Of a stretch of 41,977 nt of DNA, positions 1 through 41,977 are shown in pieces. The stretch lies in the IMG/VR virus record IMGVR_UViG_3300045988_017181; one strand, 5' to 3'. The notes below the pieces were generated by a model. That model made no database searches. It saw only the letters and a list, made by a program, of their open reading frames with translations, and had not been told where the DNA came from. The DNA is from a virus. Within the stretch, counting starts at the first letter, position 1; every line of letters starts with the position of its first letter. A program made the translations under genes and the position numbers.

Positions 1-55
1 GCTAGTGTCCTAGCTGTCGCTAGTGTCCTAGCTGTCGCTAGTGTCCTAGCTGTCG
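1..55. repeat. Three tandem copies of the 18-bp unit GCTAGTGTCCTAGCTGTC (+G). The same 55 bp recur at 41923..41977.
   Basis: Direct reading: bases 1-55 equal the last 55 bases of the window. Confidence 0.95.
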
Positions 56-198
56 TTCCATGCCCTGAACTATAGAGCACCCCCGAATCACCTGTCAAGC
101 CCTCAAGTGAAAAATACCGTAAACATGATATCCCCTCACCTAGCGTCCTGACTCACTCTTTATATAGGGGCTAGCTGTGGAGTCCTGTCGACTACCTA

Positions 199-420
199 AA
201 GGAGTACCAAAGGAGTACCAAAGGGTACCCCTAAAGGAGTATCAAAGGAGTACCAAAGGAGTATCAAAGGAGTATCAAAGGAGTACCAAAGGAGTATCAA
301 AGGAGTACCAAAGGAGTATCAAAGGAGTATCAAAGGGTACCCCTAAAGGAGTACCAAAGGAGTACCAAAGGAGTATCAAAGGGTACCAAAGGAGTACCAA
401 AGGAGTATCAAAGGGTACAA
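199..420. repeat. Tandem array of 20 units with an 11-bp period: 16 x AAGGAGTA(C/T)CA plus 4 AAGGGTACC-type variants
   Basis: Units counted directly at 199, 210, 234 ... 400. The listed + ORF 177..431 is just this repeat translated. Confidence 0.95.
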
Positions 421-492
421 AGCACAGATAATGTTTTACCCAAAGGTAAACAATTGATCTAGATCAAACCCCATATTGACCCAAATCAACCC

Positions 493-524
493 TGTGGATA
501 ACTCTGTGGATAACCTGTGGATAA
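493..524 (-). promoter_or_regulatory. Triplet of perfect DnaA boxes (TTATCCACA on the minus strand) at 493, 505 and 516
   Basis: Exact 9-mer TGTGGATAA three times, same orientation, 12 and 11 bp apart. Part of a ~58-bp module (491-548) repeated at 630-686. Confidence 0.7.
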
Positions 525-630
525 CTTAAAAAAACACTGATAAATCAATAGTTTACCACAAGTACCCTAAGGATGTCGGATGTCAATAGGTACAACTCCC
601 CCTTGACAGCCCTTTGAATCTGTGGTGTCC

Positions 631-662
631 TGTGGATAACTCTGTGGATAACCTGTGGATAA
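631..662 (-). promoter_or_regulatory. Second triplet of perfect DnaA boxes at 631, 643 and 654
   Basis: Exact TGTGGATAA three times, followed by CTTGAAAAAACACTGATAAATCAA as in the first module. Confidence 0.7.
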
Positions 663-862
663 CTTGAAAAAACACTGATAAATCAACCACTTAGCTTACC
701 CTTTAGTATCCTAAGGATGTCTAAAAGACCCCAAAGGACACAGCGGGAGCCCGAAGGCACCAACAGGCACCCCCACGGGGGCAACCACGCACGTGAACTC
801 CTTAAGTGTGGGTTCACAAATTTGATCAATTTTTATGATCCCCTTAGTTACCCTTAGCTAGC

Positions 863-894
863 TGTGGACAACTCTGTGGATAACCTGTGGATAA
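863..894 (-). promoter_or_regulatory. Third DnaA-box triplet: 863 (TGTGGACAA, 1 mismatch), 875 and 886 (perfect)
   Basis: Direct reading. Same spacing and orientation as the other two triplets. Confidence 0.65.
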
Positions 895-1137
895 CTTTAA
901 ATAAAACCCCTCAGGAACCCGTAGCTAGCTTGCTAGCATTAAGGGAACCCAAGGGGAACTGGAAGTAATTATAACTAGGATACTAGCTCAAGCTAGCCAC
1001 AAGAGTACGTAGAAGAGCATCAACAGTAGACACATCCCCATTAATCAAGGACATTATAAAGAGGATGATGATAATGATGATTTTGATGGTGATGAATACT
1101 TTATTTTTAGTGTTATTGGTATTGTTCATTAAGGTCA

Positions 1138-1227
1138 TTCCCATAAGGGTCTATAGGCACCTAAGGATTCCCATAAGGGTCTATGGACTCCCATAAGGGT
1201 CTATAGACTCCCATAAGGGTCTATAGG
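1138..1227. repeat. Four copies of a ~20-bp unit (T/A)(T/C)TCCCATAAGGGTCTAT(A)GG
   Basis: CCCATAAGGGTCTAT seen at 1140, 1170, 1190 and 1210. Confidence 0.9.
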
Positions 1228-1296
1228 TACCCTAAGGATTTTCTTAAGACTCCATCATCACTGATACCTTTTACTTCTGATACTTTCATTTCTAAC

Positions 1297-1357
1297 AAAA
1301 AGGGGGAGCTAGAAAAGACCTATATGTATATCTATATATGTCTTTCCTAGCCCCCCC
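1297..1357 (-). terminator. 18-bp stem, 20-nt AT loop and U5 intrinsic-type terminator downstream of terminase
   Basis: Arms 1302..1319 and 1340..1357. In minus-sense RNA the stem is complete with two G-U wobbles, whereas in plus sense those positions are A-C mismatches. Followed on the minus strand by TTTTT (1297..1301). Confidence 0.7.
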
Positions 1358-1376
1358 TAGGAGTATGGATTTTATT
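1351..1376 (-). promoter_or_regulatory. Phage-RNAP-type promoter copy (AATAAAATCCATACTCCTAGGGGGGG), right-end position
   Basis: 23/26 match to the consensus AATAAAATCCATACTCCTAGGGAGAG, which occurs 5 more times. The ACTC..CTA..GGGAGA layout resembles the T7 promoter core and +1 region. Confidence 0.6.
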
Positions 1377-1452
1377 CTGAAATACCCTGTTTTCTCTATT
1401 ACATTGTCTTTATTATTTACTGAACAAGTGTTCAATACTAATAAAGTATATT

Positions 1453-4400
1453 TCAGTTATCACCTCTTGCTAGCTTGAATGTATACCCTTTATCCTTATA
1501 TCTGTCTACACCCTTAGAGGTACCTTTAGGGCTGTGCCTATCTTCAGTTACCATCACACCTCCGATATTGGACGTATAGAATCCATACAGGGACTCCATA
1601 GACTCCTCTAGCCATTCTTCGGTTAGTTCATTAATACCTTCATCAGCATCTACGCCCATGAAGTCCACAAGGTATTTAACTCCGATTGCCAAAGCATCCA
1701 GACGGTCATCATGAATAAGGGCACCCCTATCAACAGTGATACGAGTGAGCTGATAGAAACAAGCATATTTGTAGTCAGATTCAGGTACGGTAGAGTAGTC
1801 ATTCCTGATACACTCAGGAGTGACACACATTTTATGGTTTGAGATTACAGGTTCAAGAGTATCAATGATACGCAGTTCTTTTTGTCCTGTGGATTTGACT
1901 TCAGTAACCCCGCAGTTACTATAGGTTTTCTTTAGTACAGGTTCAAATAGTTTGATGTACATCCCGTCACCAAAATTACCCTCAATGACTACTTCATTGA
2001 CTTTGTACTTCTTAGCTACCTTAGCGAGCTTATTGAGGACTACATCAGAATAACCTCCCAATAGACCGCCTACTTCCATGACGTAGATGTAGCCGTTAAG
2101 GTAATACAAGATTGCATAACCAGTTTCGTCTTTCGATTCTATGAAATTTCAACAGCTTTCCACCCCTTATGGTGCTTACGAGTTCCCTTAGCTACCTTAC
2201 GAAGGTTCTGAGGGGTAAGCTCATGTTCTCTACAGAACTCTACAAGAGATTCTGGGGTGTAGTTGTTACCATTGGGGTCTGTAATAAGATAACGCTTACC
2301 AGTACCGTAGTTATGAGGGGTATCCCCCTTCTTAAACCTAGTATCAAAGCAATCTCTACATACAGTACCCGTTCTACGTTTAGGCATATACTTGTTGCAA
2401 ACGGAGCATCTAACGGTAGCTACGTCACCTCCTGCCCTGCTGTTCCAACCCATGTTTAGCTCAGGTCTCAACACATATTCCATGTTAAGAGCTTCAGCTT
2501 TAGGGAGCATCTTAATTAGAGAGATCTCAACATTTTCTTTACCAAGGTTCCTAAGGATTTCTCCTACAGGACGCTTTGAGCAGAAGTGCTGTGAGAGTCT
2601 ATAATTCAAAGATCTTCTAGTAATGCCAACATATCCACTTGCTAGGTCATTATTACCTTTTTCGTGAATATGGTAAACTTTGTACAAACGGGTTTTAGCT
2701 CTAAAGTTGTTGATTTTCATATTTATGTTTAGTAGTTGTTAATTACTTTCTTATGGTCGCCCATAAGTCCAGACTATATCTTTTTCACCCCTGTTTCCCA
2801 CTAACACTCAGCGGTACATAATAGTCGTTACACCTTCCTAAATTAGGCTTGGCTCGGTATTATCTCTTAGAGACGTTCACCGAATTTAAGGGTTTTATTT
2901 AATGACGAGGCAAGACAGTTCACCACGTCCCGAAGGGTCAACACATAGAATTTTATGTGTATATGGCACAACCTCATTAGAGGCTGCATGATAGTAGAAG
3001 TAAGAATCTCCCTTAAGGCCCATCGTAGGACACTCATCAACTGGAACCCTCTTAGAAGGCTCAGGGAGCCACGTGAGCTTCATTGGAGCCTCGTCTAAGG
3101 GGAACATACCTACGATGAGGTCACGAAGCCGTAGAGGGTATTTATCGGCGTCTGAGAGGGTCGTGTCAAGCATGAACTGCAGAGCGAAGCCTGCCTTACG
3201 ATAAGATAGTTCACGCTTCTGTAGATCTTCTTCAGAGAACCTAAGGGGGTCTGTAGGCTTACCTGCCCAACGCTTAGGATCCTTGTCGTACTTGTCAGCA
3301 ATGATAGAGGCCAATCTATCGCCATAGGAGGCTCTATGAGAGTCATCATAGGGATACCTAGCGGGATAGATTACAGCCGTGTATCCGCGCTCCTGTAGCT
3401 CGTTATAGAGGCTCATTTCATTCTGGGGGGTGCCCAGATAGATGATCTTTTTACCTTCACCAGGCTTTAGGACAGCGTCGAACTCTTTGACGAGCTCGAA
3501 CAACTGGTCTCTAAGAACCTGAGTGAAGGAATTAGATGGAACTTCCACCTTTATGTTAAGGTAAGGTCGTTAGTCTTACCCCATCGTCTTTTATTTGAGT
3601 CTACTGCGTTTTCAGTAGCAGTAACAAACTTACAATGATCCCTAGAGTAGAGTCCACAGTTGCCCTTCTTGATGTCCTTATCAAGGTGCATGCTAGAGTC
3701 CTTTTCCCATTCTTCATAGCCTTCTACCTCGTGAATAGTATTCAAGAAGGTAGTAAAGTTATGCCACCTAGGATCTACCTTACAGCCTACATAGCTAGTT
3801 TTGTAGTTACCATAAGCTCTCTTAAGCATGTTAGCCCACAGGTCATAGATCTTGCGGATGATGCTATTAGAGCCTCTAGCAGGGATTCTAATAGGAGACC
3901 CAATGAACCCTACACCATAGGCCGTAGGTTCCATAAAGTCTTCAAACTTACCTGCCTTAATGTTGCAGGTCTGAACATCAATGACTGTACCTGTCTTGAC
4001 AAACTGAATGACAGCCCTAGGATGCTTAACTTTACCATTAGGAAGTTTCTGCTTCTTAGTTCTAGACAGGATCTTAATAAGACCCTTAGGAGTTTCGTAA
4101 GTTTTGTTAATTTCGTACATAGTTATGTTCCTTATAATTGACGATGCTTCATATCTCTATGAAGACCAGACTATATCTTATACCAAAAGGTATCCCCATT
4201 TTTCGAGTCACTTGACCCTACATAATAGTCGTTACACCTGCTAAATAGCTCGGCTCGGTATTGTCTTTCCTAGTTAGGACTGAGTTCCACCGAATTTAAG
4301 GGGTTTAAAGACGACATGGTTAAAGTTTATCGTCTGCGACAATGATGTCTGCACGGGAACCTGTTAGCTGGCCCTTAATACCCACAGACTTAACTGAAGG

Positions 4401-4805
4401 TGAGTGGTCTGGCAGGGCAGGGCCTACATCAAAAAGGTTCTGAGTATCTCTTTGACCTTCTCTAGCCTTTAGGTGGCTCAGAAAGGGCAATTCATTGATG
4501 ATCTTCTTAATAAACGTAGCATTAGCGTCTGCTCGTTCTTTGTTGGCAGACACTACCATGATCTTAGTCTGTGGATCCCTCCAGAGACTCCAGACAACGT
4601 ATGCACACGTAATAAAGGATTTAGCTACACCACGGAAACCCATTAGGATCATGCGGTCACTAGGGGGGTTCTGTAGTAGCTTAGCAATGTCTACCTGCAA
4701 CGTGGTAGGAGAAGGCAACCCGATAGATTTCCAAACCAAAGAGGTAAATAGTGGGAAGTTCTCATAGTAGGGGAGTAGAGCTTTAGCCTCTTTCTCAGTT
4801 AACAC
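1453..4805 (-). CDS. Terminase large subunit (T7 gp19-like), split: join(4329..4805, 2922..3548, 1453..2133), ~594 aa
   Basis: The three ORF fragments are colinear with T7 gp19: [23 protein letters not shown]; ADIIVADD|VEVPSNS; DPSGRG|[17 protein letters not shown]; HDDRLDAL. Each fragment ORF runs 2-8 codons past the homology break into a stop. Probable GTG start at 4805 after GGGGAG. Confidence 0.9.
2134..2921 (-). mobile_element. Group I intron 2 in the terminase gene (788 nt)
   Basis: The 5' exon ends in U (GGT, 2922). P1 pairs GACGTGGT with GCCTCGTC (2904..2911), with a U-G at the splice site and one U-U mismatch. P/Q-like AAATTCGGTGAAC / ATACCGAGCC; R-like GTAACGACTATTAT (2815..2833); S-like AAGATATAGTCTGG (2769..2782). 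The intron ends in G (2134). Confidence 0.8.
2139..2720 (-). CDS. Intron-encoded GIY-YIG homing endonuclease (I-TevI-like)
   Basis: N-terminal KVYHI...GYVGIT..R...R..QH GIY-YIG signature, Cys-rich linker (CSVCNKYMP...CRDC), basic C-terminal DNA-binding-like tail. The stop lies 5 nt before the 3' splice site. Confidence 0.8.
   Translation of the reverse strand: MKINNFRAKTRLYKVYHIHEKGNNDLASGYVGITRRSLNYRLSQHFCSKRPVGEILRNLGKENVEISLIKMLPKAEALNMEYVLRPELNMGWNSRAGGDVATVRCSVCNKYMPKRRTGTVCRDCFDTRFKKGDTPHNYGTGKRYLITDPNGNNYTPESLVEFCREHELTPQNLRKVAKGTRKHHKGWKAVEIS
3549..4328 (-). mobile_element. Group I intron 1 in the terminase gene (780 nt)
   Basis: The 5' exon ends GACGAT (4334..4329) and pairs with GTCGTC (4315..4310), with a U-G at the splice site. 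R (4219..4237) and S (4166..4179) blocks are near-identical to intron 2. The hairpin after S (4147..4164) covaries with the intron 2 hairpin (2750..2767). The last intron nucleotide is G (3549). Confidence 0.8.
3551..4120 (-). CDS. Intron-encoded homing endonuclease, probable HNH (His-Me finger) type
   Basis: C-terminal MHLDKD...N..LYS...C.FVT..EN resembles the HNH_3 pattern. Sits inside the intron and stops 2 nt before the 3' splice site. Confidence 0.55.
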   Translation of the reverse strand: MYEINKTYETPKGLIKILSRTKKQKLPNGKVKHPRAVIQFVKTGTVIDVQTCNIKAGKFEDFMEPTAYGVGFIGSPIRIPARGSNSIIRKIYDLWANMLKRAYGNYKTSYVGCKVDPRWHNFTTFLNTIHEVEGYEEWEKDSSMHLDKDIKKGNCGLYSRDHCKFVTATENAVDSNKRRWGKTNDLTLT

Positions 4806-5049
4806 TCATGTCTCCCCTATAGGAATTCTCGAAGTTCTCCTTAGTAGCCTTCAGGAGCTTACTAAGTGCATTCTCTTCACCCTCCCCAGCCTTAGGGACA
4901 CAGTCAATGCCATTACGTTCAAGTTCCTTAATGATTGCATTATAGAGCTGTGGAGACCTCTTATCGGGGTTCCTAAGGTCATTAAGCATGTTCTGAAGCA
5001 TCTCCTCATGGATGTTCCCTAGGAGGCTCTCAAGTCCTTTATAGTCCAT
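4795..5049 (-). CDS. Terminase small subunit (T7 gp18-like)
   Basis: The RSPQLYNAI block matches T7 gp18. 84 aa, immediately upstream of and overlapping the large terminase. Confidence 0.75.
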
Positions 5050-5263
5050 TGTTCTTTTCCTTTCTTCTCTTTTCTAACCAAGGTTCTACCCAATGTTTTT
5101 TAATCATTGTGCAGATACCTACAAAAGTATAGATAATTGTGATGACGTACACCCAATCGCTAAGAGGTAACCCGAGAATCACAGCACTGGATACTGCCAA
5201 TGAAGGAGCTACCTGTGCTATGTTCTCTGCTAGGTTACCCGACTCCTCATCAAGGGCGCTCAT
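5039..5263 (-). CDS. Holin (T7 gp17.5-like, class II)
   Basis: 74 aa with hydrophobic helices. LSDWVYVITIIYTFVGI resembles T7 gp17.5 LNEWFYVAAIAYTVVQI. Basic C-terminus. Confidence 0.65.
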   Translation of the reverse strand: MSALDEESGNLAENIAQVAPSLAVSSAVILGLPLSDWVYVITIIYTFVGICTMIKKHWVEPWLEKRRKEKNNGL

Positions 5264-5679
5264 TCCTCAAAGAACTGCTCAAAGTTAGCTTTCTTGAACC
5301 CAGTGCCCTTTAGGAGCTTACCGTCTTCCCTGAATTGAGGGTTGTAGTTGCCTTCACTGTCATAGAACTTACTGGAGTATTCCTTAAGCAATTCATTCAT
5401 ACCTGCTTCAAGGTCGTAACCACAAGCATTAGCATACTGGATACAAACCCAGATAAGATCACACAGTTCCTTCATTTCGTTAGGGGTACCACTACGCTCC
5501 TTAAGAAATTCCTTGAACTCTTCAGCAATACACTTGCTATACAGGATTGTGCAATCCTTGTACAGTTGGGAGTCCTTCACTTGGTCATTTCTACAGTGCG
5601 TCTTCAGAAACCAGTTCGAAAGTTCCTTCTGGAGATTTCCGATAAGCTCTTTGGGTTTAGCTTCCATAGTATTCTTCAT
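5260..5679 (-). CDS. MazG-like nucleotide pyrophosphohydrolase
   Basis: All-alpha-looking 139-aa protein with an acidic EEFKEF..E and ELCDLIWV pattern typical of phage MazG-like proteins. Confidence 0.5.
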   Translation of the reverse strand: MKNTMEAKPKELIGNLQKELSNWFLKTHCRNDQVKDSQLYKDCTILYSKCIAEEFKEFLKERSGTPNEMKELCDLIWVCIQYANACGYDLEAGMNELLKEYSSKFYDSEGNYNPQFREDGKLLKGTGFKKANFEQFFEE

Positions 5680-5697
5680 TTTATTCTTTATCCTCTT

Positions 5698-7830
5698 TTA
5701 CATACTCTTTCGTTCATTAATTTCAGCCATCTTGGCATCGTTCATTCGGGAGTTACCGTTGATGTTAGAGTACCCCAAATAACCACAGACACGGGAAATG
5801 ACAGACAGGTTACTAGAGCCACAATAGGGGCACGTATTACCCACATTAAAGCTATGTTGGTGACAATCCTCACAGTAAGCCGCATCAAAGTTCACACCCT
5901 GATAGAACCCATGAGCCATGCCTCGAAGGATCGTGCTCGTGAGAGCCAGCTTATTCTCTGGGTTGTCAATACGGACATACTGGATGTGTCCACCCTCGAT
6001 AAGATGGAAAAGCTCAAACTCAAGATCCTGCTTTTCAAAAGGGGTAATGTCAGCAGACACATGGATATGGAAGGAATTGGTGAAGTAGGCTTTACCTTCA
6101 AATTCATCCTTAAGGTTATTCTTTGCACAATACTCATGGTACTGAGTCATCTGAGTACCACAAAGGGACTCTGCAGGGGTACCATAGAGTGCATAGAGAT
6201 ATCCGTCTTCCTTCTTAAACTTCTGCACTGCATCATAGATGAACTTAACGACATCCTTAGCCGCCTTCTGTCCCTCAGGGGTCTGAAGATCCTTACCCCC
6301 AGTAAAGAGGATAGCAAACTCATTCAAGGCAGAGATACCAAAAGATGCTGTCATATACTTGGTAAGCTCACCTACCTCATCTTCAGGCTTAAGAAAGCCC
6401 TTATAGAAACCTCCCTGACAGAATGCCATAGGATTCGTGCTAGCCTTAGCATGCTTAATCATATCATAGCGACGCTTAAGGAATCCTCGAATCTGTTCAA
6501 GGTTCACCATAAGCTCTTCCCAGAAGTTACCCTTAGATGCCTTATAGATCAACGGAAGGTTGAGAGACACCGCACCAATGTTGCATCGCCCAACAGACAC
6601 ATACTCGTTAGTCTCAGGATCCTTCCAAGGAGTGAGGTACGCCCTGCAACCCATCGGATGGATCACACACTGCTTATTAGACGCTCTGTAGGTTTCAGAC
6701 ACAGTGCCATTAGGAGCGTTAATAGCCAGAAAATCAGGGTACATACACTTACTGGAACATTCAACAGCCTTCTCGAACACGTTAGCGTGCTCATCACTGC
6801 CGTGTTGTTCCCAATCATAGAGATACACGAGCTTAGGGAACACAACCTGTTTACCCCCATGGCCTTTCATGCGGGTATCAAGGATGGTCTCACAAATCAC
6901 CTCAAGAAACTCCTTGTCATCCTCAGGGAGATCGTTGCTCCACTCACCAAAGGTAAGCGTAGTGAACGCAAAGTCACCACGAGAACACGGAACAGTATTG
7001 AGCTTCAGTTCAAGAGACTGGAAGCCTTGCCCAAGCTCACGCTTGAGATCTTGAATAGCCATTGCACATGCTTCATCGAATTCCATATTGCACTGGTCAA
7101 AGTATTTCTTAAACGCATGGTCATACGTTTTCTTAGCATACGGGAGGAGCGTCTTGTCAATCTGAGGGATAGTGAACCCACCGAACTGCTGTGCAGTAGC
7201 TACAAGGGTGATGTCACCGATCACCTGAAGGGCACTAAGGACACTCGTAGGCTCCGTATAGGTGACATTGGACATGCTAAAGCCACCCTTAAGAACAGTA
7301 GCCATGTCAAAGAGACAGCAGTTGATGGATCCAAAGATCATGTCTCGAAGGTCATGGATGTAATACTTACCGACCTTAGTAGCCTCTTTCTCTTCCTTAG
7401 TGAGGTAGAATTGCTTATACAACTGCTTAGTCAGATAGCCCTTGATAAGTGAACCTTTTGTAGACACAAGGGAACTATCGAAGTTGGCGTTTTCCTTGTC
7501 TCCCAAAAGGAGAACAGTGTCAGCCTCATTCTTAACAGCTTCGAAAGCCTTAGCGTAGGTGTTCTTATAGTCTCTGAACTCCTTATAAGATTCTCCGATC
7601 TTCGGCACATACTTACAAAGAGCTTCAATGACAATAGAGTGAATCTTATCAGTAGGAACCTCGTCATAGTTGCTGTAGGCAAGGCTCTCGATATAACCCC
7701 TAATCTTACCAATGTCATGCTCAGAGTACGTAGCGTTAGCCCTCTGGGCGGCCTTATGAATAGCTACTTCAATCTTATCCCAGTCCCAGCCTTCATTGGT
7801 ACCATCTTTCTTAATTACTTCCAGTTCCAT
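5698..7830 (-). CDS. nrdD: Anaerobic (class III) ribonucleoside-triphosphate reductase
   Basis: N-terminal ATP-cone-like VIKKDGTNEGWDWDKI; C-terminal Zn ribbon CEDC...CPYCGSS; glycyl-radical motif RVCGYLGY. 710 aa. Confidence 0.9.
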   Translation of the reverse strand: MELEVIKKDGTNEGWDWDKIEVAIHKAAQRANATYSEHDIGKIRGYIESLAYSNYDEVPTDKIHSIVIEALCKYVPKIGESYKEFRDYKNTYAKAFEAVKNEADTVLLLGDKENANFDSSLVSTKGSLIKGYLTKQLYKQFYLTKEEKEATKVGKYYIHDLRDMIFGSINCCLFDMATVLKGGFSMSNVTYTEPTSVLSALQVIGDITLVATAQQFGGFTIPQIDKTLLPYAKKTYDHAFKKYFDQCNMEFDEACAMAIQDLKRELGQGFQSLELKLNTVPCSRGDFAFTTLTFGEWSNDLPEDDKEFLEVICETILDTRMKGHGGKQVVFPKLVYLYDWEQHGSDEHANVFEKAVECSSKCMYPDFLAINAPNGTVSETYRASNKQCVIHPMGCRAYLTPWKDPETNEYVSVGRCNIGAVSLNLPLIYKASKGNFWEELMVNLEQIRGFLKRRYDMIKHAKASTNPMAFCQGGFYKGFLKPEDEVGELTKYMTASFGISALNEFAILFTGGKDLQTPEGQKAAKDVVKFIYDAVQKFKKEDGYLYALYGTPAESLCGTQMTQYHEYCAKNNLKDEFEGKAYFTNSFHIHVSADITPFEKQDLEFELFHLIEGGHIQYVRIDNPENKLALTSTILRGMAHGFYQGVNFDAAYCEDCHQHSFNVGNTCPYCGSSNLSVISRVCGYLGYSNINGNSRMNDAKMAEINERKSM

Positions 7831-7839
7831 TTAATCCTC

Positions 7840-8712
7840 TTACTTATTCTTCCAAGTGTCGACTACAATGGCGGGCTTACTAGCTTCATCAAGCTGTAGT
7901 CTAGCCTCAATTCCTTCATAGAAGACCATATTGGCAATAGTGTTAAACATAAAATCTGCAGACCTCTTAGCAATAACAGAGCCGTGATTATCTACTCTGA
8001 GATAGGATCTAGCAGGAGTAATAATACCAGAGGCAGGGATACTACCAAAGGTAATGGTGCAAGACATCTTGTCTCGCTCTGCAAGGACTACACCGTCCTT
8101 ATTAAGGGTGATGACATTACCCACGTTGGTAAAGGCTTGCGTAGCAATAACCTCAGTGCCATTCTTTTTTAGCGTAAGAGTAGCATTGGTACCCTCAGGA
8201 AGCCCAGAGAAACCAACTCTAACGGTGACGTCATATGCCTCATTGGCAGGGGACACCCAATTAAAACTGTTGGCGCTATCAGAACAGTTGTTAATGTCCT
8301 GAACAATGTACTCCCAAGGGAGATCAAAGGATGCCTTGTTGAGGTCTACGAGATCAACCTCAGTAGACCATACGGATGCAACCTGATGAGCATACTCATT
8401 GAGGGTGCTAAGGCTTACTCTGATGTCATGGTGAGCCTCAGGGTCGTTATTATGCTTGTCGACAGTAACAGTATCAGCAGAAGGCACCTCCGAAGAATTG
8501 GCATTAGCGAACTGCTTAACTGCAACAATCTCCTGAGGAGTAAGCTGTGACGGAGTATTACCCATCAGCTTAGTTGCAACATTGTCATCCTCGCTGTACA
8601 CGAGGGTGTCGAAGGTAACCGTAGGGATCACAGGCTTTGTCGTATAGAAGCCCTTTCTAGCTTCATACTCACAGGCACCTACATTACCATCCCAATAAAC
8701 TTGAATATTCAT
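7840..8712 (-). CDS. Hypothetical protein (290 aa)
   Basis: Long ORF in the gene-dense minus-strand context. No motif recognised. Confidence 0.6.
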   Translation of the reverse strand: MNIQVYWDGNVGACEYEARKGFYTTKPVIPTVTFDTLVYSEDDNVATKLMGNTPSQLTPQEIVAVKQFANANSSEVPSADTVTVDKHNNDPEAHHDIRVSLSTLNEYAHQVASVWSTEVDLVDLNKASFDLPWEYIVQDINNCSDSANSFNWVSPANEAYDVTVRVGFSGLPEGTNATLTLKKNGTEVIATQAFTNVGNVITLNKDGVVLAERDKMSCTITFGSIPASGIITPARSYLRVDNHGSVIAKRSADFMFNTIANMVFYEGIEARLQLDEASKPAIVVDTWKNK

Positions 8713-8714
8713 AA

Positions 8715-8993
8715 TTACTTAGTGATAGGGAACAGTTGGCCAAGACCAAAATTAGTATTGAAGATCTCGGCAGTTACATTAATGTACACCTTAAAGGTTC
8801 TTGTCTTAGTAGCAGACGACTCATCCATATTGATGGTTCTAAACTTCAGCGCATTACTCTTAATCTTTCCCGTAGTATCCGGAACAAGACAAGCCATAAC
8901 ACCATTTCCCTCATTATCTACTCCACAAATAACATTAACAGACTTAAGGAAAACATACTGATCGTCCCCACAGAGTCCCTTAAGGGAGACCAC
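8715..8993 (-). CDS. Hypothetical protein (frame C of the 8715..9262 region); start uncertain
   Basis: ORF with a GTG start. The open frame extends upstream to a TGA near 9030. See the finding on three +1-shifted frames. Confidence 0.4.
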   Translation of the reverse strand: MVSLKGLCGDDQYVFLKSVNVICGVDNEGNGVMACLVPDTTGKIKSNALKFRTINMDESSATKTRTFKVYINVTAEIFNTNFGLGQLFPITK

Positions 8994-9252
8994 ATGATCC
9001 GTCTGACCGAAGCCTCCTACGGAGCCACTTCATCGTGGAGGGAGCACTGGGCATCAGTCGAGTATCAACGAACTCAGGGAGTACCTGCTTTTCACAGCAA
9101 CACTTAAGCTCAGCCTGAAGAGCAGACACTACGTTCTGATTACCACCACCGAAGAGGCCACCAAGGAGACCATTGCCGTTATTAGAGCTATTGAGGACAC
9201 CGAGAGCAAGACCTGCGATACCAACCCGCACCTGCAACACCCTTAGAAGCAA
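8980..9252 (-). CDS. Small glycine-zipper-like membrane protein candidate (frame B); plausible GTG start at 9231
   Basis: GIAGLALGVLNSSNNGNGLLGGLFGGGN segment. TAAGGG lies 8-9 nt before the GTG at 9231. An ATG with a better RBS at 9262 is in another frame and stops after 24 codons. Confidence 0.35.
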   Translation of the reverse strand: MLLRVLQVRVGIAGLALGVLNSSNNGNGLLGGLFGGGNQNVVSALQAELKCCCEKQVLPEFVDTRLMPSAPSTMKWLRRRLRSDGSCGLP

Positions 9253-9314
9253 ATTCAGCCATAATATATCCCTTTCTAGTCATGTAGACTATTATTAATA
9301 GTTAGTAACTTAGA

Positions 9315-9359
9315 TAAAGAAAACTAAGGTACTCATAGTTACCGAAAGAATACCTTAGT
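9315..9359 (-). terminator. Intrinsic-type terminator after the tail-fibre module
   Basis: Perfect 9-bp stem ACTAAGGTA/TACCTTAGT (9351..9359 and 9323..9331) with a 19-nt loop, followed on the minus strand by TTTTCTTT (9315..9322). Confidence 0.5.
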
Positions 9360-9394
9360 GTTACTTAAATACCTACTTTAGCGAGGCCAATTGA

Positions 9395-9808
9395 TCATTC
9401 ATTCTTCTTAGCACTCAAGAACTGAGGCTCAACAGGCCATTGGACATTCTTAGGGAATCCTGATTGCTCAGGGATGTCTCTAAGAGCCTGACGATACACC
9501 TTTACAGCTTCGAGGTCTTCAGGAGAGATTGGGTAGTCAGGGGTAACTAAATAATCAGTACATGAAAGTAATCCATTTCTACGCATACGAACTTCATAAG
9601 CAACTTTTTCTAAAAGCGGTTCAGGTACTCGTTTAACCTCATAATAATCAGGATGAGAGTCGTCAATAAACGCCCCATTTGCATTACACCAATCAATTAC
9701 TACTTGGAATTTTTCACGAGTATTAGGAAGATCTACTTTAATAGGTTTACCTTCTGGATCAAAGGTATAGTCGTCTACTAAAGGCTTATTTACTCTAACC
9801 CCTATCAA
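9395..9808 (-). CDS. Tail fibre assembly chaperone (Tfa-like)
   Basis: C-terminal half R..LL..TDYLV.PDYP......W..YRQALRDIP resembles the caudoviral tail-fibre-assembly family. Directly downstream of the fibre genes. Confidence 0.6.
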   Translation of the reverse strand: MIGVRVNKPLVDDYTFDPEGKPIKVDLPNTREKFQVVIDWCNANGAFIDDSHPDYYEVKRVPEPLLEKVAYEVRMRRNGLLSCTDYLVTPDYPISPEDLEAVKVYRQALRDIPEQSGFPKNVQWPVEPQFLSAKKNE

Positions 9809-10566
9809 TTTCTAGCACCTTCTACTGTAATGAAGAAAATAGTTGCCCAGATATCACCAGTGGTAATTGATCCGTGGTTCCACCATCCTACGTTTGCGTG
9901 TGTTGAGGTAACGTCGTCAAACCCAAAATTAACCTCTGCATACCCTGATGGCATATTAGTTCGTATGATTGGAACGATGTTACGTGACCCGTTCTTAGGA
10001 GGTTGAAAGTTAAAAACTTTACTTCCCCCTGAATTAGGGCTAAGAACACCAATATGTTCTACGTACCAAGATGACAGGGTGGGTACTCTAAGTTCATTAA
10101 ACGAAAGTGCTCCATTTTGGATTACTAAAATGTCGTTTAGTCCTGATGCCATAGAGCAAGCACCTTCCCAGCCAGGAACGTTATAATCATTATCATATAG
10201 TTTTACTACAGCACCTGTATTCCACTCATTGCCCCCACAAATCTCTAATAGATTTGAATTAGGGATTCGTTGGATACGAGAGACACCCCCAAAATGCAAT
10301 TGGCCACTAATATTTCCACCACTCAACGGCAGGCACGTACCCTTATCTTCCTTACCCGCAAGCCCCTCAGTCAACTCAGTGTTAACCTTAGCAACCTCAT
10401 TATCAACATACTCCTTGGGGGCAAGTGGGTAATTCTTTCCTGCTGTACCACTCATGCCCACAAGGGTCTTCTTTTCTTTATCCCATACGATCTGACCTTC
10501 ATGACCTTCATAGGCATTAATCTGTGCAGTCGTACCTGTAATTTGTTTTCTTTCTTTAATAGCCAT
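9805..10566 (-). CDS. Distal tail fibre / receptor-binding protein
   Basis: N-terminal ITGTTAQINAYEGHEGQIVWDKEKKTLVGMSGTAGKNYPLA resembles the conserved N-terminal repeat of phage fibre/tropism proteins. Lies between the gp17-like fibre and Tfa. Confidence 0.55.
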   Translation of the reverse strand: MAIKERKQITGTTAQINAYEGHEGQIVWDKEKKTLVGMSGTAGKNYPLAPKEYVDNEVAKVNTELTEGLAGKEDKGTCLPLSGGNISGQLHFGGVSRIQRIPNSNLLEICGGNEWNTGAVVKLYDNDYNVPGWEGACSMASGLNDILVIQNGALSFNELRVPTLSSWYVEHIGVLSPNSGGSKVFNFQPPKNGSRNIVPIIRTNMPSGYAEVNFGFDDVTSTHANVGWWNHGSITTGDIWATIFFITVEGARN

Positions 10567-10567
10567 A

Positions 10568-11881
10568 TTAAGAACCTAAATCTCCATAATCAATATAACC
10601 GTTGAAGGTAGCAACATCAAGTTTAGCATTCAGCTTTGCCGTCAAATCAGTGATCTGTGCAGACGTATGAGTATGACTCATAGGAGCCTTACTGGCAAGA
10701 CCAGTCTGAAGCTCATTCTTAGTAGCAAGACCACTAAGATCTTGCGCAGGAGGAGTACCAGTGATCTCACTATACGCAATGCTGTCCTTAGATGCAAGGG
10801 CACCAAGCGTAGGCTTGTTCAGAATGAATGCCTTAGACGTACTGTCAGTCTCAGCCCAGTCAGAGTTAATCCGACCACTAGTGGCTTGATCGGCATAACC
10901 CTTAGCGAGATCAGCCTGCTTCTTAGCTTCAACCTCAGAAGCCTTAGCGTGCGTCTCAGCAGTAATCGCCGCAGTCTTAGACAGAGCCGCATTATCCTCA
11001 GAGAGCTTAGCCGCCTTAGCACTATTGCTAGCCGCAGTAGCCTGAGCAGTAGAGGTGTTTGCACTATTAGCCGCATTGGTGGCACTAGCCTTAGCGTTAG
11101 TTTCAGACTCCTTAGCGTTCCTCTCAGAAACCTTAGCTTCCTCAGCCTTTTGGGTAGCGATTACGGCATTCTCATAGACATTCCTCTCAGAGGTTTCGAC
11201 ATTGGTTTGAATCTGTCGAGCCTCTTCAATGATTGCCTGATTTTCTACCTTTACGGTGTCAGCATGCTTAGCCGCAGATACCGCAGTACCTGCAGAAGCC
11301 TTAGCGTTTACTTCAGACTCCTTAGCATTAACTTCAGAAGCCTTGGCATTCCTCTTAGAGACCTTAGCGGCGTCCCTAGCGGCCTCAGCATCTAGCTTAG
11401 CCTGATAGGCACCCTTAGCATCATCTTTGTAGAACTTAAGGGTGATCGCATCGTTGTCATCAATAGGATCCCCAACGTTGACAATACGCTTACCCTTAGC
11501 ATCCCAATTGCCTTCCTTGTCTACAATGAGTGCGTCATTGATGATGTCTCTACCTTCTTCAGCAATATGAATAGTCTGAATGGTAGACACATCAAGGTCT
11601 TTAGCCTTGAGTACCGAAGCGTCCTTAAAGGACACAATACGGTCAGTAGCAGACGTATATCTGCGAATAATGATTTCAGTACCACTAGCTGGAGCTGTAT
11701 TGAATCTAATGGTAGTCTTATCTACAAAGAAGTAGTCTTTAGTGGTGTCACCGTAGTCACCCCCGAGTTTCTCTCGGGAGTCTACGGTGACCTTCACAAA
11801 CTTCTTTGCTAGATAATCAAAGGGCACACTGAAGTCTGTAGTAGACCCATTGCCCTGATAGTTAGCAATAGTAGAAGCCAT
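10568..11881 (-). CDS. Tail fibre protein (T7 gp17-like N-terminal adaptor domain plus Ala-rich coiled coil)
   Basis: N-terminus (DFSVPFDYLAKKFVKVTV...RRYTSATDRIVSFKDASVLKAKDLDVS..Q..H.AEE) is colinear with the T7 gp17 N-domain. Repetitive AKASE/NAKES coiled-coil segment. Confidence 0.85.
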   Translation of the reverse strand: MASTIANYQGNGSTTDFSVPFDYLAKKFVKVTVDSREKLGGDYGDTTKDYFFVDKTTIRFNTAPASGTEIIIRRYTSATDRIVSFKDASVLKAKDLDVSTIQTIHIAEEGRDIINDALIVDKEGNWDAKGKRIVNVGDPIDDNDAITLKFYKDDAKGAYQAKLDAEAARDAAKVSKRNAKASEVNAKESEVNAKASAGTAVSAAKHADTVKVENQAIIEEARQIQTNVETSERNVYENAVIATQKAEEAKVSERNAKESETNAKASATNAANSANTSTAQATAASNSAKAAKLSEDNAALSKTAAITAETHAKASEVEAKKQADLAKGYADQATSGRINSDWAETDSTSKAFILNKPTLGALASKDSIAYSEITGTPPAQDLSGLATKNELQTGLASKAPMSHTHTSAQITDLTAKLNAKLDVATFNGYIDYGDLGS

Positions 11882-11885
11882 TTAG

Positions 11886-14800
11886 TTAATTATCTTCTTG
11901 ATCTGTAATGTAGTTAATCAAAGATTGCTGAATAAAGGGTGCATTCGGAGTAACAGCTTTCAAACTTCTACCGAAAGACTTTGCATATCTCTCTCTATCA
12001 CCTTCTGTATAGTCATCTTCATTGAGGATCCCTGCATTAAACAGGTTTCTAGTGTCCGCCTGAAGGTTATAGAGACCAGTAATAGTTTGAGCCGCAGGAA
12101 TGTTTGCAAGCAAGCTATTGAAATTCAAGTGCTCAGCTTCTTCATCTAGGATATAGCCTTGATCGGCAGTGGACTTAATGCCAGTATTAAACCCTGCAAG
12201 AGAAGCAAGCATTGCAGGCATAGCTAGAATACTAGACCTACTCATGCCGTTAATACCCACATTTAAGATAGTAGTCCAATCTGCATCTCTTAAATCAGAG
12301 ACACCAAACACTCTTGTAAAGTATCTTTCTCTCTGTTCATCATTCATACCCGAAGCAGTAGCAAAGGTCTGACCAAGAGTAGACAACGTGCCAAGAGCAC
12401 CAGAGATAAGCCAAGTCATAGCTTGACCTGCGGCATCCCCCTCTTCAAACCTAAGTGCGCTCTTAGCTAGTCTCTTGTTATAAGACCTAATAGCAAAGCT
12501 CTTAAACTGAGTGAGCAAACCAAGAATTGGGGAATTCTTAGAACCTCTCCACATATAGGCATCAGTTAGGCTCTGTCTCTGGATAACCTCAGAGGCAACA
12601 TAATCACCCAGTCTATGCATGATGGTCATGCTCTTTACATCATTTGCAATAATCGAGTCGTATACATCAGGCTTTACTCTGATCCTACCAAATTTGTCGA
12701 TCTCAGTAGCCTCCTTAAAAGCCCTAGTGAAATCAGCAAAGTCCTTAGGATTGATATTGAGCCTATTAAGAGTCTTGCCATCTAAGAAGGCAACCTTCCC
12801 CTTAATGCCATGAGCGTGTCTTGCAAACTGCCCAATAAAGATGTCTTGAGCTGTCGACACAATGGTTTCTTGGGACTTATTGAGGTACTTAGTAAAAGGC
12901 GAATTAGTAGCCAACCACTGAGTGCCCGCAACCAATCTAGCCTTATACTTATCGCCACCAAACTTATCTAGGTTTCTATCGTAGATCTCAGTCCAAGCTC
13001 CTCTTACTCTAACCTCCTTACCGAAGGCCATGTCTCGGAACTCATCCCTTTCCTGCTTAGTCATACCACCCTTAGACCAATCCTTGATCTTGTCAGGCAT
13101 ACCCGGAATAGACTTAAAGAAGAAGGAAGCACCAAACTCTTTAATACCCTCAGCAATCTCAAAGTGGTTTAGGACACCCATAAAGGCATTGTGAGTGAAG
13201 AGTGTGAAGTACCTAAGAGCGTCTGCAACTGCATTACCCCAAGAAGAAGCATCTTCATTGTCCATGCCTGATCTACCGTAGTAGTCCGATAGGTAAGCCC
13301 TAAAAGCCTTAGCCTGAAGATCTCGCTCGTCAACAGAGGTCTCCTTAAGGTACTCCCCTAGTTGCTTATCCATGATGTCGGAGAACTCCTTGAAGCTCTT
13401 AACACCAAAGGCATCATTGAGGCCCATGTCACCAGATATACGCATGTTGTATCCGTTCATGGTTTCTACAATGTTTGTCTGAAGCCTACTAACAGAGAAC
13501 CCATCATTATCTTTAATAGTGAATTTCCAAGGGGTTCGTTCGTGTTGGTAGTTGTGGGGCATACCTTCACCCTTAGGATCATTCATAAGACCTTTTTTGA
13601 TTGCCTCAGCCTGATCAACATAGCCCAAGGAATCCTCCCAAGCCTTCTTTTTAACCCAAGCAGTAAAATCCTCCTGGTCGGTGGACACCTTAACCTTGGT
13701 ACCTTTAGCGGGAGTGTCCTTAGCCTTAGCCGCTAGTTCTTCTTCATATCTAGCCCTAAGTAGCTTGGTATACTCAGGATCCTCAAGAGTCCTAAGGAGG
13801 AGCTTATAGACACGTGCCCGTGCTTTATTTACTCTCTCCCCATAGGAGCCTGTAAATGTGTTGAGGAAGTCAGACACCTTGTTCTTGCTAAGCCAGTGGC
13901 TTTCGAACTTGTCATTAGACACAGCAGACCTAGCTAAGGGTTTACCATATTCGATATCGCCAGTTGCCTTAAGTTTCCTCATAGCATCCGTCTCACCAAT
14001 CATACCCCTAGATTGAGCCATGTCACCCCACTTACCGTAGAATGCACCCATTCGCTCAACGATCTCTTCAAACAGTTCATTACCGTCAAGATCAGTTTTA
14101 TAACCGTCTCTTCGTCTACGAATCATTTCATCAAGATCGTCACGATCCATTCTGGTAGAATCAAGAAGTTTGAGGATGTCGTCTGATACGATGTCTACAT
14201 CTCGCTCACCATTCTTTCTATAGAAGTCTCTAGCTTCCTCAGCTGTACGAGTAGTATCAGCATTATTGAATTGCTTGAAAGTAGTTCTATCGCCTCTCTC
14301 AGTCTTACCTAGGGAGTCCCAAATCTTCCTGACAGCTTTACCCGCACTAGTCTCAGTTTTTACTTTATCAATGGCGCCTTGAACAGTAATTGTAGGGAGT
14401 TTCCCCTCAAGGTTCTTAAGAGCACTATTGAATGCCTTATGAATCTGTGTCTTCTCAATAGCCTCAGGAATGCCAGTCTTCTTAAAGACGCCCTTGGCAC
14501 CTGAGGCAATCTTTTCAGAGTACATTCTGGCACGCCTAGACGCATCCCCTAGCTTAGTAGCGTCATCCTTAAACTTAGTTGCTCTAGCGATTCCCTCAAT
14601 GGATGCACCAAAAGCCATGCCTGTGGCCATATCCATAAGAGCATCATTGTCATCACCAGAGGAATAGTTATTGAGCTGTCCAGATGCAACACCCATTACG
14701 GCGCCGTATCCAATCCTACCAATAGCGCTACTAGAGCCAAAAACAGGCAATGCGGTAAGAGGATCACCAAACATAGCACCAGTGCCAGATACAAGATTGT

Positions 14801-15218
14801 TCCAAAGGCCTGCTTGTCCCTGAGCATCTCTATACTCCTGTACACTTTTAATTACTTCGAGGTTACTCTTAAAGTCCTCACTGGAGGATGCACCCTTGAG
14901 GACTGCTCTATATCTATCTAGATTATAGCCAAGTTGCTTAAGAGCATCCCAACGCTCTTCATCAGTTGGGACATAGGTGTTTTTGGCAAGGCCCTCCTCA
15001 TATCCGTAAGCCTTTCTAATCTCTACGGAACCCCACTCATTAGTAAGACCCCCTACAAAACCAACTTCAGGCTTTGGCTTCTTATGTGCTTCTTCATATT
15101 CCTTTTCTTCAGCACCTGTGAGGCCTCTAGCGACGACAAACTTATCTGTAAAATAAAGACCGGGGTTAACAGTGTTCCACCCCAGATCTTCGGGAGAAGC
15201 ATCTGGAAAGATAGGCAT
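11886..15218 (-). CDS. Internal virion (core) protein, gp16 position
   Basis: 1110-aa ORF at the syntenic position between the gp15-like protein and the fibre. Confidence 0.7.
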   Translation of the reverse strand: MPIFPDASPEDLGWNTVNPGLYFTDKFVVARGLTGAEEKEYEEAHKKPKPEVGFVGGLTNEWGSVEIRKAYGYEEGLAKNTYVPTDEERWDALKQLGYNLDRYRAVLKGASSSEDFKSNLEVIKSVQEYRDAQGQAGLWNNLVSGTGAMFGDPLTALPVFGSSSAIGRIGYGAVMGVASGQLNNYSSGDDNDALMDMATGMAFGASIEGIARATKFKDDATKLGDASRRARMYSEKIASGAKGVFKKTGIPEAIEKTQIHKAFNSALKNLEGKLPTITVQGAIDKVKTETSAGKAVRKIWDSLGKTERGDRTTFKQFNNADTTRTAEEARDFYRKNGERDVDIVSDDILKLLDSTRMDRDDLDEMIRRRRDGYKTDLDGNELFEEIVERMGAFYGKWGDMAQSRGMIGETDAMRKLKATGDIEYGKPLARSAVSNDKFESHWLSKNKVSDFLNTFTGSYGERVNKARARVYKLLLRTLEDPEYTKLLRARYEEELAAKAKDTPAKGTKVKVSTDQEDFTAWVKKKAWEDSLGYVDQAEAIKKGLMNDPKGEGMPHNYQHERTPWKFTIKDNDGFSVSRLQTNIVETMNGYNMRISGDMGLNDAFGVKSFKEFSDIMDKQLGEYLKETSVDERDLQAKAFRAYLSDYYGRSGMDNEDASSWGNAVADALRYFTLFTHNAFMGVLNHFEIAEGIKEFGASFFFKSIPGMPDKIKDWSKGGMTKQERDEFRDMAFGKEVRVRGAWTEIYDRNLDKFGGDKYKARLVAGTQWLATNSPFTKYLNKSQETIVSTAQDIFIGQFARHAHGIKGKVAFLDGKTLNRLNINPKDFADFTRAFKEATEIDKFGRIRVKPDVYDSIIANDVKSMTIMHRLGDYVASEVIQRQSLTDAYMWRGSKNSPILGLLTQFKSFAIRSYNKRLAKSALRFEEGDAAGQAMTWLISGALGTLSTLGQTFATASGMNDEQRERYFTRVFGVSDLRDADWTTILNVGINGMSRSSILAMPAMLASLAGFNTGIKSTADQGYILDEEAEHLNFNSLLANIPAAQTITGLYNLQADTRNLFNAGILNEDDYTEGDRERYAKSFGRSLKAVTPNAPFIQQSLINYITDQEDN

Positions 15219-17383
15219 TAGTCCTCCTTATTAAGGTATTCTGTATAACCCTTGACATTATGAACAGCCTTTCTGACTAGCTTATCTACAACACCAATAG
15301 GCTCAACCTTAGTTCTAGATTGTTTATCAATATACTTCATAAAGCCCTCATGAATACTCTTTCTATCCCACCTAGCCAAGAGGGCACGGGTGTCTGCATC
15401 AACAACTTCAAAAGAATCAGTCATAGGGTTGTACCCCTTAATGACACCTTCTTTTGCATCCTTCTTAAGGGTTTTGATTTTATTGGTTACTTCTTCCTCA
15501 AACCAGTCCTTAGTCGCCTCAGGCCTAACACCTTTAATCATAAAGAGCTTTGCAGGGATCCTAGAGTCATCAATTGAAATTGTTTCTTTGTCAAGATCCT
15601 CTCTTGCTCTATCCATAGCATCCTTTCTGGACATACCAACATTCATGTAAGCATAAGTCCTATTAACCATGTATCCCTGAGAGTACAAATCACCCTTAGC
15701 ATCCTTGGCTAGATTGTCATAGATCCTCTGTTGCTCCTGTCGACCTTCTCTAGTTTCACCCATCTTCTTCTGTTGCTTAAGAGCACTAACACATTGATTA
15801 TAGGTCATCCCAAGTTGGTTTGCGTTCATCATTGCAAGGAGAACGTCCATATCATAGGAACCCATACCACCAAAGGCCGTAGCAAACTGCTTAGGGTTAG
15901 CCACATAAAAGCTATACATCTTGTCAAGGTAAGTGGGCTTTTCGATGCTAGCGGCATTGGAGTTTTCAAGGGATAGAATATCTGCCTTAATAGCTCTAAC
16001 CACATTGTTGCCTACCTTACTAAGGTAACTAGATGCAGGGTTATAGCCACCAGTTGGATTACAGGCCATCTCTAGAATGTCGTTCTCAGTAATCCTTCCA
16101 TCCTGAACAGCAAACAGGAACTCTCTGTCAATATGCTCTTTAGTAGTCCCTACGACATTCTCAGGATTAGTCGGAAGACCCCTAAGCAAGGACTCATTGT
16201 AGTAATTAGCATTGAGTGTTCTACCTTCTTCCTTAAGGGCATCAATTGAGTTAGCTGTGTTCTTAGCAATCAAGGCTCTCTGTTGATCTCTAGCACTTTG
16301 TAGGGATCTAGTAAGGTACTCTACTTCAGCACTTACAACACCGCCCGCCCTATCTTTTGCAAGAGTCAGCTCCTGCTCAATAGAGCTCGTATCGCCATTA
16401 GCTACCCAATTGTCAACCTTGAGAGCCTGAGAAGTCCAATATTCAGCATCAGCCTTCCATGCGGCATTGCTTGCAGTCTTGAGGGCCTTATCCCAAGCAA
16501 CAGCACCTACCATATCCCTTACAGAACTCTTACCATCTAGGAAGTAAGGCTTCCAGTTCTCTAACTGCTGTAGGATATAGACACCATCCTCTCTACCTGC
16601 AATGTCCTCAAGAAGCCCAGAGACCATAGTTGCTTTATCTGCAGGGGAATAGTGGGCTAGCTTTGGATTCTTTTCACCATCAAAGACATCGAGGACAGTC
16701 CCAACAACGTATGCCGCATTCTTAGATGGGTCGTTAACAGCACCTCTAACATCAGCCAAATCAACAAGTTTAGCCTGTTCCACAGACCACTTGTTATTAG
16801 ACTGGATGTTCTGCAATAGAATCTTCTGTCTACTTTCAGGACTATCTGCATAGAAACCCTTAGAGAACCAAGAGTCTTCATTAATGTCGTACCCAAAGGA
16901 GTCTCTAACATCCTCCATGGCCTTACGGACATGTTTGAAATACTCTGCGTCGACTTCTTCAGGTGACTTTCCGTTAAACTCGTTTCTGTTTACTCTATCT
17001 TGGAAATCCTGTTCTGCAAGACTAAAAGCCAACTTACCATGCTGGTACTTAAGTCTAGACATAGAGACAGGGTCATACTGGAAGGGAATGTTGTTGTTCT
17101 TAATATCCTCTTGGTACTCCTCAAGAGAGTGAGTACGGAGATACTCATCGGCTTGCTTAAAAGCCTTTTCCTTATAGGCGTCTGCTACAGTACCTAGCTT
17201 TTTAAAACCTTCAGCAACAGTAGACAGCCAATCAACTTCTTCCTGAGGGGGCTTAAGGCGATCCTTAATGTTAACCTGAACACCCTTAGCTTCCCCTAGT
17301 TTAGTCATGCCCTGACTAAAGTAATTCCAATTATAAAACCCTTGCTTAGCAGAGGAAGCCCCTGCACTATTCTTATAAGCCAT
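15218..17383 (-). CDS. Internal virion (core) protein, gp15 position
   Basis: 721-aa ORF, synteny only. Confidence 0.7.
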   Translation of the reverse strand: MAYKNSAGASSAKQGFYNWNYFSQGMTKLGEAKGVQVNIKDRLKPPQEEVDWLSTVAEGFKKLGTVADAYKEKAFKQADEYLRTHSLEEYQEDIKNNNIPFQYDPVSMSRLKYQHGKLAFSLAEQDFQDRVNRNEFNGKSPEEVDAEYFKHVRKAMEDVRDSFGYDINEDSWFSKGFYADSPESRQKILLQNIQSNNKWSVEQAKLVDLADVRGAVNDPSKNAAYVVGTVLDVFDGEKNPKLAHYSPADKATMVSGLLEDIAGREDGVYILQQLENWKPYFLDGKSSVRDMVGAVAWDKALKTASNAAWKADAEYWTSQALKVDNWVANGDTSSIEQELTLAKDRAGGVVSAEVEYLTRSLQSARDQQRALIAKNTANSIDALKEEGRTLNANYYNESLLRGLPTNPENVVGTTKEHIDREFLFAVQDGRITENDILEMACNPTGGYNPASSYLSKVGNNVVRAIKADILSLENSNAASIEKPTYLDKMYSFYVANPKQFATAFGGMGSYDMDVLLAMMNANQLGMTYNQCVSALKQQKKMGETREGRQEQQRIYDNLAKDAKGDLYSQGYMVNRTYAYMNVGMSRKDAMDRAREDLDKETISIDDSRIPAKLFMIKGVRPEATKDWFEEEVTNKIKTLKKDAKEGVIKGYNPMTDSFEVVDADTRALLARWDRKSIHEGFMKYIDKQSRTKVEPIGVVDKLVRKAVHNVKGYTEYLNKED

Positions 17384-18342
17384 TAGTAAAAGTAACCTCC
17401 TCGTTCTCTAGGTAGTACATTAGAATTATAATAATTAGACCACTGCTGAATGAAGTCTACATAGGGCTTATACTGTTGGTAATTAGCCATTACGTTACCA
17501 AGGATGTTACCACCAGTATTGGATGCAATGGTCGCACTAGAGGACGCTCCGCTCATACCAGTAGATGCAAGTAGACCTGCGCCACCAAGACCTGCCAGTG
17601 TCCCTGAGGACAGACCCGTAGAAGCGGCAGTAGTAGCACCACCAGCAACTACGCTATTAGCCGCGAGACCATAAGAAGACAGGAAGCCAGAACCTAGAGA
17701 GGTGCTAACAGCCCCTGCACCACCGATGCCTGCAGAAGCACCCGTAGCAGTAGAAGCCGCGGCTGAAGAAGCGGCACCCCCAAGTGCACCACCAACGGCA
17801 CTACCAATACCTGCAGTAGCGGCACCCAAAGCGGCACCTGTAGTAACACCTTGGAAGAGTTGTGCATACAGTTTAGAGCCCTTAATAAAGCTATTAGATA
17901 GGTTATCTCTAGCCTGCTCTACAGCGTTCTTAGTCTCGATGTAGAGAGCCTCCTTTTGAGATCTAACGTTCCACACATCAACCTCATAGGCTTCCTTTAG
18001 AGCAGTCTGCTGTCTAAGATTCGTGCCTCTAATAACCTGCCCAAGTTTATCTTGAGTCCTGCCTTCCACACCCGATTCAGCCTGAGCCGCCTCAACTTGT
18101 GACTGGTTTTGGAAAGCGCTCACCGACATGTTGAAAAGGTTGCCAACTGCAGAGTCATAAAGGGAGCGCTCTTGTCTATTCAGAGCGGCTTGATTGTAGT
18201 TGTAATTCAATTGCATGTAATACATCTGCTTCTTAAAAGCCTTAATCTGATTTCGATTAGTCTTTGAAGCACTGTATAGTGCACTACCACCACCAAATAC
18301 TGCACCAACAGCGGCGCCTACTCCGATAACTACACCACTCAT
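17383..18342 (-). CDS. Internal virion protein, gp14 position (Gly/Ala/Ser-rich C-terminal half)
   Basis: Synteny; low-complexity GA-rich hydrophobic region. Confidence 0.6.
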   Translation of the reverse strand: MSGVVIGVGAAVGAVFGGGSALYSASKTNRNQIKAFKKQMYYMQLNYNYNQAALNRQERSLYDSAVGNLFNMSVSAFQNQSQVEAAQAESGVEGRTQDKLGQVIRGTNLRQQTALKEAYEVDVWNVRSQKEALYIETKNAVEQARDNLSNSFIKGSKLYAQLFQGVTTGAALGAATAGIGSAVGGALGGAASSAAASTATGASAGIGGAGAVSTSLGSGFLSSYGLAANSVVAGGATTAASTGLSSGTLAGLGGAGLLASTGMSGASSSATIASNTGGNILGNVMANYQQYKPYVDFIQQWSNYYNSNVLPRERGGYFY

Positions 18343-18767
18343 TCTTTAATCAATTCCTTTCTATTAGTTGTTAATAGCATCCACTCCGGAGTAAACTCTT
18401 TCTCGCATTCCCTTAGGTCAACCTTATCAGTCCTAAAGCACATCGTAATGTGCGTGTCTTCAAGCGCCCTAAAGGCTTGCCTACGGCCACCTTCAGCCTG
18501 AATGACGTTGTAACCCTTAAGCCTCCCTACAGTATTCCCTAGGGTAACATAACAATCCCCACTGACAATTACAGTAGTAGGGATTTTGATGTAAGCTCCA
18601 ATAATAGCTACATCCTTAGGGATAAAACAGGTTCTGTAATACACCCCTTCATAAACAAAGTGTTCAATGGGGATCTCAACTTCATTACAGACACAACTCT
18701 CCATAGCATGAATTGCGATGTCACAAAGCATGTTATTCTGCTCAGGAGTTAAGGGTTTCAACTTCAT
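18339..18767 (-). CDS. Hypothetical virion protein, gp13 position
   Basis: 142-aa ORF, translationally coupled on both sides; synteny only. Confidence 0.5.
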   Translation of the reverse strand: MKLKPLTPEQNNMLCDIAIHAMESCVCNEVEIPIEHFVYEGVYYRTCFIPKDVAIIGAYIKIPTTVIVSGDCYVTLGNTVGRLKGYNVIQAEGGRRQAFRALEDTHITMCFRTDKVDLRECEKEFTPEWMLLTTNRKELIKE

Positions 18768-21256
18768 ACGCTACTATTCCTTCTAATGTAAAGACCTTCC
18801 CAACCACCTGAAATCAGGTTAATAGGTTGGACATTGTCGGAGCAGACAGTAATGACTACTTCATCATTATTGTCTTGAATCGGGAACTTAAACTTACCCG
18901 TGTAAATATTGTTAGCCCCCAAGATAGTCGGAGATTCACCAAGGCTCCTACCAGTAAACCTATACTTAAAATGCTTTTCCTTAATGTCGTTATCGACCTT
19001 GCATTCAAATACACCAGACTTACTATAGTTCAACCAGAAGTATCTAAGCTGTAGCCTACCTTCAATCTCAGAGATAATACCCCCAGTATCCGTATTCCTC
19101 TTAATGGACTGCTTAGAGAGAGTCACACAGAATTTGTAGGTAAGACCCACAAACACCTCAACACCCCTCATGTCCCCTTGGATCCTAAAGACACCATTGG
19201 AATCCCAATCAGTAACCTCAGTAACGTAACCGTCCTTAGTGACAATGAAATACTTATGATCCTTAGTAGACGGGATAGCACCGTAGATGTCATTAAGGGA
19301 CACCTCAGTGTAATCCTCATAGTCACTGTACTTGTTGGACTTAGGGATTGTATACTTCTTCTTACGATCCATAAAGAGCCTAGTAGGCTCATCAGAGAAG
19401 TCAACAGCATTACCTGTCAACAATGCTTTCTCTAGATACAGCCCATTCGGAGAGTTGATAAGAAGATAAATCTCTGAGTCAACAAACTCCGCTAGAAGAA
19501 CCTCAGAATTCTTGTTTGCAAATTCCCACTTGAACCAAGCCTGCTGTTCACTAGTGGCGTTAATAAGAATAAATTTATAACAGTATACGATATTAGGAGT
19601 AGTAGAAGAGATAGCCGTAACTACGTTCTCTGTGGTGTTCCCAGAGAGTCTAGTGATGCCCTTAGGAATGTACGTAGGCACATGTGCGGCTACGTCTTCA
19701 GCATCCTTAAGGTCAGCCACGTCCTGCAAGGAGTAGTAGCGCATCACAGAACAGTAGTTTACTCGATCATTCACAAAGAAAATCGAAGGGCCAATAGAGA
19801 TAGGTTGAACATTCGTGTCATAGTCAAAGTTAGTGATCTGGTCACACTTGACACTCTTAGGAGTCATGACACCGTCACTAGACAACACAAACTGACCTTC
19901 ACGAGAGAACAACATAAGCTCTCTAGCAAAGGGTACAGCATGAGTCAGAATGGCAACCTTATTAGAGGAAACCGAGACATCAATAGGGTCAGTGTCTGCA
20001 ATAGCCGCAGAGGACTTAAACCAGAAATTAAAGAAGTCGTTGGTTGCACTAAGGATAATGGATTCATCAGAGATGACCCCTAGGCGATTACGATAGAAAA
20101 AGATGTCATTGATCTTCCTACCAATGAACGAAGGATCAGGGTTAGTGTCTTCATTACCAGAGCCTCTATCAACCCACGGGAGCTTCTTAAGGAGAAAACT
20201 TCCATCCCCCTGCCTAACAATAGCATGAGGCATATTCTTAGGGTTGATCTTAGTGGGAATCCTAGGTGCTACAGTTTCCTTCCACACCTTATGTTCGTCG
20301 TCCCACTTTACGTAGAAGTCGTCATCTTCGGAATTCTTTTCTCCAGACACCTGCATGATGTAATTCTCAGGTGCAATCGGAGGGAGCTTATTAACAGCCG
20401 TAACCTTACCCATGTAAGCAATAGCGTTCTGGTTACCAAAGCCATCCTTAACAAGGACATTAGGAGGATCCCACCCAGACTTAGCTTGGATCGTAATAAC
20501 AGAGTCGCCAACTAGACCTACGTTATAGGAACTCATGCTTGCACTAGACCTAGAGTAACCCATAGACGCTCTACCGCCAATCTGATTCAACAGGTCATCA
20601 TAGGTACCACCAACGTCAGGGTTACCTCCATCAGGTTTCTTACCAGTTTTAAGAAGTGTATACAAGGCTCTTGCAATAAAGGCAGTATTAGTCTGCACAG
20701 CCTGCTTAGCCTCACCACCATCAGGTGTAATAACACCACACATATACGCACCATCTACATAAATGGCGTAAGTCTTAGCATACTGGGCATTCTTGACGTA
20801 CACCAGAGCAGTATCCTTTTTACCCGACGGGGACGTGCCTTCTACAGCACCGACCTCCTTCTCAGTGTTCAAGACAAAGGTGTAGTCAGCAACAGTAACT
20901 GCCTTTAGTTTTCCCTTAGGGTCACTAGTGGTAATGTACTGTTTTGACGCATCATCTTCAAACGTGCATTTCCTAGGCTCACCATTAAGATCAAAAATCT
21001 GGTATTCACCAGAGCCAAGCTGGAGAATGTACTTTTCATGTTCGTCTCTATTGATTACATGATACTTCTTCTTTGTAGCATCAACACGGTCAGACAAACG
21101 TTTGATTGCAAGAGTCGGAGGTCTCTTTTGGAGACCCTCAACTTCATTAGGAAACCCGTTGACAAGCTCAGTCACCTGATCGGGAAATCTGATGATGTCA
21201 GGTTGTTGAGAGACACCACCTTTAAATGAGTGAATGCTTTGAGATACTAGAGGCAT
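18764..21256 (-). CDS. Tail tubular protein B (gp12-like)
   Basis: 830-aa ORF following the gp11-like gene; N-terminal SFKGGVSQQP...RFPDQ resembles podoviral nozzle proteins. Confidence 0.8.
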   Translation of the reverse strand: MPLVSQSIHSFKGGVSQQPDIIRFPDQVTELVNGFPNEVEGLQKRPPTLAIKRLSDRVDATKKKYHVINRDEHEKYILQLGSGEYQIFDLNGEPRKCTFEDDASKQYITTSDPKGKLKAVTVADYTFVLNTEKEVGAVEGTSPSGKKDTALVYVKNAQYAKTYAIYVDGAYMCGVITPDGGEAKQAVQTNTAFIARALYTLLKTGKKPDGGNPDVGGTYDDLLNQIGGRASMGYSRSSASMSSYNVGLVGDSVITIQAKSGWDPPNVLVKDGFGNQNAIAYMGKVTAVNKLPPIAPENYIMQVSGEKNSEDDDFYVKWDDEHKVWKETVAPRIPTKINPKNMPHAIVRQGDGSFLLKKLPWVDRGSGNEDTNPDPSFIGRKINDIFFYRNRLGVISDESIILSATNDFFNFWFKSSAAIADTDPIDVSVSSNKVAILTHAVPFARELMLFSREGQFVLSSDGVMTPKSVKCDQITNFDYDTNVQPISIGPSIFFVNDRVNYCSVMRYYSLQDVADLKDAEDVAAHVPTYIPKGITRLSGNTTENVVTAISSTTPNIVYCYKFILINATSEQQAWFKWEFANKNSEVLLAEFVDSEIYLLINSPNGLYLEKALLTGNAVDFSDEPTRLFMDRKKKYTIPKSNKYSDYEDYTEVSLNDIYGAIPSTKDHKYFIVTKDGYVTEVTDWDSNGVFRIQGDMRGVEVFVGLTYKFCVTLSKQSIKRNTDTGGIISEIEGRLQLRYFWLNYSKSGVFECKVDNDIKEKHFKYRFTGRSLGESPTILGANNIYTGKFKFPIQDNNDEVVITVCSDNVQPINLISGGWEGLYIRRNSSV

Positions 21257-21258
21257 GT

Positions 21259-21834
21259 TTAGCTCCTCTGAGTCTGCTGACTGATGAACTGGTCATCATT
21301 GAGGATGTTATAGTTACCATCCGTCAGCTCATAGTCTACAATGTCTGCATAAGCCGCACTCTCCTCTAGCTGAAGATGTGCATCGATGTCCGCAGAGGTA
21401 AGATACCTCATCTGAAAGACTCTACTGGCTCTAACAGTAATATACTTTCTGAAGACCTGAGGAAGCTCCTCAAAAGGGAGTTCCCTGACAAGTTCATCCA
21501 GAGTGATGCCTTCAGGGAACTCTAGAGCCCCTGAATCAAGATCATAAAAATAGCCTTCTCTACTCACGAACTTATAGCTAGTAGAGACAGCCCTTAGGAA
21601 GTCTCTACCATAAGCAACTTTGTTAGTAAAAGAGTCAGGCTTCAAGGTAACACTGGTGAGAGTGTTAAAGCTGTAACCCCTAGACTGGATCTCTTGACTG
21701 ACAGCCTTAAGGATTCTTACAGCATTCAGCACATCCACATTAGCATCATCCTCAAGAGAATTAACAGGGCTAGAGCCTACGGATGACAAAATTTCATTTA
21801 CTGCTTCAAGTTCAGTGCTAGGAGTTACAATCAT
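21259..21834 (-). CDS. Tail tubular protein A (gp11-like)
   Basis: 191 aa. Size and position match T7 gp11. Confidence 0.75.
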   Translation of the reverse strand: MIVTPSTELEAVNEILSSVGSSPVNSLEDDANVDVLNAVRILKAVSQEIQSRGYSFNTLTSVTLKPDSFTNKVAYGRDFLRAVSTSYKFVSREGYFYDLDSGALEFPEGITLDELVRELPFEELPQVFRKYITVRASRVFQMRYLTSADIDAHLQLEESAAYADIVDYELTDGNYNILNDDQFISQQTQRS

Positions 21835-22007
21835 TATTCTTCCTTGTTGTTATTCTTTTCGACGGTTCTTCGAGGCTTAACAGGCTTTGCAGTTGCACTA
21901 AGGAGACCCAGTTCCTGAGCCTCCTCGGGGGTAAGCTGATACCCCCACTTGTGCACCTGACAGAAGTAAGTAGTCTCGTAAGCCTTCTTTACTTCTTCAA
22001 TGGTCAT
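21834..22007 (-). CDS. Small hypothetical protein (57 aa), below the ORF-track cutoff
   Basis: ATG at 22007. Its TAA overlaps the ATG of the gp11-like gene (TAATG). Weak RBS. Confidence 0.35.
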   Translation of the reverse strand: MTIEEVKKAYETTYFCQVHKWGYQLTPEEAQELGLLSATAKPVKPRRTVEKNNNKEE

Positions 22008-22010
22008 CTA

Positions 22011-23908
22011 TTAAACCTGAGCAGTCTTAACGATAACACCAACGGCTTCGGGACGAAGACCGCCGTGACCCCAAACGGACATACTTGTCCGCTAGACTAT
22101 CGCTTACCCCTTAGGGTTCTTTTCATTTAGTCGTTGCTTGTGCCAATAAAGGATCATCTCAGCATCATGTCTTTTAAGCCTAAGATGCGGGATGATTGCC
22201 TTTAATACTTTAGTAGCAGTTCCGTAGAACGATGCACCAAAGTTTAATTTAAACTCTTTAATATTTTCTTTCGTTGTCTTGTAGATCTTACCGCCGTACG
22301 TGCTTTGGATTAGTTCTACAGAACAAACATCAGATTTTTGTACATGAATCTTAAGCCAGTGTTCTCTACCGGAACACCTAAGATACCCATCACCATCAAT
22401 ATATCCTGCCAACCATGAAGGACTGGCATTCTTCTTATATCTAGTTGGCCCTGTATCAGCTCTAGATTCTTTAGCAAACTTCCTAAGCTCATCCACCTGC
22501 TCTTGGGTGAGATTAACTCCTGAAAGTTCTCTACGTTTATCAAGCATTCTTTGGAAATGCTTTCCTTTAATCACCATGTGTTTGATGATGTGCGGCAAGA
22601 ACTTTTCTAAGTCATTCTTACTCGACACCCGCCAACACTTTTGATTCTTAACTTCTATATTGCGGATGCTCCCTACATCGTAGGCATCTCTTAGATCTTG
22701 AAGGAGCTTAAAGCCTCTCCCTCTATTGTCGATCTGAACAATTGAAAACTGTAGACATATACGAAAATGACCGTCTACAGTCTTATTAAAGTAAAAACTA
22801 AGGGCTCCGTCTGCATCTACGAACCCCGCAACATATTTATTTAGAGTTTCATTATAGTTACTCATCTCTGTATACACCTATACTGTTTTATGAGTTATTT
22901 GGCTTCAATCGGGTTGTCTAAAAAGAGTTTCCCGTTATTTAGAAAAGATTACGCGACAGGTTAGTTTATCGCGTACTTGGCAATGATCTGGTCAGCCTGA
23001 TATTCAGCTCGACGAGCACGTTCCATAGCGAGATCCTTGAGCTTCACCGTACCAACAGCGGAACGATGGAAGACAATGCCCTGAAGACCCGCAGCCTGGA
23101 TACTCGCACTAAGAGCGTGCTTGCCATCAATGCCCTCATTCAGAAGGTGCGGAACTTCAATGACTTCAAAACCGCAAATCGTCTGGAGCTTGCCCGTGTT
23201 CGGATCAAAGAGGGCATGATAGTTAGCCGCATCAGGCATAAGAGCCTTCATGACAGCAGAGTAGCCTTCAGGCGTGAGAAGGCAATAGCGGTCACCCTGC
23301 GGGACGTAGTTCTTCGTCATCTGAGCACGAGCCGCGAGGAGACCCTCAAGGATCTTATTGCCATACTTAGCTTCCTGCGAAATCTCAAGACCCGTAACAA
23401 ACTCAAAGGCCTTACCCGTACCGGGAACCTTGTCAGTATCAGTATCATTGTCGGGAATGTTACCGTCCTTGAACTTAGCGTCCTTAGCGGCCTCATTGGC
23501 AAGCTCATTGATAATAGCACAGTCAGCGCCCATAGCGAGAGCTTCACCAAGCTGACGGGAGTATTCAACTCGAACGTCATAATGGTTCATCGCATCGTCG
23601 ATATCCGTGATAAGGCAGTCAGCCGTAAGGAGACCGTCAATAGCGATGACACGCTCATTGTGTTCCATCTTCTTACGCTGGTCATCAAGGGAGTTACCCG
23701 GAGCAAGATACTTAGCACGGGTACGACCCATAACAGCGAACGAAGCACTCTTACCGTGCGAAATCGTTCGAACCTGATGACGAGACATCATAACGGAGGT
23801 GCGAGCAAAAGCAGTCAGAACTTCACCCGTGAAGACCTTCATAAAGAGTGCATCACGCTCGCCCGCAGAGAGAGCCTGACCAGGATTGGAAATACCAGTA
23901 ACAGCCAT
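22011..23908 (-). CDS. Major capsid protein (T7 gp10A-like), split: join(22968..23908, 22011..22083), ~337 aa
   Basis: The listed ORF ends ...ADQIIAKYAIN*. The T7-like C-terminus GHGGLRPEAVGVIVKTAQV* is encoded 884 nt downstream in a short frame. The spliced junction is predicted as ...AKYAI/MSVWGHGGLRPEA... Confidence 0.8.
22084..22967 (-). mobile_element. Group I intron in the capsid gene (884 nt)
   Basis: 8-bp P1: exon TACGCGAT (22975..22968) pairs with GTCGCGTA (22957..22950), with a U-G at the splice site. P/Q-like AATAACGGGAAAC / CAACCCGATT; R-like AACGACTAAATG and S-like AAGCGATAGTCTAGC near the 3' end. The last nucleotide is G (22084). Confidence 0.75.
22104..22877 (-). CDS. Intron-encoded LAGLIDADG homing endonuclease (two-motif)
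   Basis: YVAGFVDADGALSF and WLAGYIDGDGYL motifs. The track start is GTG (22877); the ATG at 22865 has an AGGTG RBS. The 3' end of the ORF overlaps the R element and P8. Confidence 0.85.
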   Translation of the reverse strand: MYTEMSNYNETLNKYVAGFVDADGALSFYFNKTVDGHFRICLQFSIVQIDNRGRGFKLLQDLRDAYDVGSIRNIEVKNQKCWRVSSKNDLEKFLPHIIKHMVIKGKHFQRMLDKRRELSGVNLTQEQVDELRKFAKESRADTGPTRYKKNASPSWLAGYIDGDGYLRCSGREHWLKIHVQKSDVCSVELIQSTYGGKIYKTTKENIKEFKLNFGASFYGTATKVLKAIIPHLRLKRHDAEMILYWHKQRLNEKNPKG

Positions 23909-23959
23909 TTTTAATTATTTTCCTTTTAAAGTATATAAGATTTGTTGTTATAGATAAAA

Positions 23960-24745
23960 TTAAACACTAGTGGCCCACATTCTCTGTTCGACCTGTCGGG
24001 TGTATTCAGGATCCCTGCCATAGCGCTTATCGCTCATAGCCTCGATCACTTCAGATTTGTTTGCAAACCCCTTAGGACGATTCACAGGAGTGGCCGTACC
24101 GCCATGAATAGACTTATTAGCGGTACCCATCTTGGAAGTCATCTTAGACTTCATGCCTTCAAGCATGAGGGAGACAGCTTCCAGATTATTGTTGTCGATT
24201 GCTCTGTTAAAGGAGTCAATCGTCTTCTGAGGGAGATTCTTGGATGCCCAATCGACAATACGATTGTACTCCTTAGTACCCCCTACGGAATCATAAACAG
24301 CTTCAGTGAAGCGAGATTCAAGAGCCTTTCGACTCTCAATGAAACCCTCGATAACCTCAGAAGGATAGCCTGCCTTCTCAAGTTCAGCAACGGTTTCATC
24401 GGAGAGCTTGCCATGCTCCTGATATTCTCGGACAGCCTTATTGAAGTCAACACCCTTTTCCTTAAGGGAGGTCTTCACGGCATCAATAGCCTTTTCGTGC
24501 TTGTCTACTTCTTCTTGAAGATTCTCTTGATCTTCATTTTGATCATGAACAGCCACATCATCAGCGTGGCCTTCAGTTTCATTAGCTTGTTCTTCATTAT
24601 GTTCTTCCCCCGACTTTTCGTTCTGAAGAAGGGGGTCTCCAATATCAGGGTCAACCTCAATCTGAGTCGTAGAAGACTCCATGATCTCAATACCCTGTGC
24701 TTCAGCCTCCTCAGTGAGAGACTGAGGTTCATTAAAGTCAGTCAT
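23960..24745 (-). CDS. Scaffolding protein (gp9-like)
   Basis: Acidic 261-aa protein between portal and capsid. Confidence 0.7.
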   Translation of the reverse strand: MTDFNEPQSLTEEAEAQGIEIMESSTTQIEVDPDIGDPLLQNEKSGEEHNEEQANETEGHADDVAVHDQNEDQENLQEEVDKHEKAIDAVKTSLKEKGVDFNKAVREYQEHGKLSDETVAELEKAGYPSEVIEGFIESRKALESRFTEAVYDSVGGTKEYNRIVDWASKNLPQKTIDSFNRAIDNNNLEAVSLMLEGMKSKMTSKMGTANKSIHGGTATPVNRPKGFANKSEVIEAMSDKRYGRDPEYTRQVEQRMWATSV

Positions 24746-24769
24746 TAGTTATCCTTTAGTTATTCAGGT

Positions 24770-24864
24770 GCTAGCTATGCTAGCTGTGTCTGCTGTGCTA
24801 GTGTCCTAGCTGTGCTAGTGCCCTAGCTGTGCTAGTGTTCTAGCTGTGCTAGTGTTCTAGCTGT
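24770..24864. repeat. Array of 17-bp units GCTAGTG(T/C)(C/T)CTAGCTGT (4 good copies plus a degenerate leader) between portal and scaffold genes
   Basis: Copies at 24797, 24814, 24831 and 24848. The unit is nearly identical to the 18-bp terminal unit. The last copy encodes the portal C-terminus (AQLEH*). Confidence 0.9.
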
Positions 24865-26450
24865 GCTTCATTGACAGCCATCTGTGCACCTGCGTCAATA
24901 CCCTGTTGCTGGGCATACTGTTCCATAGCGGCCTGTTGTTCTGCCTGAAGTTCTTCAGGAGTCTTCACTAGACCCGTAGCATCAATATGAGCCGCCGCAA
25001 AAATCCTAGTAGCAAGATTACCAACGTTGAGAGCCTGTAGAAACTCAGGGAACTGTTGCATCAATTGCAAAGCCTGAGCTAGATTGTTAAGATCCTGTCC
25101 TCTACCAAGGGCATCAATACCCGTGATGATGGAGGGTTCAATCTCTGCAATACTCTCGTCAATCACAGGGAGCAACCCCTGAGATTGCATCTGATTGTAG
25201 ACACAGGCAACGAGAGGAAGCTGTAGCTCCTGAGACAGGAGAGAATAGACACCACCTAGGGTATCCTCAAGTTCACCTGCAACGTACCTAATCTCTTCTG
25301 CGGTAACTCTGTCTCTACCCACAGCACCACTCTGGACTGCAGAGTTCAAGAGGAACGCATAAGACAAACGAGACTCAATCTGTTGAGCAGTAGTGAGTAC
25401 CGTCTGCATGTCCATGCTCTTATTGAGTTGCATGGGAACAACGTCCTCCATACGACCCCTAACAAAGGCACCGTTCTCTGCCTTAGACAAAGCCCTGATG
25501 TTAGTCTGACAAGCAGGAGACACGAGATAGAGAACCTTAGAGGCAATCATGGAGATATCCACAATGCTCTTAGAGAGATTCTCAAGGGAGATAAGGTCGC
25601 CAAGGTAATCCTCAACAAAGGATCTACCGTAGTGTTCACCGTCCTTCTTATTGAATCTAAGGGGAATCCAAGGACTCTTGTTTGCAGGATAAGTCTGCTC
25701 ACTACCCGCAACAGGTTCGCCTTCAATCTCCTGATAGGATTCCCACTGATAGGTGTCTCCGCTAGCCACACGGTAAATGTGAGTATAGATGTCTACCTTT
25801 TCGTTGATAGTCGGTTCACCAGAATCAGAGAGAACAGACTGCATGGAATCAGGAAGACTACCACGGGAAACAGTGTCCTTAGCGACAATCTGAAGGACAT
25901 TGCCGATAGCGTCTCTCTGAACAGCGTACTCACGAAGAGTATAGCACCTCATGCCACCTTCAGCAGGAGGAAGGAACAGAAGTGCATTGCCTGCAATGAT
26001 AAGTTGCTTAATGGCTTCAAAAAGAGTCGGCCTAAGAGACTGAGACTCCATGTACTTAATCATCTGTTGTTCCATCATGGACAAACCGTATTCGATATTG
26101 TCCTTCAGCTGGTCATCAGCAGACTCATTAAGAGCTACAGTCGACTCCGCGTCCAACCCCAGTCTAAAGAAAGGTTGATTAGGAGGCAACAGAGAAAGAA
26201 GAAGCTTAGAGGCAAGATTATTAAGACCCCTAGCACCCACAGAATTGTAAGGAGTGGAATAGTTAGTACCACCATCATCAGACTCCTTAGGAAAGAGCAT
26301 AGGGATCGTGTAGGTTGCACACTTCTCTGCTCTCTGGGTGTATGGGTCTCTGTCTGTCGTGAGTTTGTCATAGGTCGTCTTAGCGCCTTCAAGAGGGATA
26401 TTTCCTGCGGTATGTTCACTAGTTGCCATTCCAACCGTCCCACCCATCAT
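24849..26450 (-). CDS. Portal (head-tail connector) protein (gp8-like)
   Basis: 533 aa. Position and size match T7 gp8. The true start may be the internal MATSEH. Confidence 0.85.
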   Translation of the reverse strand: MMGGTVGMATSEHTAGNIPLEGAKTTYDKLTTDRDPYTQRAEKCATYTIPMLFPKESDDGGTNYSTPYNSVGARGLNNLASKLLLSLLPPNQPFFRLGLDAESTVALNESADDQLKDNIEYGLSMMEQQMIKYMESQSLRPTLFEAIKQLIIAGNALLFLPPAEGGMRCYTLREYAVQRDAIGNVLQIVAKDTVSRGSLPDSMQSVLSDSGEPTINEKVDIYTHIYRVASGDTYQWESYQEIEGEPVAGSEQTYPANKSPWIPLRFNKKDGEHYGRSFVEDYLGDLISLENLSKSIVDISMIASKVLYLVSPACQTNIRALSKAENGAFVRGRMEDVVPMQLNKSMDMQTVLTTAQQIESRLSYAFLLNSAVQSGAVGRDRVTAEEIRYVAGELEDTLGGVYSLLSQELQLPLVACVYNQMQSQGLLPVIDESIAEIEPSIITGIDALGRGQDLNNLAQALQLMQQFPEFLQALNVGNLATRIFAAAHIDATGLVKTPEELQAEQQAAMEQYAQQQGIDAGAQMAVNEAQLEH

Positions 26451-26486
26451 TCAATGATTGATTACCAACCATCATAACCCTCCACG

Positions 26487-26735
26487 TTAGACAAGGTTAC
26501 GGCCTGCACCTGCAGACACATCAGCATTCCCTGCCTTCTTAATTCTAAGACCCTTCTTACCCTTACGAAGCTGAACCTTTTCGGTTTCTTCCTTCTTCTC
26601 AGCTTCACCCTCAGGGTTCGTAAGCTCAAGCTCAGGAGCAGGAGCCTCAGGGGCACTCTGACCGCTGTTGCCTATACCAGTCACCTTATGGACAACATTC
26701 TTAAAGGTCTTCTTAATACCACTAAAAAGTCCCAT
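26487..26735 (-). CDS. gp7.3-like small virion protein
   Basis: Basic N-terminus (MGLFSGIKKTFKNVVHKV) and a C-terminal RKGKKGLRIKKAG...GAGRNLV tail resemble T7 gp7.3. Immediately before the portal gene. Confidence 0.5.
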   Translation of the reverse strand: MGLFSGIKKTFKNVVHKVTGIGNSGQSAPEAPAPELELTNPEGEAEKKEETEKVQLRKGKKGLRIKKAGNADVSAGAGRNLV

Positions 26736-27259
26736 TAAATTTCCTTGTAAAAAGTTTTGTACGAAGAGTAACCCAAGTGTTTCTCATAGGTATTTTCCAA
26801 CATCTTATTGTTGAGCGTGTTGGCGTTAGAGAAGGCTAGTAGTCTTACGTTAGTACATGCCCTATTTTCAAGAGCATAAGCCATTGCTCTAGACAAACCA
26901 AGACCCTTTTGGAAAGCTACAGTGCACTCTTCATTTAGAAAAGTTACTCCCTCAGGTGCATACCAAGGTCTCCCCCTAGACACTAGGGATGCACCCGAGA
27001 GAGCATTTTCTTTGTTATAGAAAACAAGGATGATGAAGTCTTCAAATTCACCACTAATGACACCCTTAAGAAACTTACGCACTACCTTTACGTCAGCATA
27101 TTTCTTAATGAAAGGGAGGGAGTCAGGGTCATCTTTGATGATCTTCGCACCCTTGTCGATGATCTGTTCTAGGATGTCTTCATCATTAGGTTGCAAGACA
27201 CCAATCCTAGACACGTTACTTAGGGATGTTAGTCCCTCTGCCAGAACCCACATAATCAA
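26735..27259 (-). CDS. GNAT-family N-acetyltransferase (gene 7 position)
   Basis: Acetyl-CoA motif-A-like VAFQKGLGLSRAMAYALE. The track start overlaps the upstream gene by 44 nt. A GTG 2 nt after the upstream stop (NVSRIG) is an alternative start. Confidence 0.55.
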   Translation of the reverse strand: MIMWVLAEGLTSLSNVSRIGVLQPNDEDILEQIIDKGAKIIKDDPDSLPFIKKYADVKVVRKFLKGVISGEFEDFIILVFYNKENALSGASLVSRGRPWYAPEGVTFLNEECTVAFQKGLGLSRAMAYALENRACTNVRLLAFSNANTLNNKMLENTYEKHLGYSSYKTFYKEI

Positions 27260-27410
27260 TCCTCAGAGCCTTCTTGCCCTTGTTCTTCTTGTGTTCTGCA
27301 GTTTCTACAGCACCCATTTCAGGAGCCTCAGGTTCGAGTACAGGTTGCTCAATGGCAGGAGCCTGAACCTTAACCTCAGGAACCTTAGGTTTACTAAAGA
27401 GTCCACCCAT
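27216..27410 (-). CDS. gp6.7-like small virion protein
   Basis: MGGLFSKPKVPE... and ...KGKKALRI resemble T7 gp6.7 (FSPKIKTP, GRKGLKV). Paralogous in outline to 26487..26735. Confidence 0.5.
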   Translation of the reverse strand: MGGLFSKPKVPEVKVQAPAIEQPVLEPEAPEMGAVETAEHKKNKGKKALRIDYVGSGRGTNIPK

Positions 27411-27610
27411 CAGTTATCTCCATTCTGTTTGTCGTGTTTATTTCTAAGGTAGGTAACAACCTGTTGAATACCTAGAAGAGTCTCATTACTCTTTTCATAC
27501 CAAATCATCTTTCGAATGTCAAAGACATCCTCAAGTTTCTCAATGAGATCCTTAGGAACATAAGGAAACTCTTCTTCTTCTTCAACAACATTGTTTTCTT
27601 CTTTGTTCAT
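27410..27610 (-). CDS. Hypothetical protein (66 aa, gene 6.5 position)
   Basis: ORF with ATG at 27610. Its SD appears to be separated from the ATG by a 42-nt hairpin (see finding). Confidence 0.55.
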   Translation of the reverse strand: MNKEENNVVEEEEEFPYVPKDLIEKLEDVFDIRKMIWYEKSNETLLGIQQVVTYLRNKHDKQNGDN

Positions 27611-27977
27611 AGAAATTCGGCGCGGAAACCTCTGTCTTCAGACAGGGGAGGAAGCGCCGTCCTCCTTTCTAAGTTCGGTTAAATAGGTGCTTCTCTTTTC
27701 GAGAAGCGTTTGGCGGATACCCGCAGGTTCCGCTTACACGGCCCGAAGGCCTGTTGACATCCTTCGCCAATGTTGGAAGGGGTTTGGTGCCTGCAACACC
27801 GCTCCTACCTCTCAGAGCTTTTAATCACAGGCCGCAGAGCGTGGAACTAGGATGTACATCCCACGGTGCCTATACATTCCCAACCAACGTAGCGCCTCTC
27901 GAAAGAGGGGCGCTGAGGCTAGTCAATAAAGGCTCTTTCAAGCCTCTGCCTTTAGGCAGGGGTTATTGACGTCTTCC
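27611..27977. ncRNA. Unclassified GC-rich, highly structured, ORF-free element (~370 nt); functional strand unresolved
   Basis: At least 10 local helices (plus coordinates): 27618-23/27654-59 enclosing 27629-36/27641-48; 27689-95/27701-07; 27713-16/27721-24; 27740-43/27748-51; 27761-65/27776-80; 27786-89/27797-800; 27891-900/27905-14; 27922-29/27963-70 enclosing 27943-50/27955-62. An 8-bp long-range pair joins 27647-54 and 27973-80. No ORF over 20 codons on the gene strand. Confidence 0.6.
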
Positions 27978-28003
27978 TCCTACCTAGGACTATTGATTTA
28001 ATT
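27978..28003 (-). promoter_or_regulatory. Phage-type promoter variant (AATTAAATCAATAGTCCTAGGTAGGA) just after the exonuclease gene (phi6.5-like position)
   Basis: About 20/26 match to the local consensus. A second, more degenerate copy lies at about 28008..28035. Confidence 0.5.
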
Positions 28004-28033
28004 AAAAATAGCCCTAGGGGGTATTAGTATTGA

Positions 28034-28798
28034 TTAAAAAGGATTGTACTTCTTGGGTAGACCCTCAGATTCACTTAAAGGATAATCTTCATAGTGCAAG
28101 ATTCTAGCCATTGTTGCCTCTCTAATGGCATCCTCTTCAGTAAGACCCTGAGACTTGAAGGCTTTCAAAACCTCAGGCCACCATTCAGAATCAGGATGCC
28201 CATTAAGGAGCTTATTGGCTTTCACAGGGCCATAAGTGGGACACCCCTTATAGCCGTCTGTAACGTCCCCTACTAGGGTCTGATAGCACAGCCATTTCTT
28301 GGAGTCCTTCTCAGTGATGTTATGCAAGACATCATTACCGAAATCATAGAAGTAACCGGGGATTGTCTTGAAATCCTTGTCCATAGACACTGCGACACAA
28401 ATATCTTTATAGACAGGACTAGTGCAGTAGATACCCACAACATCATCAGCTTCAAGGTACTTGACTGTATGAGAAATGTAGGTTTCTTTAATCTTGTCTA
28501 CAAGACCTTTGTAACAACAAGGTTTACGATTAGATCGCCTATTGGACTTATAGTCAGGATTGTAGGCTTTCCTAAAGTTATCCTCATCGGAGAAACAGAA
28601 TACATAGGTAATCTCTTCGCCAACGAAATGCTTATTCAGCTTCTCATCAATAGCAATAAGCATGTCGGTAAAGTAATCCCATGCGTCATCTACTTCAGCA
28701 TGACAAGTCCAAAGACCATCACCCCAGTCGATATCCTTCTGGACAGCAGAGGATGCCTTAAAGGCTAGAATATCACCGTCTACAAAAGCATATCTCAT
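28034..28798 (-). CDS. 5'-3' exonuclease (T7 gp6-like, FEN family)
   Basis: MRYAFVDGDILAFKAS N-terminus with acidic clusters typical of the PIN/FEN fold. Synteny after the DNA polymerase. Confidence 0.8.
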   Translation of the reverse strand: MRYAFVDGDILAFKASSAVQKDIDWGDGLWTCHAEVDDAWDYFTDMLIAIDEKLNKHFVGEEITYVFCFSDEDNFRKAYNPDYKSNRRSNRKPCCYKGLVDKIKETYISHTVKYLEADDVVGIYCTSPVYKDICVAVSMDKDFKTIPGYFYDFGNDVLHNITEKDSKKWLCYQTLVGDVTDGYKGCPTYGPVKANKLLNGHPDSEWWPEVLKAFKSQGLTEEDAIREATMARILHYEDYPLSESEGLPKKYNPF

Positions 28799-28998
28799 TA
28801 TTCACAAGCCTTAAGGATGGCGTATGCCTTACAAGTGAGCCTCCAATAATTAGTGGCTTCACTAAAGTAATTAAGGGCTGTAATATGTCCCCTAGATGCC
28901 GCCTCAGCAATCAGCTTGGCATTCTCACGACAGAAGTCCGCCTGAAGTTTAGGATTGTTCTGATCAATATATTTAAGGAAATTAAGATACTTATTCAT
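28798..28998 (-). CDS. Hypothetical protein (66 aa)
   Basis: The ATG at 28998 overlaps the upstream stop (AATGAATAA). The longer track ORF (to 29151) overlaps the upstream gene and is rejected. Confidence 0.45.
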   Translation of the reverse strand: MNKYLNFLKYIDQNNPKLQADFCRENAKLIAEAASRGHITALNYFSEATNYWRLTCKAYAILKACE

Positions 28999-29323
28999 TT
29001 TCTTTCTGAGGTCCCTCATAGTAAACACTCTCTTCTTCCCAATCAACTTCATAGCCAAGACGTTCAAGAATCTCATAAAAGATTTCTTTGTCAGTCCAGT
29101 CTTCATAGAGTTTACAGGGATTTGGGATGTGCATAAAAAGCAGTTTACCATTCAATCGAACTTCGGCACCACCTGCAGTCCCATAAACAGGATCCGTCTT
29201 ATAGAGCCACTTAATGTCAACAACGCTCTTTTTGTTGGTCTTACACAATGCCATTACCTCCTTAGGTTCATTCTTCTTAAGAACCCTTTCAATCTCTTCT
29301 ACGGTCATAGGTCTACGAATCAT
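28991..29323 (-). CDS. Hypothetical protein (110 aa)
   Basis: ATG preceded by AAGGAG, directly after DNA polymerase exon 2. Confidence 0.55.
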   Translation of the reverse strand: MIRRPMTVEEIERVLKKNEPKEVMALCKTNKKSVVDIKWLYKTDPVYGTAGGAEVRLNGKLLFMHIPNPCKLYEDWTDKEIFYEILERLGYEVDWEEESVYYEGPQKENE

Positions 29324-29332
29324 AGCTACTCC

Positions 29333-31870
29333 TTAGTGACAATCGAACCAGTTGGCACCAATCTTGCCTTCGGTGTCCAACTGACAATTAAACTTAAAGA
29401 ACTCCTGAGTCTGTCTCATGGATTCCTGTGCAATTCGCACACAGTCTTCTGCAATCTCTTTTGTTCTGCAGGCAACCTGTACCTCATCCTTACCGTTTCC
29501 CATATTGCTACGGGTGTCGGACTATCTCTTTACAGCCTATTGGTATTAGCTGTAGTAGGCATTTCGAGACTAGGGGGATCTCACCCCTAGCCCCTACGGT
29601 TTACACCTAGTCTCTACACTTCCATTCTCGAATCCATTTGCACGCAGATGAAAACGAGACACCAAAGACTTCACCTAGCTTAGTACCTGTACACTTATAA
29701 AGTTTCCAATACTCCTTAGCTTTAGCCTTTCTATCAGCATATCTAGTGGAGTTATGCTCGACTTTATGATCGACGATCTTAACTAGCTCAAGGTGGCTAA
29801 GGTTACAACAGGCACGATTATGACACTCGTGATGAATCTCATAGCCTTCAGGGACTTCGCCATTAGCTTCTTCCCATACAAGTCTGTGAGCCATAATCAA
29901 GGGCTTTCTACCTTTACCCTTATACCTGTGATCTCTAATCCTTAGATAACCATCGTGATTCAGTCTATGTGATGTGGAGACTATGCAACCGTTTTGATCC
30001 TTAGTCAAGACCATAGGTTTACCACGCATAGTTCCTCCAATGTTTAGCTCGGGATTGCCCCAGAGGGGTTTCCCCGAATTAACCTACTTTAACGTGCACA
30101 ATGAAGTTTATGCACCCACGCCATCATGGCAAAGTCTCCGTCCCAACCATGCTTGTAGCCTGCTTTACGCATATTCTCCTCAACAAGACACACCCACTTC
30201 TTACAAATAAGGGCGCCTGCAGACTGCAGGATAGTGTTCAGAGCCGAGTGAGGGCTTCGCACATAAACAAGGCGGCGATCAAGCCCAAGAATATGGTGAG
30301 AAATATTAAGAGTAGGGCAATCAGGGTGGACACGTTTCTTCCATTTTACTTTTTGAGTGTTCCCAATCCATTCAGAGGACTCAACAAGAGCCTTATCAAT
30401 GGAACTACAGAGCTTCTTGTATGCAGGGACAGCCTTAAAGAATCTTTCCTTAAGAGCTTTGCCATCCTTAGCAGTGCCATTAATGACAGCTCCAAGTTTA
30501 CCGTCACCACCACCATAGAGCATGCAGTAGATCATGGTCTTCGCTTGGTCTCTCGTGGGAAGCCCTGCCATCTTCTGATTATGGGTGTGAATGTCACCCT
30601 CAAGGATTTCCTTTATATAAGCACCGTTGTCAAAAGGAAACAGGAAAGACCCAAAGCACCGAAGTTCCAAACCAGAAGCGTCGATACCTGCCTCAAACCA
30701 GCCTTTAGGAACTGTGAACAGAGACCTGCACTCCTTACCGTATGGAGACCTTCCTGCAGGAACTTGTGCAACATTAGGATATGAATGTGTTGCACGACCA
30801 GTAACAGCACCGTTAGGATTAACAGAACCGTGAATACGGTAGTATCCATCTTCATCTTCCTTCATAAGCTTAAGCCAAGCGTTGTCACCCTCAGCAAGCT
30901 GTGCGATACGCTTGTTAATCAGCAGGTACTCAAGGATCTTAGGTGTCAGAGGGATACCCATAGCAGACTGAAGGGTGTCTTCATCAACCTTAGGGGCACC
31001 AGTAGGTGTAACCTCAGTAGGCTCCCAACCTCTTTCCATAAGCACCTTAGCAATGTGACTACGGGAATTAGGATTGAATGTAACCTCCTCATACTGAGGA
31101 TAAGGAACGCCTGCTTTAATTCCTTTCTTAGCGTTATCTCGCTTGTAGATCTTGTCTCCCTTGTAGACAGTCCAAGAGCCTACCTCAGAGACAAGGCTTT
31201 CATAGATCTCCTGTCTCTTTGCAGAGAGTTCAGCATAGAGCTTTACTGCCGCATCTTTATCAAAGACAAACCCATTACGTTCCTGCTTAGCCATGACCCA
31301 AGCAATGTCATGCTCAAGCTGAATGGCCTTCAAAGGGTAACCCTTAGCCATCAGCTTATGGAACAACTTAAGGGTAACCACAACGTCCTGTTTGTTGTAC
31401 TCATACATTTCAGGAGTAAACTTGTCCCAAGCACCCTCATGTTCGCCATAGGTGCCCTTCAGTTCACCCATACGGTAACCATAAGCCTTCAGGCTGTGGG
31501 AACCATAGAGAGCCTTAGGGAGCCTACCAGAACGCATAAGACCAACGTCAGTGTCCTTGATATTCGAGTAGATCAAACGAGCAAGTACAAGAGTGTCAAT
31601 ACAGACATCTCGAACATCAAATGCAAACCTCTCCCCCTTGAGCTTCTTAAGAGCAGGGATGTCAAATTTGCAGATATTGTGACCAACGATGCTGTACCCA
31701 CTAGTACCATACTTATTCAAGGCATCGAAGAACTCATCAAGATCAGTGTAACCAGTGTACAAATCCGTATAAGAATCGTACAACCAACCACACCAAAACC
31801 TCTTGGTCGTATCAAGCAACCCATCAGTTTCAATATCGAACACAATAAATTTGTCTTTAATTGTCAGCAT
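29333..31870 (-). CDS. DNA polymerase (T7 gp5-like, family A), split: join(30110..31870, 29333..29488), ~638 aa
   Basis: Motif A GIDASGLELRC; motif B RDQAKTMIYCMLYGGG. The ORF breaks inside motif C (...MAWVH|KLHCAR*). The rest, DEVQVACRTKE...QLDTEGKIGANWFDCH*, matches the T7 C-terminus (HDEIQVGCRTEE...LLDTEGKMGPNWAICH) and lies 621 nt downstream. Confidence 0.9.
29489..30109 (-). mobile_element. Group I intron in the DNA polymerase gene (621 nt)
   Basis: P1: exon GTGCAT (30115..30110) pairs with GTGCAC (30099..30094), with a U-G at the splice site. P/Q-like TTAATTCGGGGAAAC / CAATCCCGAGC before the ORF; S-like AAAGAGATAGTCCG after it. The last nucleotide is G (29489). Confidence 0.8.
29607..30029 (-). 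CDS. Intron-encoded HNH homing endonuclease
   Basis: GYEIHHECHNRACCNLSHLELV...DH..H HNH motif. 140 aa, inside the intron. Confidence 0.85.
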   Translation of the reverse strand: MRGKPMVLTKDQNGCIVSTSHRLNHDGYLRIRDHRYKGKGRKPLIMAHRLVWEEANGEVPEGYEIHHECHNRACCNLSHLELVKIVDHKVEHNSTRYADRKAKAKEYWKLYKCTGTKLGEVFGVSFSSACKWIREWKCRD

Positions 31871-31878
31871 TTTCTATT

Positions 31879-31937
31879 CCTTAAATAGCCTTGCTTATTT
31901 CTTAAATAGCTTTGCTTATTTCTTAAATAGCTTTGCT
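31879..31937. repeat. About 2.8 copies of the 21/22-bp unit CTTAAATAGC(C/T)TTGCTTATTT immediately upstream of the DNA polymerase start
   Basis: Direct reading, between the stop of 31947..32201 and the ATG at 31870. Confidence 0.9.
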
Positions 31938-31946
31938 AAAAAGATC

Positions 31947-32201
31947 CTACAGGAACACCAAAAGGAAAGCTACTGTAGTAGAGATCACCCACATTGCAAT
32001 CACGTAGATCTTGAATACCAGAACGCTGAGGTCTCTGTACTCAGCAGAATACTCATGCTCAGAGGCTAGAAGCACAGGAGCTATAGGAAGCAACAGGATA
32101 ATCCAAAAGCATGAGAGGACACGATCTGTAAGAGACATGTCCTTGTCGTAATACCAGAAAGTAAGTGGGTAAATAAACTCTTTAAAACTCATTTTCTTCA
32201 T
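31947..32201 (-). CDS. Small membrane protein (84 aa)
   Basis: MKKMSFKEF... start overlaps the primase-helicase stop. Two or three hydrophobic helices. The upstream part of the track ORF overlaps the primase gene and is rejected. Confidence 0.5.
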   Translation of the reverse strand: MKKMSFKEFIYPLTFWYYDKDMSLTDRVLSCFWIILLLPIAPVLLASEHEYSAEYRDLSVLVFKIYVIAMWVISTTVAFLLVFL

Positions 32202-33813
32202 CCTCAAAGGGGCATTCAGGGTCTGCCTCATAGTCAGAGAGCCTGCCAGTGTTCTGGTCATAGTAGAGATAACCACTGACACCCGTAAGACCACAGAAGC
32301 GGTTCTTAAGGACTCTAATGGTCAACACATTAGGATTGTCACCCTGTTGGTTCCTCTCAAGACCAATAACCATGTCAGAGAGCTGTGCAATAGCTCCAGA
32401 CCCTCTAAGTTGACTAAGGGATACCTGTGCACCCTCTTCATGTCCCTTCTTCTCAGGACGCTTAAGGTGAGACACTACGAACATTGTAGCACCTGTCTCT
32501 TCCACAAGAGAACGAAGGTTAGTCATAAGCTTGTCAATGGCTTTACGTTCACCACCATCCTCATCAGTGTCCATACCAGAGACCACAATGGAGATATGAT
32601 CAAGGAAGATGCGCTTGCATCCTAGGGACACAATCATATACCTGAGCTTACTAAGCAGATTGCCTGAATCAAGAGACCCAAAGTGGTCGTACAGGAAGAA
32701 TTTTCCGTTCCCAATAGTTTCCACAAAAGCTCGGCTTCGTTCATCTTCATCTGTACCCTCAGGATCGAGTATGAGTCGCTTGTTAAGATGAATCGACATG
32801 AGTTCCATCCCAGTTTTGCGAGTAGATTCTTCAAGAGCAACAATTCCGCATAGTTCTCCCCTGTGAACACCAAAGTAGTATTCGAGTTCTCTGAGTATTG
32901 TGGACTTTCCCATTCCGCTTCCACTTGTGAAGACATACAGTTCACCATGTCTAGCTCCTTTAGTTTTCTCTTGAAGTGCCTTCCAAGGATACTCCACGGA
33001 ATCCTTAAGGTCATCAATGTCGGTTACACACTTCTCGTATAGGTCAGTACCTGCAACAATCCCATCAGGTCTGTAAGGCTTGGCATTCCAAACAGCCTGA
33101 ATAACATCACTGCCTTTACCCTCAAGTAGGCACTCATTGGGATCCTTCAAAGGAAGGTTAGCAATGAACGCCTTACCTGCAGGCAACACCTTGGCACACT
33201 CTTCACAAGCCTTACGACCGGGTTCATCCATGTCAAACATGAGAACCACTTCTTCAAACTTGTCAAGATACTCAAGGTTATCTTCAATAGCCTTCTTAGC
33301 CGCTTGAGCCCCATTAGGAATGCTCACAACAGGCCACTTGTTAGACTGAAGCTGACTCACAGTAAGACAGTCAATCTCACCCTCGGTAATTACAATCTTC
33401 TTACCAGAAGACCACAACTGAGAACCAAAGAGTCGATTAGAGATCTTACCAAGGACTGCAAAGGTCTTATCAGGAAACCTAAGTTTCTGACCTACGATAT
33501 TACCGTTGTCATCATAGTAGTTGGCTACTTGACAGGGAGTTCCCTTGTAGTAACCCACCATGTACTTGAATTTAGAACAGGTGTCCTGATTGATCTTCCT
33601 TGCAGTCAGGTAAGACACATCAAGATCGTCAAGAGGAATACATTCCTTACACATCACACTCTCCTTTTTCTTCTGGATTACTTCCCCATCAGCTCTAAAA
33701 TACGAACTACAAGAAAAACAATACCTATGGCCATCACTAAAGACTCCACAGGCGTCAGAGGAGCCACACTTAGGACAAGGTTCATGATAAAGAAACGTAC
33801 CCTCTTGATTCAT
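32182..33813 (-). CDS. Primase-helicase (T7 gp4-like)
   Basis: Zn motif CPKCGSSDACGVFSDGHRYCFSC, a TOPRIM region, and helicase Walker A GSGMGKST. Confidence 0.9.
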   Translation of the reverse strand: MNQEGTFLYHEPCPKCGSSDACGVFSDGHRYCFSCSSYFRADGEVIQKKKESVMCKECIPLDDLDVSYLTARKINQDTCSKFKYMVGYYKGTPCQVANYYDDNGNIVGQKLRFPDKTFAVLGKISNRLFGSQLWSSGKKIVITEGEIDCLTVSQLQSNKWPVVSIPNGAQAAKKAIEDNLEYLDKFEEVVLMFDMDEPGRKACEECAKVLPAGKAFIANLPLKDPNECLLEGKGSDVIQAVWNAKPYRPDGIVAGTDLYEKCVTDIDDLKDSVEYPWKALQEKTKGARHGELYVFTSGSGMGKSTILRELEYYFGVHRGELCGIVALEESTRKTGMELMSIHLNKRLILDPEGTDEDERSRAFVETIGNGKFFLYDHFGSLDSGNLLSKLRYMIVSLGCKRIFLDHISIVVSGMDTDEDGGERKAIDKLMTNLRSLVEETGATMFVVSHLKRPEKKGHEEGAQVSLSQLRGSGAIAQLSDMVIGLERNQQGDNPNVLTIRVLKNRFCGLTGVSGYLYYDQNTGRLSDYEADPECPFEDEENEF

Positions 33814-33818
33814 CTTTT

Positions 33819-34661
33819 TTAATAACCCAGTTTACAACGAAGGCTCTCCCAACCGTACAGGTTTCTATGGTACCACATGTCTCCTGCCCAAATACAGGGG
33901 TGCTCCATGGGTGACATATGACCTGCGTCAAGAAGCCTTCGTGCCAGCTTCTTGTCCTTATGCTCGTCAGGACAAGATCCGTCGTGATTGTTGTAAGACA
34001 CTCTAGCACAGCGTGCAGAGGAAATAAGCATGAGATCATTAATGAGGACTTCAGAAGAACTAAACGAGTTCATGCAGTGCTCATCAACTTCCTCTTGAGT
34101 GATAAAGGGAAGACTAACATACTTCCCACAAATATGGTAGACACTAATGATATTATTGCCTACCTTGTCCATCTCACCCTTAATGGCCCTTGCAAGATCC
34201 TGCATCTCAGGCTGTGCATCACTGGCGAGCCTAAGATGCAGGAAGTTATCCCACTCAGTAGCAGTCACAATCACGTTAATGTACTGGAAGGGCTCAAGGA
34301 TTCGATTGACGTGTTGCTTATGGACACCAAGAGCAACCATGGATTCCGCAACAGCTACTGCATTGTCTACAGCTTTAAGCCAGAGATCCTTAAAAGACTC
34401 ATAGGTACCCTCAGAAGCCTCAACAGTACCAACCATGCCAGATTGATTCATATAGACGTGAGAAGGGATAAAGGGGTCATTGCGCACCTGTTCAATAACC
34501 TTAGCTACAGGGATAGCACGGGAGCTACTTGCATTGCGACTAAAGACCCTGTGAGTCATGAATTCACTATGGATCATCCTAGGATACCTAAGGACGAACG
34601 TATAGAGATTATCCTGATGGCAGATGCAAAGGGCTTCACTAGATCCAACTTTAGTAGTCAT
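33819..34661 (-). CDS. thyX: Flavin-dependent thymidylate synthase (ThyX-like)
   Basis: THRVFSRNASSSR fits the ThyX signature RHR-x7-S-x-R (first R replaced by T). Start set at the ATG at 34661 (MTTKVGSS), because the longer track ORF runs through the tRNA-Leu gene. Confidence 0.7.
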   Translation of the reverse strand: MTTKVGSSEALCICHQDNLYTFVLRYPRMIHSEFMTHRVFSRNASSSRAIPVAKVIEQVRNDPFIPSHVYMNQSGMVGTVEASEGTYESFKDLWLKAVDNAVAVAESMVALGVHKQHVNRILEPFQYINVIVTATEWDNFLHLRLASDAQPEMQDLARAIKGEMDKVGNNIISVYHICGKYVSLPFITQEEVDEHCMNSFSSSEVLINDLMLISSARCARVSYNNHDGSCPDEHKDKKLARRLLDAGHMSPMEHPCIWAGDMWYHRNLYGWESLRCKLGY

Positions 34662-34797
34662 TATCTTCCTCATCATAGTCGTCGTCTTCATCCTCGTCGT
34701 CTTCTTCATCAAGGGACTCAAGATATTCCTGATACTCGTCTTCCCAACGAGCTTCCCAATCAGATTCCATTCGATCAAGTTCCTTCTGAGTCTGCAT
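34651..34797 (-). CDS. Small, highly acidic protein (48 aa), below the ORF-track cutoff
   Basis: ATG at 34797 after AGAGAGG. MQTQKELDRMESDWEARWEDEYQEYLESLDEEDDEDEDDDYDEEDNDY*. Its stop overlaps the thyX ATG (ATGACTACTAA). Confidence 0.55.
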   Translation of the reverse strand: MQTQKELDRMESDWEARWEDEYQEYLESLDEEDDEDEDDDYDEEDNDY

Positions 34798-34823
34798 AAT
34801 TGCCTCTCTTTAAAAATAAAATG

Positions 34824-34911
34824 TGGTGCCCTAGGAGGGAATCGAACCCTCACGAGCCTTGCTTCTCCACTGATTCTAATTCAGTTGTGTATACCATTTC
34901 ACCACTAGGGC
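34824..34911 (-). tRNA. tRNA-Leu (anticodon UAG), type II with a long variable arm; CCA encoded
   Basis: Manual cloverleaf: acceptor GCCCTAG/CTAGGGC; anticodon stem ACTGA/TCAGT with loop ATTAGAA; T arm GAGGG-TTCGATT-CCCTC; 17-nt variable region. Confidence 0.85.
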
Positions 34912-35044
34912 CTGTGGGGTAACCGTTGCCCCCATTCGGATCTATTTCGGTAGACATCCTATTCGGGAGCTACCCGACCTGCTAAGAGCCGTAGGACTTC
35001 CTCACTTCTCTTATGATGAGAGGAGTACAATCAAACAGCGTATT

Positions 35045-35121
35045 TGGTCTCTCCTACAGGATTCGAACCTGTGACCGTATGCTTAGAAGGCATATGCTCT
35101 ATCCAACTGAGCTAAGGAGAG
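35045..35121 (-). tRNA. tRNA-Arg (anticodon UCU); CCA encoded
   Basis: Manual cloverleaf: acceptor CTCTCCT/AGGAGAG; D arm GCTC-AGTTGGATA-GAGC; anticodon stem TATGC/GCATA with loop CTTCTAA; T arm ACAGG-TTCGAAT-CCTGT. Confidence 0.9.
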
Positions 35122-35540
35122 TTTTGTTCTTTGTGAATATTGATTATTGCTTCAAGTCGTCTATTGGTGTCTCTGAGTATCTTAACACCTTCCCCGTGTA
35201 GTTCTGCACCTTCTGACAGTAGGTTTCTACACTGGACGACTGACTCTGCATAAGCTCTATCGGTATGTTGCATGATGGCTTTGTTTCCCGCGTTGATGTT
35301 GTACTGCAGGCGGTTAACCCGCTTATCAATAGCAGATTGCACAGCATCAGTGGTAGCCATGTCTTTAAGAAGTAAGTTAATCGTCGCATCCTTTCTTTCC
35401 TGTAGAGTCTTTAGTTCCGTTAAGTGAGCCCGTTGTTCCTCTAGGAGAATCTCTTGATTTCTTTTTTCCTCAATAGATTCACCTAGAGCCAGTCCCAGAA
35501 TGAACGCAAGGATAACCATAAGAGATTTCACATATTGCAT
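35112..35540 (-). CDS. Rz-like i-spanin candidate (N-terminal TM anchor plus coiled coil)
   Basis: MQYVKSLMVILAFILGLALG signal-anchor followed by heptad-like charged sequence. Contains an embedded lipoprotein ORF in another frame. The last 10 nt overlap tRNA-Arg. Confidence 0.5.
   Translation of the reverse strand: MQYVKSLMVILAFILGLALGESIEEKRNQEILLEEQRAHLTELKTLQERKDATINLLLKDMATTDAVQSAIDKRVNRLQYNINAGNKAIMQHTDRAYAESVVQCRNLLSEGAELHGEGVKILRDTNRRLEAIINIHKEQNSP
35144..35389 (-). CDS. Rz1-like o-spanin candidate, embedded out of frame in 35112..35540
   Basis: MRR n-region, hydrophobic core and lipobox LTAC (LLISGLTA|C). Entirely nested within the i-spanin candidate, as in T7 and lambda Rz/Rz1. Confidence 0.5.
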   Translation of the reverse strand: MRRLTYFLKTWLPLMLCNLLLISGLTACSTTSTRETKPSCNIPIELMQSQSSSVETYCQKVQNYTGKVLRYSETPIDDLKQ

Positions 35541-35543
35541 ACT

Positions 35544-35569
35544 CTCTCCCTAGGAGTATTGATTTTATT
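35544..35569 (-). promoter_or_regulatory. Phage-type promoter copy (AATAAAATCAATACTCCTAGGGAGAG)
   Basis: 25/26 match to consensus. Overlaps the amidase stop, upstream of the spanin/tRNA/thyX block. Confidence 0.6.
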
Positions 35570-36155
35570 CAATGCGGACAATATCCCCTTCTTCAGGGTC
35601 TCCATTAAAGTCCTTAAAGACACCCTTAGAGAAGACTACCTTACTCCAGAACGCCTCAGTATCTTCATACCGAGCAAACTTAGCGCCCTTATACCATCCC
35701 TTAACATCAAAACAAGGACAGTCTTTGTTGACGCCTGCAAAATCTCTGTGGCCAAGTACAGTGACCTCATCTTTATAGTACCCTCTGAGATAGTCCAGTA
35801 GATACTTAAGAGACTCCTTCTGCTCCTCTGTAAAGTTGTCTACGGACTTGCCCTTAGCATCCACACCACCAATGAGGCAGATACCAACAGAACAGTTGTT
35901 GTAACCCTTTACATGGGAACCAATGGCCTCTAGGGGCCTACCTCTCTGGATGGTGCCGTCAGTACGGATTACAAAGTGGTAACCAATACCCAGCCACCCC
36001 TGCTGTCTGTGCATCTGGTCAATGGTTTTCCACGTAAAAGATGACACATTCTGAGTGGCAGAGCAGTGAACGACAAGATATTTAGTAGTCTCTCTATTCT
36101 TATAAGAGACAAAAGATTTATGCTCCTCAATCTTTGGAGCCTTGAAAGAAACCAT
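35565..36155 (-). CDS. N-acetylmuramoyl-L-alanine amidase / lysozyme (T7 gp3.5-like)
   Basis: YLVVHCSAT, GWLGIGYHFVI..DG, HVKGYN..SVGICLIGG and VLGHRDF...KDCPCF motifs of the T7 lysozyme/PGRP amidase fold. Confidence 0.85.
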   Translation of the reverse strand: MVSFKAPKIEEHKSFVSYKNRETTKYLVVHCSATQNVSSFTWKTIDQMHRQQGWLGIGYHFVIRTDGTIQRGRPLEAIGSHVKGYNNCSVGICLIGGVDAKGKSVDNFTEEQKESLKYLLDYLRGYYKDEVTVLGHRDFAGVNKDCPCFDVKGWYKGAKFARYEDTEAFWSKVVFSKGVFKDFNGDPEEGDIVRIE

Positions 36156-36162
36156 ATTTTAA

Positions 36163-36615
36163 TTAACCTTTATTAAGAAGAATCCCTTCAGGGATTACCT
36201 TGGGATCCTCTTTAATCCATTCAAGGGGGATTGTTTTGTCTGAATACTTGATCCCATTCTTTTCACAAAATGAAGCATAAGTTGTTTTGCTTCCTTTGTA
36301 AATAGGGGTTTTGGATCTACTAAAGACAAAGCGAATGTCCAACTCGGGGTGTTGAGCCTTAATTAAAATATGTTTCTTCCTATCTTCAGAATCCCATACA
36401 CCTTTAGTTTCTATGAGAATCCCATTAGGCAAAACGAAGTCAGGAGTATATTTGTGCTTACTTTCTGGCACAATATACTCCAGATACTTCTCCTCATAAT
36501 AAGGCTCAATGCCGAAGGCCCTGAGGGAGTCTGAGACTTTCTCCTCAAGGCCACTTCGGTAAGTTCCCCTGTTGTGCATCCTCTTTTTACTATAGGCCGC
36601 ACTACGGGTAGTCAT
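36163..36615 (-). CDS. Endonuclease I (T7 gp3-like Holliday junction resolvase)
   Basis: YTPDFVLPNGILIETKG matches the T7 endonuclease I catalytic block. Confidence 0.85.
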   Translation of the reverse strand: MTTRSAAYSKKRMHNRGTYRSGLEEKVSDSLRAFGIEPYYEEKYLEYIVPESKHKYTPDFVLPNGILIETKGVWDSEDRKKHILIKAQHPELDIRFVFSRSKTPIYKGSKTTYASFCEKNGIKYSDKTIPLEWIKEDPKVIPEGILLNKG

Positions 36616-36638
36616 TTATTCCTTTAAATGCTTCGCAT

Positions 36639-37223
36639 TTATTCCTTTAAATGCTCCTTAAGCAGGTTGCTACGAGAAGGAAGCATAATCCTACAGCCTT
36701 CATGAACCTCATCTTCATAAATGTCATACTCATAAGAGCCGAAAACTCGAATGAAGTATTTATTGTCCCTATCGCTCCAATCGGGCAGGATTTGTCCAAT
36801 CATAAGGTCGGGACGGCAGAAGCACTCTGCAGATTCATCAACAGGATCAAACATGACAAGGACACAGGCACCCTCAACACCACTAAGATCCTTGCTAAGG
36901 AATTCATCAATGCTGTAAGGCTTATCGTACTCGACACCTTCTTCGTCTTCAAAGATAAGATCCTTATCCTTGACATAGAACGTGAACGAGTAGGGCATCA
37001 CACCGTAGATGAATTTAGCGTCATAGAAAGCGGTGGTGTTCTTGAAGTCCTTCTTATCGTTCCCAGCAAAGGAGCAATAAAAGTCAATTGGTGCCTTACC
37101 ATACTTTTCAATGTGCCAGTTGTAAGCCTCAATTGCTGACTCAAGAGCCTTTTCAAGACCTTCCTCAGTAAGGAGGAGGCCGAGCCCTTCACGAATCTTA
37201 TGGCCGAAAGTAAACTTAATCAT
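36639..37223 (-). CDS. Hypothetical protein (194 aa)
   Basis: ORF between the SSB and endonuclease I genes. No motif recognised. Confidence 0.6.
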   Translation of the reverse strand: MIKFTFGHKIREGLGLLLTEEGLEKALESAIEAYNWHIEKYGKAPIDFYCSFAGNDKKDFKNTTAFYDAKFIYGVMPYSFTFYVKDKDLIFEDEEGVEYDKPYSIDEFLSKDLSGVEGACVLVMFDPVDESAECFCRPDLMIGQILPDWSDRDNKYFIRVFGSYEYDIYEDEVHEGCRIMLPSRSNLLKEHLKE

Positions 37224-37844
37224 TTAGAAATCTCCGGGGACATCGTTGTCAATATCTTCAAAGCTCTTAGAGGAATCCTCAGGCTCCTCACCGTTATAAC
37301 CCTCTTCCTCTTCAAAGCCATAAGAGGACGCAGAGGCATCACCGAACTCATTCAGAGAGATAACCTGAACTGCAAGGAGTCGCAGTGAAAGCCCACAGGT
37401 ACGCGTAGAGGGCATGTAGTACGGGTTGGCAGTGAAGGACACCTTGATGACACTGTCTCGACCGATGTTGACGTCAATGGGCTTCCCCTTAGAGTCAAAC
37501 TGGCGGATCTTGACGGTAATCTTGGAACCATCCTTCTTCGTGATGACCGCCTTCTGCTTGAACTTCATCACAATGCGGCCTTCTTCATCCTTTTCATAGA
37601 TGTCCTGAGTCACCACCTTGCGGCCCTTCGCAATGGCCTGCTTGACGTTGTCGTCATTATCATAGAAGTCCTCAAGGACTGCCTCGAGCTTAGACACGAG
37701 GGAATTGGTCTTCTCGTCATCTTCCATGACAAGATTAACCTTGTAGTCACCCTCAGGATTAAACTTCGTGTCAGGAGTCTTGAGAGCGGGATACTGTGCG
37801 AGACCCTTAGGGGTCGTGAAACGATTGTTGTTGTTGCTAGACAT
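37224..37844 (-). CDS. Single-stranded DNA-binding protein (T7 gp2.5-like)
   Basis: Size, position and the acidic C-terminal tail ending in F (EDIDNDVPGDF) are typical of gp2.5. Confidence 0.75.
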   Translation of the reverse strand: MSSNNNNRFTTPKGLAQYPALKTPDTKFNPEGDYKVNLVMEDDEKTNSLVSKLEAVLEDFYDNDDNVKQAIAKGRKVVTQDIYEKDEEGRIVMKFKQKAVITKKDGSKITVKIRQFDSKGKPIDVNIGRDSVIKVSFTANPYYMPSTRTCGLSLRLLAVQVISLNEFGDASASSYGFEEEEGYNGEEPEDSSKSFEDIDNDVPGDF

Positions 37845-37889
37845 TAATTACTTCCTTGTTTGTTGATTTAACCTAGGGAGGCTTGGTTA

Positions 37890-37915
37890 CTCTCCCTAGG
37901 AGTATGGATTTTATT
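37890..37915 (-). promoter_or_regulatory. Phage-type promoter copy (exact consensus AATAAAATCCATACTCCTAGGGAGAG) upstream of the SSB gene
   Basis: Exact 26-mer. The transcript start GGGAG...CTCCC can form a 5' stem-loop (inverted repeat CCTAGGGAG / CTCCCTAGG at 37872..37880 and 37892..37900). Confidence 0.65.
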
Positions 37916-37925
37916 AGTTGGGGTT

Positions 37926-37992
37926 AGCTAAAGGCTAGCTTGCTAGCTAAAGGCTAGCTTGCTAGCTAAAGGCTAGCTTGCTAGCTAAAGGC
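37926..37992. repeat. 3.5 copies of the 19-bp unit AGCTAAAGGCTAGCTTGCT straddling the RNAP stop codon
   Basis: Copies at 37926, 37945 and 37964, plus a partial copy at 37983. The partial copy encodes the RNAP C-terminal AFS*. Confidence 0.9.
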
Positions 37993-40617
37993 GTACATGG
38001 ACTCCTTGACTCGCTCAAGATCAAGGTTTCCCTTAGAGGGAATCTCAGGGAGCTTGTCGACCATCTTAGGAGACAAAAGGTTTTCAACGTGGTCATGAAG
38101 ATCCTGCAGTACATCATTCTTACTGTAGGTATCTACAAACACTTCCCTAACGGTCGTAAACATGATGTCACCATGTCCCGCAGGTGCTCCATAGGAGTCA
38201 TGAATCATCGCAAAGGACTTGACACCCTTGTCTACACAAGAGCACACCGTAAGCATAAGGTGGGAGGCATCCATGCTATGGACGTAGTTGGGTGCAATAC
38301 CCTGCTTCTGCTTTCGGGTGTCAATCTCGGGGGTACTCTCGTACACCACGGGATTGATAGAGGCACCTTCCTCAATCTGGCTGTCTTCCTTGAATGGCTC
38401 CTTGACTCGAATGGTTCCAGTAGTGAAAGTCCTGAGTTGCTTGAGCACAACCTTGTTGTACTTCTGTTTTACAGGGAATCCCGCAGGGGTAATCCAATAG
38501 GTAGGCATACTTTGGCCGTTGATGTCCTTGTCCTGAGCGAGGAGACCGCTTGCAACCTGAAGCCAACCCATAGCCTCCACAGCTTTCACTACGACCCCTT
38601 GCAGGGCTTCCCAGATCAATCCAGCCATGTACCTAGCGGACTGGCTAGGGCGACTGAAGGACGTGGGATTCTTTGAAAGAGCAGGGTAAATAGTGTCTTC
38701 TAAAACCTGTTCGGCAAAGCCAAATTTACTAGAGCCATAGCAAAGCGTCATGGTGCTACGCTTAGTCACCTTACGGGTAACTCCGTGCTTGAGCCATTCC
38801 GTGGCCATACTACGGGTGCCCTTCTTCAGGTAATCGTCACCGTCTTCAGTTTTAGCCATGGTGTCATCGGTACCATTGTCATAGTCCTTTTTAAGGAGTC
38901 CTATGACCTTAGTAGCGACAATGCCATAGATGTCATGAACATGATCGTCAGGCATGAGGTTGACGGCTTCCCCACCTACTTCGTCCCGAAGCATCGCAGA
39001 GAAATGCTGTAAGCCAGAGCAAGAGCCATCAAAGGCAATCGGGAGGTGAGACACGTAAGAGTCACCCTTATCCAGATAGTCCGACCACTCAAAGCAGAAC
39101 GCAAGGAATTCCCAAGGAGAGTCCGTCTCAGTCCATCGGAGATCCTGCAAGGGATCCTTGGCAATAGACAGAATCATGTCGGTGTTCTCATAGACCCAAG
39201 CAATACGCTCTTCAAAGGGTTTCTTGTCAAGGCCGTAGCAGTTAGCACCCTGAAAGGCCAACCACGTGTGACCATTCTCGCCCAACGGGACACCTTCGGC
39301 AAACTCAATGAGGGCTTTAGTAAAGTCATTACCTTGAGGGCTCAACTGGGTCAAGGGATAGACACGACCACGGAAATCAAGGTTGTGGGGGAAATAGATT
39401 TCCATGTCGTCCTTGTAGGTGTTTGCCAGTGCGAGGACACCATTGACAAGGTAACGCTTGCTCTTACGCTTATTGTCGTCTTGATAGTAGTGCACCATAG
39501 CACTTCGCCAATCACGCTGGACCTCCTCGTTAGTATCTGCCTCTACAGGCCTCACAGGAGGCTCCGCAGGGGTCGCAGAGGGCATCTCAAGGCCTTCAGG
39601 AATGTGGGCCCAAGAGCAAACCTCGTTAGCCACGTCGAGCACTCTACGGTTGACCCTCCAAGCCGTAGACTGGATGGCATTGACGGCCTTATACACGTTA
39701 GGCATGTCAACCTCATCGTAGAGCTGTGCACACTCCTTAGAGGGCATTCTAACAAGCTGTATGGGTTTCTTAAGGTTAATCAGGTAACCACCATCAAAAG
39801 GGGTAGACCACGGCTTAGGAGGAATTACCATTGGCCTATTTTGGAACATGAGACTAGCCGTTTCCTCATCCTCGTGTTCCAAGTACGTCAACACGTCGGG
39901 GTCAAGACAGAAAATGTAGTGCACGTTTTTGTTGTCACTCATAGTTTTCTCAAGGGCACCTAAGCCAGTAGACACGATGAAAATGTCTACCAACTTAAGA
40001 CCTACTTGGACCCTGTTAGCATTACCCCACTTGTTCCATCTCTTGAGTCTCTTTTCGTTTGCTAGGATTTTTTCTTTGTTTTCAACATAGCGCTTTTTGA
40101 ACTGCATGGAAATACGCTTATCAAGCCCTGCATTAAAGCGACTGAGCTCTTTCTTATCCATGGTTGCAACTACCATCTTGAACCGAAGTTCATCCTCAAT
40201 AGCCTCACCAATTGCAGAGGACAATTTGGTTAAAGACACGATTCCAAGGGAATTTTCAATGATGGTCCTAATCGCAATGAATGCGATTTCTTCGGAAGAC
40301 AAAGACCGAATAAGGGATGCCATCACATGACGCTTACCGGGCTTACCCGTGTCTACTTCCTTAAACCACTTGTCAAGGGCCTTAGTCATGACAGGGATGG
40401 CTTCACTGATAAGGACTCTAGAGGCACCCATATTACCAATAGTACCGCTTTCAATGGCCTTATTACGCTTAGACATGAAAGCATTGAAGGCATTTTCCTT
40501 GCTTTCAAGTTCTAATTCAATTTCCCTGTCTACACGGGCTTTGCCGTATTTAAGACAAAGATCATCATATTCATTTTCACCATCAATTCTAAAACTATTC
40601 AATTTATCATAAGACAT
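37981..40617 (-). CDS. Single-subunit DNA-directed RNA polymerase (T7 gp1-like)
   Basis: DGSCSGLQHFSAMLRDEVGG, IHDSYGA and a C-terminal ...YAFS. 878 aa. Confidence 0.95.
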   Translation of the reverse strand: MSYDKLNSFRIDGENEYDDLCLKYGKARVDREIELELESKENAFNAFMSKRNKAIESGTIGNMGASRVLISEAIPVMTKALDKWFKEVDTGKPGKRHVMASLIRSLSSEEIAFIAIRTIIENSLGIVSLTKLSSAIGEAIEDELRFKMVVATMDKKELSRFNAGLDKRISMQFKKRYVENKEKILANEKRLKRWNKWGNANRVQVGLKLVDIFIVSTGLGALEKTMSDNKNVHYIFCLDPDVLTYLEHEDEETASLMFQNRPMVIPPKPWSTPFDGGYLINLKKPIQLVRMPSKECAQLYDEVDMPNVYKAVNAIQSTAWRVNRRVLDVANEVCSWAHIPEGLEMPSATPAEPPVRPVEADTNEEVQRDWRSAMVHYYQDDNKRKSKRYLVNGVLALANTYKDDMEIYFPHNLDFRGRVYPLTQLSPQGNDFTKALIEFAEGVPLGENGHTWLAFQGANCYGLDKKPFEERIAWVYENTDMILSIAKDPLQDLRWTETDSPWEFLAFCFEWSDYLDKGDSYVSHLPIAFDGSCSGLQHFSAMLRDEVGGEAVNLMPDDHVHDIYGIVATKVIGLLKKDYDNGTDDTMAKTEDGDDYLKKGTRSMATEWLKHGVTRKVTKRSTMTLCYGSSKFGFAEQVLEDTIYPALSKNPTSFSRPSQSARYMAGLIWEALQGVVVKAVEAMGWLQVASGLLAQDKDINGQSMPTYWITPAGFPVKQKYNKVVLKQLRTFTTGTIRVKEPFKEDSQIEEGASINPVVYESTPEIDTRKQKQGIAPNYVHSMDASHLMLTVCSCVDKGVKSFAMIHDSYGAPAGHGDIMFTTVREVFVDTYSKNDVLQDLHDHVENLLSPKMVDKLPEIPSKGNLDLERVKESMYAFS

Positions 40618-40765
40618 AGGGGTTACCTTTAGTTATATCTATAGATCTTTTATATTCTTTTATATAGGGTTATATAGGTGATGATGTAGGATATTACCCA
40701 TAGTTAAACTATAGACTCCTGTGGTTTCCTTTAGATTTCCTTAGGAGTCTATAGCCTCTTTCACC

Positions 40766-40791
40766 CTCTCCCTAGGAGTATGGATTTTATT
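40766..40791 (-). promoter_or_regulatory. Phage-type promoter copy (exact consensus), 149 nt upstream of the RNAP ATG
   Basis: Exact 26-mer. The downstream 5'UTR contains a perfect 12-bp inverted repeat CTATAGACTCCT/AGGAGTCTATAG (40709..40720 and 40743..40754). Confidence 0.6.
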
Positions 40792-40808
40792 AAATCCTCG
40801 TGTCTCCT

Positions 40809-40895
40809 CTAACCATTGATTTTACCTTTCTCAACACACTCATCGTATTCATTTTCACCATCAATTCTAAAACTATTCAATTTATCATAAGACAT
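40809..40895 (-). CDS. 28-aa in-frame fusion mini-ORF created by the duplication (RNAP residues 1-17 fused to the last 11 residues of the DUF3310-like protein; the junction D is common to both)
   Basis: ATG at 40895 with the same RBS context as the RNAP gene. Reads MSYDKLNSFRIDGENEYDECVEKGKING*. Confidence 0.4.
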   Translation of the reverse strand: MSYDKLNSFRIDGENEYDECVEKGKING

Positions 40896-41043
40896 AGGGG
40901 TTACCTTTAGTTATATCTATAGATCTTTTATATTCTTTTATATAGGGTTATATAGGTGATGATGTAGGATATTACCCATAGTTAAACTATAGACTCCTGT
41001 GGTTTCCTTTAGATTTCCTTAGGAGTCTATAGCCTCTTTCACC

Positions 41044-41069
41044 CTCTCCCTAGGAGTATGGATTTTATT
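41044..41069 (-). promoter_or_regulatory. Phage-type promoter copy (exact consensus), second copy from the 278-bp duplication
   Basis: Identical to 40766..40791, offset by 278 bp. Confidence 0.6.
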
Positions 41070-41086
41070 AAATCCTCGTGTCTCCT

Positions 41087-41371
41087 CTAACCATTGATTT
41101 TACCTTTCTCAACACACTCATCGTTGACATAGATGGTACCGAATGACTCGAAAGTACGCAACCATTCGGCATAAGTCAGGTATTTGTTTCTGTCTTTCTC
41201 TGCGGATTCACCCTCTTTGCGTCCTGCTCTGAACGCATATTTAATCATATTGCCCTTAAGGAATCCAATGAATTCCTCATGAGATAATACATTGAGCATC
41301 AATTCAATAGGCTGGACAGCTCCCATGTAATGGGTACTTGTTTCAGGCTTTCCACTGTTAATTTCTTCCAT
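41087..41371 (-). CDS. DUF3310-like protein (94 aa)
   Basis: HY....QPIE......F..GN.IKYAFRAGRK.....D.NKY pattern. Start moved to the ATG at 41371 (AAGGAG RBS), because the longer track ORF overlaps the upstream small ORF. Confidence 0.6.
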   Translation of the reverse strand: MEEINSGKPETSTHYMGAVQPIELMLNVLSHEEFIGFLKGNMIKYAFRAGRKEGESAEKDRNKYLTYAEWLRTFESFGTIYVNDECVEKGKING

Positions 41372-41382
41372 TTTGTCTCCTT

Positions 41383-41490
41383 TTAGTAATAGATTCCCAT
41401 AAGTTTGCAAATAAAGACAAACAGGGGAAAGATTCCAAGAATGATTGCAATTCCAATGAATACAATCAGGTATTCTTTAAGATTAAGCAT
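41383..41490 (-). CDS. Small hydrophobic peptide (35 aa), below the ORF-track cutoff
   Basis: ATG overlaps the upstream stop (AATGCTTAA). MLNLKEYLIVFIGIAIILGIFPLFVFICKLMGIYY*, one TM helix. Confidence 0.4.
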   Translation of the reverse strand: MLNLKEYLIVFIGIAIILGIFPLFVFICKLMGIYY

Positions 41491-41785
41491 TCTTTTCAAT
41501 CTCCTTGATATGGTTATTCCACATTGACAGAATTGCATTCATAACAGAGCCGTGCATGGATGCCACACCGACAAGAATCATAGCTCCGCCTTTAGTGTAC
41601 TTGCAGATCCTGCCTACGACTTCCTCACTTCCTTGATACATACCCGAAAAAGTGTAGATCGGTTCGCAGTCGGTGCTAGGATGATTAGCTACGAATGTTA
41701 CTATATACGTCCCGTCCTTCCAGCGGTAGAAAAGAACAGAGGCTACGTCAGAGCGTTCGATGACGGTGGTGGTGCGAGTATACAT
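41483..41785 (-). CDS. Hypothetical early protein (100 aa)
   Basis: First ORF after the non-coding arm. No motif recognised. Confidence 0.55.
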   Translation of the reverse strand: MYTRTTTVIERSDVASVLFYRWKDGTYIVTFVANHPSTDCEPIYTFSGMYQGSEEVVGRICKYTKGGAMILVGVASMHGSVMNAILSMWNNHIKEIEKNA

Positions 41786-41859
41786 GCTATATCCTATGGA
41801 CGCCCCTAGGGCGTTCTATGGCTTTCCTAGGGGCATTCCTTTAGTTGTTTGGCGTGGTT

Positions 41860-41922
41860 GCTAGAGATGCTAGAGATCTAGCGGTTGCTAGAGATCTAGC
41901 GGTTGCTAGAGATCTAGCGGTT
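41860..41922. repeat. 3.5 copies of the 18-bp unit GCTAGAGATCTAGCGGTT
   Basis: Partial copy at 41860, full copies at 41869, 41887 and 41905. Abuts the terminal GCTAGTGTCCTAGCTGTC array. Confidence 0.95.
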
Positions 41923-41977
41923 GCTAGTGTCCTAGCTGTCGCTAGTGTCCTAGCTGTCGCTAGTGTCCTAGCTGTCG
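41923..41977. repeat. Three copies of GCTAGTGTCCTAGCTGTC (+G), identical to 1..55
   Basis: Direct reading. Confidence 0.95.

What the first reader, a model, noticed from the sequence alone, without database searches (positions are those of the whole stretch)
454..894. Three helically phased triplets of perfect DnaA boxes in a T7-like phage
TGTGGATAA, the reverse complement of TTATCCACA (the canonical high-affinity DnaA box), occurs exactly 8 times, at 493, 505, 516, 631, 643, 654, 875 and 886. A 1-mismatch copy sits at 863. All are in one orientation, 11-12 bp apart, and grouped in triplets. Assuming equal base frequencies, a given 9-mer is expected about 0.3 times in 42 kb counting both strands. 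Two triplets belong to a ~58-bp module (491-548 and 630-686) ending in an A-tract plus CACTGATAAATCAA. A perfect 14-bp palindrome with two GATC sites (TTGATCTAGATCAA, 454-467) and further GATC sites (824, 837) lie alongside. T7-type phages replicate with their own RNAP, primase-helicase and DNAP and are not known to use DnaA. The region could be a DnaA-dependent origin or iteron, a datA-like DnaA sink that interferes with host initiation, or DnaA control of the early promoters. The three modules recall the three tandem early promoters of T7, but I could not find convincing -35/-10 hexamers.
Basis: partly seen in the sequence, partly recalled or inferred. Interest (0 to 1): 0.7.

Follow-up and report, generated by a model that had tools for sequence, protein, structure and literature searches.

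The report
DnaA-box arrays in phage terminal repeat
A T7-like gut phage carries nine near-perfect binding sites for the bacterial replication initiator DnaA in the non-coding end region of its genome; the same kind of array recurs in many unrelated phages, including cultured T7-like coliphages, and its job has never been tested.

Summary
There are 8 exact TGTGGATAA sites plus one 1-mismatch copy, all on one strand, in three triplets at 11-12 bp spacing (0.39 expected by chance). The window is a circularised T7-like genome with all its genes on the minus strand. The triplets are not early promoters. They lie upstream of the single strong sigma70 early promoter (98->69), on the terminal-repeat side of a T7-type concatemer-junction motif (TATCTGT, 430->424). 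The exact 33-bp triple box also occurs in 79 viral contigs of about 14 unrelated kinds and beside dnaA/dnaN in bacterial origins of several phyla, so it is an oriC-grade DnaA array. Cultured T7-like phages carry exact boxes in this same region. In phiEap-1 they are inside a verified 195-bp terminal repeat; in P483, A7 and nasanit this is inferred by homology. T5-like phages are a published precedent. Among close relatives the arrays change copy number (2-10), flip orientation or are absent, while the neighbouring end elements stay conserved. That fits an accessory function that depends only on DnaA binding. The mechanism is unresolved. I favour DnaA recruitment to the genome end acting in cis (0.4) over a DnaA sink (0.22) or a DnaA-assisted origin (0.15). 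It is a new variant of a known kind.

The parts
493..524 (+). Triplet 1: three exact DnaA boxes (493, 505, 516), spacers CTC and CC. It is part of the exact 33-mer TGTGGATAACTCTGTGGATAACCTGTGGATAAC.
   Evidence: the 33-mer is found in 79 viral contigs and in bacterial oriC regions
631..662 (+). Triplet 2: three exact DnaA boxes (631, 643, 654), the same 33-mer.
863..894 (+). Triplet 3: the variant box TGTGGACAA (863) plus two exact boxes (875, 886).
   Evidence: this is the position where clade-B relatives carry boxes in the opposite orientation
525..555 (+). A7 tract, then CACTGATAAA, then a perfect IHF core AATCAATAGTTTA (543-555). The core motif ATCAA starts 19 nt after the last box, the same spacing and polarity as R1 to the IHF site in E. 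coli oriC.
   Evidence: the consensus is taken from PMC4585315; the core is kept in only 9 of about 21 homologous modules of relatives
663..693 (+). A6 tract, then CACTGATAAA, then a perfect IHF core AATCAACCACTTA (681-693) beside triplet 2.
424..430 (-). TATCTGT, a T7-type concatemer-junction / class II pause motif. It marks the right boundary of the terminal repeat.
   Evidence: Yepe2 annotation has TR 1-269 and CJ 268-274; in phiEap-1 the verified 195-bp DTR ends exactly before TATCTGT; the motif is conserved 80-110 bp after the last box in relatives
766..786 (.). Palindromic hairpin element GGCACCCCCACGGGGGCAACC. It is the homologue of the CCCCC..GGGGG element about 25 nt from the left end of T7-group genomes, and a possible marker of the terminal repeat's left boundary (about 805).
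   Evidence: conserved in clades B and C; P483, A7 and Yepe2 left ends; the T7 sequence is from memory
815..840 (.). AT-rich element (cacaaatttgatcaatttttatgatc) between triplet 3 and the hairpin. It is conserved in clades A, B and C whether or not boxes are present.
454..467 (.). Palindrome TTGATCTAGATCAA between triplet 1 and the junction motif. It is imperfect in relatives.
193..422 (.). About 21 copies of an 11-bp repeat (TACCAAAGGAG) directly after the junction motif. It is the counterpart of the short-repeat arrays that follow the terminal repeat in T7-group phages.
69..98 (-). Strong sigma70-type early promoter TTGACA-18-TATAGT, reading toward the early genes.
   Evidence: in relative L036 the same promoter lies about 60 bp before the first early ORF
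1350..1376 (-). Phage-RNAP promoter (AATAAAATCCATACTCCTAGGG...) just after the terminase gene, the phiOR analogue. It is followed by the least stable DNA of the region (1310-1339).
983..1144 (-). Conserved 53-aa hydrophobic ORF in the position of T7 gene 19.5, between the phiOR analogue and triplet 3.
1453..2109 (-). Last exon of the T7-type large terminase, the last late gene. It fixes the orientation of the end region.

Best explanation
The nine sites are genuine, selected, oriC-grade binding sites for the host initiator DnaA. They are built into the terminal-repeat / concatemer-junction region of a T7-like genome, not into its early promoters.

They work by occupancy. DnaA binds each triplet cooperatively, because the 11-12 bp phasing puts the three proteins on one face of the helix. 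In this clade an IHF-induced bend beside triplets 1 and 2 probably helps. The result is that the genome end is folded into a DnaA nucleoprotein complex.

I commit to an accessory role acting in cis at the genome end. The terminal repeat is the first DNA to enter the cell, it lies 400-800 bp upstream of the only early host promoter, and it is where concatemers are cut. DnaA is abundant and membrane-associated. On this reading it captures and holds that end, as has been proposed but never tested for the DnaA boxes in the terminal repeat of T5. Titration of DnaA by the replicating phage DNA would be an unavoidable side effect.

Shown: the sites, their selection, their position relative to the junction motif, and their recurrence in or next to the terminal repeats of cultured T7-like phages. 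Inferred: DnaA and IHF binding, the full extent of the repeat in this phage, and the cis role itself.
For: Identity of the sites:
- 8 exact boxes against 0.39 expected, all in one 400-bp stretch.
- In 39 close relatives, 167 of 206 array boxes are perfect. The flanking bases are G..G in 165-167 of 167, as at E. coli R1 and R4.
- The exact 33-mer lies beside dnaA, dnaN or recF in bacteria of several phyla.
- It also occurs in 79 viral contigs of about 14 unrelated flank classes.
- More than 120 viral contigs carry triple boxes with any spacer, and none of the 70 checked encodes DnaA or DnaN.

Location:
- The genes are on the minus strand.
- The order is terminase, phiOR-like promoter, gp19.5-like ORF, triplet 3, AT-rich element, hairpin, triplet 2, triplet 1, TATCTGT, 11-bp repeats, sigma70 promoter, early genes.
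- TATCTGT is the right boundary of the terminal repeat in Yepe2 (annotated) and in phiEap-1 (verified), so triplet 1 lies 62 bp inside the repeat.

Precedents at genome ends:
- phiEap-1 has 5 exact boxes inside its 195-bp DTR, present at both ends.
- P483, A7 and nasanit have about 9 boxes filling the repeat. The A7 record ends 21 bp after the last box.
- Arthrobacter phage Seahorse has boxes 47-95 bp from its right end.
- T5-like phages have boxes in the left terminal repeat.

Function by binding alone:
- In clade A the boxes are on the sense strand, in clade B they are inverted, and in clade C they are absent.
- Copy number ranges from 2 to 10.
- The hairpin, the AT-rich element and TATCTGT stay conserved throughout.

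IHF: both modules have a perfect core plus A-tract with the oriC R1-to-IHF-site spacing of 19 nt.
Against: - No binding data exist.
- The physical ends of this phage are not mapped. If the T7 analogy for the left end holds (about 25 nt before the hairpin), triplet 3 and all clade-B boxes lie just outside the repeat on the right-end side. They would then not be on the leading end.
- The arrays are dispensable in sister clades, in Yepe2 and in T7, so any cis role is not essential.
- Their architecture is much less fixed than the T5 boxes.
- The IHF core survives in fewer than half of the homologous modules.
- The same arrays also occur in contexts unrelated to ends, such as microviruses and the heads of early operons.
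- The region around the terminal repeat is also simply the main repeat-tolerant non-coding DNA of a T7-like genome, so location alone is weak evidence.
Confidence: 0.4

Rival explanations
1. DnaA sink (datA-like decoy). The arrays act in trans. As phage DNA reaches 100 or more copies, each with 9-15 nanomolar-affinity boxes, it soaks up the cell's DnaA. With IHF it might even stimulate DnaA-ATP hydrolysis, blocking new initiation at oriC and altering DnaA-regulated genes.
For: A sink predicts exactly what is seen: perfect consensus boxes with optimal flanks, variable copy number, orientation independence, and gain or loss among close relatives. The window has a box-IHF site-box layout (triplet 1, IHF site, triplet 2), as required at datA (box 2, IHF site, box 3). 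Titration is a biochemical consequence of such sites whatever their primary role.
Against: The phage encodes gp3 endonuclease and gp6 exonuclease homologues, the T7 system that destroys the host chromosome. Blocking host initiation therefore seems redundant, and the same holds for T5. A sink does not explain why independent T7-like lineages all place the boxes in or beside the terminal repeat and never beyond the junction motif. The IHF core is poorly conserved. datA-specific spacing could not be compared.
Confidence: 0.22
2. DnaA-assisted (secondary) replication origin. DnaA, with IHF, opens or marks DNA near the genome end so that the phage primase-helicase, or host DnaB, can load.
For: The identical 33-mer is used in real chromosomal origins. 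The 19-nt box-to-IHF spacing equals that between R1 and the IHF site in oriC. An AT-rich stretch with a 13-mer-like GATCAATTTTTAT lies 25 bp before triplet 3, in the oriC polarity. In other phage classes the arrays sit next to replication genes: AAA_25 helicases, microvirus Rep, pol III beta. T7 secondary origins map near the ends (established knowledge).
Against: There is no DnaA-trio pattern and no strongly unstable DNA on the unwinding side of triplets 1 and 2. The polarity of the boxes relative to the conserved AT-rich element is inverted between clades A and B, and clade C has no boxes. The phage has a complete T7-type replisome. It also has T7-type origin candidates, namely phage promoters followed by AT-rich DNA at about 1350->1310 and after the RNAP gene. 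T7 itself grows independently of dnaA (established knowledge).
Confidence: 0.15
3. DnaA control of early transcription. DnaA bound upstream activates or represses the host-RNAP early promoter, or a cryptic extended -10 promoter inside the module, coupling early expression to the host's replication state.
For: Arrays lie upstream of the first host promoter here (about 395 bp), in L074 (about 230 bp), in SU10-type podoviruses (about 200 bp) and in P483. In some other phages they abut the start of an operon. TGATAAA(T/C) inside the conserved CACTGATAAA resembles an extended -10 (reading).
Against: No -35/-10 pair lies in or next to the triplets. 200-400 bp is too far for direct contact without a looping partner. 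The candidate extended -10 lacks the final T in the window and would point away from all genes. Orientation flips and losses occur without any change in the promoter.
Confidence: 0.07
4. The repeats are sites for a phage protein, such as the small terminase at a cosB-like site next to the cut. The match to the DnaA box is coincidental, or the repeats are neutral slippage products.
For: They lie beside the presumed packaging cut, like the R sites and IHF site of lambda cosB (established knowledge). In other phages arrays sit between or just upstream of terminase genes. The terminal repeats of T7-like phages commonly hold short tandem repeats.
Against: The same 33-mer, with the same flanks, occurs in phages with unrelated terminases, in microviruses that have no terminase, and in bacterial origins. 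81% of boxes are perfect and the G..G flanks are invariant across relatives whose neighbouring non-coding DNA is only 75-92% identical. That excludes neutrality.
Confidence: 0.05

Closest known systems
[quoted passage not shown]
   Same: Both are virulent phages with their own replisome and direct terminal repeats. Both have several consensus DnaA boxes in a non-coding, repeat-rich part of the terminal repeat, with neighbouring boxes 3 bp apart. The function is unknown in both; for T5, binding by membrane-bound DnaA has been proposed. T5-like records were hit by the box query.
   Different: In T5 there are 8 boxes in four fixed pairs embedded in inverted repeats, conserved in position in 25 phages, half of them non-consensus, and 6-9.5 kb from the end, beyond the pre-early genes. 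Here there are head-to-tail triplets of perfect boxes within a few hundred bp of the end and before the early promoter. Number and orientation vary, and there is no inverted-repeat frame.
Unannotated DnaA-box arrays in the terminal-repeat region of cultured T7-like phages: phiEap-1 (Eapunavirus; verified DTR) and P483, Shigella A7 and nasanit (Berlinvirus; by homology with Yepe2)
   Same: They have the same genome type and the same place, between the left-end hairpin-like element and the TATCTGT junction motif. They have exact TGTGGATAA boxes, all in one orientation.
   Different: The orientation is opposite to the window (TGTGGATAA on the coding strand). Spacing in phiEap-1 is 21-30 bp rather than 11-12. 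There is no IHF core. RNAP identity to the window is only about 41%, and sister phages such as Yepe2 lack the boxes, so these are probably independent acquisitions.
E. coli oriC left half (DUE, R1, IHF site) and the basal unwinding system of bacterial origins
   Same: The extended box is the same (C-TGTGGATAA-C). The 19-nt distance and the polarity from the box to the ATCAA motif of the IHF core are the same. The identical 33-mer is used in the origins of other phyla.
   Different: There is no dnaA or dnaN neighbour, no DnaA-trios, no low-affinity ATP-DnaA sites, no convergent box sets and no unwinding element with conserved polarity. The arrays are dispensable in relatives.
E. coli datA (DnaA-inactivating locus)
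   Same: It is a non-origin cluster of high-affinity boxes with an IHF site between the boxes. It acts on DnaA rather than on replication of its own DNA.
   Different: datA function depends on exact spacings between box 2, the IHF site and box 3. In the phage family the IHF core is often lost and the spacings vary. DnaA-ATP hydrolysis is untested.

Membership tests
High-affinity (R-type) DnaA box cluster | A 9-mer matching TTATCCACA, clustered beyond chance | tested here: met
   8 exact plus 1 near copy within 400 bp, 0.39 expected
High-affinity (R-type) DnaA box cluster | Flanking bases as at the strongest boxes (G-TTATCCACA-G, as at E. coli R1 and R4), maintained by selection | tested here: met
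   The 5' G is present in 167/167 and the 3' G in 165/167 boxes of 39 relatives, and 81% of boxes are perfect; the oriC sequence was verified
High-affinity (R-type) DnaA box cluster | Bound by DnaA | not testable with these tools
   Needs EMSA, footprinting or ChIP
Chromosome-type origin (oriC / basal unwinding system) | Boxes next to an AT-rich unwinding element and DnaA-trios, in a fixed polarity | tested here: not met
   There is no trio pattern. The least stable DNA lies elsewhere. Box polarity relative to the conserved AT-rich element is inverted between clades A and B.
Chromosome-type origin (oriC / basal unwinding system) | Needed for replication of the replicon that carries it | tested here: inconclusive
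   Clade C, Yepe2 and T7 lack the boxes, which argues against necessity; no functional test was possible
datA-like DnaA-inactivating locus | Essential boxes on both sides of an IHF site at fixed spacing | tested here: inconclusive
   The window has triplet 1, IHF core, triplet 2, but the core is kept in only 9 of about 21 homologous modules and distances vary; the datA rule is taken
datA-like DnaA-inactivating locus | IHF-dependent stimulation of DnaA-ATP hydrolysis | not testable with these tools
   A biochemical assay is needed
T5-type iss DnaA-box cluster | Boxes in the non-coding part of a direct terminal repeat | tested here: inconclusive
   Triplet 1 is 62 bp inside the boundary marked by TATCTGT; the repeat's length in this phage is not mapped
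T5-type iss DnaA-box cluster | Fixed architecture: four pairs within inverted repeats, conserved across the group | tested here: not met
   The arrays are head-to-tail and variable in number and orientation, with no inverted-repeat frame; the T5 description is
T7 early promoter cluster (A1-A3) | Sigma70 -35/-10 hexamers on the coding strand in each module | tested here: not met
   There is no promoter-like site in 430-900. The only strong one is at 98->69.
Iteron-type plasmid or phage origin | Repeats bound by a Rep initiator encoded by the same element | tested here: not met
   No Rep-like gene was found among the scanned ORFs. The repeats equal the DnaA consensus, not a private iteron.
DARS (DnaA-reactivating sequence) | A core of oppositely oriented boxes | tested here: not met
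   All boxes are in one orientation; the DARS rule is from memory

The most novel reading that the evidence does not exclude
Many unrelated virulent phages have independently built oriC-grade DnaA assembly arrays into or next to their genome termini. These include T7-like, T5-like and SU10-like podoviruses and actinophages with cohesive ends. The host replication initiator would then serve as a generic 'telomere-binding' factor that caps, anchors or synapses phage DNA ends at entry and at the concatemer junction, a role for DnaA outside replication initiation and transcription. A variant is that the arrays are DNA decoys that disarm DnaA.
Probability: 0.3. Interest if true: 0.8.

Novelty: new variant of a known kind. 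Interest (0 to 1): 0.62.

Why it matters
T7-type phages are the textbook case of host-independent replication, and their terminal repeats have no assigned sequence-specific host partner. This analysis finds perfect, selected DnaA arrays at the concatemer junction of this phage. It also finds them, unannotated, in the terminal-repeat region of cultured phages of E. coli, Shigella and Enterobacter. That turns a metagenomic oddity into a directly testable question: what does DnaA do at phage DNA ends?

It also links the untested T5 injection-stop proposal to a wider pattern. More than 120 viral contigs carry triple boxes, and the identical 33-mer is used in bacterial origins. If the cis role or the decoy role is confirmed, it would add a new function for DnaA, or a new kind of DNA-encoded host takeover. 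It would also give a simple sequence signature for locating the termini of some phages.

Tried and rejected
1. Reading the three modules as three early promoters. Rejected: there are no hexamers, the strand is wrong, and the real promoter is at 98->69.
2. A Dam/SeqA role for the GATC sites. Rejected: GATC is at chance density and not conserved.
3. DnaA-trios or a DUE beside the triplets. None found.
4. Queries made only of boxes against phages and plasmids returned nothing, probably because of the repeat filter or short length. This is uninformative, not evidence of absence. Queries with unique flanks did find annotated phages.
5. Host identification by megablast of 25 kb against all complete E. 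coli genomes gave no match. The host remains unknown. The sigma70 promoters and IHF-like sites suggest a proteobacterium.
6. Mapping physical termini from where IMG/VR contigs break. The break points are scattered, often inside box arrays, so they are repeat-induced and uninformative.
7. Mis-binned bacterial origins among the viral hits. Rejected: 0 of 70 loci encode DnaA or DnaN.
8. A firm IHF claim. Downgraded, because the core is kept in only 9 of about 21 homologous modules.
9. Rfam found no known RNA in the region, and no credible ORF covers the triplets.
Full report
**Observation.** TGTGGATAA occurs exactly 8 times in the 41,977-bp window, at 493, 505, 516, 631, 643, 654, 875 and 886. 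All copies are on the + strand. Dinucleotide-preserving shuffles give 0.39 (maximum 2). The only near copy in the region is TGTGGACAA at 863. Spacing inside each triplet is 12 then 11 bp. Triplets 1 and 2 are part of a 58-bp module (491-548 and 629-686, 98% identical), and the third copy (861-918) is 78% identical. The palindrome TTGATCTAGATCAA is at 454-467. GATC is at chance density, 162 against 158 expected, with 4 in the non-coding 1.45 kb. The palindrome is imperfect in relatives.

**What the window is.**
- All tiling ORFs are on the minus strand.
- They encode a T7-type set: single-subunit RNAP (41% identical to the T3/Yersinia-phage group; closest hits are human-faecal contigs), gp2.5-like SSB, endonuclease I, amidase, primase-helicase, DNA polymerase, gp6-like exonuclease, thymidylate synthase, NrdD, and a large terminase split into three pieces by two HNH ORFs.
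- The first and last 55 nt of the window are the same 3 x 18-bp repeat, so the contig is a circularised assembly.
- The non-coding region is therefore 41786-41977 plus 1-1452, between the last late gene (terminase, 2109->1453) and the first early ORF.
- Relatives have 1.3-2.3 kb of extra early genes at the circular junction, so the window is probably collapsed or deleted there.

**Anatomy of the end region, in gene orientation (decreasing coordinates).**
1. Terminase.
2. A phage-RNAP promoter (AATAAAATCCATACTCCTAGGG, 1376->1350; the same 26-mer precedes other gene blocks at 41069, 40791 and 37915), followed by the least stable DNA of the region.
3. Four 20-bp repeats.
4. A conserved 53-aa ORF in the place of T7 gene 19.5 (1144->983).
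5. Triplet 3.
6. An AT-rich element (840->815).
7. A CCCCC..GGGGG hairpin element (786->766).
8. Triplet 2.
9. Triplet 1.
10. The palindrome.
11. TATCTGT (430->424).
12. About 21 copies of an 11-bp repeat (422->193).
13. One strong sigma70 promoter, TTGACA-18-TATAGT (98->69).
14. The early genes.

In relative L036 this promoter sits about 60 bp before the first early ORF. The triplets are therefore 400-800 bp upstream of the early promoter, and no promoter-like site lies within 430-900. The parallel with T7 promoters A1-A3 is not supported.

**Where the terminal repeat is.** TATCTGT is the T7-type concatemer-junction motif. In Yersinia phage Yepe2 the record annotates the terminal repeat as 1-269 and the junction as 268-274. 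In Enterobacter phage phiEap-1 I verified the repeat directly: 1-195 equals 38939-39133, and TATCTGT starts at 196. By this marker the right boundary of the window's repeat is at 431, and triplet 1 lies 62 bp inside it. The hairpin element resembles the CCCCC..GGGGG element that lies about 25 nt from the left end of the T7 group (P483, A7 and Yepe2; T7 from memory). If that analogy holds, the repeat spans about 805->431. It would then hold triplets 2 and 1, and triplet 3 would lie just outside on the right-end side. The length of the repeat is an inference. Contig break points did not help, because they scatter and often fall inside box arrays.

**The sites are DnaA arrays.**
- The exact 33-mer TGTGGATAACTCTGTGGATAACCTGTGGATAAC occurs in 79 IMG/VR contigs. 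These fall into about 14 classes with unrelated flanks and 36-67% G+C.
- It occurs in only 11 of 185,579 bacterial species genomes. Four chromosomal loci were checked by Pfam on five flanking proteins, and in each the 33-mer sits beside dnaA, dnaN or recF: a gammaproteobacterium, Halonatronum, a Pseudobdellovibrionaceae MAG and an Armatimonadota MAG. Most of the unchecked loci show multi-box, two-orientation clusters typical of origins.
- Two other 'bacterial' hits are the same phage classes binned into MAGs.
None of the 70 new loci encodes DnaA or DnaN, so they are not mis-called origins.
- In 39 distinct close relatives of the window, 167 of 206 array boxes are perfect, 37 have one mismatch and 2 have two. 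The base on each side is G in 165-167 of 167 cases, as at E. coli R1 and R4. My oriC sequence was verified as 100% identical to E. coli chromosomes.
- The surrounding non-coding DNA is only 75-92% identical among the same relatives. The boxes are therefore under purifying selection for the DnaA consensus. Chance, neutral slippage and a private phage-protein site are all unlikely.

**A possible partner, IHF.** Each 58-bp module continues with an A6-7 tract, CACTGATAAA and a perfect IHF core (WATCAANNNNTTR; consensus as quoted in PMC4585315) at 543-555 and 681-693. These are two of only four cores in the window, where shuffles give 2.4. The core motif ATCAA starts 19 nt after the last box, the same distance and polarity as from R1 to the IHF site in E. 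coli oriC. However, the core is present at that position in only 9 of about 21 homologous modules of relatives. The A-tract plus CACTGATAAA is the better conserved part. IHF involvement is therefore tentative.

**Comparative behaviour.** I fetched 80 loci with relatives of the terminase C-terminal exon, oriented in gene direction.
- Clade A (94-100% identity): 2-10 exact boxes, always TTATCCACA on the sense strand, 520-1010 bp after the terminase, never beyond TATCTGT, and none in the 4.6 kb of coding DNA upstream.
- Clade B (82-84%): 2-4 boxes in the opposite orientation, only at the position of triplet 3.
- Clade C (75-76%): no exact boxes. At least one member (L152) shows degenerate remnants at that position.

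The hairpin, the AT-rich element and TATCTGT are conserved in all three clades. The boxes are thus an accessory overlay on a conserved end architecture. They are independent of orientation, variable in dose and easily gained or lost.

**Precedents in annotated phages.** blastn with flanked queries found the following arrays, none of them annotated.
- The terminal-repeat region of cultured T7-like phages:
  - P483, Shigella A7 and nasanit (Berlinvirus) have about 9 boxes between the left-end motif TCTCATAG...CCCCCC and the junction. The A7 record ends 21 bp after the last box.
  - phiEap-1 has five exact boxes inside the verified 195-bp repeat at both ends.
  - SEqdws-315 and NJ2 were also hit.
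  - In all of these, TGTGGATAA is on the coding strand, the reverse of the window. The sister phage Yepe2 has none.
- Arthrobacter phage Seahorse: three exact boxes and one variant, right after the last gene and 47-95 bp from the right end.
- T5-like phages, in the left terminal repeat.
- Gokushoviruses, in an intergenic region next to the replication gene.
- SU10-type podoviruses: 7-10 boxes about 200 bp upstream of a strong promoter and 0.9-1.5 kb upstream of the terminase.
- A high-G+C class: between the small and large terminase genes.
- A class where the array heads an operon with a YqaJ-type exonuclease.

**Literature.** The only prior description of DnaA boxes in a terminal repeat of a virulent phage that I could find is for T5. 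There, 8 boxes in pairs 3 bp apart lie in the injection-stop region, and binding to membrane-bound DnaA has been proposed but not tested (10.1101/866236; still cited as open in 2026). No paper in the held library pairs DnaA boxes with T7-like phages.

**Mechanism.**
- *Robust (about 0.9):* these are DnaA-binding arrays.
- *Best-supported reading (0.4):* DnaA acts in cis at the genome end or concatemer junction, by occupancy alone.
  - The placement recurs in or next to terminal repeats and physical ends in several independent lineages.
  - The function is independent of orientation.
  - The repeat is the first DNA to enter and the site of concatemer cutting.
  - Which step is served is not resolved. 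Candidates are capture or anchoring of the entering end, a roadblock that reinforces RNAP pausing at the junction, and synapsis or protection of ends. I favour capture of the leading end, by analogy with the T5 proposal. The main difficulty is that clade-B boxes may lie outside the repeat.
- *DnaA sink (0.22):* this fits the perfect boxes, the variable dose and the box-IHF site-box layout. It looks redundant in a phage that carries the T7 host-DNA degradation genes.
- *DnaA-assisted origin (0.15):* the oriC-like features suggest it. Three things count against it: the lack of trios or an adjacent unwinding element, the inverted polarity between clades, and the presence of T7-type origin candidates.
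- *Promoter control (0.07) and a phage-protein site or neutral repeats (0.05):* both are unlikely.

**Verdict.** Relative to the T5 precedent and to oriC, datA and plasmid box clusters, this is a new variant of a known kind. Its value is that the same feature exists in cultured coliphages, where it can be tested directly.

Noticed in passing
window 27753-27970 (-): A full-length HEARO RNA (RF02033, 139 bits against a gathering score of 83), the RNA associated with HNH-endonuclease (IscB-type) mobile elements, sits inside a T7-like phage genome.
   Followed up: no
window 1453-4805 (-): The large terminase gene is split into three pieces (4805-4320, 3548-2895, 2109-1453) by two HNH-endonuclease ORFs (4120-3551, 2720-2139). 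A group I intron (RF00028) is called at 2750-2964.
   Followed up: partly
window 40562-41124: A 278-bp direct duplication (99% identical) contains a phage promoter and the start of an ORF, just downstream of the early region.
   Followed up: no
window 1-55 and 41868-41977; also 24768-24867 and 37925-37992: Families of 17-19-bp GCTAG-rich tandem repeats recur in several intergenic regions. One such array forms the 55-nt overlap that circularises the contig. Relatives carry 1.3-2.3 kb of extra early genes at this point, so the window is probably collapsed or deleted there.
   Followed up: partly
window 34824-34911 and 35045-35121 (-): Two tRNA genes, Leu (anticodon TAG) and Arg (anticodon TCT), lie between the amidase and thymidylate synthase genes.
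   Followed up: no
L085-L087, L090, L091, L093-L095 (bacterial genome contigs): The identical 33-bp triple DnaA box, with the same spacers, is used in box-rich clusters typical of origins in several phyla. Adjacency to dnaA, dnaN or recF was confirmed for L085, L086, L087 and L094 (Gammaproteobacteria, Halanaerobiales, Bdellovibrionota, Armatimonadota). This is a case of convergence or deep conservation of an origin building block.
   Followed up: partly
L007, L034, L194, L236, L282 (Microviridae): Gokushovirus-type ssDNA phages carry 3-6 tandem consensus DnaA boxes in the intergenic region next to the replication-initiator gene, in either orientation.
   Followed up: partly
L120/L150 (IMGVR_UViG_3300045988_023475) and L126/L142 (IMGVR_UViG_3300029135_000005): Two contigs of about 76 kb each contain two different terminase clades of this phage family. 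They are probably chimeric joins of two genomes through the shared end repeats.
   Followed up: no
L036 7750-7810; window 193-422: In a close relative, part of the 11-bp repeat array after the junction motif is replaced by five 10-bp copies of CTGTGGAGAG, a 2-mismatch relative of the DnaA box.
   Followed up: no
L056 1-90; L129, L130: Some clade-A relatives have runs of 5-7 consecutive perfect boxes at the position of triplet 3. This suggests expansion by slippage of the 11-12-bp unit.
   Followed up: no

Follow-up and report, generated by a model that had tools for sequence, protein, structure and literature searches.

The large terminase (TerL) gene of a T7-like phage from IMG/VR (record IMGVR_UViG_3300045988_017181; the 41,977 nt analysed are called the window below) is very probably interrupted by two phage IA-type group I introns, a reading to which we assign a probability of about 0.92 on the basis of sequence comparison. 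The gene is divided into three exons, and all features, including an ORF in each intron, are located on the minus strand:

4329..4805, minus strand: TerL exon 1, GTG start at 4805, ending in ...ADIIVADD with final base U at 4329
3549..4328, minus strand: group I intron 1, 780 nt, terminal G at 3549; missing from MT835695.1
2922..3548, minus strand: TerL exon 2, 627 nt, 209 codons, VEVPSNS...DPSGRG, final base U at 2922
2134..2921, minus strand: group I intron 2, 788 nt, terminal G at 2134; missing from MT835695.1 and from L007/L108
1453..2133, minus strand: TerL exon 3, KDETGYA... through the stop codon; RNase H-like nuclease domain

At junction 1, ...GCAGACGAU closes exon 1 at 4329 and GUGGAAGUU opens exon 2 at 3548, and at junction 2, ...GGACGUGGU closes exon 2 at 2922 and AAAGACGAA opens exon 3 at 2133. 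DNA alignment with the uninterrupted TerL gene of MT835695.1 showed breaks at 4330 (where the exon 1 piece of the blastn alignment stops), 3548 and 2133; the exon 2 piece ends at 2929 and thus leaves 7 nt to the junction. The exact junctions are fixed by the MT835695.1 protein, which reads ...ADIIVADD/VEVPSNS... and ...DPSGRG/KDETGYA.... Precise excision restores the reading frame, and the spliced ORF is colinear with that of MT835695.1, which is uninterrupted at both junctions, and aligns to it in a single piece with 87.8% amino acid identity. Exon 1 is covered by tblastn over residues 1-159 and gives a weak Pfam match to GpA_ATPase, and exon 3 matches PF22530 (Terminase-T7_RNaseH-like, 123.5 bits) from its first residue. 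The 5′ exons of both introns end in U and both introns end in G (omega-G). An earlier sequence-only reading had placed the exon ends and resumptions at these same positions (4329/3548 and 2922/2133) and had noted the terminal G of both introns and the pairing of the 5′ exon U to a guide G, all of which are present in the sequence; it had also suggested alignment to an intron-less relative, and MT835695.1 bears out both insertion sites. Judged by motif pattern, the two insertion points seem to be situated in the best-conserved catalytic motifs of the terminase, site 1 in the Walker B region (...IIVADD/VE...) and site 2 at the start of the nuclease domain (...VDPSGRG/KDE...).

A covariance-model search against Rfam, likewise suggested by that reading, matched RF00028 to both introns, at 53.5 bits for intron 2 (E 5e-12; gathering score 50) and at 44.7 bits for intron 1 (E 2e-9), the latter a full-length model match under the gathering score of 50. 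With the R1 covariance model built in this analysis the scores were 157.5 bits for intron 1 and 109.9 bits for intron 2. Four blocks, CCCUUAAAUUCGGUG, AAUACCGAGCC, GUGUAACGACUAUUAUGUA and AAGAUAUAGUCUGG, are identical between the introns and represent P3/P4, P4′, P7 and J8/7-P7′; their earlier assignment to elements P, Q, R and S was correct. The hairpin after S, for which conserved pairing had been claimed, is P9, which in each intron has a 7-bp stem and a GNRA loop (CUUCAUA-GAGA-UAUGAAG in intron 1, CUUAUGG-GCGA-CCAUAAG in intron 2). The pattern GTAACGACTA-N30-60-AAGATATAGTC occurs twice in the window as compared to 0.00 expected occurrences (100 shuffles). A comparison of 12 relatives shows covariation in helices P4, P5, P6, P7.2 and P9, where 20 of 29 pairs have changes at both bases. 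In the 150-sequence model alignment 93.4% of the cells are paired, against 37-42% with partners slid, double changes occur in 38 of 38 pairs, and the covariation score is 0.661 versus at most 0.093. P1, P10, P3, P9.1 and P9.2 also covary among relatives, and because P7 is invariant (GACUA/UAGUC) its only support comes from sequence. Subgroup IA2 is marked by two extra helices, P7.1 and P7.2, that separate P7 from P3′, and by P9.1/P9.2 near the 3′ terminus. Both introns keep P7.2 but have UUAU where P7.1 would be, whereas P7.1 and P7.2 are both found in the majority of relatives.

Intron 1 possesses all conserved core helices (P3, P4, P6, P7 and P8, plus P5 and P9):

4309..4319, minus strand: internal guide of intron 1, P1 and P10 pairing, from sequence
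4147..4303, minus strand: catalytic core of intron 1, with P3, P4, P5, P6, P7, P7.2, P3′, P8, J8/7-P7′ and P9
3560..3588, minus strand: 3′ structural elements of intron 1, overlapping C-terminal codons of the ORF at 3551-4120

In P1 the guide GUCGUCU (4315-4309) pairs with exon AGACGAU, the U·G pair using the G at intron nt 14, and in P10 CCAU (4319-4316) pairs with GUGG of exon 2; the latter helix covaries with Klebsiella phage L125 (AUUG/CAAU). P8 is AUACC-UUUU-GGUAU (4193-4180). The 3′ strand of P9.1, GACGAUG (3588-3582), has its partner CAUCGUC at 4146-4140, and P9.2 is the hairpin GGUAAG-ACUAACGAC-CUUACC (3580-3560). Both helices covary across site-1 introns and are kept in L083, the ORF-less form of which (254 nt) corresponds to nt 1-194 plus 724-780 of intron 1.

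It is proposed that TerL is transcribed as one precursor with two independent mobile group I introns. In each of them the guide sequence would pair with the end of the upstream exon to form P1, with U·G at the cut, and with the beginning of the downstream exon to form P10. Free guanosine would attack the 5′ splice site, the terminal G of the intron would then occupy the guanosine site, and ligation of the exons would yield a continuous TerL of 594 aa. The GenBank records of cultured relatives, annotated as TerL / HNH or GIY-YIG / TerL, imply instead a fragmented terminase, with three separate polypeptides, free-standing endonuclease genes between them and no RNA splicing, and the ORF list does contain an entry with a potential start codon for every fragment. 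These fragment starts are, however, ORF-calling artefacts, for example a GTG at the exact junction, and by motif pattern the breaks appear to interrupt Walker B and the first motif of the nuclease. Complete ribozyme cores are situated exactly between the fragments, their covarying P1 and P10 track the exon sequence, and ORF-less insertions of ca. 255 nt occur at the same site (site 1), which makes a terminase in three polypeptides barely credible. An intein or split intein was rejected as well: there are no such features, and in-frame stops occur 2 to 8 codons after both junctions.

The two introns by which TerL is thus probably interrupted belong to a familiar class of selfish elements. The sole unusual detail is that P8, a helix normally counted in the conserved group I core, is missing in the ribozyme of intron 2:

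2904..2916, minus strand: internal guide of intron 2, P1 and P10 pairing
2750..2893, minus strand: catalytic core of intron 2, with P3, P4, P5, P6, P7, P7.2, P3′ (2792-2787), J8/7-P7′ (2782-2772) and P9 (2767-2750)

The guide GCCUCGUC (2911-2904) pairs with exon GACGUGGU with one U-U mismatch, the U·G pair using the G at intron nt 11, within GCCUCGUC, and GUCUU (2916-2912) pairs with AAGAC of exon 3. P1 covaries in L036 (GGCUGUGGU/GCCUCAGCC) and L075 (GUAGGGGU/GCUCCUAC), and P10 in L030 (AAGGAC/GUCCUU). Between P3′ (AGGGGU), the placement of which is fixed by strong P3 covariation, and J8/7 (AAGAUAUAGUC) only GAAA is found, and there is therefore no P8. The 3′ splice site is located about 610 nt downstream of P9. 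Intron 2 has no recognisable P9.1 or P9.2, and the P9.2-type hairpin of its site-2 relatives is missing. Duplex folding and a longest-helix search for a long-range helix bringing the 3′ splice site to the core gave none supported by covariation; the sole candidate closing helix, UUAACAACU/AGCUGUUGA, is beyond the reach of covariation, since all close relatives have it in identical form and the distant ones do not have it.

At about even odds, intron 2 may be a natural, splicing-competent group I ribozyme from which P8 has been wholly lost, a loss that would have been repeated in phage IA-type introns. The short GAAA linker and the missing P9.2-type hairpin could also mean that it is a decayed ribozyme which no longer splices through loss of P8, in a genome that is defective or depends on a protein or RNA helper in trans; full-text literature searches gave nothing usable on group I introns without P8 or with a dispensable P8. 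Such decay is unlikely. A P8-less core with 0-3 nt differences is present at site 2 in 16 contigs, with TerL alleles that are 75-99% identical (the proteins differ by up to 25%), and an unremovable intron in an essential gene could not spread across 16 contigs, several of which are of full genome length (42-45 kb) and the exons of which are mostly intact. Furthermore, 10 of 138 distinct related cores, from at least 7 lineages, are P8-less, and the GIY-YIG ORF of intron 2 is intact with invariant signature residues.

The sequence-only reading had placed one HNH-like and one GIY-YIG endonuclease ORF 3′ of the ribozyme cores, ending 2 and 5 nt before the respective 3′ splice sites, and this arrangement was found again here:

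3551..4120, minus strand: ORF of intron 1, 189 aa, predicted divergent HNH-like homing endonuclease of the phrog_2081 family; Shine-Dalgarno sequence AAGGA at 4133-4129; stop 2 nt before the 3′ splice site
2139..2720, minus strand: ORF of intron 2, 193 aa, predicted GIY-YIG homing endonuclease, the DNA-binding domain of which is NUMOD-like and of I-HmuI type; stop 5 nt before the 3′ splice site

The intron 1 ORF sits inside the P9.1 loop, and that of intron 2 follows the last recognisable helix, between P9 and the 3′ splice site. The latter scores 25.9 bits with PF01541 and 28.5 bits with PF22083 (cut-offs 22.6 and 27, respectively), positions invariant in 5 orthologues include VY-H, GY-G, R41, E81 and N93, and a profile of the orthologues matches the C-terminal domain of I-HmuI (1u3e, E 0.005). 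The protein is predicted to be a GIY-YIG homing endonuclease with a separate DNA-binding domain. The intron 1 ORF is matched by PHROGs 2081, 953 and 374, all labelled 'HNH endonuclease' (E 1e-38, for PHROG 2081, to 2e-15). Its AF2 model (pLDDT 90.7) contains a C-terminal beta-beta-alpha element carrying HLDKD..YS..CxF..EN, of which the His is not invariant, and BFVD fold matches are to phage homing endonucleases, some of them named HNH or homing endonuclease. The ORF had no Pfam match at all, and Pfam HNH models matched neither its 6 orthologues nor its 78 database homologues, for which reason 'HNH-like' was a suitably cautious label. Single-sequence and profile searches of PDB sequences gave nothing relevant, and Foldseek against the PDB gave no significant match (weak Tudor/SH3-like hits cover the N-terminal beta domain only), so that the HNH class is without confirmation from a solved structure. 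NCBIfam gave no match for either endonuclease. Each intron would encode a site-specific DNase; in a mixed infection this enzyme is expected to cleave a terminase allele devoid of the intron, close to where the latter inserts, and the intron would be copied in when the cut allele is repaired (homing).

TerL alleles of 75-99% identity contain no intron, an intron at site 1 only, at site 2 only, at both, or three introns, and at least 3 further TerL intron sites besides sites 1 and 2 are found among relatives. Every combination thus occurs, as expected for independently mobile elements. Introns 1 and 2 are present independently of each other in near-identical genomes, and the TerL of L007 and L108 is 98% identical, yet without intron 2. 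Apart from ORF-less forms of 254-257 nt, all site-1 introns in relatives carry an orthologue of the HNH-like ORF, and all site-2 introns one of the GIY-YIG ORF, even at TerL identities of ~30-35%. Homologous introns at these sites are found in the cultured Klebsiella phages Henu2_3 and vB_Kp_Z1 and in Edwardsiella phage DT115P1, which speaks for the viability of phages with such introns. Presence/absence polymorphism at identical sites, together with an encoded endonuclease, indicates that both introns are mobile.

The introns had been called paralogous, which holds only in the sense that both are members of one large phage IA-type family with cores that are 70% identical. This value comes from consistent pairwise alignments and replaces 59% from a MAFFT multiple alignment; MAFFT core alignments misplace variable hairpins and P8-less members. 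With same-site introns of distant phages, the core of intron 1 shares 66-74% identity and that of intron 2 shares 64-73%, compared to 70% between the two cores. The further proposal that one ribozyme chassis took up two endonuclease cassettes within this gene is unsupported in view of the site-conserved endonucleases, each site keeping its own down to ~30-35% TerL identity, of the independent occurrence of the introns and of the differing ORF positions. Recent intragenic duplication, by which an intron would have been copied to a second TerL site and the copies would then have gained different cassettes, would agree with the long identical blocks common to both cores, with the replacement of the P7.1 hairpin by UUAU in both, and with an identity of 70% that is slightly above the cross-site values typical of other phages (56-65%). 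However, the shared blocks are family-wide consensus, present in >120 contigs, and same-site introns elsewhere are at least as close (intron 1 versus L125, 74%; intron 2 versus L036, 73%). Endonuclease-site pairing is conserved also in Henu2_3, in which both sites are filled, the introns assort independently in near-identical genomes, and the ORFs are placed at different ribozyme positions, all of which makes duplication distinctly improbable. From these comparisons, two pre-assembled intron-endonuclease units are concluded to have invaded TerL separately.

Among known systems, the T4 nrdD (sunY) intron is, like intron 2, a phage IA-type group I intron, and its core is reportedly located wholly in the 5′ part, followed by a GIY-YIG ORF and, far from the core, the 3′ splice site. 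I-TevII is the ORF product of the sunY intron (PMC3984707). Unlike this intron, which interrupts the gene for anaerobic ribonucleotide reductase, intron 2 interrupts a terminase gene, is devoid of P8 and P7.1, and encodes an endonuclease with an I-HmuI-type NUMOD-like DNA-binding domain. A group I intron in a phage large-terminase gene, thus in the same type of gene, has been described previously; the phage is said to be a siphovirus with a single intron. Terminases are among the typical targets of phage introns (review PMC3984707), and the TerL genes of Bastillevirinae (Bacillus phages) contain two or three group I introns of type IA, with splicing experimentally verified and exon skipping reported in one TerL (PMC11878797, NAR 2025). 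The endonucleases encoded in the loops of these introns include PHROG 2081 'HNH endonuclease' and GIY-YIG proteins, but the hosts are large Bacillus myoviruses with another TerL family, and their phrog_2081 ORFs occur in DNA polymerase introns rather than, as here, in TerL intron 1 (PMC11878797).

The literature searches gave no paper on terminase introns in T7-like phages. The T7-like phages phiI and W31 reportedly have group I introns in their DNA polymerase genes. T7-like Pf-WMP3 has such an intron as well, with I-PfoP3I (PMC3428280). In these T7-like podoviruses the introns are IA2-type with HNH endonucleases and are located in gene 5 (polymerase), whereas introns 1 and 2 are in gene 19 (terminase); a third group I intron in the window, of this kind, interrupts the DNA polymerase gene. 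A paper on BUCT541 proved irrelevant to terminase introns of T7-like phages, as it concerns a free-standing endonuclease in a siphovirus. The Autographiviridae Henu2_3 (PQ394119), vB_Kp_Z1 (PQ308734) and vB_EtA_DT115P1 (PV165918) have TerL introns that are homologous to those described here, occupy precisely the same positions and encode orthologous endonucleases. Their TerL proteins are only ~28-38% identical to that of the window, and their records annotate gene fragments, not introns. The site-1 intron of Henu2_3 is short (~295 nt), and its site-2 intron, unlike intron 2, keeps P8 and a hairpin preceding the ORF.

TerL is a standard marker for phage phylogeny and for checks of genome completeness, and T7-like terminases from gut viromes and from cultured Klebsiella and Edwardsiella phages have been deposited as 2-3 'terminase' fragments accompanied by a gene labelled 'hypothetical' or 'HNH'; recognition of the introns restores a single TerL of 594 aa. 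In this clade of gut phages TerL is a hotspot for introns, with at least 5 insertion sites of which at most 3 are occupied per gene, and offers a natural system for the study of assortment and competition of homing elements. For endonuclease specialists it presents the widespread phrog_2081-type family, which is without a Pfam model and matches no solved structure, and for ribozyme specialists a recurrent P8-less core that has evidently spread between genomes. If intron 2 indeed splices without this helix, P8 would not be an obligatory component of the catalytic core of group I ribozymes in vivo, and something else, possibly the enlarged P7.2, would have to replace it in docking of the substrate helix.

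The genome is that of a T7-like podovirus of ~42 kb in which every gene lies on the minus strand. Its primase-helicase and its terminase nuclease domain are of the T7 type, its DNA polymerase belongs to family A, and a portal protein is encoded as well. The phage also carries two tRNA genes of its own, tRNA-Leu(UAG) (34824-34911, minus) and tRNA-Arg(UCU) (35045-35121, minus). The large terminase (TerL) coding sequence is found in three pieces, separated by gaps of 780 and 788 nt (introns 1 and 2, at sites 1 and 2) which each contain one ORF:

4805-4329, minus strand, TerL piece 1 (exon 1)
3551-4120, minus strand, intron 1 ORF (ORF1), 189 aa
3548-2922, minus strand, TerL piece 2 (exon 2)
2139-2720, minus strand, intron 2 ORF (ORF2), 193 aa
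2133-1453, minus strand, TerL piece 3 (exon 3)

Joined at the junctions proposed by the sequence-only reading, the pieces form a protein of 594 amino acids that is colinear with the intron-less TerL of human-gut phage contig MT835695.1 (598 aa, uninterrupted), to which it aligns in one piece with 87.8% identity; the second junction region of that protein reads ...DPSGRGKDETGYA.... The DNA alignment of the two genes breaks at 4330, 3548 and 2133, and for exon 2 it ends at 2929, which leaves 7 nt up to the 2922 junction. Exon 1 ends in GACGAU and exon 2 in CGUGGU, and the last base of both introns is G. Exon 2 (2922-3548) measures exactly 627 nt or 209 codons, so that a transcript spliced from the start of intron 1 directly to the end of intron 2 would encode an in-frame TerL without residues 160-368; exon skipping of such kind has been reported in the TerL of Bacillus phage SIOphi (PMC11878797).

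The covariance-model search that had been suggested as a check matched both introns to the Rfam group I model across its full length, with 53.5 bits for intron 2 (above the gathering score of 50) and 44.7 bits for intron 1 (below it, E 2e-9). The elements follow in the order guide sequence, P3, P4, P5, P4', P6, P7, P7.2, P3', P8, J8/7-P7', P9. The blocks which had been assigned by eye to P, Q, R and S are correctly placed and identical in the two introns. The P9 stems, closed by a GNRA loop, differ in sequence with pairing kept. A pattern search from P7 to P7' led to more than 120 viral contigs, and a purpose-built covariance model, run on 0.89 Mb of fetched DNA, gave 180 matches. Such copies crowd some viral contigs, with ~14 model matches within 13 kb of the 143-kb contig L068, ~9 in L063 and ~6 in L013. 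The relatives show strong covariation. For 12 cores, RNAalifold counts 20 of 29 pairs as changed in a compensatory way. In an alignment of 150 sequences, which is model-fitted and hence biased towards the model's own structure, 93.4% of cells are paired as compared to 37-42% with partners slid, double changes occur in all 38 pairs, and covariation scores 0.661 vs at most 0.093. P1 and P10 follow the exon sequence among relatives:

P1 and P10 pairings (exon strand / guide strand)
P1, site 2, window: GACGUGGU / GCCUCGUC
P1, site 2, relative L036: GGCUGUGGU / GCCUCAGCC
P1, site 2, relative L075: GUAGGGGU / GCUCCUAC
P10, site 1, window: GUGG / CCAU
P10, site 1, Klebsiella phage vB_Kp_Z1: AUUG / CAAU

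Intron 2 lacks P8, because only GAAA separates P3' from J8/7, and the placement of P3' is secure since P3 covaries strongly. The same gap occurs in 10 of 138 distinct related cores from at least seven lineages. At site 2 the P8-less core is present in 16 contigs, several of full genome length, with 0-3 differences among copies, and their TerL proteins diverge by as much as 25%. Such a spread would be impossible for an intron that stays in the transcript of an essential gene, which argues that intron 2, though P8-less, is probably spliced. Our literature searches turned up nothing on group I cores without P8, and we do not claim priority; the missing helix is a modest structural curiosity.

The two ORFs are placed differently. 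A relative (L083) carries an ORF-less site-1 intron of 254 nt which corresponds to nt 1-194 plus 724-780 of intron 1, and the HNH-like cassette therefore lies within the P9.1 loop (CAUCGUC...GACGAUG). It is followed 3' of P9.1 by the terminal hairpin P9.2 and then UUAACAUAAAG up to the splice site; the last 19 codons of ORF1 overlap these 3' structural elements, and both P9.1 and P9.2 covary across site-1 introns. In distant site-2 relatives the ORF comes after a P9.2-type hairpin and so fills the stretch from the last helix to the 3' splice site; in intron 2 of the window this hairpin is also lost. Similar to the T4 nrdD (sunY) intron with I-TevII, intron 2 has a 5' core, a GIY-YIG ORF and a remote 3' splice site. 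That the sunY intron carries the I-TevII ORF is stated in the review PMC3984707.

Of the two endonuclease types originally named, GIY-YIG holds for ORF2, which scores above the Pfam thresholds for GIY-YIG and for an I-HmuI NUMOD-like domain. Its signature residues are kept among orthologues of 57-90% identity, and the orthologue profile matches the I-HmuI DNA-binding domain. For ORF1 the label HNH-like stands, while membership of the HNH family is unproven. ORF1 matches three PHROG families named HNH endonuclease (best E 1e-38); no Pfam model matches it, and none matches the six orthologues or the 78 homologues found in databases, almost all of them without a name. Its AF2 model, a confident one (pLDDT 90.7), has a C-terminal beta-beta-alpha unit with HLDKD...YS...CxF...EN, the spacing of an HNH_3-type motif. 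Foldseek returned no significant match in the PDB. Against predicted viral proteins its matches are strong, led by the ORF of Pseudomonas phage KIL3b, whose TerL contains a related intron; weaker ones bear the name HNH or homing endonuclease. Given this mixed evidence we call ORF1 HNH-like only. ORF1 and ORF2 also match adjoining, non-overlapping stretches of one PHROG profile, phrog_2081, ORF1 covering positions 41-201 (nuclease) and the ORF2 C-terminus 201-248 (NUMOD-like DNA-binding), a split that suggests domain shuffling among endonuclease families.

The two sites recur as intron positions in many T7-like terminases, and further TerL intron sites occur after residues 179, ~423 and ~512, giving at least five in the clade:

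Intron occupancy of TerL in relatives (L-numbers are fetched loci)
No intron: MT835695.1
Site 1 only: L007, L108 (TerL 98% identical to the window's)
Site 2 only: L102, L131-L133, L135, L139
Sites 1 and 2: L011, L136-L138
Three introns: L128, L129, L134, L140
Site ~423: L018, L053, L097, L100, L128, L129, L140
Site ~512: L051, L134

The site-423 intron exists in forms of 313, 429, 482 and 716 nt, a series that looks like ORF decay. In the close relative L002 (MT835557.1, 2017-2765), TerL is interrupted behind residue 179 (...LRDQLFELV) by a 749-nt insertion that contains an EndoVII/HNH-type ORF, a further site with a third endonuclease type; Rfam gave no match here, and the purpose-built model finds a group I core 3' of the ORF (72 bits).

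It had been proposed that one ribozyme chassis took up two endonuclease cassettes within TerL. This is not supported. Every site-1 intron with an ORF carries an ORF1 orthologue (43-98% identity) and every site-2 intron an ORF2 orthologue (52-97%), a pairing of endonuclease and site that is constant even where TerL is ~30-35% identical to the window's. The two window cores share 70% identity, as compared to 74% between intron 1 and the same-site core of L125 (a Klebsiella phage) and 73% between intron 2 and that of L036, so introns 1 and 2 are no closer to each other than to their same-site counterparts in other phages. On these comparisons the best reading is that two separately assembled intron-endonuclease units invaded TerL independently.

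The original observation holds up, and the overall interpretation as two group I introns within TerL was essentially right; they belong to a well-known class of elements. Terminase group I introns have been known in phages since LL-H in 1995 (work cited by PMC9610469), and a review names terminases among the typical phage intron targets (PMC3984707). In Bacillus phages, work from 2025 described TerL genes interrupted by two or three introns as well as phrog_2081 endonucleases, and showed splicing, exon skipping included, experimentally (PMC11878797). In T7-like phages such introns are known in the DNA polymerase gene (PMC3428280); our literature search returned no paper that describes terminase introns from this group. 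The window also has a third group I intron of 621 nt (29489-30109, minus; Rfam 37.5 bits, E 3e-6) in the family A DNA polymerase gene, within motif C (...AWVH/DEVQVAC..., slash at the insertion). Its ORF (29607-30029, minus), within the P6 region, encodes a canonical HNH_3 endonuclease (PF13392, 58 bits), and the spliced polymerase ends in ...NWFDCH followed by a stop. A full-length HEARO RNA (RF02033, 27753-27970, minus; 139 bits vs a gathering score of 83), of the IscB/HNH-associated omega-RNA family, lies just 3' of the gene for the 5'-3' exonuclease. Beside it no ORF resembling IscB or HNH was recognised; the scan of its small neighbours covered the 174-aa ORF, which has no Pfam match. Such an orphan is unexpected within a T7-like phage.

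Cultured phages share these introns. Klebsiella phage Henu2_3 has introns at both sites, and its annotation divides the terminase into three fragments alongside a GIY-YIG gene. The site-1 intron, complete with its ORF, is present in Klebsiella phage vB_Kp_Z1 and in Edwardsiella phage DT115P1. PQ394119, PQ308734, PV165918 and related records (L125-L127) list split terminases as two or three 'terminase large subunit' CDSs, with an extra 'HNH', 'GIY-YIG' or 'hypothetical' gene beside them in records of this type. The split TerL CDSs in the Klebsiella and Edwardsiella records are annotation errors that will propagate, and recognition of the TerL introns is of practical value for annotation.

Follow-up and report, generated by a model that had tools for sequence, protein, structure and literature searches.

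Why are the terminase, capsid and DNA polymerase genes of a T7-like phage each found in pieces, with open reading frames (ORFs) lying between the pieces? The window, that is, the whole stretch of 41,977 nucleotides analysed here, represents a complete T7-like phage genome (Autographiviridae) of about 41.9 kb, from an uncultured phage of the human gut, probably recovered as a metagenome assembly, and all of its genes are on the minus strand. As judged from sequence, the interruptions are four group I introns of the self-splicing type, each with an ORF of the homing-endonuclease type, as the original prediction had proposed for conserved motifs of the terminase (twice), capsid and polymerase genes. 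Gene parts, introns and intron ORFs are listed below (numbers with L are our handles for comparison sequences).

4329..4805, minus strand: terL exon 1, aa 1-159, ending ..IIVADD (GTG start at 4805 provisional; from the L001 alignment and spliced translation)
3549..4328, minus strand: terminase intron A, 780 nt, absent from L001; Rfam 44.7 bits, E 2.6e-8
3551..4120, minus strand: intron A ORF, 189 aa, homing-endonuclease-like family
2922..3548, minus strand: terL exon 2, aa 160-368, VEVPSN...DPSGRG
2134..2921, minus strand: terminase intron B, 788 nt, absent from L001; Rfam 53.5 bits
2139..2720, minus strand: intron B ORF, 193 aa, GIY-YIG nuclease domain and I-HmuI NUMOD-like DNA-binding domain
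1453..2133, minus strand: terL exon 3, aa 369-594, KDETGY..., stop codon included
22968..23908, minus strand: major capsid exon 1, aa 1-313 and the first two bases of Met314
22072..22967, minus strand: capsid intron, 896 nt, absent from L002 and L004
22104..22865, minus strand: capsid intron ORF, 253 aa from ATG, two-domain LAGLIDADG with motifs GFVDADGA and AGYIDGDGY
22011..22071, minus strand: major capsid exon 2, last base of Met314 to the stop codon, GHGGLRPEAVGVIVKTAQV then stop
30110..31870, minus strand: DNA polymerase exon 1, aa 1-587, ending ..MMAWVH
29489..30109, minus strand: DNA polymerase intron, 621 nt, absent from L003; Rfam 37.5 bits, E 3.7e-6
29607..30029, minus strand: polymerase intron ORF, 140 aa, HNH endonuclease
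29333..29488, minus strand: DNA polymerase exon 2, aa 588-638, DEVQVACR..., stop codon included

The intron boundaries were set by BLAST against the intron-less relatives MT835695, MT838157 and MT836074, which define four exact insertions at the coordinates listed. Excision of the four segments restores continuous reading frames across conserved motifs in the spliced translation. TerL becomes an uninterrupted protein of 594 aa, with junctions (slashes) ..IIVADD/VEVP.. and ..DPSGRG/KDETG..; the capsid protein has 333 aa (..AKYA(M)GHGG.., split within the Met codon) and the DNA polymerase 638 aa (..AWVH/DEVQ..). An identical capsid gene, in L266, has a Gp10A-like Pfam match. The predicted spliced junctions at the four sites are GCAGACGAT/GTGGAAGTT, GGACGTGGT/AAAGACGAA, AGTACGCGAT/GGGTCACGG and GGGTGCAT/GATGAGGTA. 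The boundaries first proposed for introns A and B and for the polymerase intron agree exactly with the BLAST comparison. The capsid intron had been placed at 22084..22967, which sets its 3′ end 12 nt early and would add four residues found in no relative. Together the introns amount to 3085 nt, which is 7.35% of the window and close to the predicted 3.1 kb and 7%. The genome also carries a 360-nt IscB guide-RNA element without an IscB nuclease gene.

The four elements share the P1 layout that had been described for them. The last base of the 5′ exon is U in all four and forms a U.G pair with the internal guide, which lies 11-14 nt into the intron within a P1 of 6-8 bp, as read from the sequence. 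Each intron starts with AAAC or GAAC, ends with G, and can form a P10 of 4-7 bp with the 3′ exon. As predicted, P6 houses the ORF of the capsid intron and that of the polymerase intron, whereas in both terminase introns the ORF follows P9, downstream of the core. The Rfam group I covariance model RF00028, with a curated gathering score of 50 bits, detects three of the four: intron B scores above this cut-off, while intron A and the polymerase intron fall below it with the E values listed. The covariance-model check suggested earlier therefore supports three elements rather than one or none. The canonical order of the core helices P3-P9, the P3/P7 pseudoknot and the J8/7-P7 consensus are all seen in intron A and in the capsid and polymerase introns. 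For the terminase introns, comparison with homologues revealed compensatory changes in P1, P3, P5, P6/6a, P7.2, P8, P9 and P9.1, and P1 covaries with the exon between Henu2_3 and the window. Subgroup IA2 was recognized by P7.1 and P7.2 between P7 and P3′, joined by GUA. By its sequence the polymerase intron is of this type; introns A and B have GUA and P7.2 only, with P7.1 shrunk to UUAU.

Pfam nuclease domains score above their cut-offs in three of the four intron ORFs (GIY-YIG with a NUMOD-like domain, LAGLIDADG, and HNH_3), and to this extent the endonuclease claim holds. The intron A product is homing-endonuclease-like by PHROG and fold similarity only, and we treat it as a putative nuclease. 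It matches phrog_2081 (E 1e-38), is 44% identical to the ORF at the same site in Klebsiella phage vB_Kp_Z1, and has an AF2 model (pLDDT 90.8) with BFVD matches at E 5e-14, some named homing endonuclease; Pfam, PDB sequence and NCBIfam searches gave no match. A beta-beta-alpha finger bearing the conserved LDKD...N171 residues is possible, and the His of this putative motif is not invariant. The intron A RNA has the P1 pairing GACGAU/GUCGUC and the P10 pairing CCAU/GUGG. The P3-P9 core was mapped to about 4147..4328 and is followed on its 3′ side by P9.1 (CAUCGUC...GACGAUG, enclosing the ORF), P9.2 (GGUAAG/CUUACC) and the tail UUAACAUAAAG. The site is also filled in L005, L006 and L008, with compensatory changes in the helices, and L161 has a natural ORF-less form of 238 nt.

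The polymerase intron has the closest known counterparts. Its P1 is GUGCAU/GUGCAC and its P10 CUUCAUU/GAUGAGG; P3, P4, P5, P6 (with the ORF), P7, P7.1-GUA-P7.2, P8 and P9 are present and P2 is absent. The ORF matches Pfam HNH_3 (E 5.4e-16) and phrog_6254 (E 3.6e-32). Homologous introns occupy the identical site in about 40 T7-like phages, and in phage 13a, with an intron at this site, RefSeq annotates the polymerase gene as a two-part join. The helices all pair despite differing sequence in the window, 13a and PT2, with compensatory changes in P3, P4, P6, P7.1, P7.2, P8 and P9. The PhiI/W31 intron (Bonocora and Shub 2004, as cited in PMC3428280) lies at the same site, position 881 of E. coli Pol I in motif C (VH/DE), and self-splicing is reported for this family in PMC3428280. 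Like the window intron it is IA2, lacks P2, has P7.1-GUA-P7.2 and carries an HNH ORF in P6; the family is 65-73% identical in nucleotides to the window intron. PhiI and W31 are T7-like coliphages, whereas the window belongs to a distant gut lineage whose helices differ by compensatory changes.

Similarly, the two terminase sites (after ADD and after G(R/C)G) are those used in Klebsiella phages Henu2_3 and vB_Kp_Z1, Edwardsiella phage vB_EtA_DT115P1 and Vibrio phage VEN. The ribozyme cores of these phages are related to those of the window (Rfam 38-64 bits), although their TerL proteins share only 30-40% identity with its own. Both sites are occupied in Henu2_3, the site-A intron lacking a full ORF. 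The deposited records of these Autographiviridae phages annotate split CDS, not introns. Staphylococcus phage introns also match the intron A and B cores, at 70-84% identity over short stretches. In Twort-like phages and Bastillevirinae, two or three group I introns interrupt terminase and polymerase genes (PMC11878797); unlike the window phage, these are large myoviruses of Gram-positive hosts.

The core of intron B departs from those of these homologues. Its ORF matches PF01541 (25.9 bits, cut-off 22.6) and PF22083 (28.5 bits, cut-off 27), and a long-range helix, AUGAAAAUCAACA/UGUUGAAAUUUCAU, encloses it. P1 is GACGUGGU/GCCUCGUC and P10 is GUCUU/AAGAC, and P3, P4, P5, P6/6a, P7, GUA-P7.2 and P9 are present in a core at about 2750..2921. 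The site is filled in VEN and Henu2_3, with compensatory changes in P1, P3, P6 and P9. No P8 hairpin was found in the core, where P3′ to J8/7 is only 3 nt, and the Rfam alignment deletes the P8 segment (59 model positions to 0). P8 is retained in the site-B introns of the Klebsiella, Edwardsiella and Vibrio phages named above, including VEN and Henu2_3, and P7.1 in the introns of VEN and the Edwardsiella phage. The missing helix could mean that at least one element, above all intron B, has decayed, can no longer splice unaided and needs a helper factor, or that the genome is defective; certain Bastillevirinae introns do splice in vivo and not in vitro (PMC11878797). We consider this rather unlikely. 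The same P8-less form recurs in eight related contigs, P1, P10 and the remaining helices are intact, and without splicing TerL would stop 8 codons into the intron. Moreover, intron B is 95% identical where the flanking terL exons are 70-75% identical, in the two most divergent genomes, so that its spread came after the loss of P8, within an essential gene.

The original prediction had also proposed ongoing intron traffic, to be judged by presence or absence in related genomes. Related gut contigs show polymorphism (filled in some genomes, empty in others) at eight or more intron sites across these three genes, with zero to four introns per genome, and both empty and filled alleles occur at all four window sites. 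The intron ORFs represent at least three endonuclease families. Intron A is 92% identical where its flanking exons are 81/85%, and the polymerase intron is 97.7% identical against 81/93% (14 of 14 loci). Ongoing intron traffic is strongly supported by these comparisons, and active homing is supported, because introns are present or absent at eight sites and are often far more alike than the exons around them.

The same polymorphism bears on whether one molecule carries all four introns, which rests on the assembly except for the terminase pair. Contigs of close relatives, from similar kinds of sample, differ in which introns they carry, the introns are spaced 7-18 kb apart, beyond the span of short reads, and the window's combination is absent from all 32 fully sampled relatives. 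An assembler could have joined polymorphic introns from a near-identical mixed population into a chimera, no virion having all four. This seems quite improbable, given that the window closes on itself through a 55-nt identical overlap of its ends, that an independent ENA contig 99.96% identical to it has both terminase introns together, and that related contigs independently carry four introns (one contig) and three (one contig).

The elements are of a well-known kind; it is their number and patchy distribution among relatives that are unusual for the T7-like family. T4, a single phage of a Gram-negative host, also has several group I introns with homing-endonuclease ORFs at conserved catalytic motifs (td, nrdB and nrdD, or sunY), and the sunY intron likewise carries its ORF downstream of the core. 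T4 is, however, a 169-kb myovirus with three introns, whereas the window has four in 42 kb, in structural, packaging and replication genes. The claim of an unusual load stands against the T7-like phage literature (PMC3428280) and is tempered by the related contig with four introns and by Henu2_3 with both terminase sites filled.

Finally, the capsid intron is the one missed by RF00028, even when the region was searched in isolation. The miss is explained by the 762-nt ORF within P6; Rfam likewise passes over other introns that carry an ORF in P6 and have clear hallmarks. The core is complete and canonical: P1 UACGCGAU/GUCGCGUA, P10 ACCU/GGGU, P3 UCUUUUC/GAAAAGA, P4 CGGG/CCCG, P5 UCU/AGA, P6 GCCAA/UUGGC (enclosing the ORF), P7 GACUA/UAGUC, P8 ACCC-UAAG-GGGU, P9 GGAC/GUCC and a 3′ end GUUUG, with R-like ACGACUAAA and S-like AAGCGAUAGUC sequences; neither P7.1 nor P7.2 was found in it. 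The helices are paired in 98.6% of cells against 27-46% in slid controls. Covariation is thin, the copies being 97% identical: two compensatory pairs, in P9 only, plus wobble changes in P1 and P6. A model built from the capsid intron alone matches only true intron cores, the cross-model match being weak (E 0.07). The ORF matches PF00961 (E 1.6e-11) and, in PDB sequence searches, I-OnuI, I-SmaMI and I-CreI, with both halves covered. The site is empty in 61 of 80 related loci. Cluster J mycobacteriophages, an unrelated siphovirus lineage likened to the window by description only, have capsid and tail gene introns and so offer a precedent for an intron in the major capsid gene (PMC3706429); for the Twort-like and Bastillevirinae phages, PMC11878797 reports introns in nucleotide- and DNA-metabolism genes and terminases only, and none in capsid genes. 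An intein was ruled out, because the length of 896 nt does not divide by three and stop codons occur in the frame. That the insertion is a LAGLIDADG gene rather than a ribozyme, removed or tolerated in some other way, would fit the lack of an Rfam match and of a DNA homologue among deposited phages, but is very improbable for a segment that interrupts the gene of an essential and highly conserved protein within a Met codon, has the U.G pair, terminal G, P1, P10, ordered P3-P9 and R- and S-like sequences, and owes its Rfam miss to its ORF.

We hold it highly probable that four mobile group I introns lie within three essential genes of this phage; that they splice, and where their endonucleases cleave, we infer. 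Each intron would act as an RNA enzyme. Once transcribed, it would form P1 between its internal guide and the last bases of the upstream exon, which puts a U.G pair at the cleavage site. With free guanosine it is expected to cut at this 5′ splice site; the downstream exon would be brought in through P10 and the exons joined at the terminal G of the intron. The joined exons would again encode a terminase with its Walker-B and nuclease motifs intact, a whole capsid protein, and a polymerase with motif C (HDE). Each ORF, which P6 or a P9.1 hairpin loops out of the ribozyme, would encode a site-specific DNA endonuclease. In a co-infected cell this enzyme would cleave alleles of the gene that lack the intron, and the intron would be copied into them during repair (homing).

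If the P8-less intron B self-splices, the minimal natural group I core would be redefined. More tentatively, this gut T7-like lineage may be an arena of competing homing elements, with eight or more polymorphic sites spread over three essential genes, endonucleases of at least three families, an intron that might still splice and spread without P8, and an IscB guide RNA that may home by means of a nuclease supplied in trans.

Intron boundaries were set by blastn against three human-faeces GenBank contigs, MT835695, MT838157 and MT836074, which have uninterrupted versions of terL, the capsid gene and the polymerase gene, from the points at which the matches split. This gave four elements in the window:

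2134..2921, minus strand: terL intron B (788 nt)
3549..4328, minus strand: terL intron A (780 nt)
22072..22967, minus strand: capsid intron (896 nt)
29489..30109, minus strand: DNA polymerase intron (621 nt)

Seven of the eight boundaries in the original prediction were exact; the 3′ end of the capsid intron lies at 22072 and not at 22084. In related contigs, the 15 homologous capsid insertions all measure 894–896 nt and end in GUUUG/GGG (a slash marks the junction throughout). The elements sum to 3085 nt, or 7.35% of the genome, which agrees with the earlier estimate of about 7%. Joining of the exons yields a continuous TerL of 594 aa (junctions IIVADD/VEVP and DPSGRG/KDETG), a continuous capsid protein of 333 aa, in which the intron splits a Met codon within AKYAMGHGG, and a continuous DNA polymerase of 638 aa (AWVH/DEVQ). 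The four ligated-exon junctions are predicted to be GTCGCAGACGAT/GTGGAAGTTCCA, TCGGGACGTGGT/AAAGACGAAACT, AAGTACGCGAT/GGGTCACGGCGG and GCGTGGGTGCAT/GATGAGGTACAG. Inteins were rejected for all four elements, because not all of their lengths (780, 788, 896 and 621 nt) are divisible by three and because stop codons interrupt the host frame inside the introns.

The common P1 layout claimed for these introns was found in all four, the upstream exon ending in U and a U.G pair lying at the end of a 6–8 bp P1. Read directly from the sequence, the internal guide begins 11–14 nt into each intron. In all four, a P10 pairing joins the stretch directly upstream of the guide to the start of the downstream exon, and the terminal nucleotide of the intron is always G. 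The Rfam model RF00028 matches three of the four claimed introns: intron B at 53.5 bits, exceeding the gathering score of 50, and, below that score, intron A at 44.7 bits (E 2.6e-8) and the polymerase intron at 37.5 bits (E 3.7e-6). The capsid intron has no match. From sequence, we infer that the four introns would splice and that their ORF products would cleave.

Homologues of the polymerase intron are found at the identical site in ~40 T7-like phages, with 65–73% nucleotide identity, and the phage 13a polymerase gene is a two-part join in its RefSeq annotation. The self-splicing introns of PhiI and W31 lie at E. coli Pol I position 881, and the Pf-WMP3 intron, modelled on them, belongs to subgroup IA2, lacks P2, contains P7.1-GUA-P7.2 and carries an HNH ORF in P6a, where PhiI and W31 carry theirs (PMC3428280). 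The layout of the window intron is alike (no P2, P7.1-GUA-P7.2, HNH ORF in P6). Moreover, P3, P4, P6, P7.1, P7.2, P8 and P9 pair with differing sequences in the polymerase introns of the window, 13a and Aeromonas phage PT2. These helices were checked sequence by sequence, not by pair counting on an alignment, because MAFFT mis-registered P3′ and P8 between divergent groups. By these comparisons, the polymerase intron is a member of the published intron family.

For the terminase introns, Rfam-positive relatives were identified at site A in Edwardsiella phage DT115P1 and Klebsiella phages vB_Kp_Z1 and Henu2_3, and at site B in Vibrio phage VEN and Henu2_3, although the TerL proteins of these Autographiviridae phages are only 30–40% identical to that of the window. 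The helices differ among homologues by compensatory changes, and P1 tracks the exon sequence. In Henu2_3 (L008, PQ394119.1) and three other deposited phage genomes (L005-L007), the terminase is annotated as two or three CDS plus an 'HNH/GIY-YIG/homing endonuclease' gene; judged by Rfam scores of 38–64 bits, these splits are unannotated group I introns at the window's two sites. Terminase genes with multiple introns are also found in the Bastillevirinae (PMC11878797).

The capsid intron gave only noise with Rfam, including when the region was isolated and permissive filters were used. We attribute this to the 762-nt ORF inside P6; in relatives, other introns that have a P6 ORF and show obvious signatures of R, S and P7.1-GUA-P7.2 are likewise missed. 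Cluster J mycobacteriophages offer a precedent for introns in capsid genes (PMC3706429). We were able to assign P1, P10, P3, P4, P5, P6, P7, P8 and P9 by hand in canonical order, with R and S at ACGACUAAA and AAGCGAUAGUC. Over 11 distinct copies, 98.6% of cells in these helices pair, compared with 27–46% when the partners are slid by 1–3 columns. P9 changes from GGAC/GUCC to UAAC/GUUA, the changes in P1 and P6 are wobble-compatible, and the P8 stem is constant while its loop varies; covariation among these copies is thin. An alternative pairing, in which GGGGUUC from within the ORF serves as a strand of P4 or P8, was discarded, as this segment varies like coding sequence among copies (GCTGGTTTC). 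A covariance model of the capsid core alone, run on ~207 kb (both strands counted), recovers its own two halves, and its further matches all fall within genuine intron cores (VEN at full length with E 0.07, then Henu2_3 and a TerL-179 intron), a weak test by itself. No DNA homologue of the capsid intron was found by blastn among 50,697 phage records, and tblastn with its LAGLIDADG ORF returned only three distant matches in two phages, Pseudomonas phage HHBS10_2 and Pseudoalteromonas phage J2-1.

Selfish elements of the textbook kind include group I introns with homing endonucleases, and each of the four introns here contains an ORF. The intron B ORF (193 aa) has GIY-YIG and an I-HmuI NUMOD-like domain, the capsid intron ORF (253 aa) is a two-domain LAGLIDADG enzyme resembling I-OnuI and I-SmaMI, and the polymerase intron ORF (140 aa) is of the HNH_3 type. 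The 189-aa ORF of intron A has no sequence match in Pfam, NCBIfam or PDB, and a PDB fold search matched only its N-terminal beta-barrel, weakly. It does match PHROG 2081 (E 1e-38), shares 44% identity with the ORF in the same-site intron of vB_Kp_Z1, and matches in BFVD a widespread phage protein set (E 5e-14), some members of which are named homing endonucleases or I-HmuI NUMOD-like. Its predicted fold is confident (pLDDT 90.8) and ends in a C-terminal beta-beta-alpha unit, with LDKD (D147, K148 and D149 for its last three residues) and N171 invariant, that is compatible with a His-Me finger. The reading of HLDKD as an HNH motif is weakened by a His that is not invariant, and for this reason the ORF is labelled homing-endonuclease-like, a putative nuclease.

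In intron A, CAUCGUC directly 3′ of P9 and GACGAUG, which lies 33 nt ahead of the 3′ splice site, pair to form P9.1; a P9.2 hairpin and the tail come next. A relative (L161, contig IMGVR_UViG_3300045988_026372) has a natural ORF-less intron A of ~238 nt, beginning after GCAGACGAT, whose P9.1 is a simple intact hairpin, CAUCGUC-AAUUAUAAA-GACGAUG; the intron A ORF is therefore an insertion into the P9.1 loop. This contig also marks the exact point at which the endonuclease gene was inserted or lost. The Henu2_3 site-A intron has the same P9.1/P9.2 layout, although the sequences differ. In intron B, the start-codon region and the ORF end are brought together by an interrupted helix of 12–13 bp, which would close the ORF loop and mask the start codon.

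The intron B core (2750..2921, minus strand) has no P8: only GAA separates P3′ (AGGGGU) from J8/7 (AAAGAUAUAGUC), whereas the site-B introns of VEN and Henu2_3 keep P8 here as 4- and 7-bp hairpins (in VEN, AGGCGCAAGCCU). The loss is common to all eight related intron B copies (including those of the IMG/VR loci L141-L143, L146 and L167-L169). That the P8-less intron has reached divergent genomes while residing in an essential gene is an argument for its continued splicing. A literature search for natural group I introns without P8 found only unrelated papers.

Using the three spliced proteins, 240 related loci were fetched from IMG/VR, the best 80 per gene and not an exhaustive set. Eight insertion sites were found among them: TerL residues 159, ~179, 368 and ~423, capsid residues 52 and 314, and polymerase residues ~446/451 and 587. 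Rfam matches the insertions at five of these sites; at the other three (capsid 314, TerL ~179 and Pol ~446/451), the group I hallmarks are clear. Four sites that are empty in the window are filled in L062/L069 (capsid 52), L135/L165 (TerL ~179), L136 (TerL ~423) and L230/L233 (Pol ~446/451). Among 32 contigs with all three genes sampled, nine have no intron, 13 have one, eight have two, one has three and one has four. The view that the window's intron load is unusual thus stands in part: introns are called rare in T7-like phages (PMC3428280) and the window is at the top of the range, but four introns are not unique among the 32 contigs, contig 3300014761_000009 having four in a set that differs from the window's. 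The literature found on T7-like phages, incomplete in its coverage, describes single polymerase introns only, with no terminase or capsid introns and never more than one intron; PMC9523250 and PMC9610469 mention introns merely in passing.

TerL sites 159 and 368 are both filled in none of the 80 sampled TerL loci, and both are filled in an independent ENA contig with 99.96% identity to the window. No independent contig confirmed that the terminase pair occurs together with the capsid and polymerase introns; the window is itself probably a metagenome assembly, and the four-intron linkage depends on that assembly.

Intron A shows a median identity of 92%, against 81–85% for its 400-nt exon flanks, and the polymerase intron 97.7%, against 81% and 93%, exceeding both flanks in 14 of 14 loci. 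Similarly, intron B is 95% identical in genomes with flanks 70–75% identical, and the capsid intron 88% identical where flanks are at 66–84%. On these identities the introns are decoupled from their host genes. The ongoing intron traffic proposed earlier is supported, introns more alike than their flanks being what recurrent homing predicts.

The annotated genes of the window are all on the minus strand and follow the T7 gene order: RNA polymerase, SSB, endonuclease I, amidase and primase-helicase, then DNA polymerase, exonuclease, portal, scaffold and capsid, and finally tail tube, internal virion proteins, fibre, and small and large terminase subunits. The ends (1..55 and 41923..41977) are 55 nt of identical sequence, so the window closes on itself as a complete genome of ~41.9 kb. 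By TerL, the nearest cultured phages (~63% identity) are Autographiviridae that infect Ralstonia and Delftia, which makes a gut betaproteobacterium a guess at the host. All near relatives are uncultured contigs from human faecal or gut samples. The first 700 nt contain several imperfect repeats of ~60–130 nt each. In the non-coding end region, weak Rfam microRNA-family matches to the two strands of 1299..1360 (E 0.18 and 0.38) point to a hairpin that is a near-perfect palindrome. Further features are:

5698..7830, minus strand: anaerobic ribonucleotide reductase NrdD
33819..34853, minus strand: ThyX-like thymidylate synthase
34827..34911 and 35048..35121, minus strand: two tRNAs
27611..27970, minus strand: full-length HEARO / IscB guide (omega) RNA (Rfam RF02033, 139 bits, E 5e-29)

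The start listed for the thyX ORF lies in an overlap with the first tRNA, so the true one is probably further downstream. The guide-RNA element, an insertion of exactly 360 nt, separates the ribosome-binding site from the ATG in a 66-aa ORF that lies downstream of the exonuclease gene; the site is empty in ~34 related contigs, where it reads GGAGGAAGAC/ATGAAC (in short form, TAGGTAGGAGGAAGAC/ATGAA). The element has a GC content of 54%, against 44% for the genome, and contains no nuclease gene; of iscB it retains only the last ~22 codons and a small number of codons from the N-terminal end. The same RNA heads an IscB of ~413 aa (RRXRR and HNH) in L259, a viral contig of 177 kb, and mini-copies of 321–336 nt are present in other unrelated viral contigs. 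The right ends adjoin ATGAA in all sampled copies, while the left flanks differ. The element may be a non-autonomous RNA-guided homing element.

A small podovirus can thus carry four introns, amounting to 7% of its DNA, in genes for packaging, the capsid and replication, and in gut populations of this lineage the alternative intron sites number at least eight. In deposited genomes, and in virome pipelines that rely on terminase, capsid and polymerase as markers, split copies of these genes are mis-annotated as fragments. The lineage is a compact natural system for homing dynamics and for marker exclusion between co-infecting phages, and also suits the study of ribozyme core trimming (loss of P2, P7.1 and P8).

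Follow-up and report, generated by a model that had tools for sequence, protein, structure and literature searches.

A probable group I intron with an unusually small core interrupts the major capsid gene of an uncultured T7-like gut phage

The window analyzed here is a 41,977-nucleotide stretch of viral DNA (IMG/VR record IMGVR_UViG_3300045988_017181) in which the major capsid gene lies on the minus strand, as do all the features of this locus described below. The capsid open reading frame (ORF; 23908..22961) matches the Pfam Gp10A-like family (E = 1.2e-56) and terminates with ...QIIAKYAIN*. Both this terminus and the location of the conserved tail, GHGGLRPEAVGVIVKTAQV*, on the far side of an insert had been recognized in an earlier sequence-only reading of the locus, and both are upheld. 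Gene callers end the capsid gene at ...AKYAIN and thereby lose the conserved C-terminus. Exon 1 (22968..23908) comprises 313 codons plus the AU of the Met-314 codon, and its last base is the U at 22968, a boundary set by the intron-less alleles L001, L002, and L151. The insert of 896 nt (22072..22967) starts with AAACUAACCU... and ends with ...GUCCGUUUG, placing a G at its terminus (22072). Exon 2 (22011..22071) supplies the G of the split Met codon, GHGGLRPEAVGVIVKTAQV, and a TAA stop.

The gene is interrupted 20 codons ahead of its stop, counting the split Met codon and the 19 that come after it. Joining of the exons at ATTGCCAAGTACGCGAT|GGGTCACGGCGGTCTT would yield ...AKYA-M-GHGGLRPEAVGVIVKTAQV*, and the resulting ...AKYAMGHGG... 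is the T7-family consensus. The predicted spliced product is a 1002-nt reading frame coding for a 333-aa capsid protein that ends in ...AKYAMGHGGLRPEAVGVIVKTAQV. This protein aligns from residue 1 to residue 333, unbroken, with the closest intron-less capsids among the matches listed, and at least 80% of it is present in 1390 phage records. An in-frame UAA stop (22961..22963) is located in the P1 loop, two codons past the 5′ splice site.

The ends of the insert are fixed by alleles that lack it (L001, L002, L151, and 24 others). Empty sites are present in two GenBank relatives, MT838157 (94% nucleotide identity) and MT836074 (82%), which read ...AAGTACGCTATGGGTCACGG... without an insert, and a BLAST alignment with MT838157 is gapped over precisely 22967..22072. 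The capsid gene is also uninterrupted in 25 IMG/VR relatives whose flanks are at least 80% identical, including L151, which carries the predicted ligated junction, GCCAAGTACGCGAT|GGGTCACGG. Relative to L001, L002, and L151, the last inserted base is G22072, and the insert ends in G as a group I intron should. Presence or absence of the insert is polymorphic among relatives that are more than 90% identical, with intron-plus and intron-less close relatives in roughly equal numbers among the matches listed. The junction-adjacent Ala codon (GCG vs. GCT) was considered as a mark of co-conversion or target immunity, but 25 close intron-less alleles are divided between GCG (13) and GCT (12), and its state has no diagnostic value.

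Several earlier statements about the 3′ boundary require revision. The sequence-only reading had set this boundary 12 nt early, giving an insert of 884 nt, an interruption 24 codons before the end of the gene, and the junction AKYAI-MSVWGHGG, whereas the intron-less alleles, P9, and P10 give AKYA-M-GHGG. The AKYAI-MSVWGHGG junction had been regarded as the only frame-preserving one with a U closing the exon and a G closing the intron; however, G22072 also qualifies (896 − 884 = 12 nt) and matches the intron-less alleles. A 3′ splice site at G22084 would fall in the P9 loop, would lack a P10, and would predict an MSVW insertion that is absent from all homologues; the MSVW codons lie within the intron, in the 3′ strand of P9. 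Similarly, the junction peptide proposed previously, YAIMSVWGHGGLR, occurs in no homologue, and the tryptic peptide diagnostic of the predicted splice junction is instead YAMGHGGLRPEAVGVIVK.

At the 5′ splice site, the exon end UACGCGAU (22968..22975) can form an 8-bp P1 with an internal guide sequence, GUCGCGUA (22950..22957), that begins 10 nt inside the insert. This perfect pairing of TACGCGAT (22975..22968) with GTCGCGTA (22957..22950) had been noted before and stands, and the helix ends with a U22968·G22957 wobble at the splice site, as expected of a group I intron. Exon changes within P1 are offset by guide-sequence changes in two relatives (L003 and L005). More broadly, at least 10 insertion sites have different exon ends, and at each of them the guide sequence complements the local exon end, with a U·G every time. 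The intron sequence ACCU (22958..22961) can form a 4-bp P10 with GGGU at the start of exon 2 (22071..22068). P10 is 3 to 4 bp in all introns at the same site and 5 bp in an intron at another site (L007); its mean length is 2.8 bp vs. 1.1 bp in shuffled sequences, and it tracks exon 2 across sites. The intron closes with a P9 hairpin, CGGAC-AAGUAU-GUCCG, followed by UUUG (22072..22091), whose last base is the terminal G. P9 is compensated in relatives, where its strands read CAGAC/GUCUG, CAUGC/GCAUG, CUAAC/GUUAG, or CACGC/GCGUG.

The remaining helices have the topology P3-P4-P5-P6-P7-P3′-P8-P7′, with a P3/P7 pseudoknot, a vestigial P5, and no P2. P3 pairs UCUUUUC (22942..22948) with GAAAAGA (22118..22124) and shows compensatory changes in 7 of 7 pairs. 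P4 (CGGG, 22934..22931; CCCG, 22913..22910) covaries in 3 of 4 pairs and encloses, within 22910..22934, A-rich J4/5 and J5/4 segments together with the vestigial P5 (UCU/AGA). This P5 is seen in the minimum-free-energy fold, and relatives show a short hairpin at the same place, often with a GNRA loop. P6 is formed across the endonuclease ORF by UUG-AA-GCCAA (22899..22908) and UUGGC-A-CAA (22138..22146), and all six tested pairs covary. We also considered UCUAAA/UUUAGA (22943..22938 / 22923..22918) as a P2, but this pairing would cross P4 and is not kept in relatives.

P7 combines the R element A(C)GACUA, which has a bulged C (22128..22134), with UAGUCU of the S element; the latter, along with J8/7 (AAGCGA), spans 22094..22105, where the P7 strand itself occupies 22094..22099. 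Five P7 pairs are invariant, and the sixth is A-U in 28 sequences and G-C in 10. The two P7 strands flank a P8 hairpin, ACCC-UAAG-GGGU (22106..22117), that covaries in 3 of 4 pairs and is paired in 100% of cells. The earlier identification of R-like AACGACTAAATG and S-like AAGCGATAGTCTAGC segments around a 4-bp hairpin with a tetraloop was therefore correct with regard to both P7 and P8. Across 38 sequences, J6/7 is GCA except for a single ACA, most J8/7 segments are AAGYKA-like, and J3/4 resembles UAAAUAA. A conserved G-C pair beside the bulged nucleotide of P7, conserved J8/7 and J6/7 segments, and an A-rich J4/5 are the sequence features anticipated for a P7 that would bind guanosine.

Support for this architecture comes from an alignment (A2) of 38 sequences and 90 columns representing the core with the ORF excised. 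In it, 98.7% of pair cells are paired, compared to 35 to 44% when partners are slid, and compensatory changes are found in 20 of 27 pairs. The covariation score of 0.708 (vs. 0.169 in shuffles) was reached by 0 of 500 shuffles, although positioning of the 5′ module sought the greatest P3/P4/P6 complementarity and so inflates the values for these helices; fixed offsets were used for P7 and P8. RNAalifold independently recovers P3, P4, P6, and P8, and the ORF-excised window intron folds to P1, P3, P4, P5, P6, P8, and P9 with z = −3.6. The same structure is kept by about 50 homologous metagenome introns, and because their helices are retained through compensatory changes, the structure of the insert exceeds what chance would produce.

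The P6 loop holds an ORF of 253 aa (22104..22865) with the motifs AGFVDADG and AGYIDGDG, preceded by AGGUG 9 nt upstream of its AUG. The protein matches Pfam PF00961 (LAGLIDADG_1; E = 1.6e-11), and PDB profile matches (E = 4e-27 to 5e-20) include chains of I-OnuI and I-MsoI as well as chains derived from I-CreI. We collected 78 homologues, among which the 253-aa forms begin at the same AUG, and full-length ORFs are present in dozens of independent assemblies. Residues G14, D17, D19, and G20 of the first motif (residues 13-20) and G154, D157, G158, D159, and G160 of the second (residues 153-160) are invariant among 19 homologues. The final 43 nt of the ORF, stop included, overlap P6′, J6/7, P7, J7/3, P3′, and P8. 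Judging from these features, the product is probably a two-motif, monomeric LAGLIDADG homing endonuclease. Its putative 30-bp target at the intron-less site is CATTGCCAAGTACGCGATGGGTCACGGTGG, and the same insertion site is occupied even in capsid genes that are only 34% identical (L005).

At the level of sequence, the insert bears every mark of a group I intron, and we consider it very probable that the capsid gene of this phage carries a real, mobile element of this type, as the sequence-only reading had proposed in its central interpretation. From the same evidence, we infer that the capsid mRNA is spliced and that the element moves by endonuclease homing. The pre-mRNA would fold as a compact ribozyme composed of P1, P3 to P9, and the P3/P7 pseudoknot, without P2. 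With free guanosine bound at P7, the first step would be its attack on the phosphate that follows U22968, the base in the U·G wobble that ends P1; P10 would then position exon 2, the terminal G22072 would replace the free guanosine, and the exons would be joined. Ribosomes translating exon 1 would be halted by the UAA at 22961..22963 ahead of the ribozyme core. During co-infection, the endonuclease would cut an intron-less capsid allele at the site coding for AKYAMGHGG, and repair from the intron-bearing copy would insert the intron.

This kind of element is already known, and what sets the family apart is that it is unusually small, unannotated, and missed by standard RNA models. About 144 nt make up the core, which has neither P2 nor P5abc and retains a P5 of only about 3 bp. 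An ORF-less member of 140 nt exists naturally in a capsid gene (L043, 3340..3479), and an ORF-bearing sibling resides in the same gene. The Rfam model RF00028, whose matches we treat as a detection test rather than as a defining property of group I introns, gave no match to the window LAGLIDADG intron at E ≤ 10 and none to family introns at E ≤ 1 in 11 related loci, including the 140-nt member. The 752-nt ORF in L6 was considered as the cause of this failure and rejected; because the ORF-less member is missed as well, RF00028 does not cover the architecture of the family, a blind spot in line with the acknowledgment that this model does not cover all group I subtypes (PMC6125680). The same model does detect a terminase intron of the window (2750..2964) and a capsid intron at codon 56 in L020 and L003. 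We tentatively suggest, as a possibility we would not yet favor, that the window intron is part of an undescribed ultra-compact group I class (core of about 130 to 160 nt, no P2, vestigial P5, and fixed-geometry P6/P7/P8) that LAGLIDADG homing has carried into at least 10 capsid sites in at least four capsid families. Nothing was found in the literature on a "smallest group I intron," and the size comparison rests on the GISSD alignment lengths of 205 to 374 nt for IA3 and 203 to 392 nt for IB4 (PMC6125680).

Other explanations for the locus can be considered. T4-like phages offer known cases of split genes flanking a free-standing endonuclease, and such an endonuclease gene might simply have been inserted here, leaving a truncated capsid protein ending in ...AKYAIN and perhaps a separate 23-aa peptide (MSVWGHGG...) translated from the AUG at 22083, ahead of the C-terminal fragment. 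However, no Shine-Dalgarno sequence precedes this AUG, which is inside the conserved P9 hairpin. Such an arrangement also leaves unexplained why 27 base pairs are maintained through compensatory change across about 140 nt of noncoding flanks and why the guide sequence tracks each exon. Moreover, the C-terminal motif belongs to one continuous protein in homologues among the matches listed, and the 1390 records already mentioned hold most of the spliced protein, making this arrangement very improbable. An intein might come to mind, given that phage LAGLIDADG endonucleases mostly occur in inteins (PMC10448857, PMC7344957), but the ORF does not share the reading frame of the capsid gene, and the stop at 22963..22961 lies between the two. 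On this point, and on the overlap of the ORF with the R element, we agree with the sequence-only reading. A group II intron would not account for an ORF that encodes a LAGLIDADG protein and no reverse transcriptase, and no group II Rfam model matched at E ≤ 10. An assembly artifact is at odds with the presence of the same intron at the same site in more than 30 independent contigs from ENA, Logan, and IMG/VR. Reading frames and independent recurrence thus already refute these last three explanations, whose probability is negligible.

A more substantial question concerns how a group I intron of this size would splice. Because the core lacks P2 and has a P5 of about 3 bp, unaided self-splicing is not assured. 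The core may be too reduced to fold alone, such that a maturase is needed, either the LAGLIDADG protein of the intron or a factor from the host; in the former case, the intron ORF would have to be translated before the capsid mRNA could be spliced. Maturases of the LAGLIDADG type are known, one of them bacterial, from a Thermotoga 23S intron (PMC3984707). The ORF is full-length in almost all members, and the core of about 144 nt, devoid of P2 and P5abc, is far below the GISSD range of 203 to 392 nt (PMC6125680). Set against this, the 140-nt member is naturally ORF-less, but its ORF-bearing sibling could act in trans, and GNRA loops in L5 or L9 of several members could provide tertiary contacts made by RNA alone. 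On balance, we regard protein dependence as unlikely. Self-splicing by the 140-nt form would put it well under the lower bounds of 203 to 205 nt for the GISSD IA3 and IB4 alignments (PMC6125680); if it does not self-splice, the family would offer a phage example of a ribozyme with an obligate LAGLIDADG maturase. The richly covarying core of 140 to 145 nt is a candidate for a minimal group I ribozyme, of interest for structural work and for intron-based RNA circularization.

The group I intron proposed here has several partial precedents. Bonocora and Shub reportedly described T7-like phages in which essential genes contain group I introns that carry homing endonucleases. Self-splicing introns of this kind are documented in such phages (PMC3428280), but those of PhiI/W31 and cyanophage Pf-WMP3 are in the DNA polymerase gene, encode HNH endonucleases, and belong to subgroup IA2, which has P7.1/P7.2 and is detected by RF00028, whereas the window LAGLIDADG intron is in the capsid gene and is not detected. 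Introns also interrupt the major capsid genes of two other tailed phages, mycobacteriophage LittleE (Cluster J) and lactococcal phage Tuc2009 (PMC3706429), which are siphoviruses of Gram-positive hosts rather than T7-like podoviruses. In LittleE, U is the last base of the exon and G that of the intron, the endonuclease is an I-CreI-related enzyme of the LAGLIDADG type, and both RT-PCR and sequencing of the protein demonstrated splicing (PMC3706429). However, as judged from its description, the LittleE endonuclease has 177 aa and runs in the opposite direction, unlike the two-motif, sense-strand ORF in L6 of the window intron. The LittleE intron was considered "unclear, most likely group I" (PMC3706429), while the core of the window intron is fully resolved.

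The placement of a LAGLIDADG gene in a peripheral group I loop is shared with the Chlamydomonas 23S intron (I-CreI) and the Thermotoga 23S intron. In the Chlamydomonas intron, the I-CreI ORF is located in L6. The window protein is homologous to I-CreI, I-MsoI, and I-OnuI, and the R and S elements are of the ...GACUA... / AAG.UAUAGUC type, as in rRNA introns. In contrast, the cores of those rRNA introns exceed 200 nt (PMC6125680), whereas the window intron, with its core of about 144 nt and no P2, resides in a phage gene that codes for a protein. The capsid gene, which is the late gene expressed most highly in a T7-like phage, is predicted to need RNA splicing. Since close relatives exist both with and without the intron, these gut phages lend themselves to studies, in a natural setting, of homing and of how co-infecting phages compete. 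The only cultured phage found to carry a family member is Pseudomonas phage HHBS10_2 (PQ287653), whose major head gene, at about 4.5 to 5.6 kb, would give the spliced protein junction ...AFIES|EQYSK... In the annotation of this phage, the endonuclease is labeled "HNH" and the second capsid exon is replaced by a hypothetical gene on the opposite strand.

Every gene around the insertion lies on the minus strand. The annotated capsid open reading frame (ORF; 23908..22961, Pfam Gp10A-like, E 1.2e-56) ends in ...QIIAKYAIN*, and direct reading of the sequence places a capsid C-terminal tail, ...GHGGLRPEAVGVIVKTAQV*, just before 22011. These features and the LAGLIDADG ORF, all observed in a sequence-only reading that proposed a group I intron within the major capsid gene, are real. 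A megablast search of GenBank phages with this region recovered two contigs of uncultured phages from the human gut, neither of which contains the insert. The alignment to MT838157 (94% nucleotide identity) is contiguous with a gap of exactly 896 nt (22967..22072), and both MT838157 and MT836074 read ...GCCAAGTACGCTATGGGTCACGGTGG..., which encodes ...AKYAMGHGGLRPEAVG.... Because the flanks in the window are ...GCGAT followed by AAAC... and ...GTTTG followed by GGGTCAC, this gap fits one placement only. In addition, a pattern scan of IMG/VR yielded at least 119 usable uninterrupted sites, at least 25 of which share 80% identity or more with the flanking exons of the window. One of these, L151, carries GCCAAGTACGCGAT joined directly to GGGTCACGG, which is the predicted ligated sequence. 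Thus, the intron-less alleles place the end of exon 1 at U22968 and the end of the intron at G22072.

The spliced frame (941 + 61 = 1002 nt) encodes 333 amino acids, and residues 1-333 align as one piece with the closest relatives. At least 80% of this protein is present in 1390 phage records; among isolates, Delftia and Ralstonia phages come closest (~60% amino acid identity). The junction originally proposed, based on an 884-nt insert and the protein sequence AKYAI-MSVWGHGG, is 12 nt off relative to the 896 nt given by the intron-less alleles. MSVW was rejected as part of the capsid, as it is encoded by the P9 3′ strand together with the UUUG tail.

The helices of the intron (22072..22967) were assigned by reading the sequence. 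P1 is formed by the exon sequence UACGCGAU and the guide GUCGCGUA (8 bp, with a U.G at the end and a 10-nt loop), and an in-frame UAA resides inside its loop, two codons past the splice site. P10 pairs ACCU, located directly 5′ of the guide G, with the GGGU that begins exon 2. P2 is absent, such that two A residues run directly into P3 (UCUUUUC/GAAAAGA). J3/4 (UAAAUAA) leads to P4 (CGGG/CCCG), inside which A-rich joints flank a 3-bp P5, and to P6 (UUG-AA-GCCAA/UUGGC-A-CAA), whose 752-nt loop (L6) contains the endonuclease gene. These are followed by J6/7 (GCA), P7 (A(C)GACUA/UAGUCU, with the C bulged), P8 (ACCC-UAAG-GGGU), J8/7 (AAGCGA), and P9 (CGGAC-AAGUAU-GUCCG) with its UUUG tail. P3 and P7 interlock to form the canonical group I pseudoknot. 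Excluding L6, the core comprises 69 + 75 = 144 nt. Substituting GAAA for L6 gives a minimum-free-energy fold that contains P1, P3, P4, P5, P6, P8, and P9, with a z-score of -3.6 (0 of 200 shuffles fold equally well).

Homologs of the endonuclease number 78 in public assemblies, with identities from 99% to ~25% and many on 40-45 kb contigs; a profile of the protein added at least 80 IMG/VR loci. The same short RNA modules flank the ORF on both sides in ~50 nonredundant loci. An alignment of the ORF-excised core from 38 distinct sequences (90 columns) is gap-free because the core geometry is fixed. Standard pairs occupy 98.7% of the 1026 pair cells of the proposed structure, compared to 35-44% when the 3′ partners are slid by 1-3 columns. 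Two-sided changes occur in 20 of 27 pairs (P3 7/7, P4 3/4, P6 6/6, P8 3/4, P7 1/6), and the remaining five P7 pairs are invariant. Downstream of the J3/4 motif, each 5′ module was placed where P3/P4/P6 complementarity was greatest, and therefore these helices are somewhat favored in the counts, whereas P7 and P8, taken at fixed offsets, gain no such advantage. A covariation score of 0.708 was obtained, versus 0.169 in shuffles, and none of 500 shuffles reaches the observed value. RNAalifold, given no structure, predicted P3, P4, P6, and P8 from this alignment.

Across the family, P1, P9, and P10 behave as a group I intron predicts. Among introns that share the capsid site of the window, the one in locus L003 balances a C-to-U change in the exon with a G-to-A change in the guide, and the one in locus L005 balances an exon G-to-A with a guide C-to-U. 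Members inserted elsewhere have guides that pair with the adjoining exon end, with a U.G in every case (for example, GCGCAGU, CCCAAU, and AUUCAGU with guides GCUGCGU, GUUGGG, and GCUGAAU, respectively). P10 tracks exon 2, as with GUAAU/AUUAC in the related locus L007, and averages 2.8 bp versus 1.1 bp with shuffled loops.

The Rfam model RF00028 gave no match to the window intron at E<=10, nor at E<=1 to any family homolog in 11 loci, including a natural ORF-less member. This 140-nt RNA (L043, 3340..3479), in which a tetraloop closes P6, follows, after ~110 nt, a sibling with an ORF (~2315..3230) in the same capsid gene. Another capsid gene, in L049, likewise holds two members (~975..1815 and ~2400..3295). 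The same scans do match other group I introns, including one in the terminase gene of the window (53.5 bits) and one near capsid codon 56 in relatives (L020, 70.4 bits; L003, 39.5 bits). Therefore, the failure of RF00028 to match reflects the architecture of the family, whose cores span ~129-161 nt (median 145). Alignment sizes in GISSD are 205-374 nt for IA3 and 203-392 nt for IB4, and Nawrocki et al. noted that group I diversity is not fully captured by RF00028 (PMC6125680).

The 253-amino acid endonuclease (22865..22104, minus strand; LAGLIDADG_1, E 1.6e-11) is related to I-CreI, I-MsoI, and I-OnuI. Its two LAGLIDADG motifs, AGFVDADG and AGYIDGDG, are invariant in 19 diverse homologs, and AGGUG is located 9 nt upstream of its AUG. 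The final 43 nt of the gene, stop included, double as P6′, J6/7, P7, J7/3, P3′, and P8. In the clade of the window, the stop (UAA) overlaps the last base of P8 and J8/7; in most other family ORFs it directly follows the 3′ strand of P7. PHROG families 5046, 33155, and 12980, which match this LAGLIDADG protein, are erroneously labeled "HNH endonuclease." The error has passed into phage annotations, and it accounts for the mislabeled "HNH endonuclease" of Pseudomonas phage HHBS10_2 in GenBank.

Among cultured phages, HHBS10_2 (PQ287653, at ~4.5-6.1 kb of the record) is the only one in which a close family member was found. The insertion follows codon 13 in the major head gene, between MQLTSNTRAFIES and EQYSKF.... 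The annotation omits the long second exon and has a hypothetical CDS on the opposite strand instead. Only three of 50,697 GenBank phage records contain a relative of the endonuclease; they come from two phages, one of them HHBS10_2. Among close IMG/VR relatives, many from the same metagenome, at least about 25 carry the intron and at least 25 lack it. The same site is occupied in a capsid gene just 34% identical (L005), and L007 carries a 42%-identical endonuclease and the same core at a different capsid codon, about 243. More remote members are inserted in major head genes of three further kinds (two matching Pfam Phage_capsid_2 and one phrog_267), giving about 10 sites altogether, and one member adjoins the terminase gene of Pseudoalteromonas phage J2-1.

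Introns are already known in the capsid genes of phage Tuc2009 and mycobacteriophage LittleE (PMC3706429), group I introns in T7-like DNA polymerase genes (PMC3428280), and phage LAGLIDADG genes mostly in inteins (PMC10448857, PMC7344957). Given these precedents, the window intron belongs to an already known kind. Experiments demonstrated splicing of the LittleE intron, which carries an I-CreI-like endonuclease (PMC3706429); for the window element, sequence is our basis for inferring catalysis, in vivo splicing, and cleavage of DNA. Less ordinary are the very small, P2-less core, its invisibility to RF00028, and the seeming preference of the family for capsid genes.

The codon-56 intron (L020, 852..1545; L003, 926..1544) is absent from the window, but its presence in close relatives means that some capsid genes of this phage group hold two introns. 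It has extra helices after P7, appears IA2-like by eye, and has a long P8 insert with a possible ORF. The terminase intron (2750..2964, minus strand; gathering score 50) splits the large-subunit gene into pieces at 3548..2898 and 2109..1456, corresponding to phrog_38 positions 412-559 and 573-721. A GIY-YIG/NUMOD endonuclease ORF follows this intron, and an endonuclease-like ORF (phrog_2081) that abuts the upstream piece may be a further interruption; ORFs at 2142..2720 and 3554..4120 (minus strand) accompany the intron. The window also encodes tRNA-Leu(tag) (34824..34911) and tRNA-Arg(tct) (35045..35121) on the minus strand, in the early/middle genome region. Finally, a strong match to HEARO RNA (27753..27970, minus strand; RF02033, 139 bits, gathering score 83), the IscB/IsrB-type omega-RNA family, is unexpected for a T7-like phage. 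Its neighbors are a 5′-3′ exonuclease gene (28798..28037) and a 174-amino acid ORF with no family match (27259..26738).

What the first reader, a model, noticed from the sequence alone, without database searches (positions are those of the whole stretch)
27611..28003. About 370-nt GC-rich, hairpin-dense, ORF-free element after a phi6.5-like promoter: candidate novel structured RNA
Between the exonuclease stop and the next gene lies a segment visibly GC-richer than its surroundings. It has no ORF above about 20 codons on the gene strand. It contains at least ten local helices, several nested, and an 8-bp long-range pairing (GGAGGAAG at 27647-54 with CTTCCTCC at 27973-80) that would close the whole domain onto the predicted transcript 5' end. 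Three hairpins share the arm pair CCTCTGYC/GRCAGGGG or CCTCTC/GAGGGG. Strand evidence conflicts. In those three hairpins the imperfect position is a G-U wobble in plus sense and a C-A mismatch in minus (gene) sense. One of them also has a GAAA tetraloop in plus sense only. In contrast, GGCC-UUCG-GGCC (27740-51) is a classic C(UUCG)G loop only in minus sense. The promoter (27978..28003) and the SD-bridging hairpin at the 3' end also argue for minus sense. I compared it by eye with tmRNA, RNase P, 6S, SRP, group I P/Q/R/S elements and hammerhead cores and found no convincing match. It is far larger than a T7-type RNase III site. It could be a processed ncRNA, a long regulatory leader for the late operon, or an antisense RNA gene.
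Basis: partly seen in the sequence, partly recalled or inferred. Interest (0 to 1): 0.8.

Follow-up and report, generated by a model that had tools for sequence, protein, structure and literature searches.

The report
Transposon guide RNA inserted in phage
The structured, GC-rich segment is not a new RNA: it is a 360-bp gene-less copy of a bacterial IS200/IS605-type transposon that carries the known HEARO/omega guide RNA of the IscB nuclease and recently jumped from a Sutterella-like gut bacterium into this T7-like phage, between a gene's ribosome-binding site and its start codon.

Summary
In detail: window 27611-27970 is GC-rich (53.9% against 44.3% for the window), has no real ORF, and folds much better than shuffles (z = -5.1 on the gene strand).

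It is a known family. Rfam RF02033 (HEARO, the IscB omega guide RNA) matches 27970..27753 (-) end to end at 139 bits (gathering 83, E 5e-29).

All 43 close phage relatives fetched have the uninterrupted site TAGGAGGAAGAC|ATGAAC. The segment is therefore a precise 360-bp insertion with no target duplication.

A 99%-identical 1583-bp copy in a bacterial-looking contig carries an IscB gene (RRXRR + HNH, frameshifted in that contig). The phage copy lacks 1223 bp of it and keeps the whole omega RNA, the last 23 iscB codons and both hairpin-bearing transposon ends.

The same mini-element, with the identical deletion junction, occurs in 15 human-gut metagenome loci. Related copies are multicopy in Sutterella MAGs. 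Every copy is followed by ATGAA, often a gene's own start codon.

A phage-promoter-like motif directly upstream would give a 14-nt guide that matches the empty site of 42 of 43 sibling phages. Homing between phages via host IscB is possible but untested.

Verdict: new member of a known kind; moderate interest.

The parts
27984..28005 (-). Phage RNA-polymerase promoter-like motif (TTAATTAAATCAATAGTCCTA|G). It belongs to the phage, not to the insert. The start is predicted at G27984 by analogy with T7.
   Evidence: It is one of six gene-strand copies of AATAAAATCMATACTCCTAGGGAGAG. It is conserved in nearly all of the 43 relatives. The genome encodes a T7-type RNA polymerase. The start site is inferred.
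27971..27984 (-). Phage sequence GGTAGGAGGAAGAC. It is the original Shine-Dalgarno sequence plus spacer of the 66-aa gene. It now occupies the guide position immediately 5' of the omega RNA scaffold.
   Evidence: The empty site in relatives reads ...TAGGTAGGAGGAAGAC|ATGAAC. IscB guides lie 5' of the scaffold, outside the transposon. The 14-mer plus ATGAA is exact in 42 of 43 relatives.
27753..27970 (-). HEARO RNA, the IscB omega RNA scaffold core. Its first base (27970) is also the transposon end.
   Evidence: Rfam RF02033: 139 bits, gathering 83, E 4.9e-29, model positions 1-211 of 211. RNAalifold on 9 copies shows compensatory changes. 24 different upstream flanks all begin at this base.
27710..27752 (-). 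3' extension of the omega RNA beyond the Rfam model. It has two hairpins: GGCCUUCGGGCC (27751..27740) and GCGGAACCUGCGGGUAUCCGC (about 27733..27713).
   Evidence: It is retained in every mini-element up to position 261 of the full element. Both hairpins keep pairing through double changes. Meers et al. note that RF02033 lacks downstream structural elements and that the mean omega RNA length is 242 bp.
27709..27710 (.). Internal deletion junction. 1223 bp, almost the whole iscB gene, are missing relative to the full-length copy.
   Evidence: Window 27970..27710 equals L001 3088..2828 at 99.6% identity, and 27709..27611 equals L001 1604..1506 at 98%. The exact junction 29-mer is present in 15 gut metagenome loci.
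27638..27709 (-). Remnant of the last 23 codons plus the stop codon of iscB (TLLEKRSTYLTELRKEDGASSPV*).
   Evidence: tblastn with the intact IscB of L096 hits only 27709..27641, and nothing else in the window.
27611..27660 (+). The other transposon end (the left end in the transposase's sense). It holds the subterminal hairpin CCTCTGTC-TTCA-GACAGGGG (27629-27648) nested in the stem CGGCGC/GCGCCG (27618-27623 / 27654-27659).
   Evidence: ssDNA fold. It is conserved in all copies. It resembles the hairpin at the opposite end, 27943-27962.
27943..27962 (+). Subterminal hairpin of the omega RNA-side end (CCTCTGCC-TTTA-GGCAGGGG). The same bases form the first inner stem of the omega RNA on the minus strand.
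   Evidence: The T.G position matches that of the hairpin at the other end.
27606..27610 (-). ATGAA, the target-adjacent motif (TAM). Here it is also the start codon plus two bases of the 66-aa gene.
   Evidence: ATGAA follows the element in all 16 distinct 3' flanks found. It occurs only once in the empty site. DtIsrB has an NTGA TAM.
27410..27610 (-). 66-aa phage gene of unknown function. The insert separated it from its Shine-Dalgarno sequence by 360 bp.
   Evidence: No PHROG match and no Pfam match above threshold.

Best explanation
Window 27611-27970 is a non-autonomous, PATE-like member of the IS200/IS605 transposon family of the IscB type. It keeps the complete omega RNA (HEARO) gene, the last 23 codons of iscB and both hairpin-bearing ends, and it has lost the nuclease gene.

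Shown:
- It is a precise, duplication-free insertion in front of ATGAA.
- It is nearly identical to copies in gut bacteria.
- The mini-element already existed in bacteria in this deleted form.

Inferred:
- It entered the phage during infection of a Sutterella-like host. It was moved in trans by a host Y1 TnpA transposase that acts on the single-stranded hairpin ends, with the window plus strand as the active strand.
- In the phage it is transcribed with the late genes from the phage promoter 14 nt upstream. That would give an RNA with 5' GGUAGGAGGAAGAC followed by the omega scaffold.
- This RNA can act only with an IscB protein supplied by the host. With it, it would direct cleavage of the uninterrupted site (guide match plus ATGAA), as in the 'cut-and-copy' retention and homing model for IS200/IS605 elements.
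- For the phage the insert is most likely a selfish passenger, probably mildly costly, and not a phage regulatory RNA.
For: RNA family and associated protein:
- Rfam HEARO hit over the full model, 139 bits against a gathering score of 83.
- Related copies also score above gathering, and 22 of 72 predicted pairs show compensatory changes.
- The full-length 99% copy L001 has RRXRR (E 1.7e-41) and HNH domains behind the RNA.
- The intact homologue in L096 matches solved IscB structures at E about 1e-38 to 6e-40.

Insertion:
- Clean 1223-bp deletion relative to the full-length copy.
- 43 of 43 close relatives have the empty site ...GGAGGAAGAC|ATGAAC.
- Phages with an identical exonuclease protein exist both with and without the insert.

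Mobility and origin:
- 24 different 5' flanks and 16 different 3' flanks, with ATGAA invariant after the element.
- The exact junction 29-mer occurs in 15 gut metagenome loci. The best, L112, is 99.4% identical over all 360 nt.
- An exact 28-mer of the end is found in 12 loci of three Sutterella MAGs.
- A related phage contig carries the mini-element at a different ATGAA, the primase/helicase start codon.

Architecture:
- Meers et al. report that HEARO is the IscB omega RNA, that it is bounded by the right end, that the guide lies outside the element, that transcription must start outside it, and that gene-less PATE-like elements often carry omega RNAs for use in trans.
Against: - No TnpA gene was looked for or found in the host loci.
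- No expression data exist for either strand.
- The IscB gene in the closest full-length copy (L001) is frameshifted in that contig.
- The predicted 14-nt guide is shorter than the 15-16 nt effective guide reported for IscB.
- The 8-bp complementarity to the element's CUUCCUCC could sequester the guide.
- The host assignment rests on MAG labels. The phage is 44% GC, against about 55-65% for the bacterial contexts.
Confidence: 0.88

Rival explanations
1. Phage-versus-phage RNA-guided homing. The phage promoter makes an omega RNA whose guide matches the empty site of sibling phages. The host's IscB, loaded with it, cuts co-infecting siblings that lack the insert. Repair from the insert-bearing genome then copies the element, or the competitors are simply destroyed, so the insert gains (and perhaps gives) a competitive advantage.
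For: - A promoter-like motif ends 14 nt before the scaffold.
- The 14-mer plus TAM is exact in 42 of 43 relatives and is interrupted in the window.
- The insert is polymorphic among near-identical phages.
- The presumed host lineage carries IscB genes with the same scaffold.
- Non-restorative homing into co-infecting phages or plasmids is considered possible in the literature.
- The same genome already carries a group I intron with a GIY-YIG endonuclease.
Against: - The insertion was found in only one lineage. The junction is absent from the viral and JGI metagenome collections, so there is no sign of a sweep.
- The guide is predicted to be only 14 nt.
- IscB expression during infection is unknown.
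- T7-like phages often degrade host DNA and shut off host gene expression.
Confidence: 0.15
2. The segment has been co-opted by the phage as a cis-acting leader for the late operon, acting in RNA stability, processing or translational control. The terminal hairpin would bridge the internal AAGGAGG (27674..27668) to the ATG at 27610.
For: - The strong inner hairpin (27659..27618) would bring AGGAGG to about 8 nt from the AUG.
- The downstream gene has lost its own SD, yet the phage persists. An identical contig is present in an independent ENA assembly record.
Against: - The segment is absent from all 43 relatives.
- It is 99% identical to bacterial copies, so there has been no time for adaptation.
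- The AAGGAG motif is ordinary iscB coding sequence and is also present in the full-length L096 copy.
- In the MFE structure the SD is itself paired.
Confidence: 0.05
3. Assembly chimera. The bacterial repeat was spliced into the phage contig by the assembler.
For: - Chimeric-looking joins through this repeat do occur in metagenome contigs. L110 runs phage - element - bacterial thrC-like DNA, and L103 mixes flanks.
Against: - Both junctions fall exactly at the element's ends and at its invariant ATGAA target. The phage sequence continues on both sides with no loss or gain of a base, which an assembler artefact would not produce.
- The same structure is present in ENA contig L115.
Confidence: 0.03

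Closest known systems
HEARO RNA (Rfam RF02033), the omega RNA of IscB (OMEGA systems)
   Same: - Full-length covariance-model match well above the gathering score.
- The same nested stems.
- The 5' end coincides with the transposon end, with a variable guide just upstream.
- A 3'-side TAM of the NTGA type.
- The near-identical full-length copy is followed by an RRXRR + HNH (IscB) gene.
   Different: - No IscB gene follows it here or anywhere else in the phage genome.
- It sits in a virulent T7-like phage behind a phage-polymerase promoter, not in a bacterial chromosome.
PATE-like, gene-less IS200/IS605 elements (palindrome-associated transposable elements; noted for G. stearothermophilus by Meers et al.)
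   Same: - Short, with no protein gene.
- Keeps both subterminal hairpin ends and an omega RNA that needs a nuclease supplied in trans.
- Multicopy, with varied flanks.
- No target duplication.
   Different: - It is of the IscB (HEARO) type.
- A 23-codon iscB remnant shows how it arose.
- The ATGAA target often makes it land between a gene's SD and its start codon.
IsrB omega RNA (DtIsrB)
   Same: Related scaffold architecture and a related TAM (NTGA).
   Different: The associated protein in this family has an HNH domain, so it is IscB, not IsrB.
Group I intron and free-standing homing endonucleases of phages
   Same: - A selfish insert that is polymorphic among close phages.
- Its nuclease would recognise the uninterrupted allele.
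   Different: - Specificity would come from an RNA guide.
- The nuclease is not encoded by the phage.
- Mobility to new sites is by a single-strand transposase.
T7 RNase III processing sites and phage late-operon leaders
   Same: Intergenic, structured and downstream of a phage promoter.
   Different: It is about 10 times larger, absent from relatives, and bacterial in origin.

Membership tests
HEARO / IscB omega RNA (RF02033) | Covariance-model score at or above Rfam's gathering threshold over the whole model | tested here: met
   139 bits against 83, E 4.9e-29, model positions 1-211 of 211, not truncated.
HEARO / IscB omega RNA (RF02033) | Base pairs maintained by compensatory changes among homologues | tested here: met
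   RNAalifold on 9 copies: 72 pairs, 22 with double changes that keep the pair. The sequences are closely related, so this is supportive rather than independent proof.
HEARO / IscB omega RNA (RF02033) | Located immediately upstream of, and co-oriented with, an IscB ORF (RRXRR/RuvC + HNH) | tested here: not met
   Only the last 23 codons remain in the window. The feature is met in the 99% identical full-length copy L001 and in L096. The window copy is therefore an orphan derivative.
HEARO / IscB omega RNA (RF02033) | The 5' end of the scaffold is the transposon boundary, with a copy-specific guide upstream | tested here: met
   24 distinct upstream flanks all abut GTCAATAACCCC. The empty site in relatives confirms the boundary at 27970/27971.
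HEARO / IscB omega RNA (RF02033) | A conserved TAM adjoins the guide match in the empty site | tested here: met
   ATGAA follows all 16 distinct 3' ends. The empty site reads guide|ATGAA.
HEARO / IscB omega RNA (RF02033) | The RNA is expressed, binds IscB and guides DNA cleavage | not testable with these tools
   No transcriptome or biochemistry is available.
IS200/IS605 family, non-autonomous (PATE-like) | Precise insertion without target-site duplication next to a short conserved motif | tested here: met
   The occupied site compared with 43 empty sites shows no base gained or lost. TTCAT lies on the plus strand 5' of the end.
IS200/IS605 family, non-autonomous (PATE-like) | Subterminal imperfect hairpins at both ends | tested here: met
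   Hairpins at 27629-27648 and 27943-27962 have similar arms and the same T.G position. They are conserved in all copies.
IS200/IS605 family, non-autonomous (PATE-like) | Multiple copies at different sites in a genome | tested here: met
   At least 8 loci in one Sutterella MAG, including four 362-bp minis.
IS200/IS605 family, non-autonomous (PATE-like) | A Y1 (HUH) TnpA transposase in the same host able to act on these ends | not tested
   No TnpA search was made. Meers et al. report that only about 1.5% of iscB genes lie near a tnpA.

The most novel reading that the evidence does not exclude
A virulent T7-like phage carries a nuclease-less omega RNA transposon placed so that the phage's own promoter makes a guide RNA against the uninterrupted allele of its sibling phages. 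Using the host's IscB, the element would home between co-infecting phages or exclude competitors. That would be an RNA-guided analogue of phage homing endonucleases, with the nuclease borrowed from the host.
Probability: 0.15. Interest if true: 0.7.

Novelty: new member of a known kind. Interest (0 to 1): 0.35.

Why it matters
- It removes a false lead: the 'novel structured RNA' is the known HEARO/omega RNA.\n- It gives a natural, datable transposition of an IscB-type mini-element from a bacterium into a lytic phage. That links the uncultured phage to a Sutterella-like host.\n- It shows that this element family targets ATGAA, often the start codon of a gene and in the gene's orientation. That placement guarantees transcription of the guide.\n- It offers a concrete system for testing whether OMEGA guide RNAs can drive homing between phage genomes using a nuclease supplied in trans. 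The system comprises phages with and without the insert, a defined 14-16-nt target and a known TAM.

Tried and rejected
1. Scans for the phage-element junction 26-mer in JGI metagenome contigs and IMG/VR found nothing. The only other copy found is an identical ENA contig.\n\n2. An exact look-up of the 66-aa protein found nothing on record.\n\n3. Weinberg et al. 2009 (the original HEARO paper) and Altae-Tran et al. 2021 are not held in the library. What I say about them rests on later papers that cite them.\n\n4. I considered whether minis evolved an SD (AAGGAGG) to rescue translation of the downstream gene. I rejected this as an adaptation because the full-length L096 copy has AAGGAG in the same iscB codons.\n\n5. 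I considered whether the 8-bp GGAGGAAG/CTTCCTCC pairing is a designed closing helix. I rejected this because the two halves have independent origins and the pairing is in neither the MFE nor the centroid structure.\n\n6. I considered whether the third look-alike hairpin is a third transposase site. I rejected this because its sequence is variable among copies.\n\n7. The weak Rfam hits at E > 1 (snoRNAs, RAGATH-32, Pedo-repair, STAXI) are chance matches.\n\n8. Contig OLFS01000189.1 looks like phage - mini - bacterial DNA - mini - phage. I could not tell a chimeric assembly from a composite element.

Full report
**1. The observation.**
- The window is a complete T7-like phage genome. All the genes identified lie on the minus strand: a single-subunit RNA polymerase (37981-40617), primase/helicase, DNA polymerase, exonuclease (28034-28798), head-tail connector and major head protein.
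- Between the exonuclease stop and the next gene (27610..27410, 66 aa) lie 423 nt.
- The inner 360 nt are 53.9% GC, against 44.3% for the window and about 41% for the flanks.
- The minus-strand RNA from 27984 to 27611 folds to -150.9 kcal/mol. Shuffles give -122.5 +/- 5.5, so z = -5.1. The plus strand gives z = -3.8.
- The quoted motifs are at the stated coordinates.
- One detail is off: the gene strand has a 33-codon TTG ORF. It has no support as a gene.

**2. Identity of the RNA.**
- A scan of the whole window against Rfam 15 gives a gathering-level match to RF02033 (HEARO) at 27970..27753 on the minus strand. It scores 139 bits against a gathering score of 83, E 4.9e-29, and covers model positions 1-211 of 211 (repeated locally).
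- HEARO is the non-coding RNA found upstream of iscB. It is the omega RNA that guides the IscB nuclease (Meers et al.; Aliaga Goltsman et al.; review PMC13565253).
That result is obtained.

**3. The segment is an insertion.**
- IMG/VR holds 43 phages whose exonuclease is 96-99% identical in protein sequence.
- In every one of them the sequences that flank 27611-27970 in the window are adjacent...TAGGTAGGAGGAAGAC|ATGAACAAAG....
- The segment is therefore a precise 360-bp insertion with no target duplication. It lies between the Shine-Dalgarno sequence and the ATG of the 66-aa gene.
- Contigs that encode the identical exonuclease protein exist with the insert (L115, 100% identical to the window over 3.8 kb) and without it (L116, L117).
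- The phage-element junction was not found in the IMG/VR or JGI metagenome collections. The insertion is rare and probably recent.

**4. What was inserted.**
- GenBank MT835856.1 (human faeces; GC-rich, bacterial-looking genes) holds a 1583-bp element. Its first 261 nt are 99.6% identical to window 27970..27710, and its last 99 nt are 98% identical to 27709..27611.
- The 1223 bp missing from the phage copy encode a protein with an RRXRR domain (E 1.7e-41) and an HNH domain. It is split by a frameshift in that contig.
- An intact 422-aa homologue in a Sutterella MAG (L096) matches solved IscB structures (7XHT, 7UTN and others) at E about 1e-38 to 6e-40.
- In the window only the last 23 codons of iscB survive (27709..27641, plus the stop codon). 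No other IscB-like sequence exists in the genome.
  - a 43-nt extension of the omega RNA with two hairpins, including the UUCG one;
  - the iscB tail;
  - the other transposon end.
- Meers et al. remark that RF02033 lacks downstream structural elements and that IscB omega RNAs average 242 bp. This fits the 261-nt unit kept here.
- In an alignment of nine copies, RNAalifold predicts 72 pairs, and 22 keep pairing through double changes. These include both extra hairpins.

**5. A family of mini-elements.**
- The deletion did not happen in the phage. The exact 29-nt deletion junction occurs in 15 human-gut metagenome loci. One (L112) is 99.4% identical over all 360 nt, in a 56% GC context.
- One Sutterella MAG has four 362-bp minis of the same design at 88-89% identity. 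Two IMG/VR contigs have minis with other internal break points. All of them keep positions 1-261.
- An exact 28-mer of the omega RNA end occurs in 13 loci of the species-level genome set. Twelve of these are in three uncultured Sutterella MAGs, and many lie at contig ends, as expected for a repeat.
- The upstream flank differs in each of 24 distinct insertion sites, and all 24 abut GTCAATAACCCC. All 16 distinct downstream flanks begin with ATGAA.
- The two ends carry similar hairpins (27629-27648 and 27943-27962) with the same T.G position on the plus strand.
- These are the hallmarks of IS200/IS605 elements. The gene-less form corresponds to the PATE-like elements that Meers et al. describe as often encoding omega RNAs for use in trans.
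[quoted passage not shown] The RNA is therefore read from the strand opposite to the one on which, by analogy with IS608, the transposase would recognise the hairpins. That last step is inferred.

**6. Target choice.**
- ATGAA is a TAM of the NTGA type known for DtIsrB.
- In this family it is often a real start codon. In 7 of 11 reconstructed empty sites the ATG is the first possible start of the downstream ORF. Five of those ORFs have 96-597 codons, one is the window's 66-codon gene, and one (L106) runs off its contig after 15 codons. Several begin with signal-peptide-like sequences.
- 11 of 24 upstream flanks carry an SD-like 4-mer at -16..-4, against 13% for all ATGAA sites in the same loci (binomial P about 9e-5).
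- A related T7-like phage (contig OLFS01000189.1; 88% nucleotide identity to window 30110-33817) carries the mini-element at a different site, exactly in front of the ATGAA start of its primase/helicase gene.
- Insertion in the gene's own orientation fits two points from Meers et al.: omega RNA synthesis depends on transcription entering from outside the element, and iscB elements are biased towards the orientation of the upstream gene.

**7. How it probably works here.**
- Shown: the phage has six gene-strand copies of a promoter-like motif, AATAAAATCMATACTCCTAGGGAGAG. One of them ends just upstream of the insert.
- Inferred: by analogy with T7 promoters, transcription would start at G27984. 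That would give 5' GGUAGGAGGAAGAC (14 nt) followed directly by the scaffold.
- Shown: this 14-mer plus ATGAA is present, uninterrupted, in 42 of 43 sibling phages. In the window the TAM position is occupied by GTCAA.
- Inferred: with IscB supplied by the host, the RNA could direct cutting of empty sites. Those are either the phage's own site after excision ('restorative' homing) or the sites of co-infecting siblings ('non-restorative' homing, considered possible).
- Against: reported effective IscB guides are 15-16 nt. There are no expression data. No spread of the insert is seen.
- I therefore regard the insert as a selfish passenger (confidence about 0.88 for identity and origin) and give the phage-phage homing reading about 0.15.
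- The insertion separates the 66-aa gene from its SD. A hairpin-bridged internal AAGGAGG might substitute, but that motif is ordinary iscB coding sequence.

**8. Verdict.**
- The sequence features are real, but the interpretation as a novel RNA is not supported.
- It is a new member of a known kind: an orphan HEARO/omega RNA on a PATE-like IS200/IS605 mini-element, found in a lytic phage.
- Its value lies in three things: host linkage (a Sutterella-like bacterium), the start-codon targeting of the family, and a testable natural set-up for RNA-guided homing between phages.

Noticed in passing
window 2750-2964 (-), with ORF 2139-2720 (-): Rfam group I intron (53.5 bits, gathering 50). It is followed by an ORF with GIY-YIG and I-HmuI NUMOD-like domains. 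It lies next to the C-terminal part of the T7-type terminase (1453-2109), so the terminase gene appears to be interrupted by an intron with a homing endonuclease.
   Followed up: partly
L100 and L110 (contig OLFS01000189.1, 63 kb): A related T7-like phage carries the same mini-element directly before the primase/helicase start codon. One copy is followed by at least 5.4 kb of 63-69% GC bacterial DNA whose first bases equal the flank of the full-length copy in MT835856.1. This is either a chimeric assembly through the repeat or a composite element.
   Followed up: partly
window 40562-41117: An exact 278-bp tandem duplication upstream of the RNA polymerase gene. Each copy contains a promoter-like motif.
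   Followed up: no
window 1-73 and 41869-41977; also 24792-24876: 18-nt repeat arrays (GCTAGTGTCCTAGCTGTC) lie at both ends of the window and are probably terminal repeats. A related 17-nt array lies just upstream of the connector gene.
   Followed up: no
window 187-428 and 491-918: An array of 11-nt units (AAAGGAGTAYC) and repeats of CTGTGGATAAC near the left end.
   Followed up: no
window 34824-34911 (-) and 35045-35121 (-): Two tRNA genes, Leu(TAG) and Arg(TCT), lie next to a ThyX-like ORF (33819-34853), and the Leu gene overlaps the start of that ORF as called.
   Followed up: no
window 5698-7830 (-): An NrdD-like anaerobic ribonucleotide reductase gene, consistent with a strictly anaerobic gut host.
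   Followed up: no
L104 (39% GC) and L086 (IMG/VR, 52 kb, 58% GC): Further mini-element copies occur in other phage-like contexts. L104 has a PHROG exonuclease and L086 has a Sak4-like/phrog_1366 gene. In both, the element again lies directly before an ATGAA-initiated ORF.
   Followed up: partly
L083 and L084 (IMG/VR): Only the first 42 nt of the element (the end hairpin) are shared. The sequence then diverges completely, so this may be a different element that uses the same transposon end.
   Followed up: no
L115 270-692 (= window about 29607-30029, -): A 140-aa ORF between the DNA polymerase and exonuclease genes has an HNH_3 domain. It is absent from relative L117, so it is probably another free-standing homing endonuclease.
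   Followed up: no
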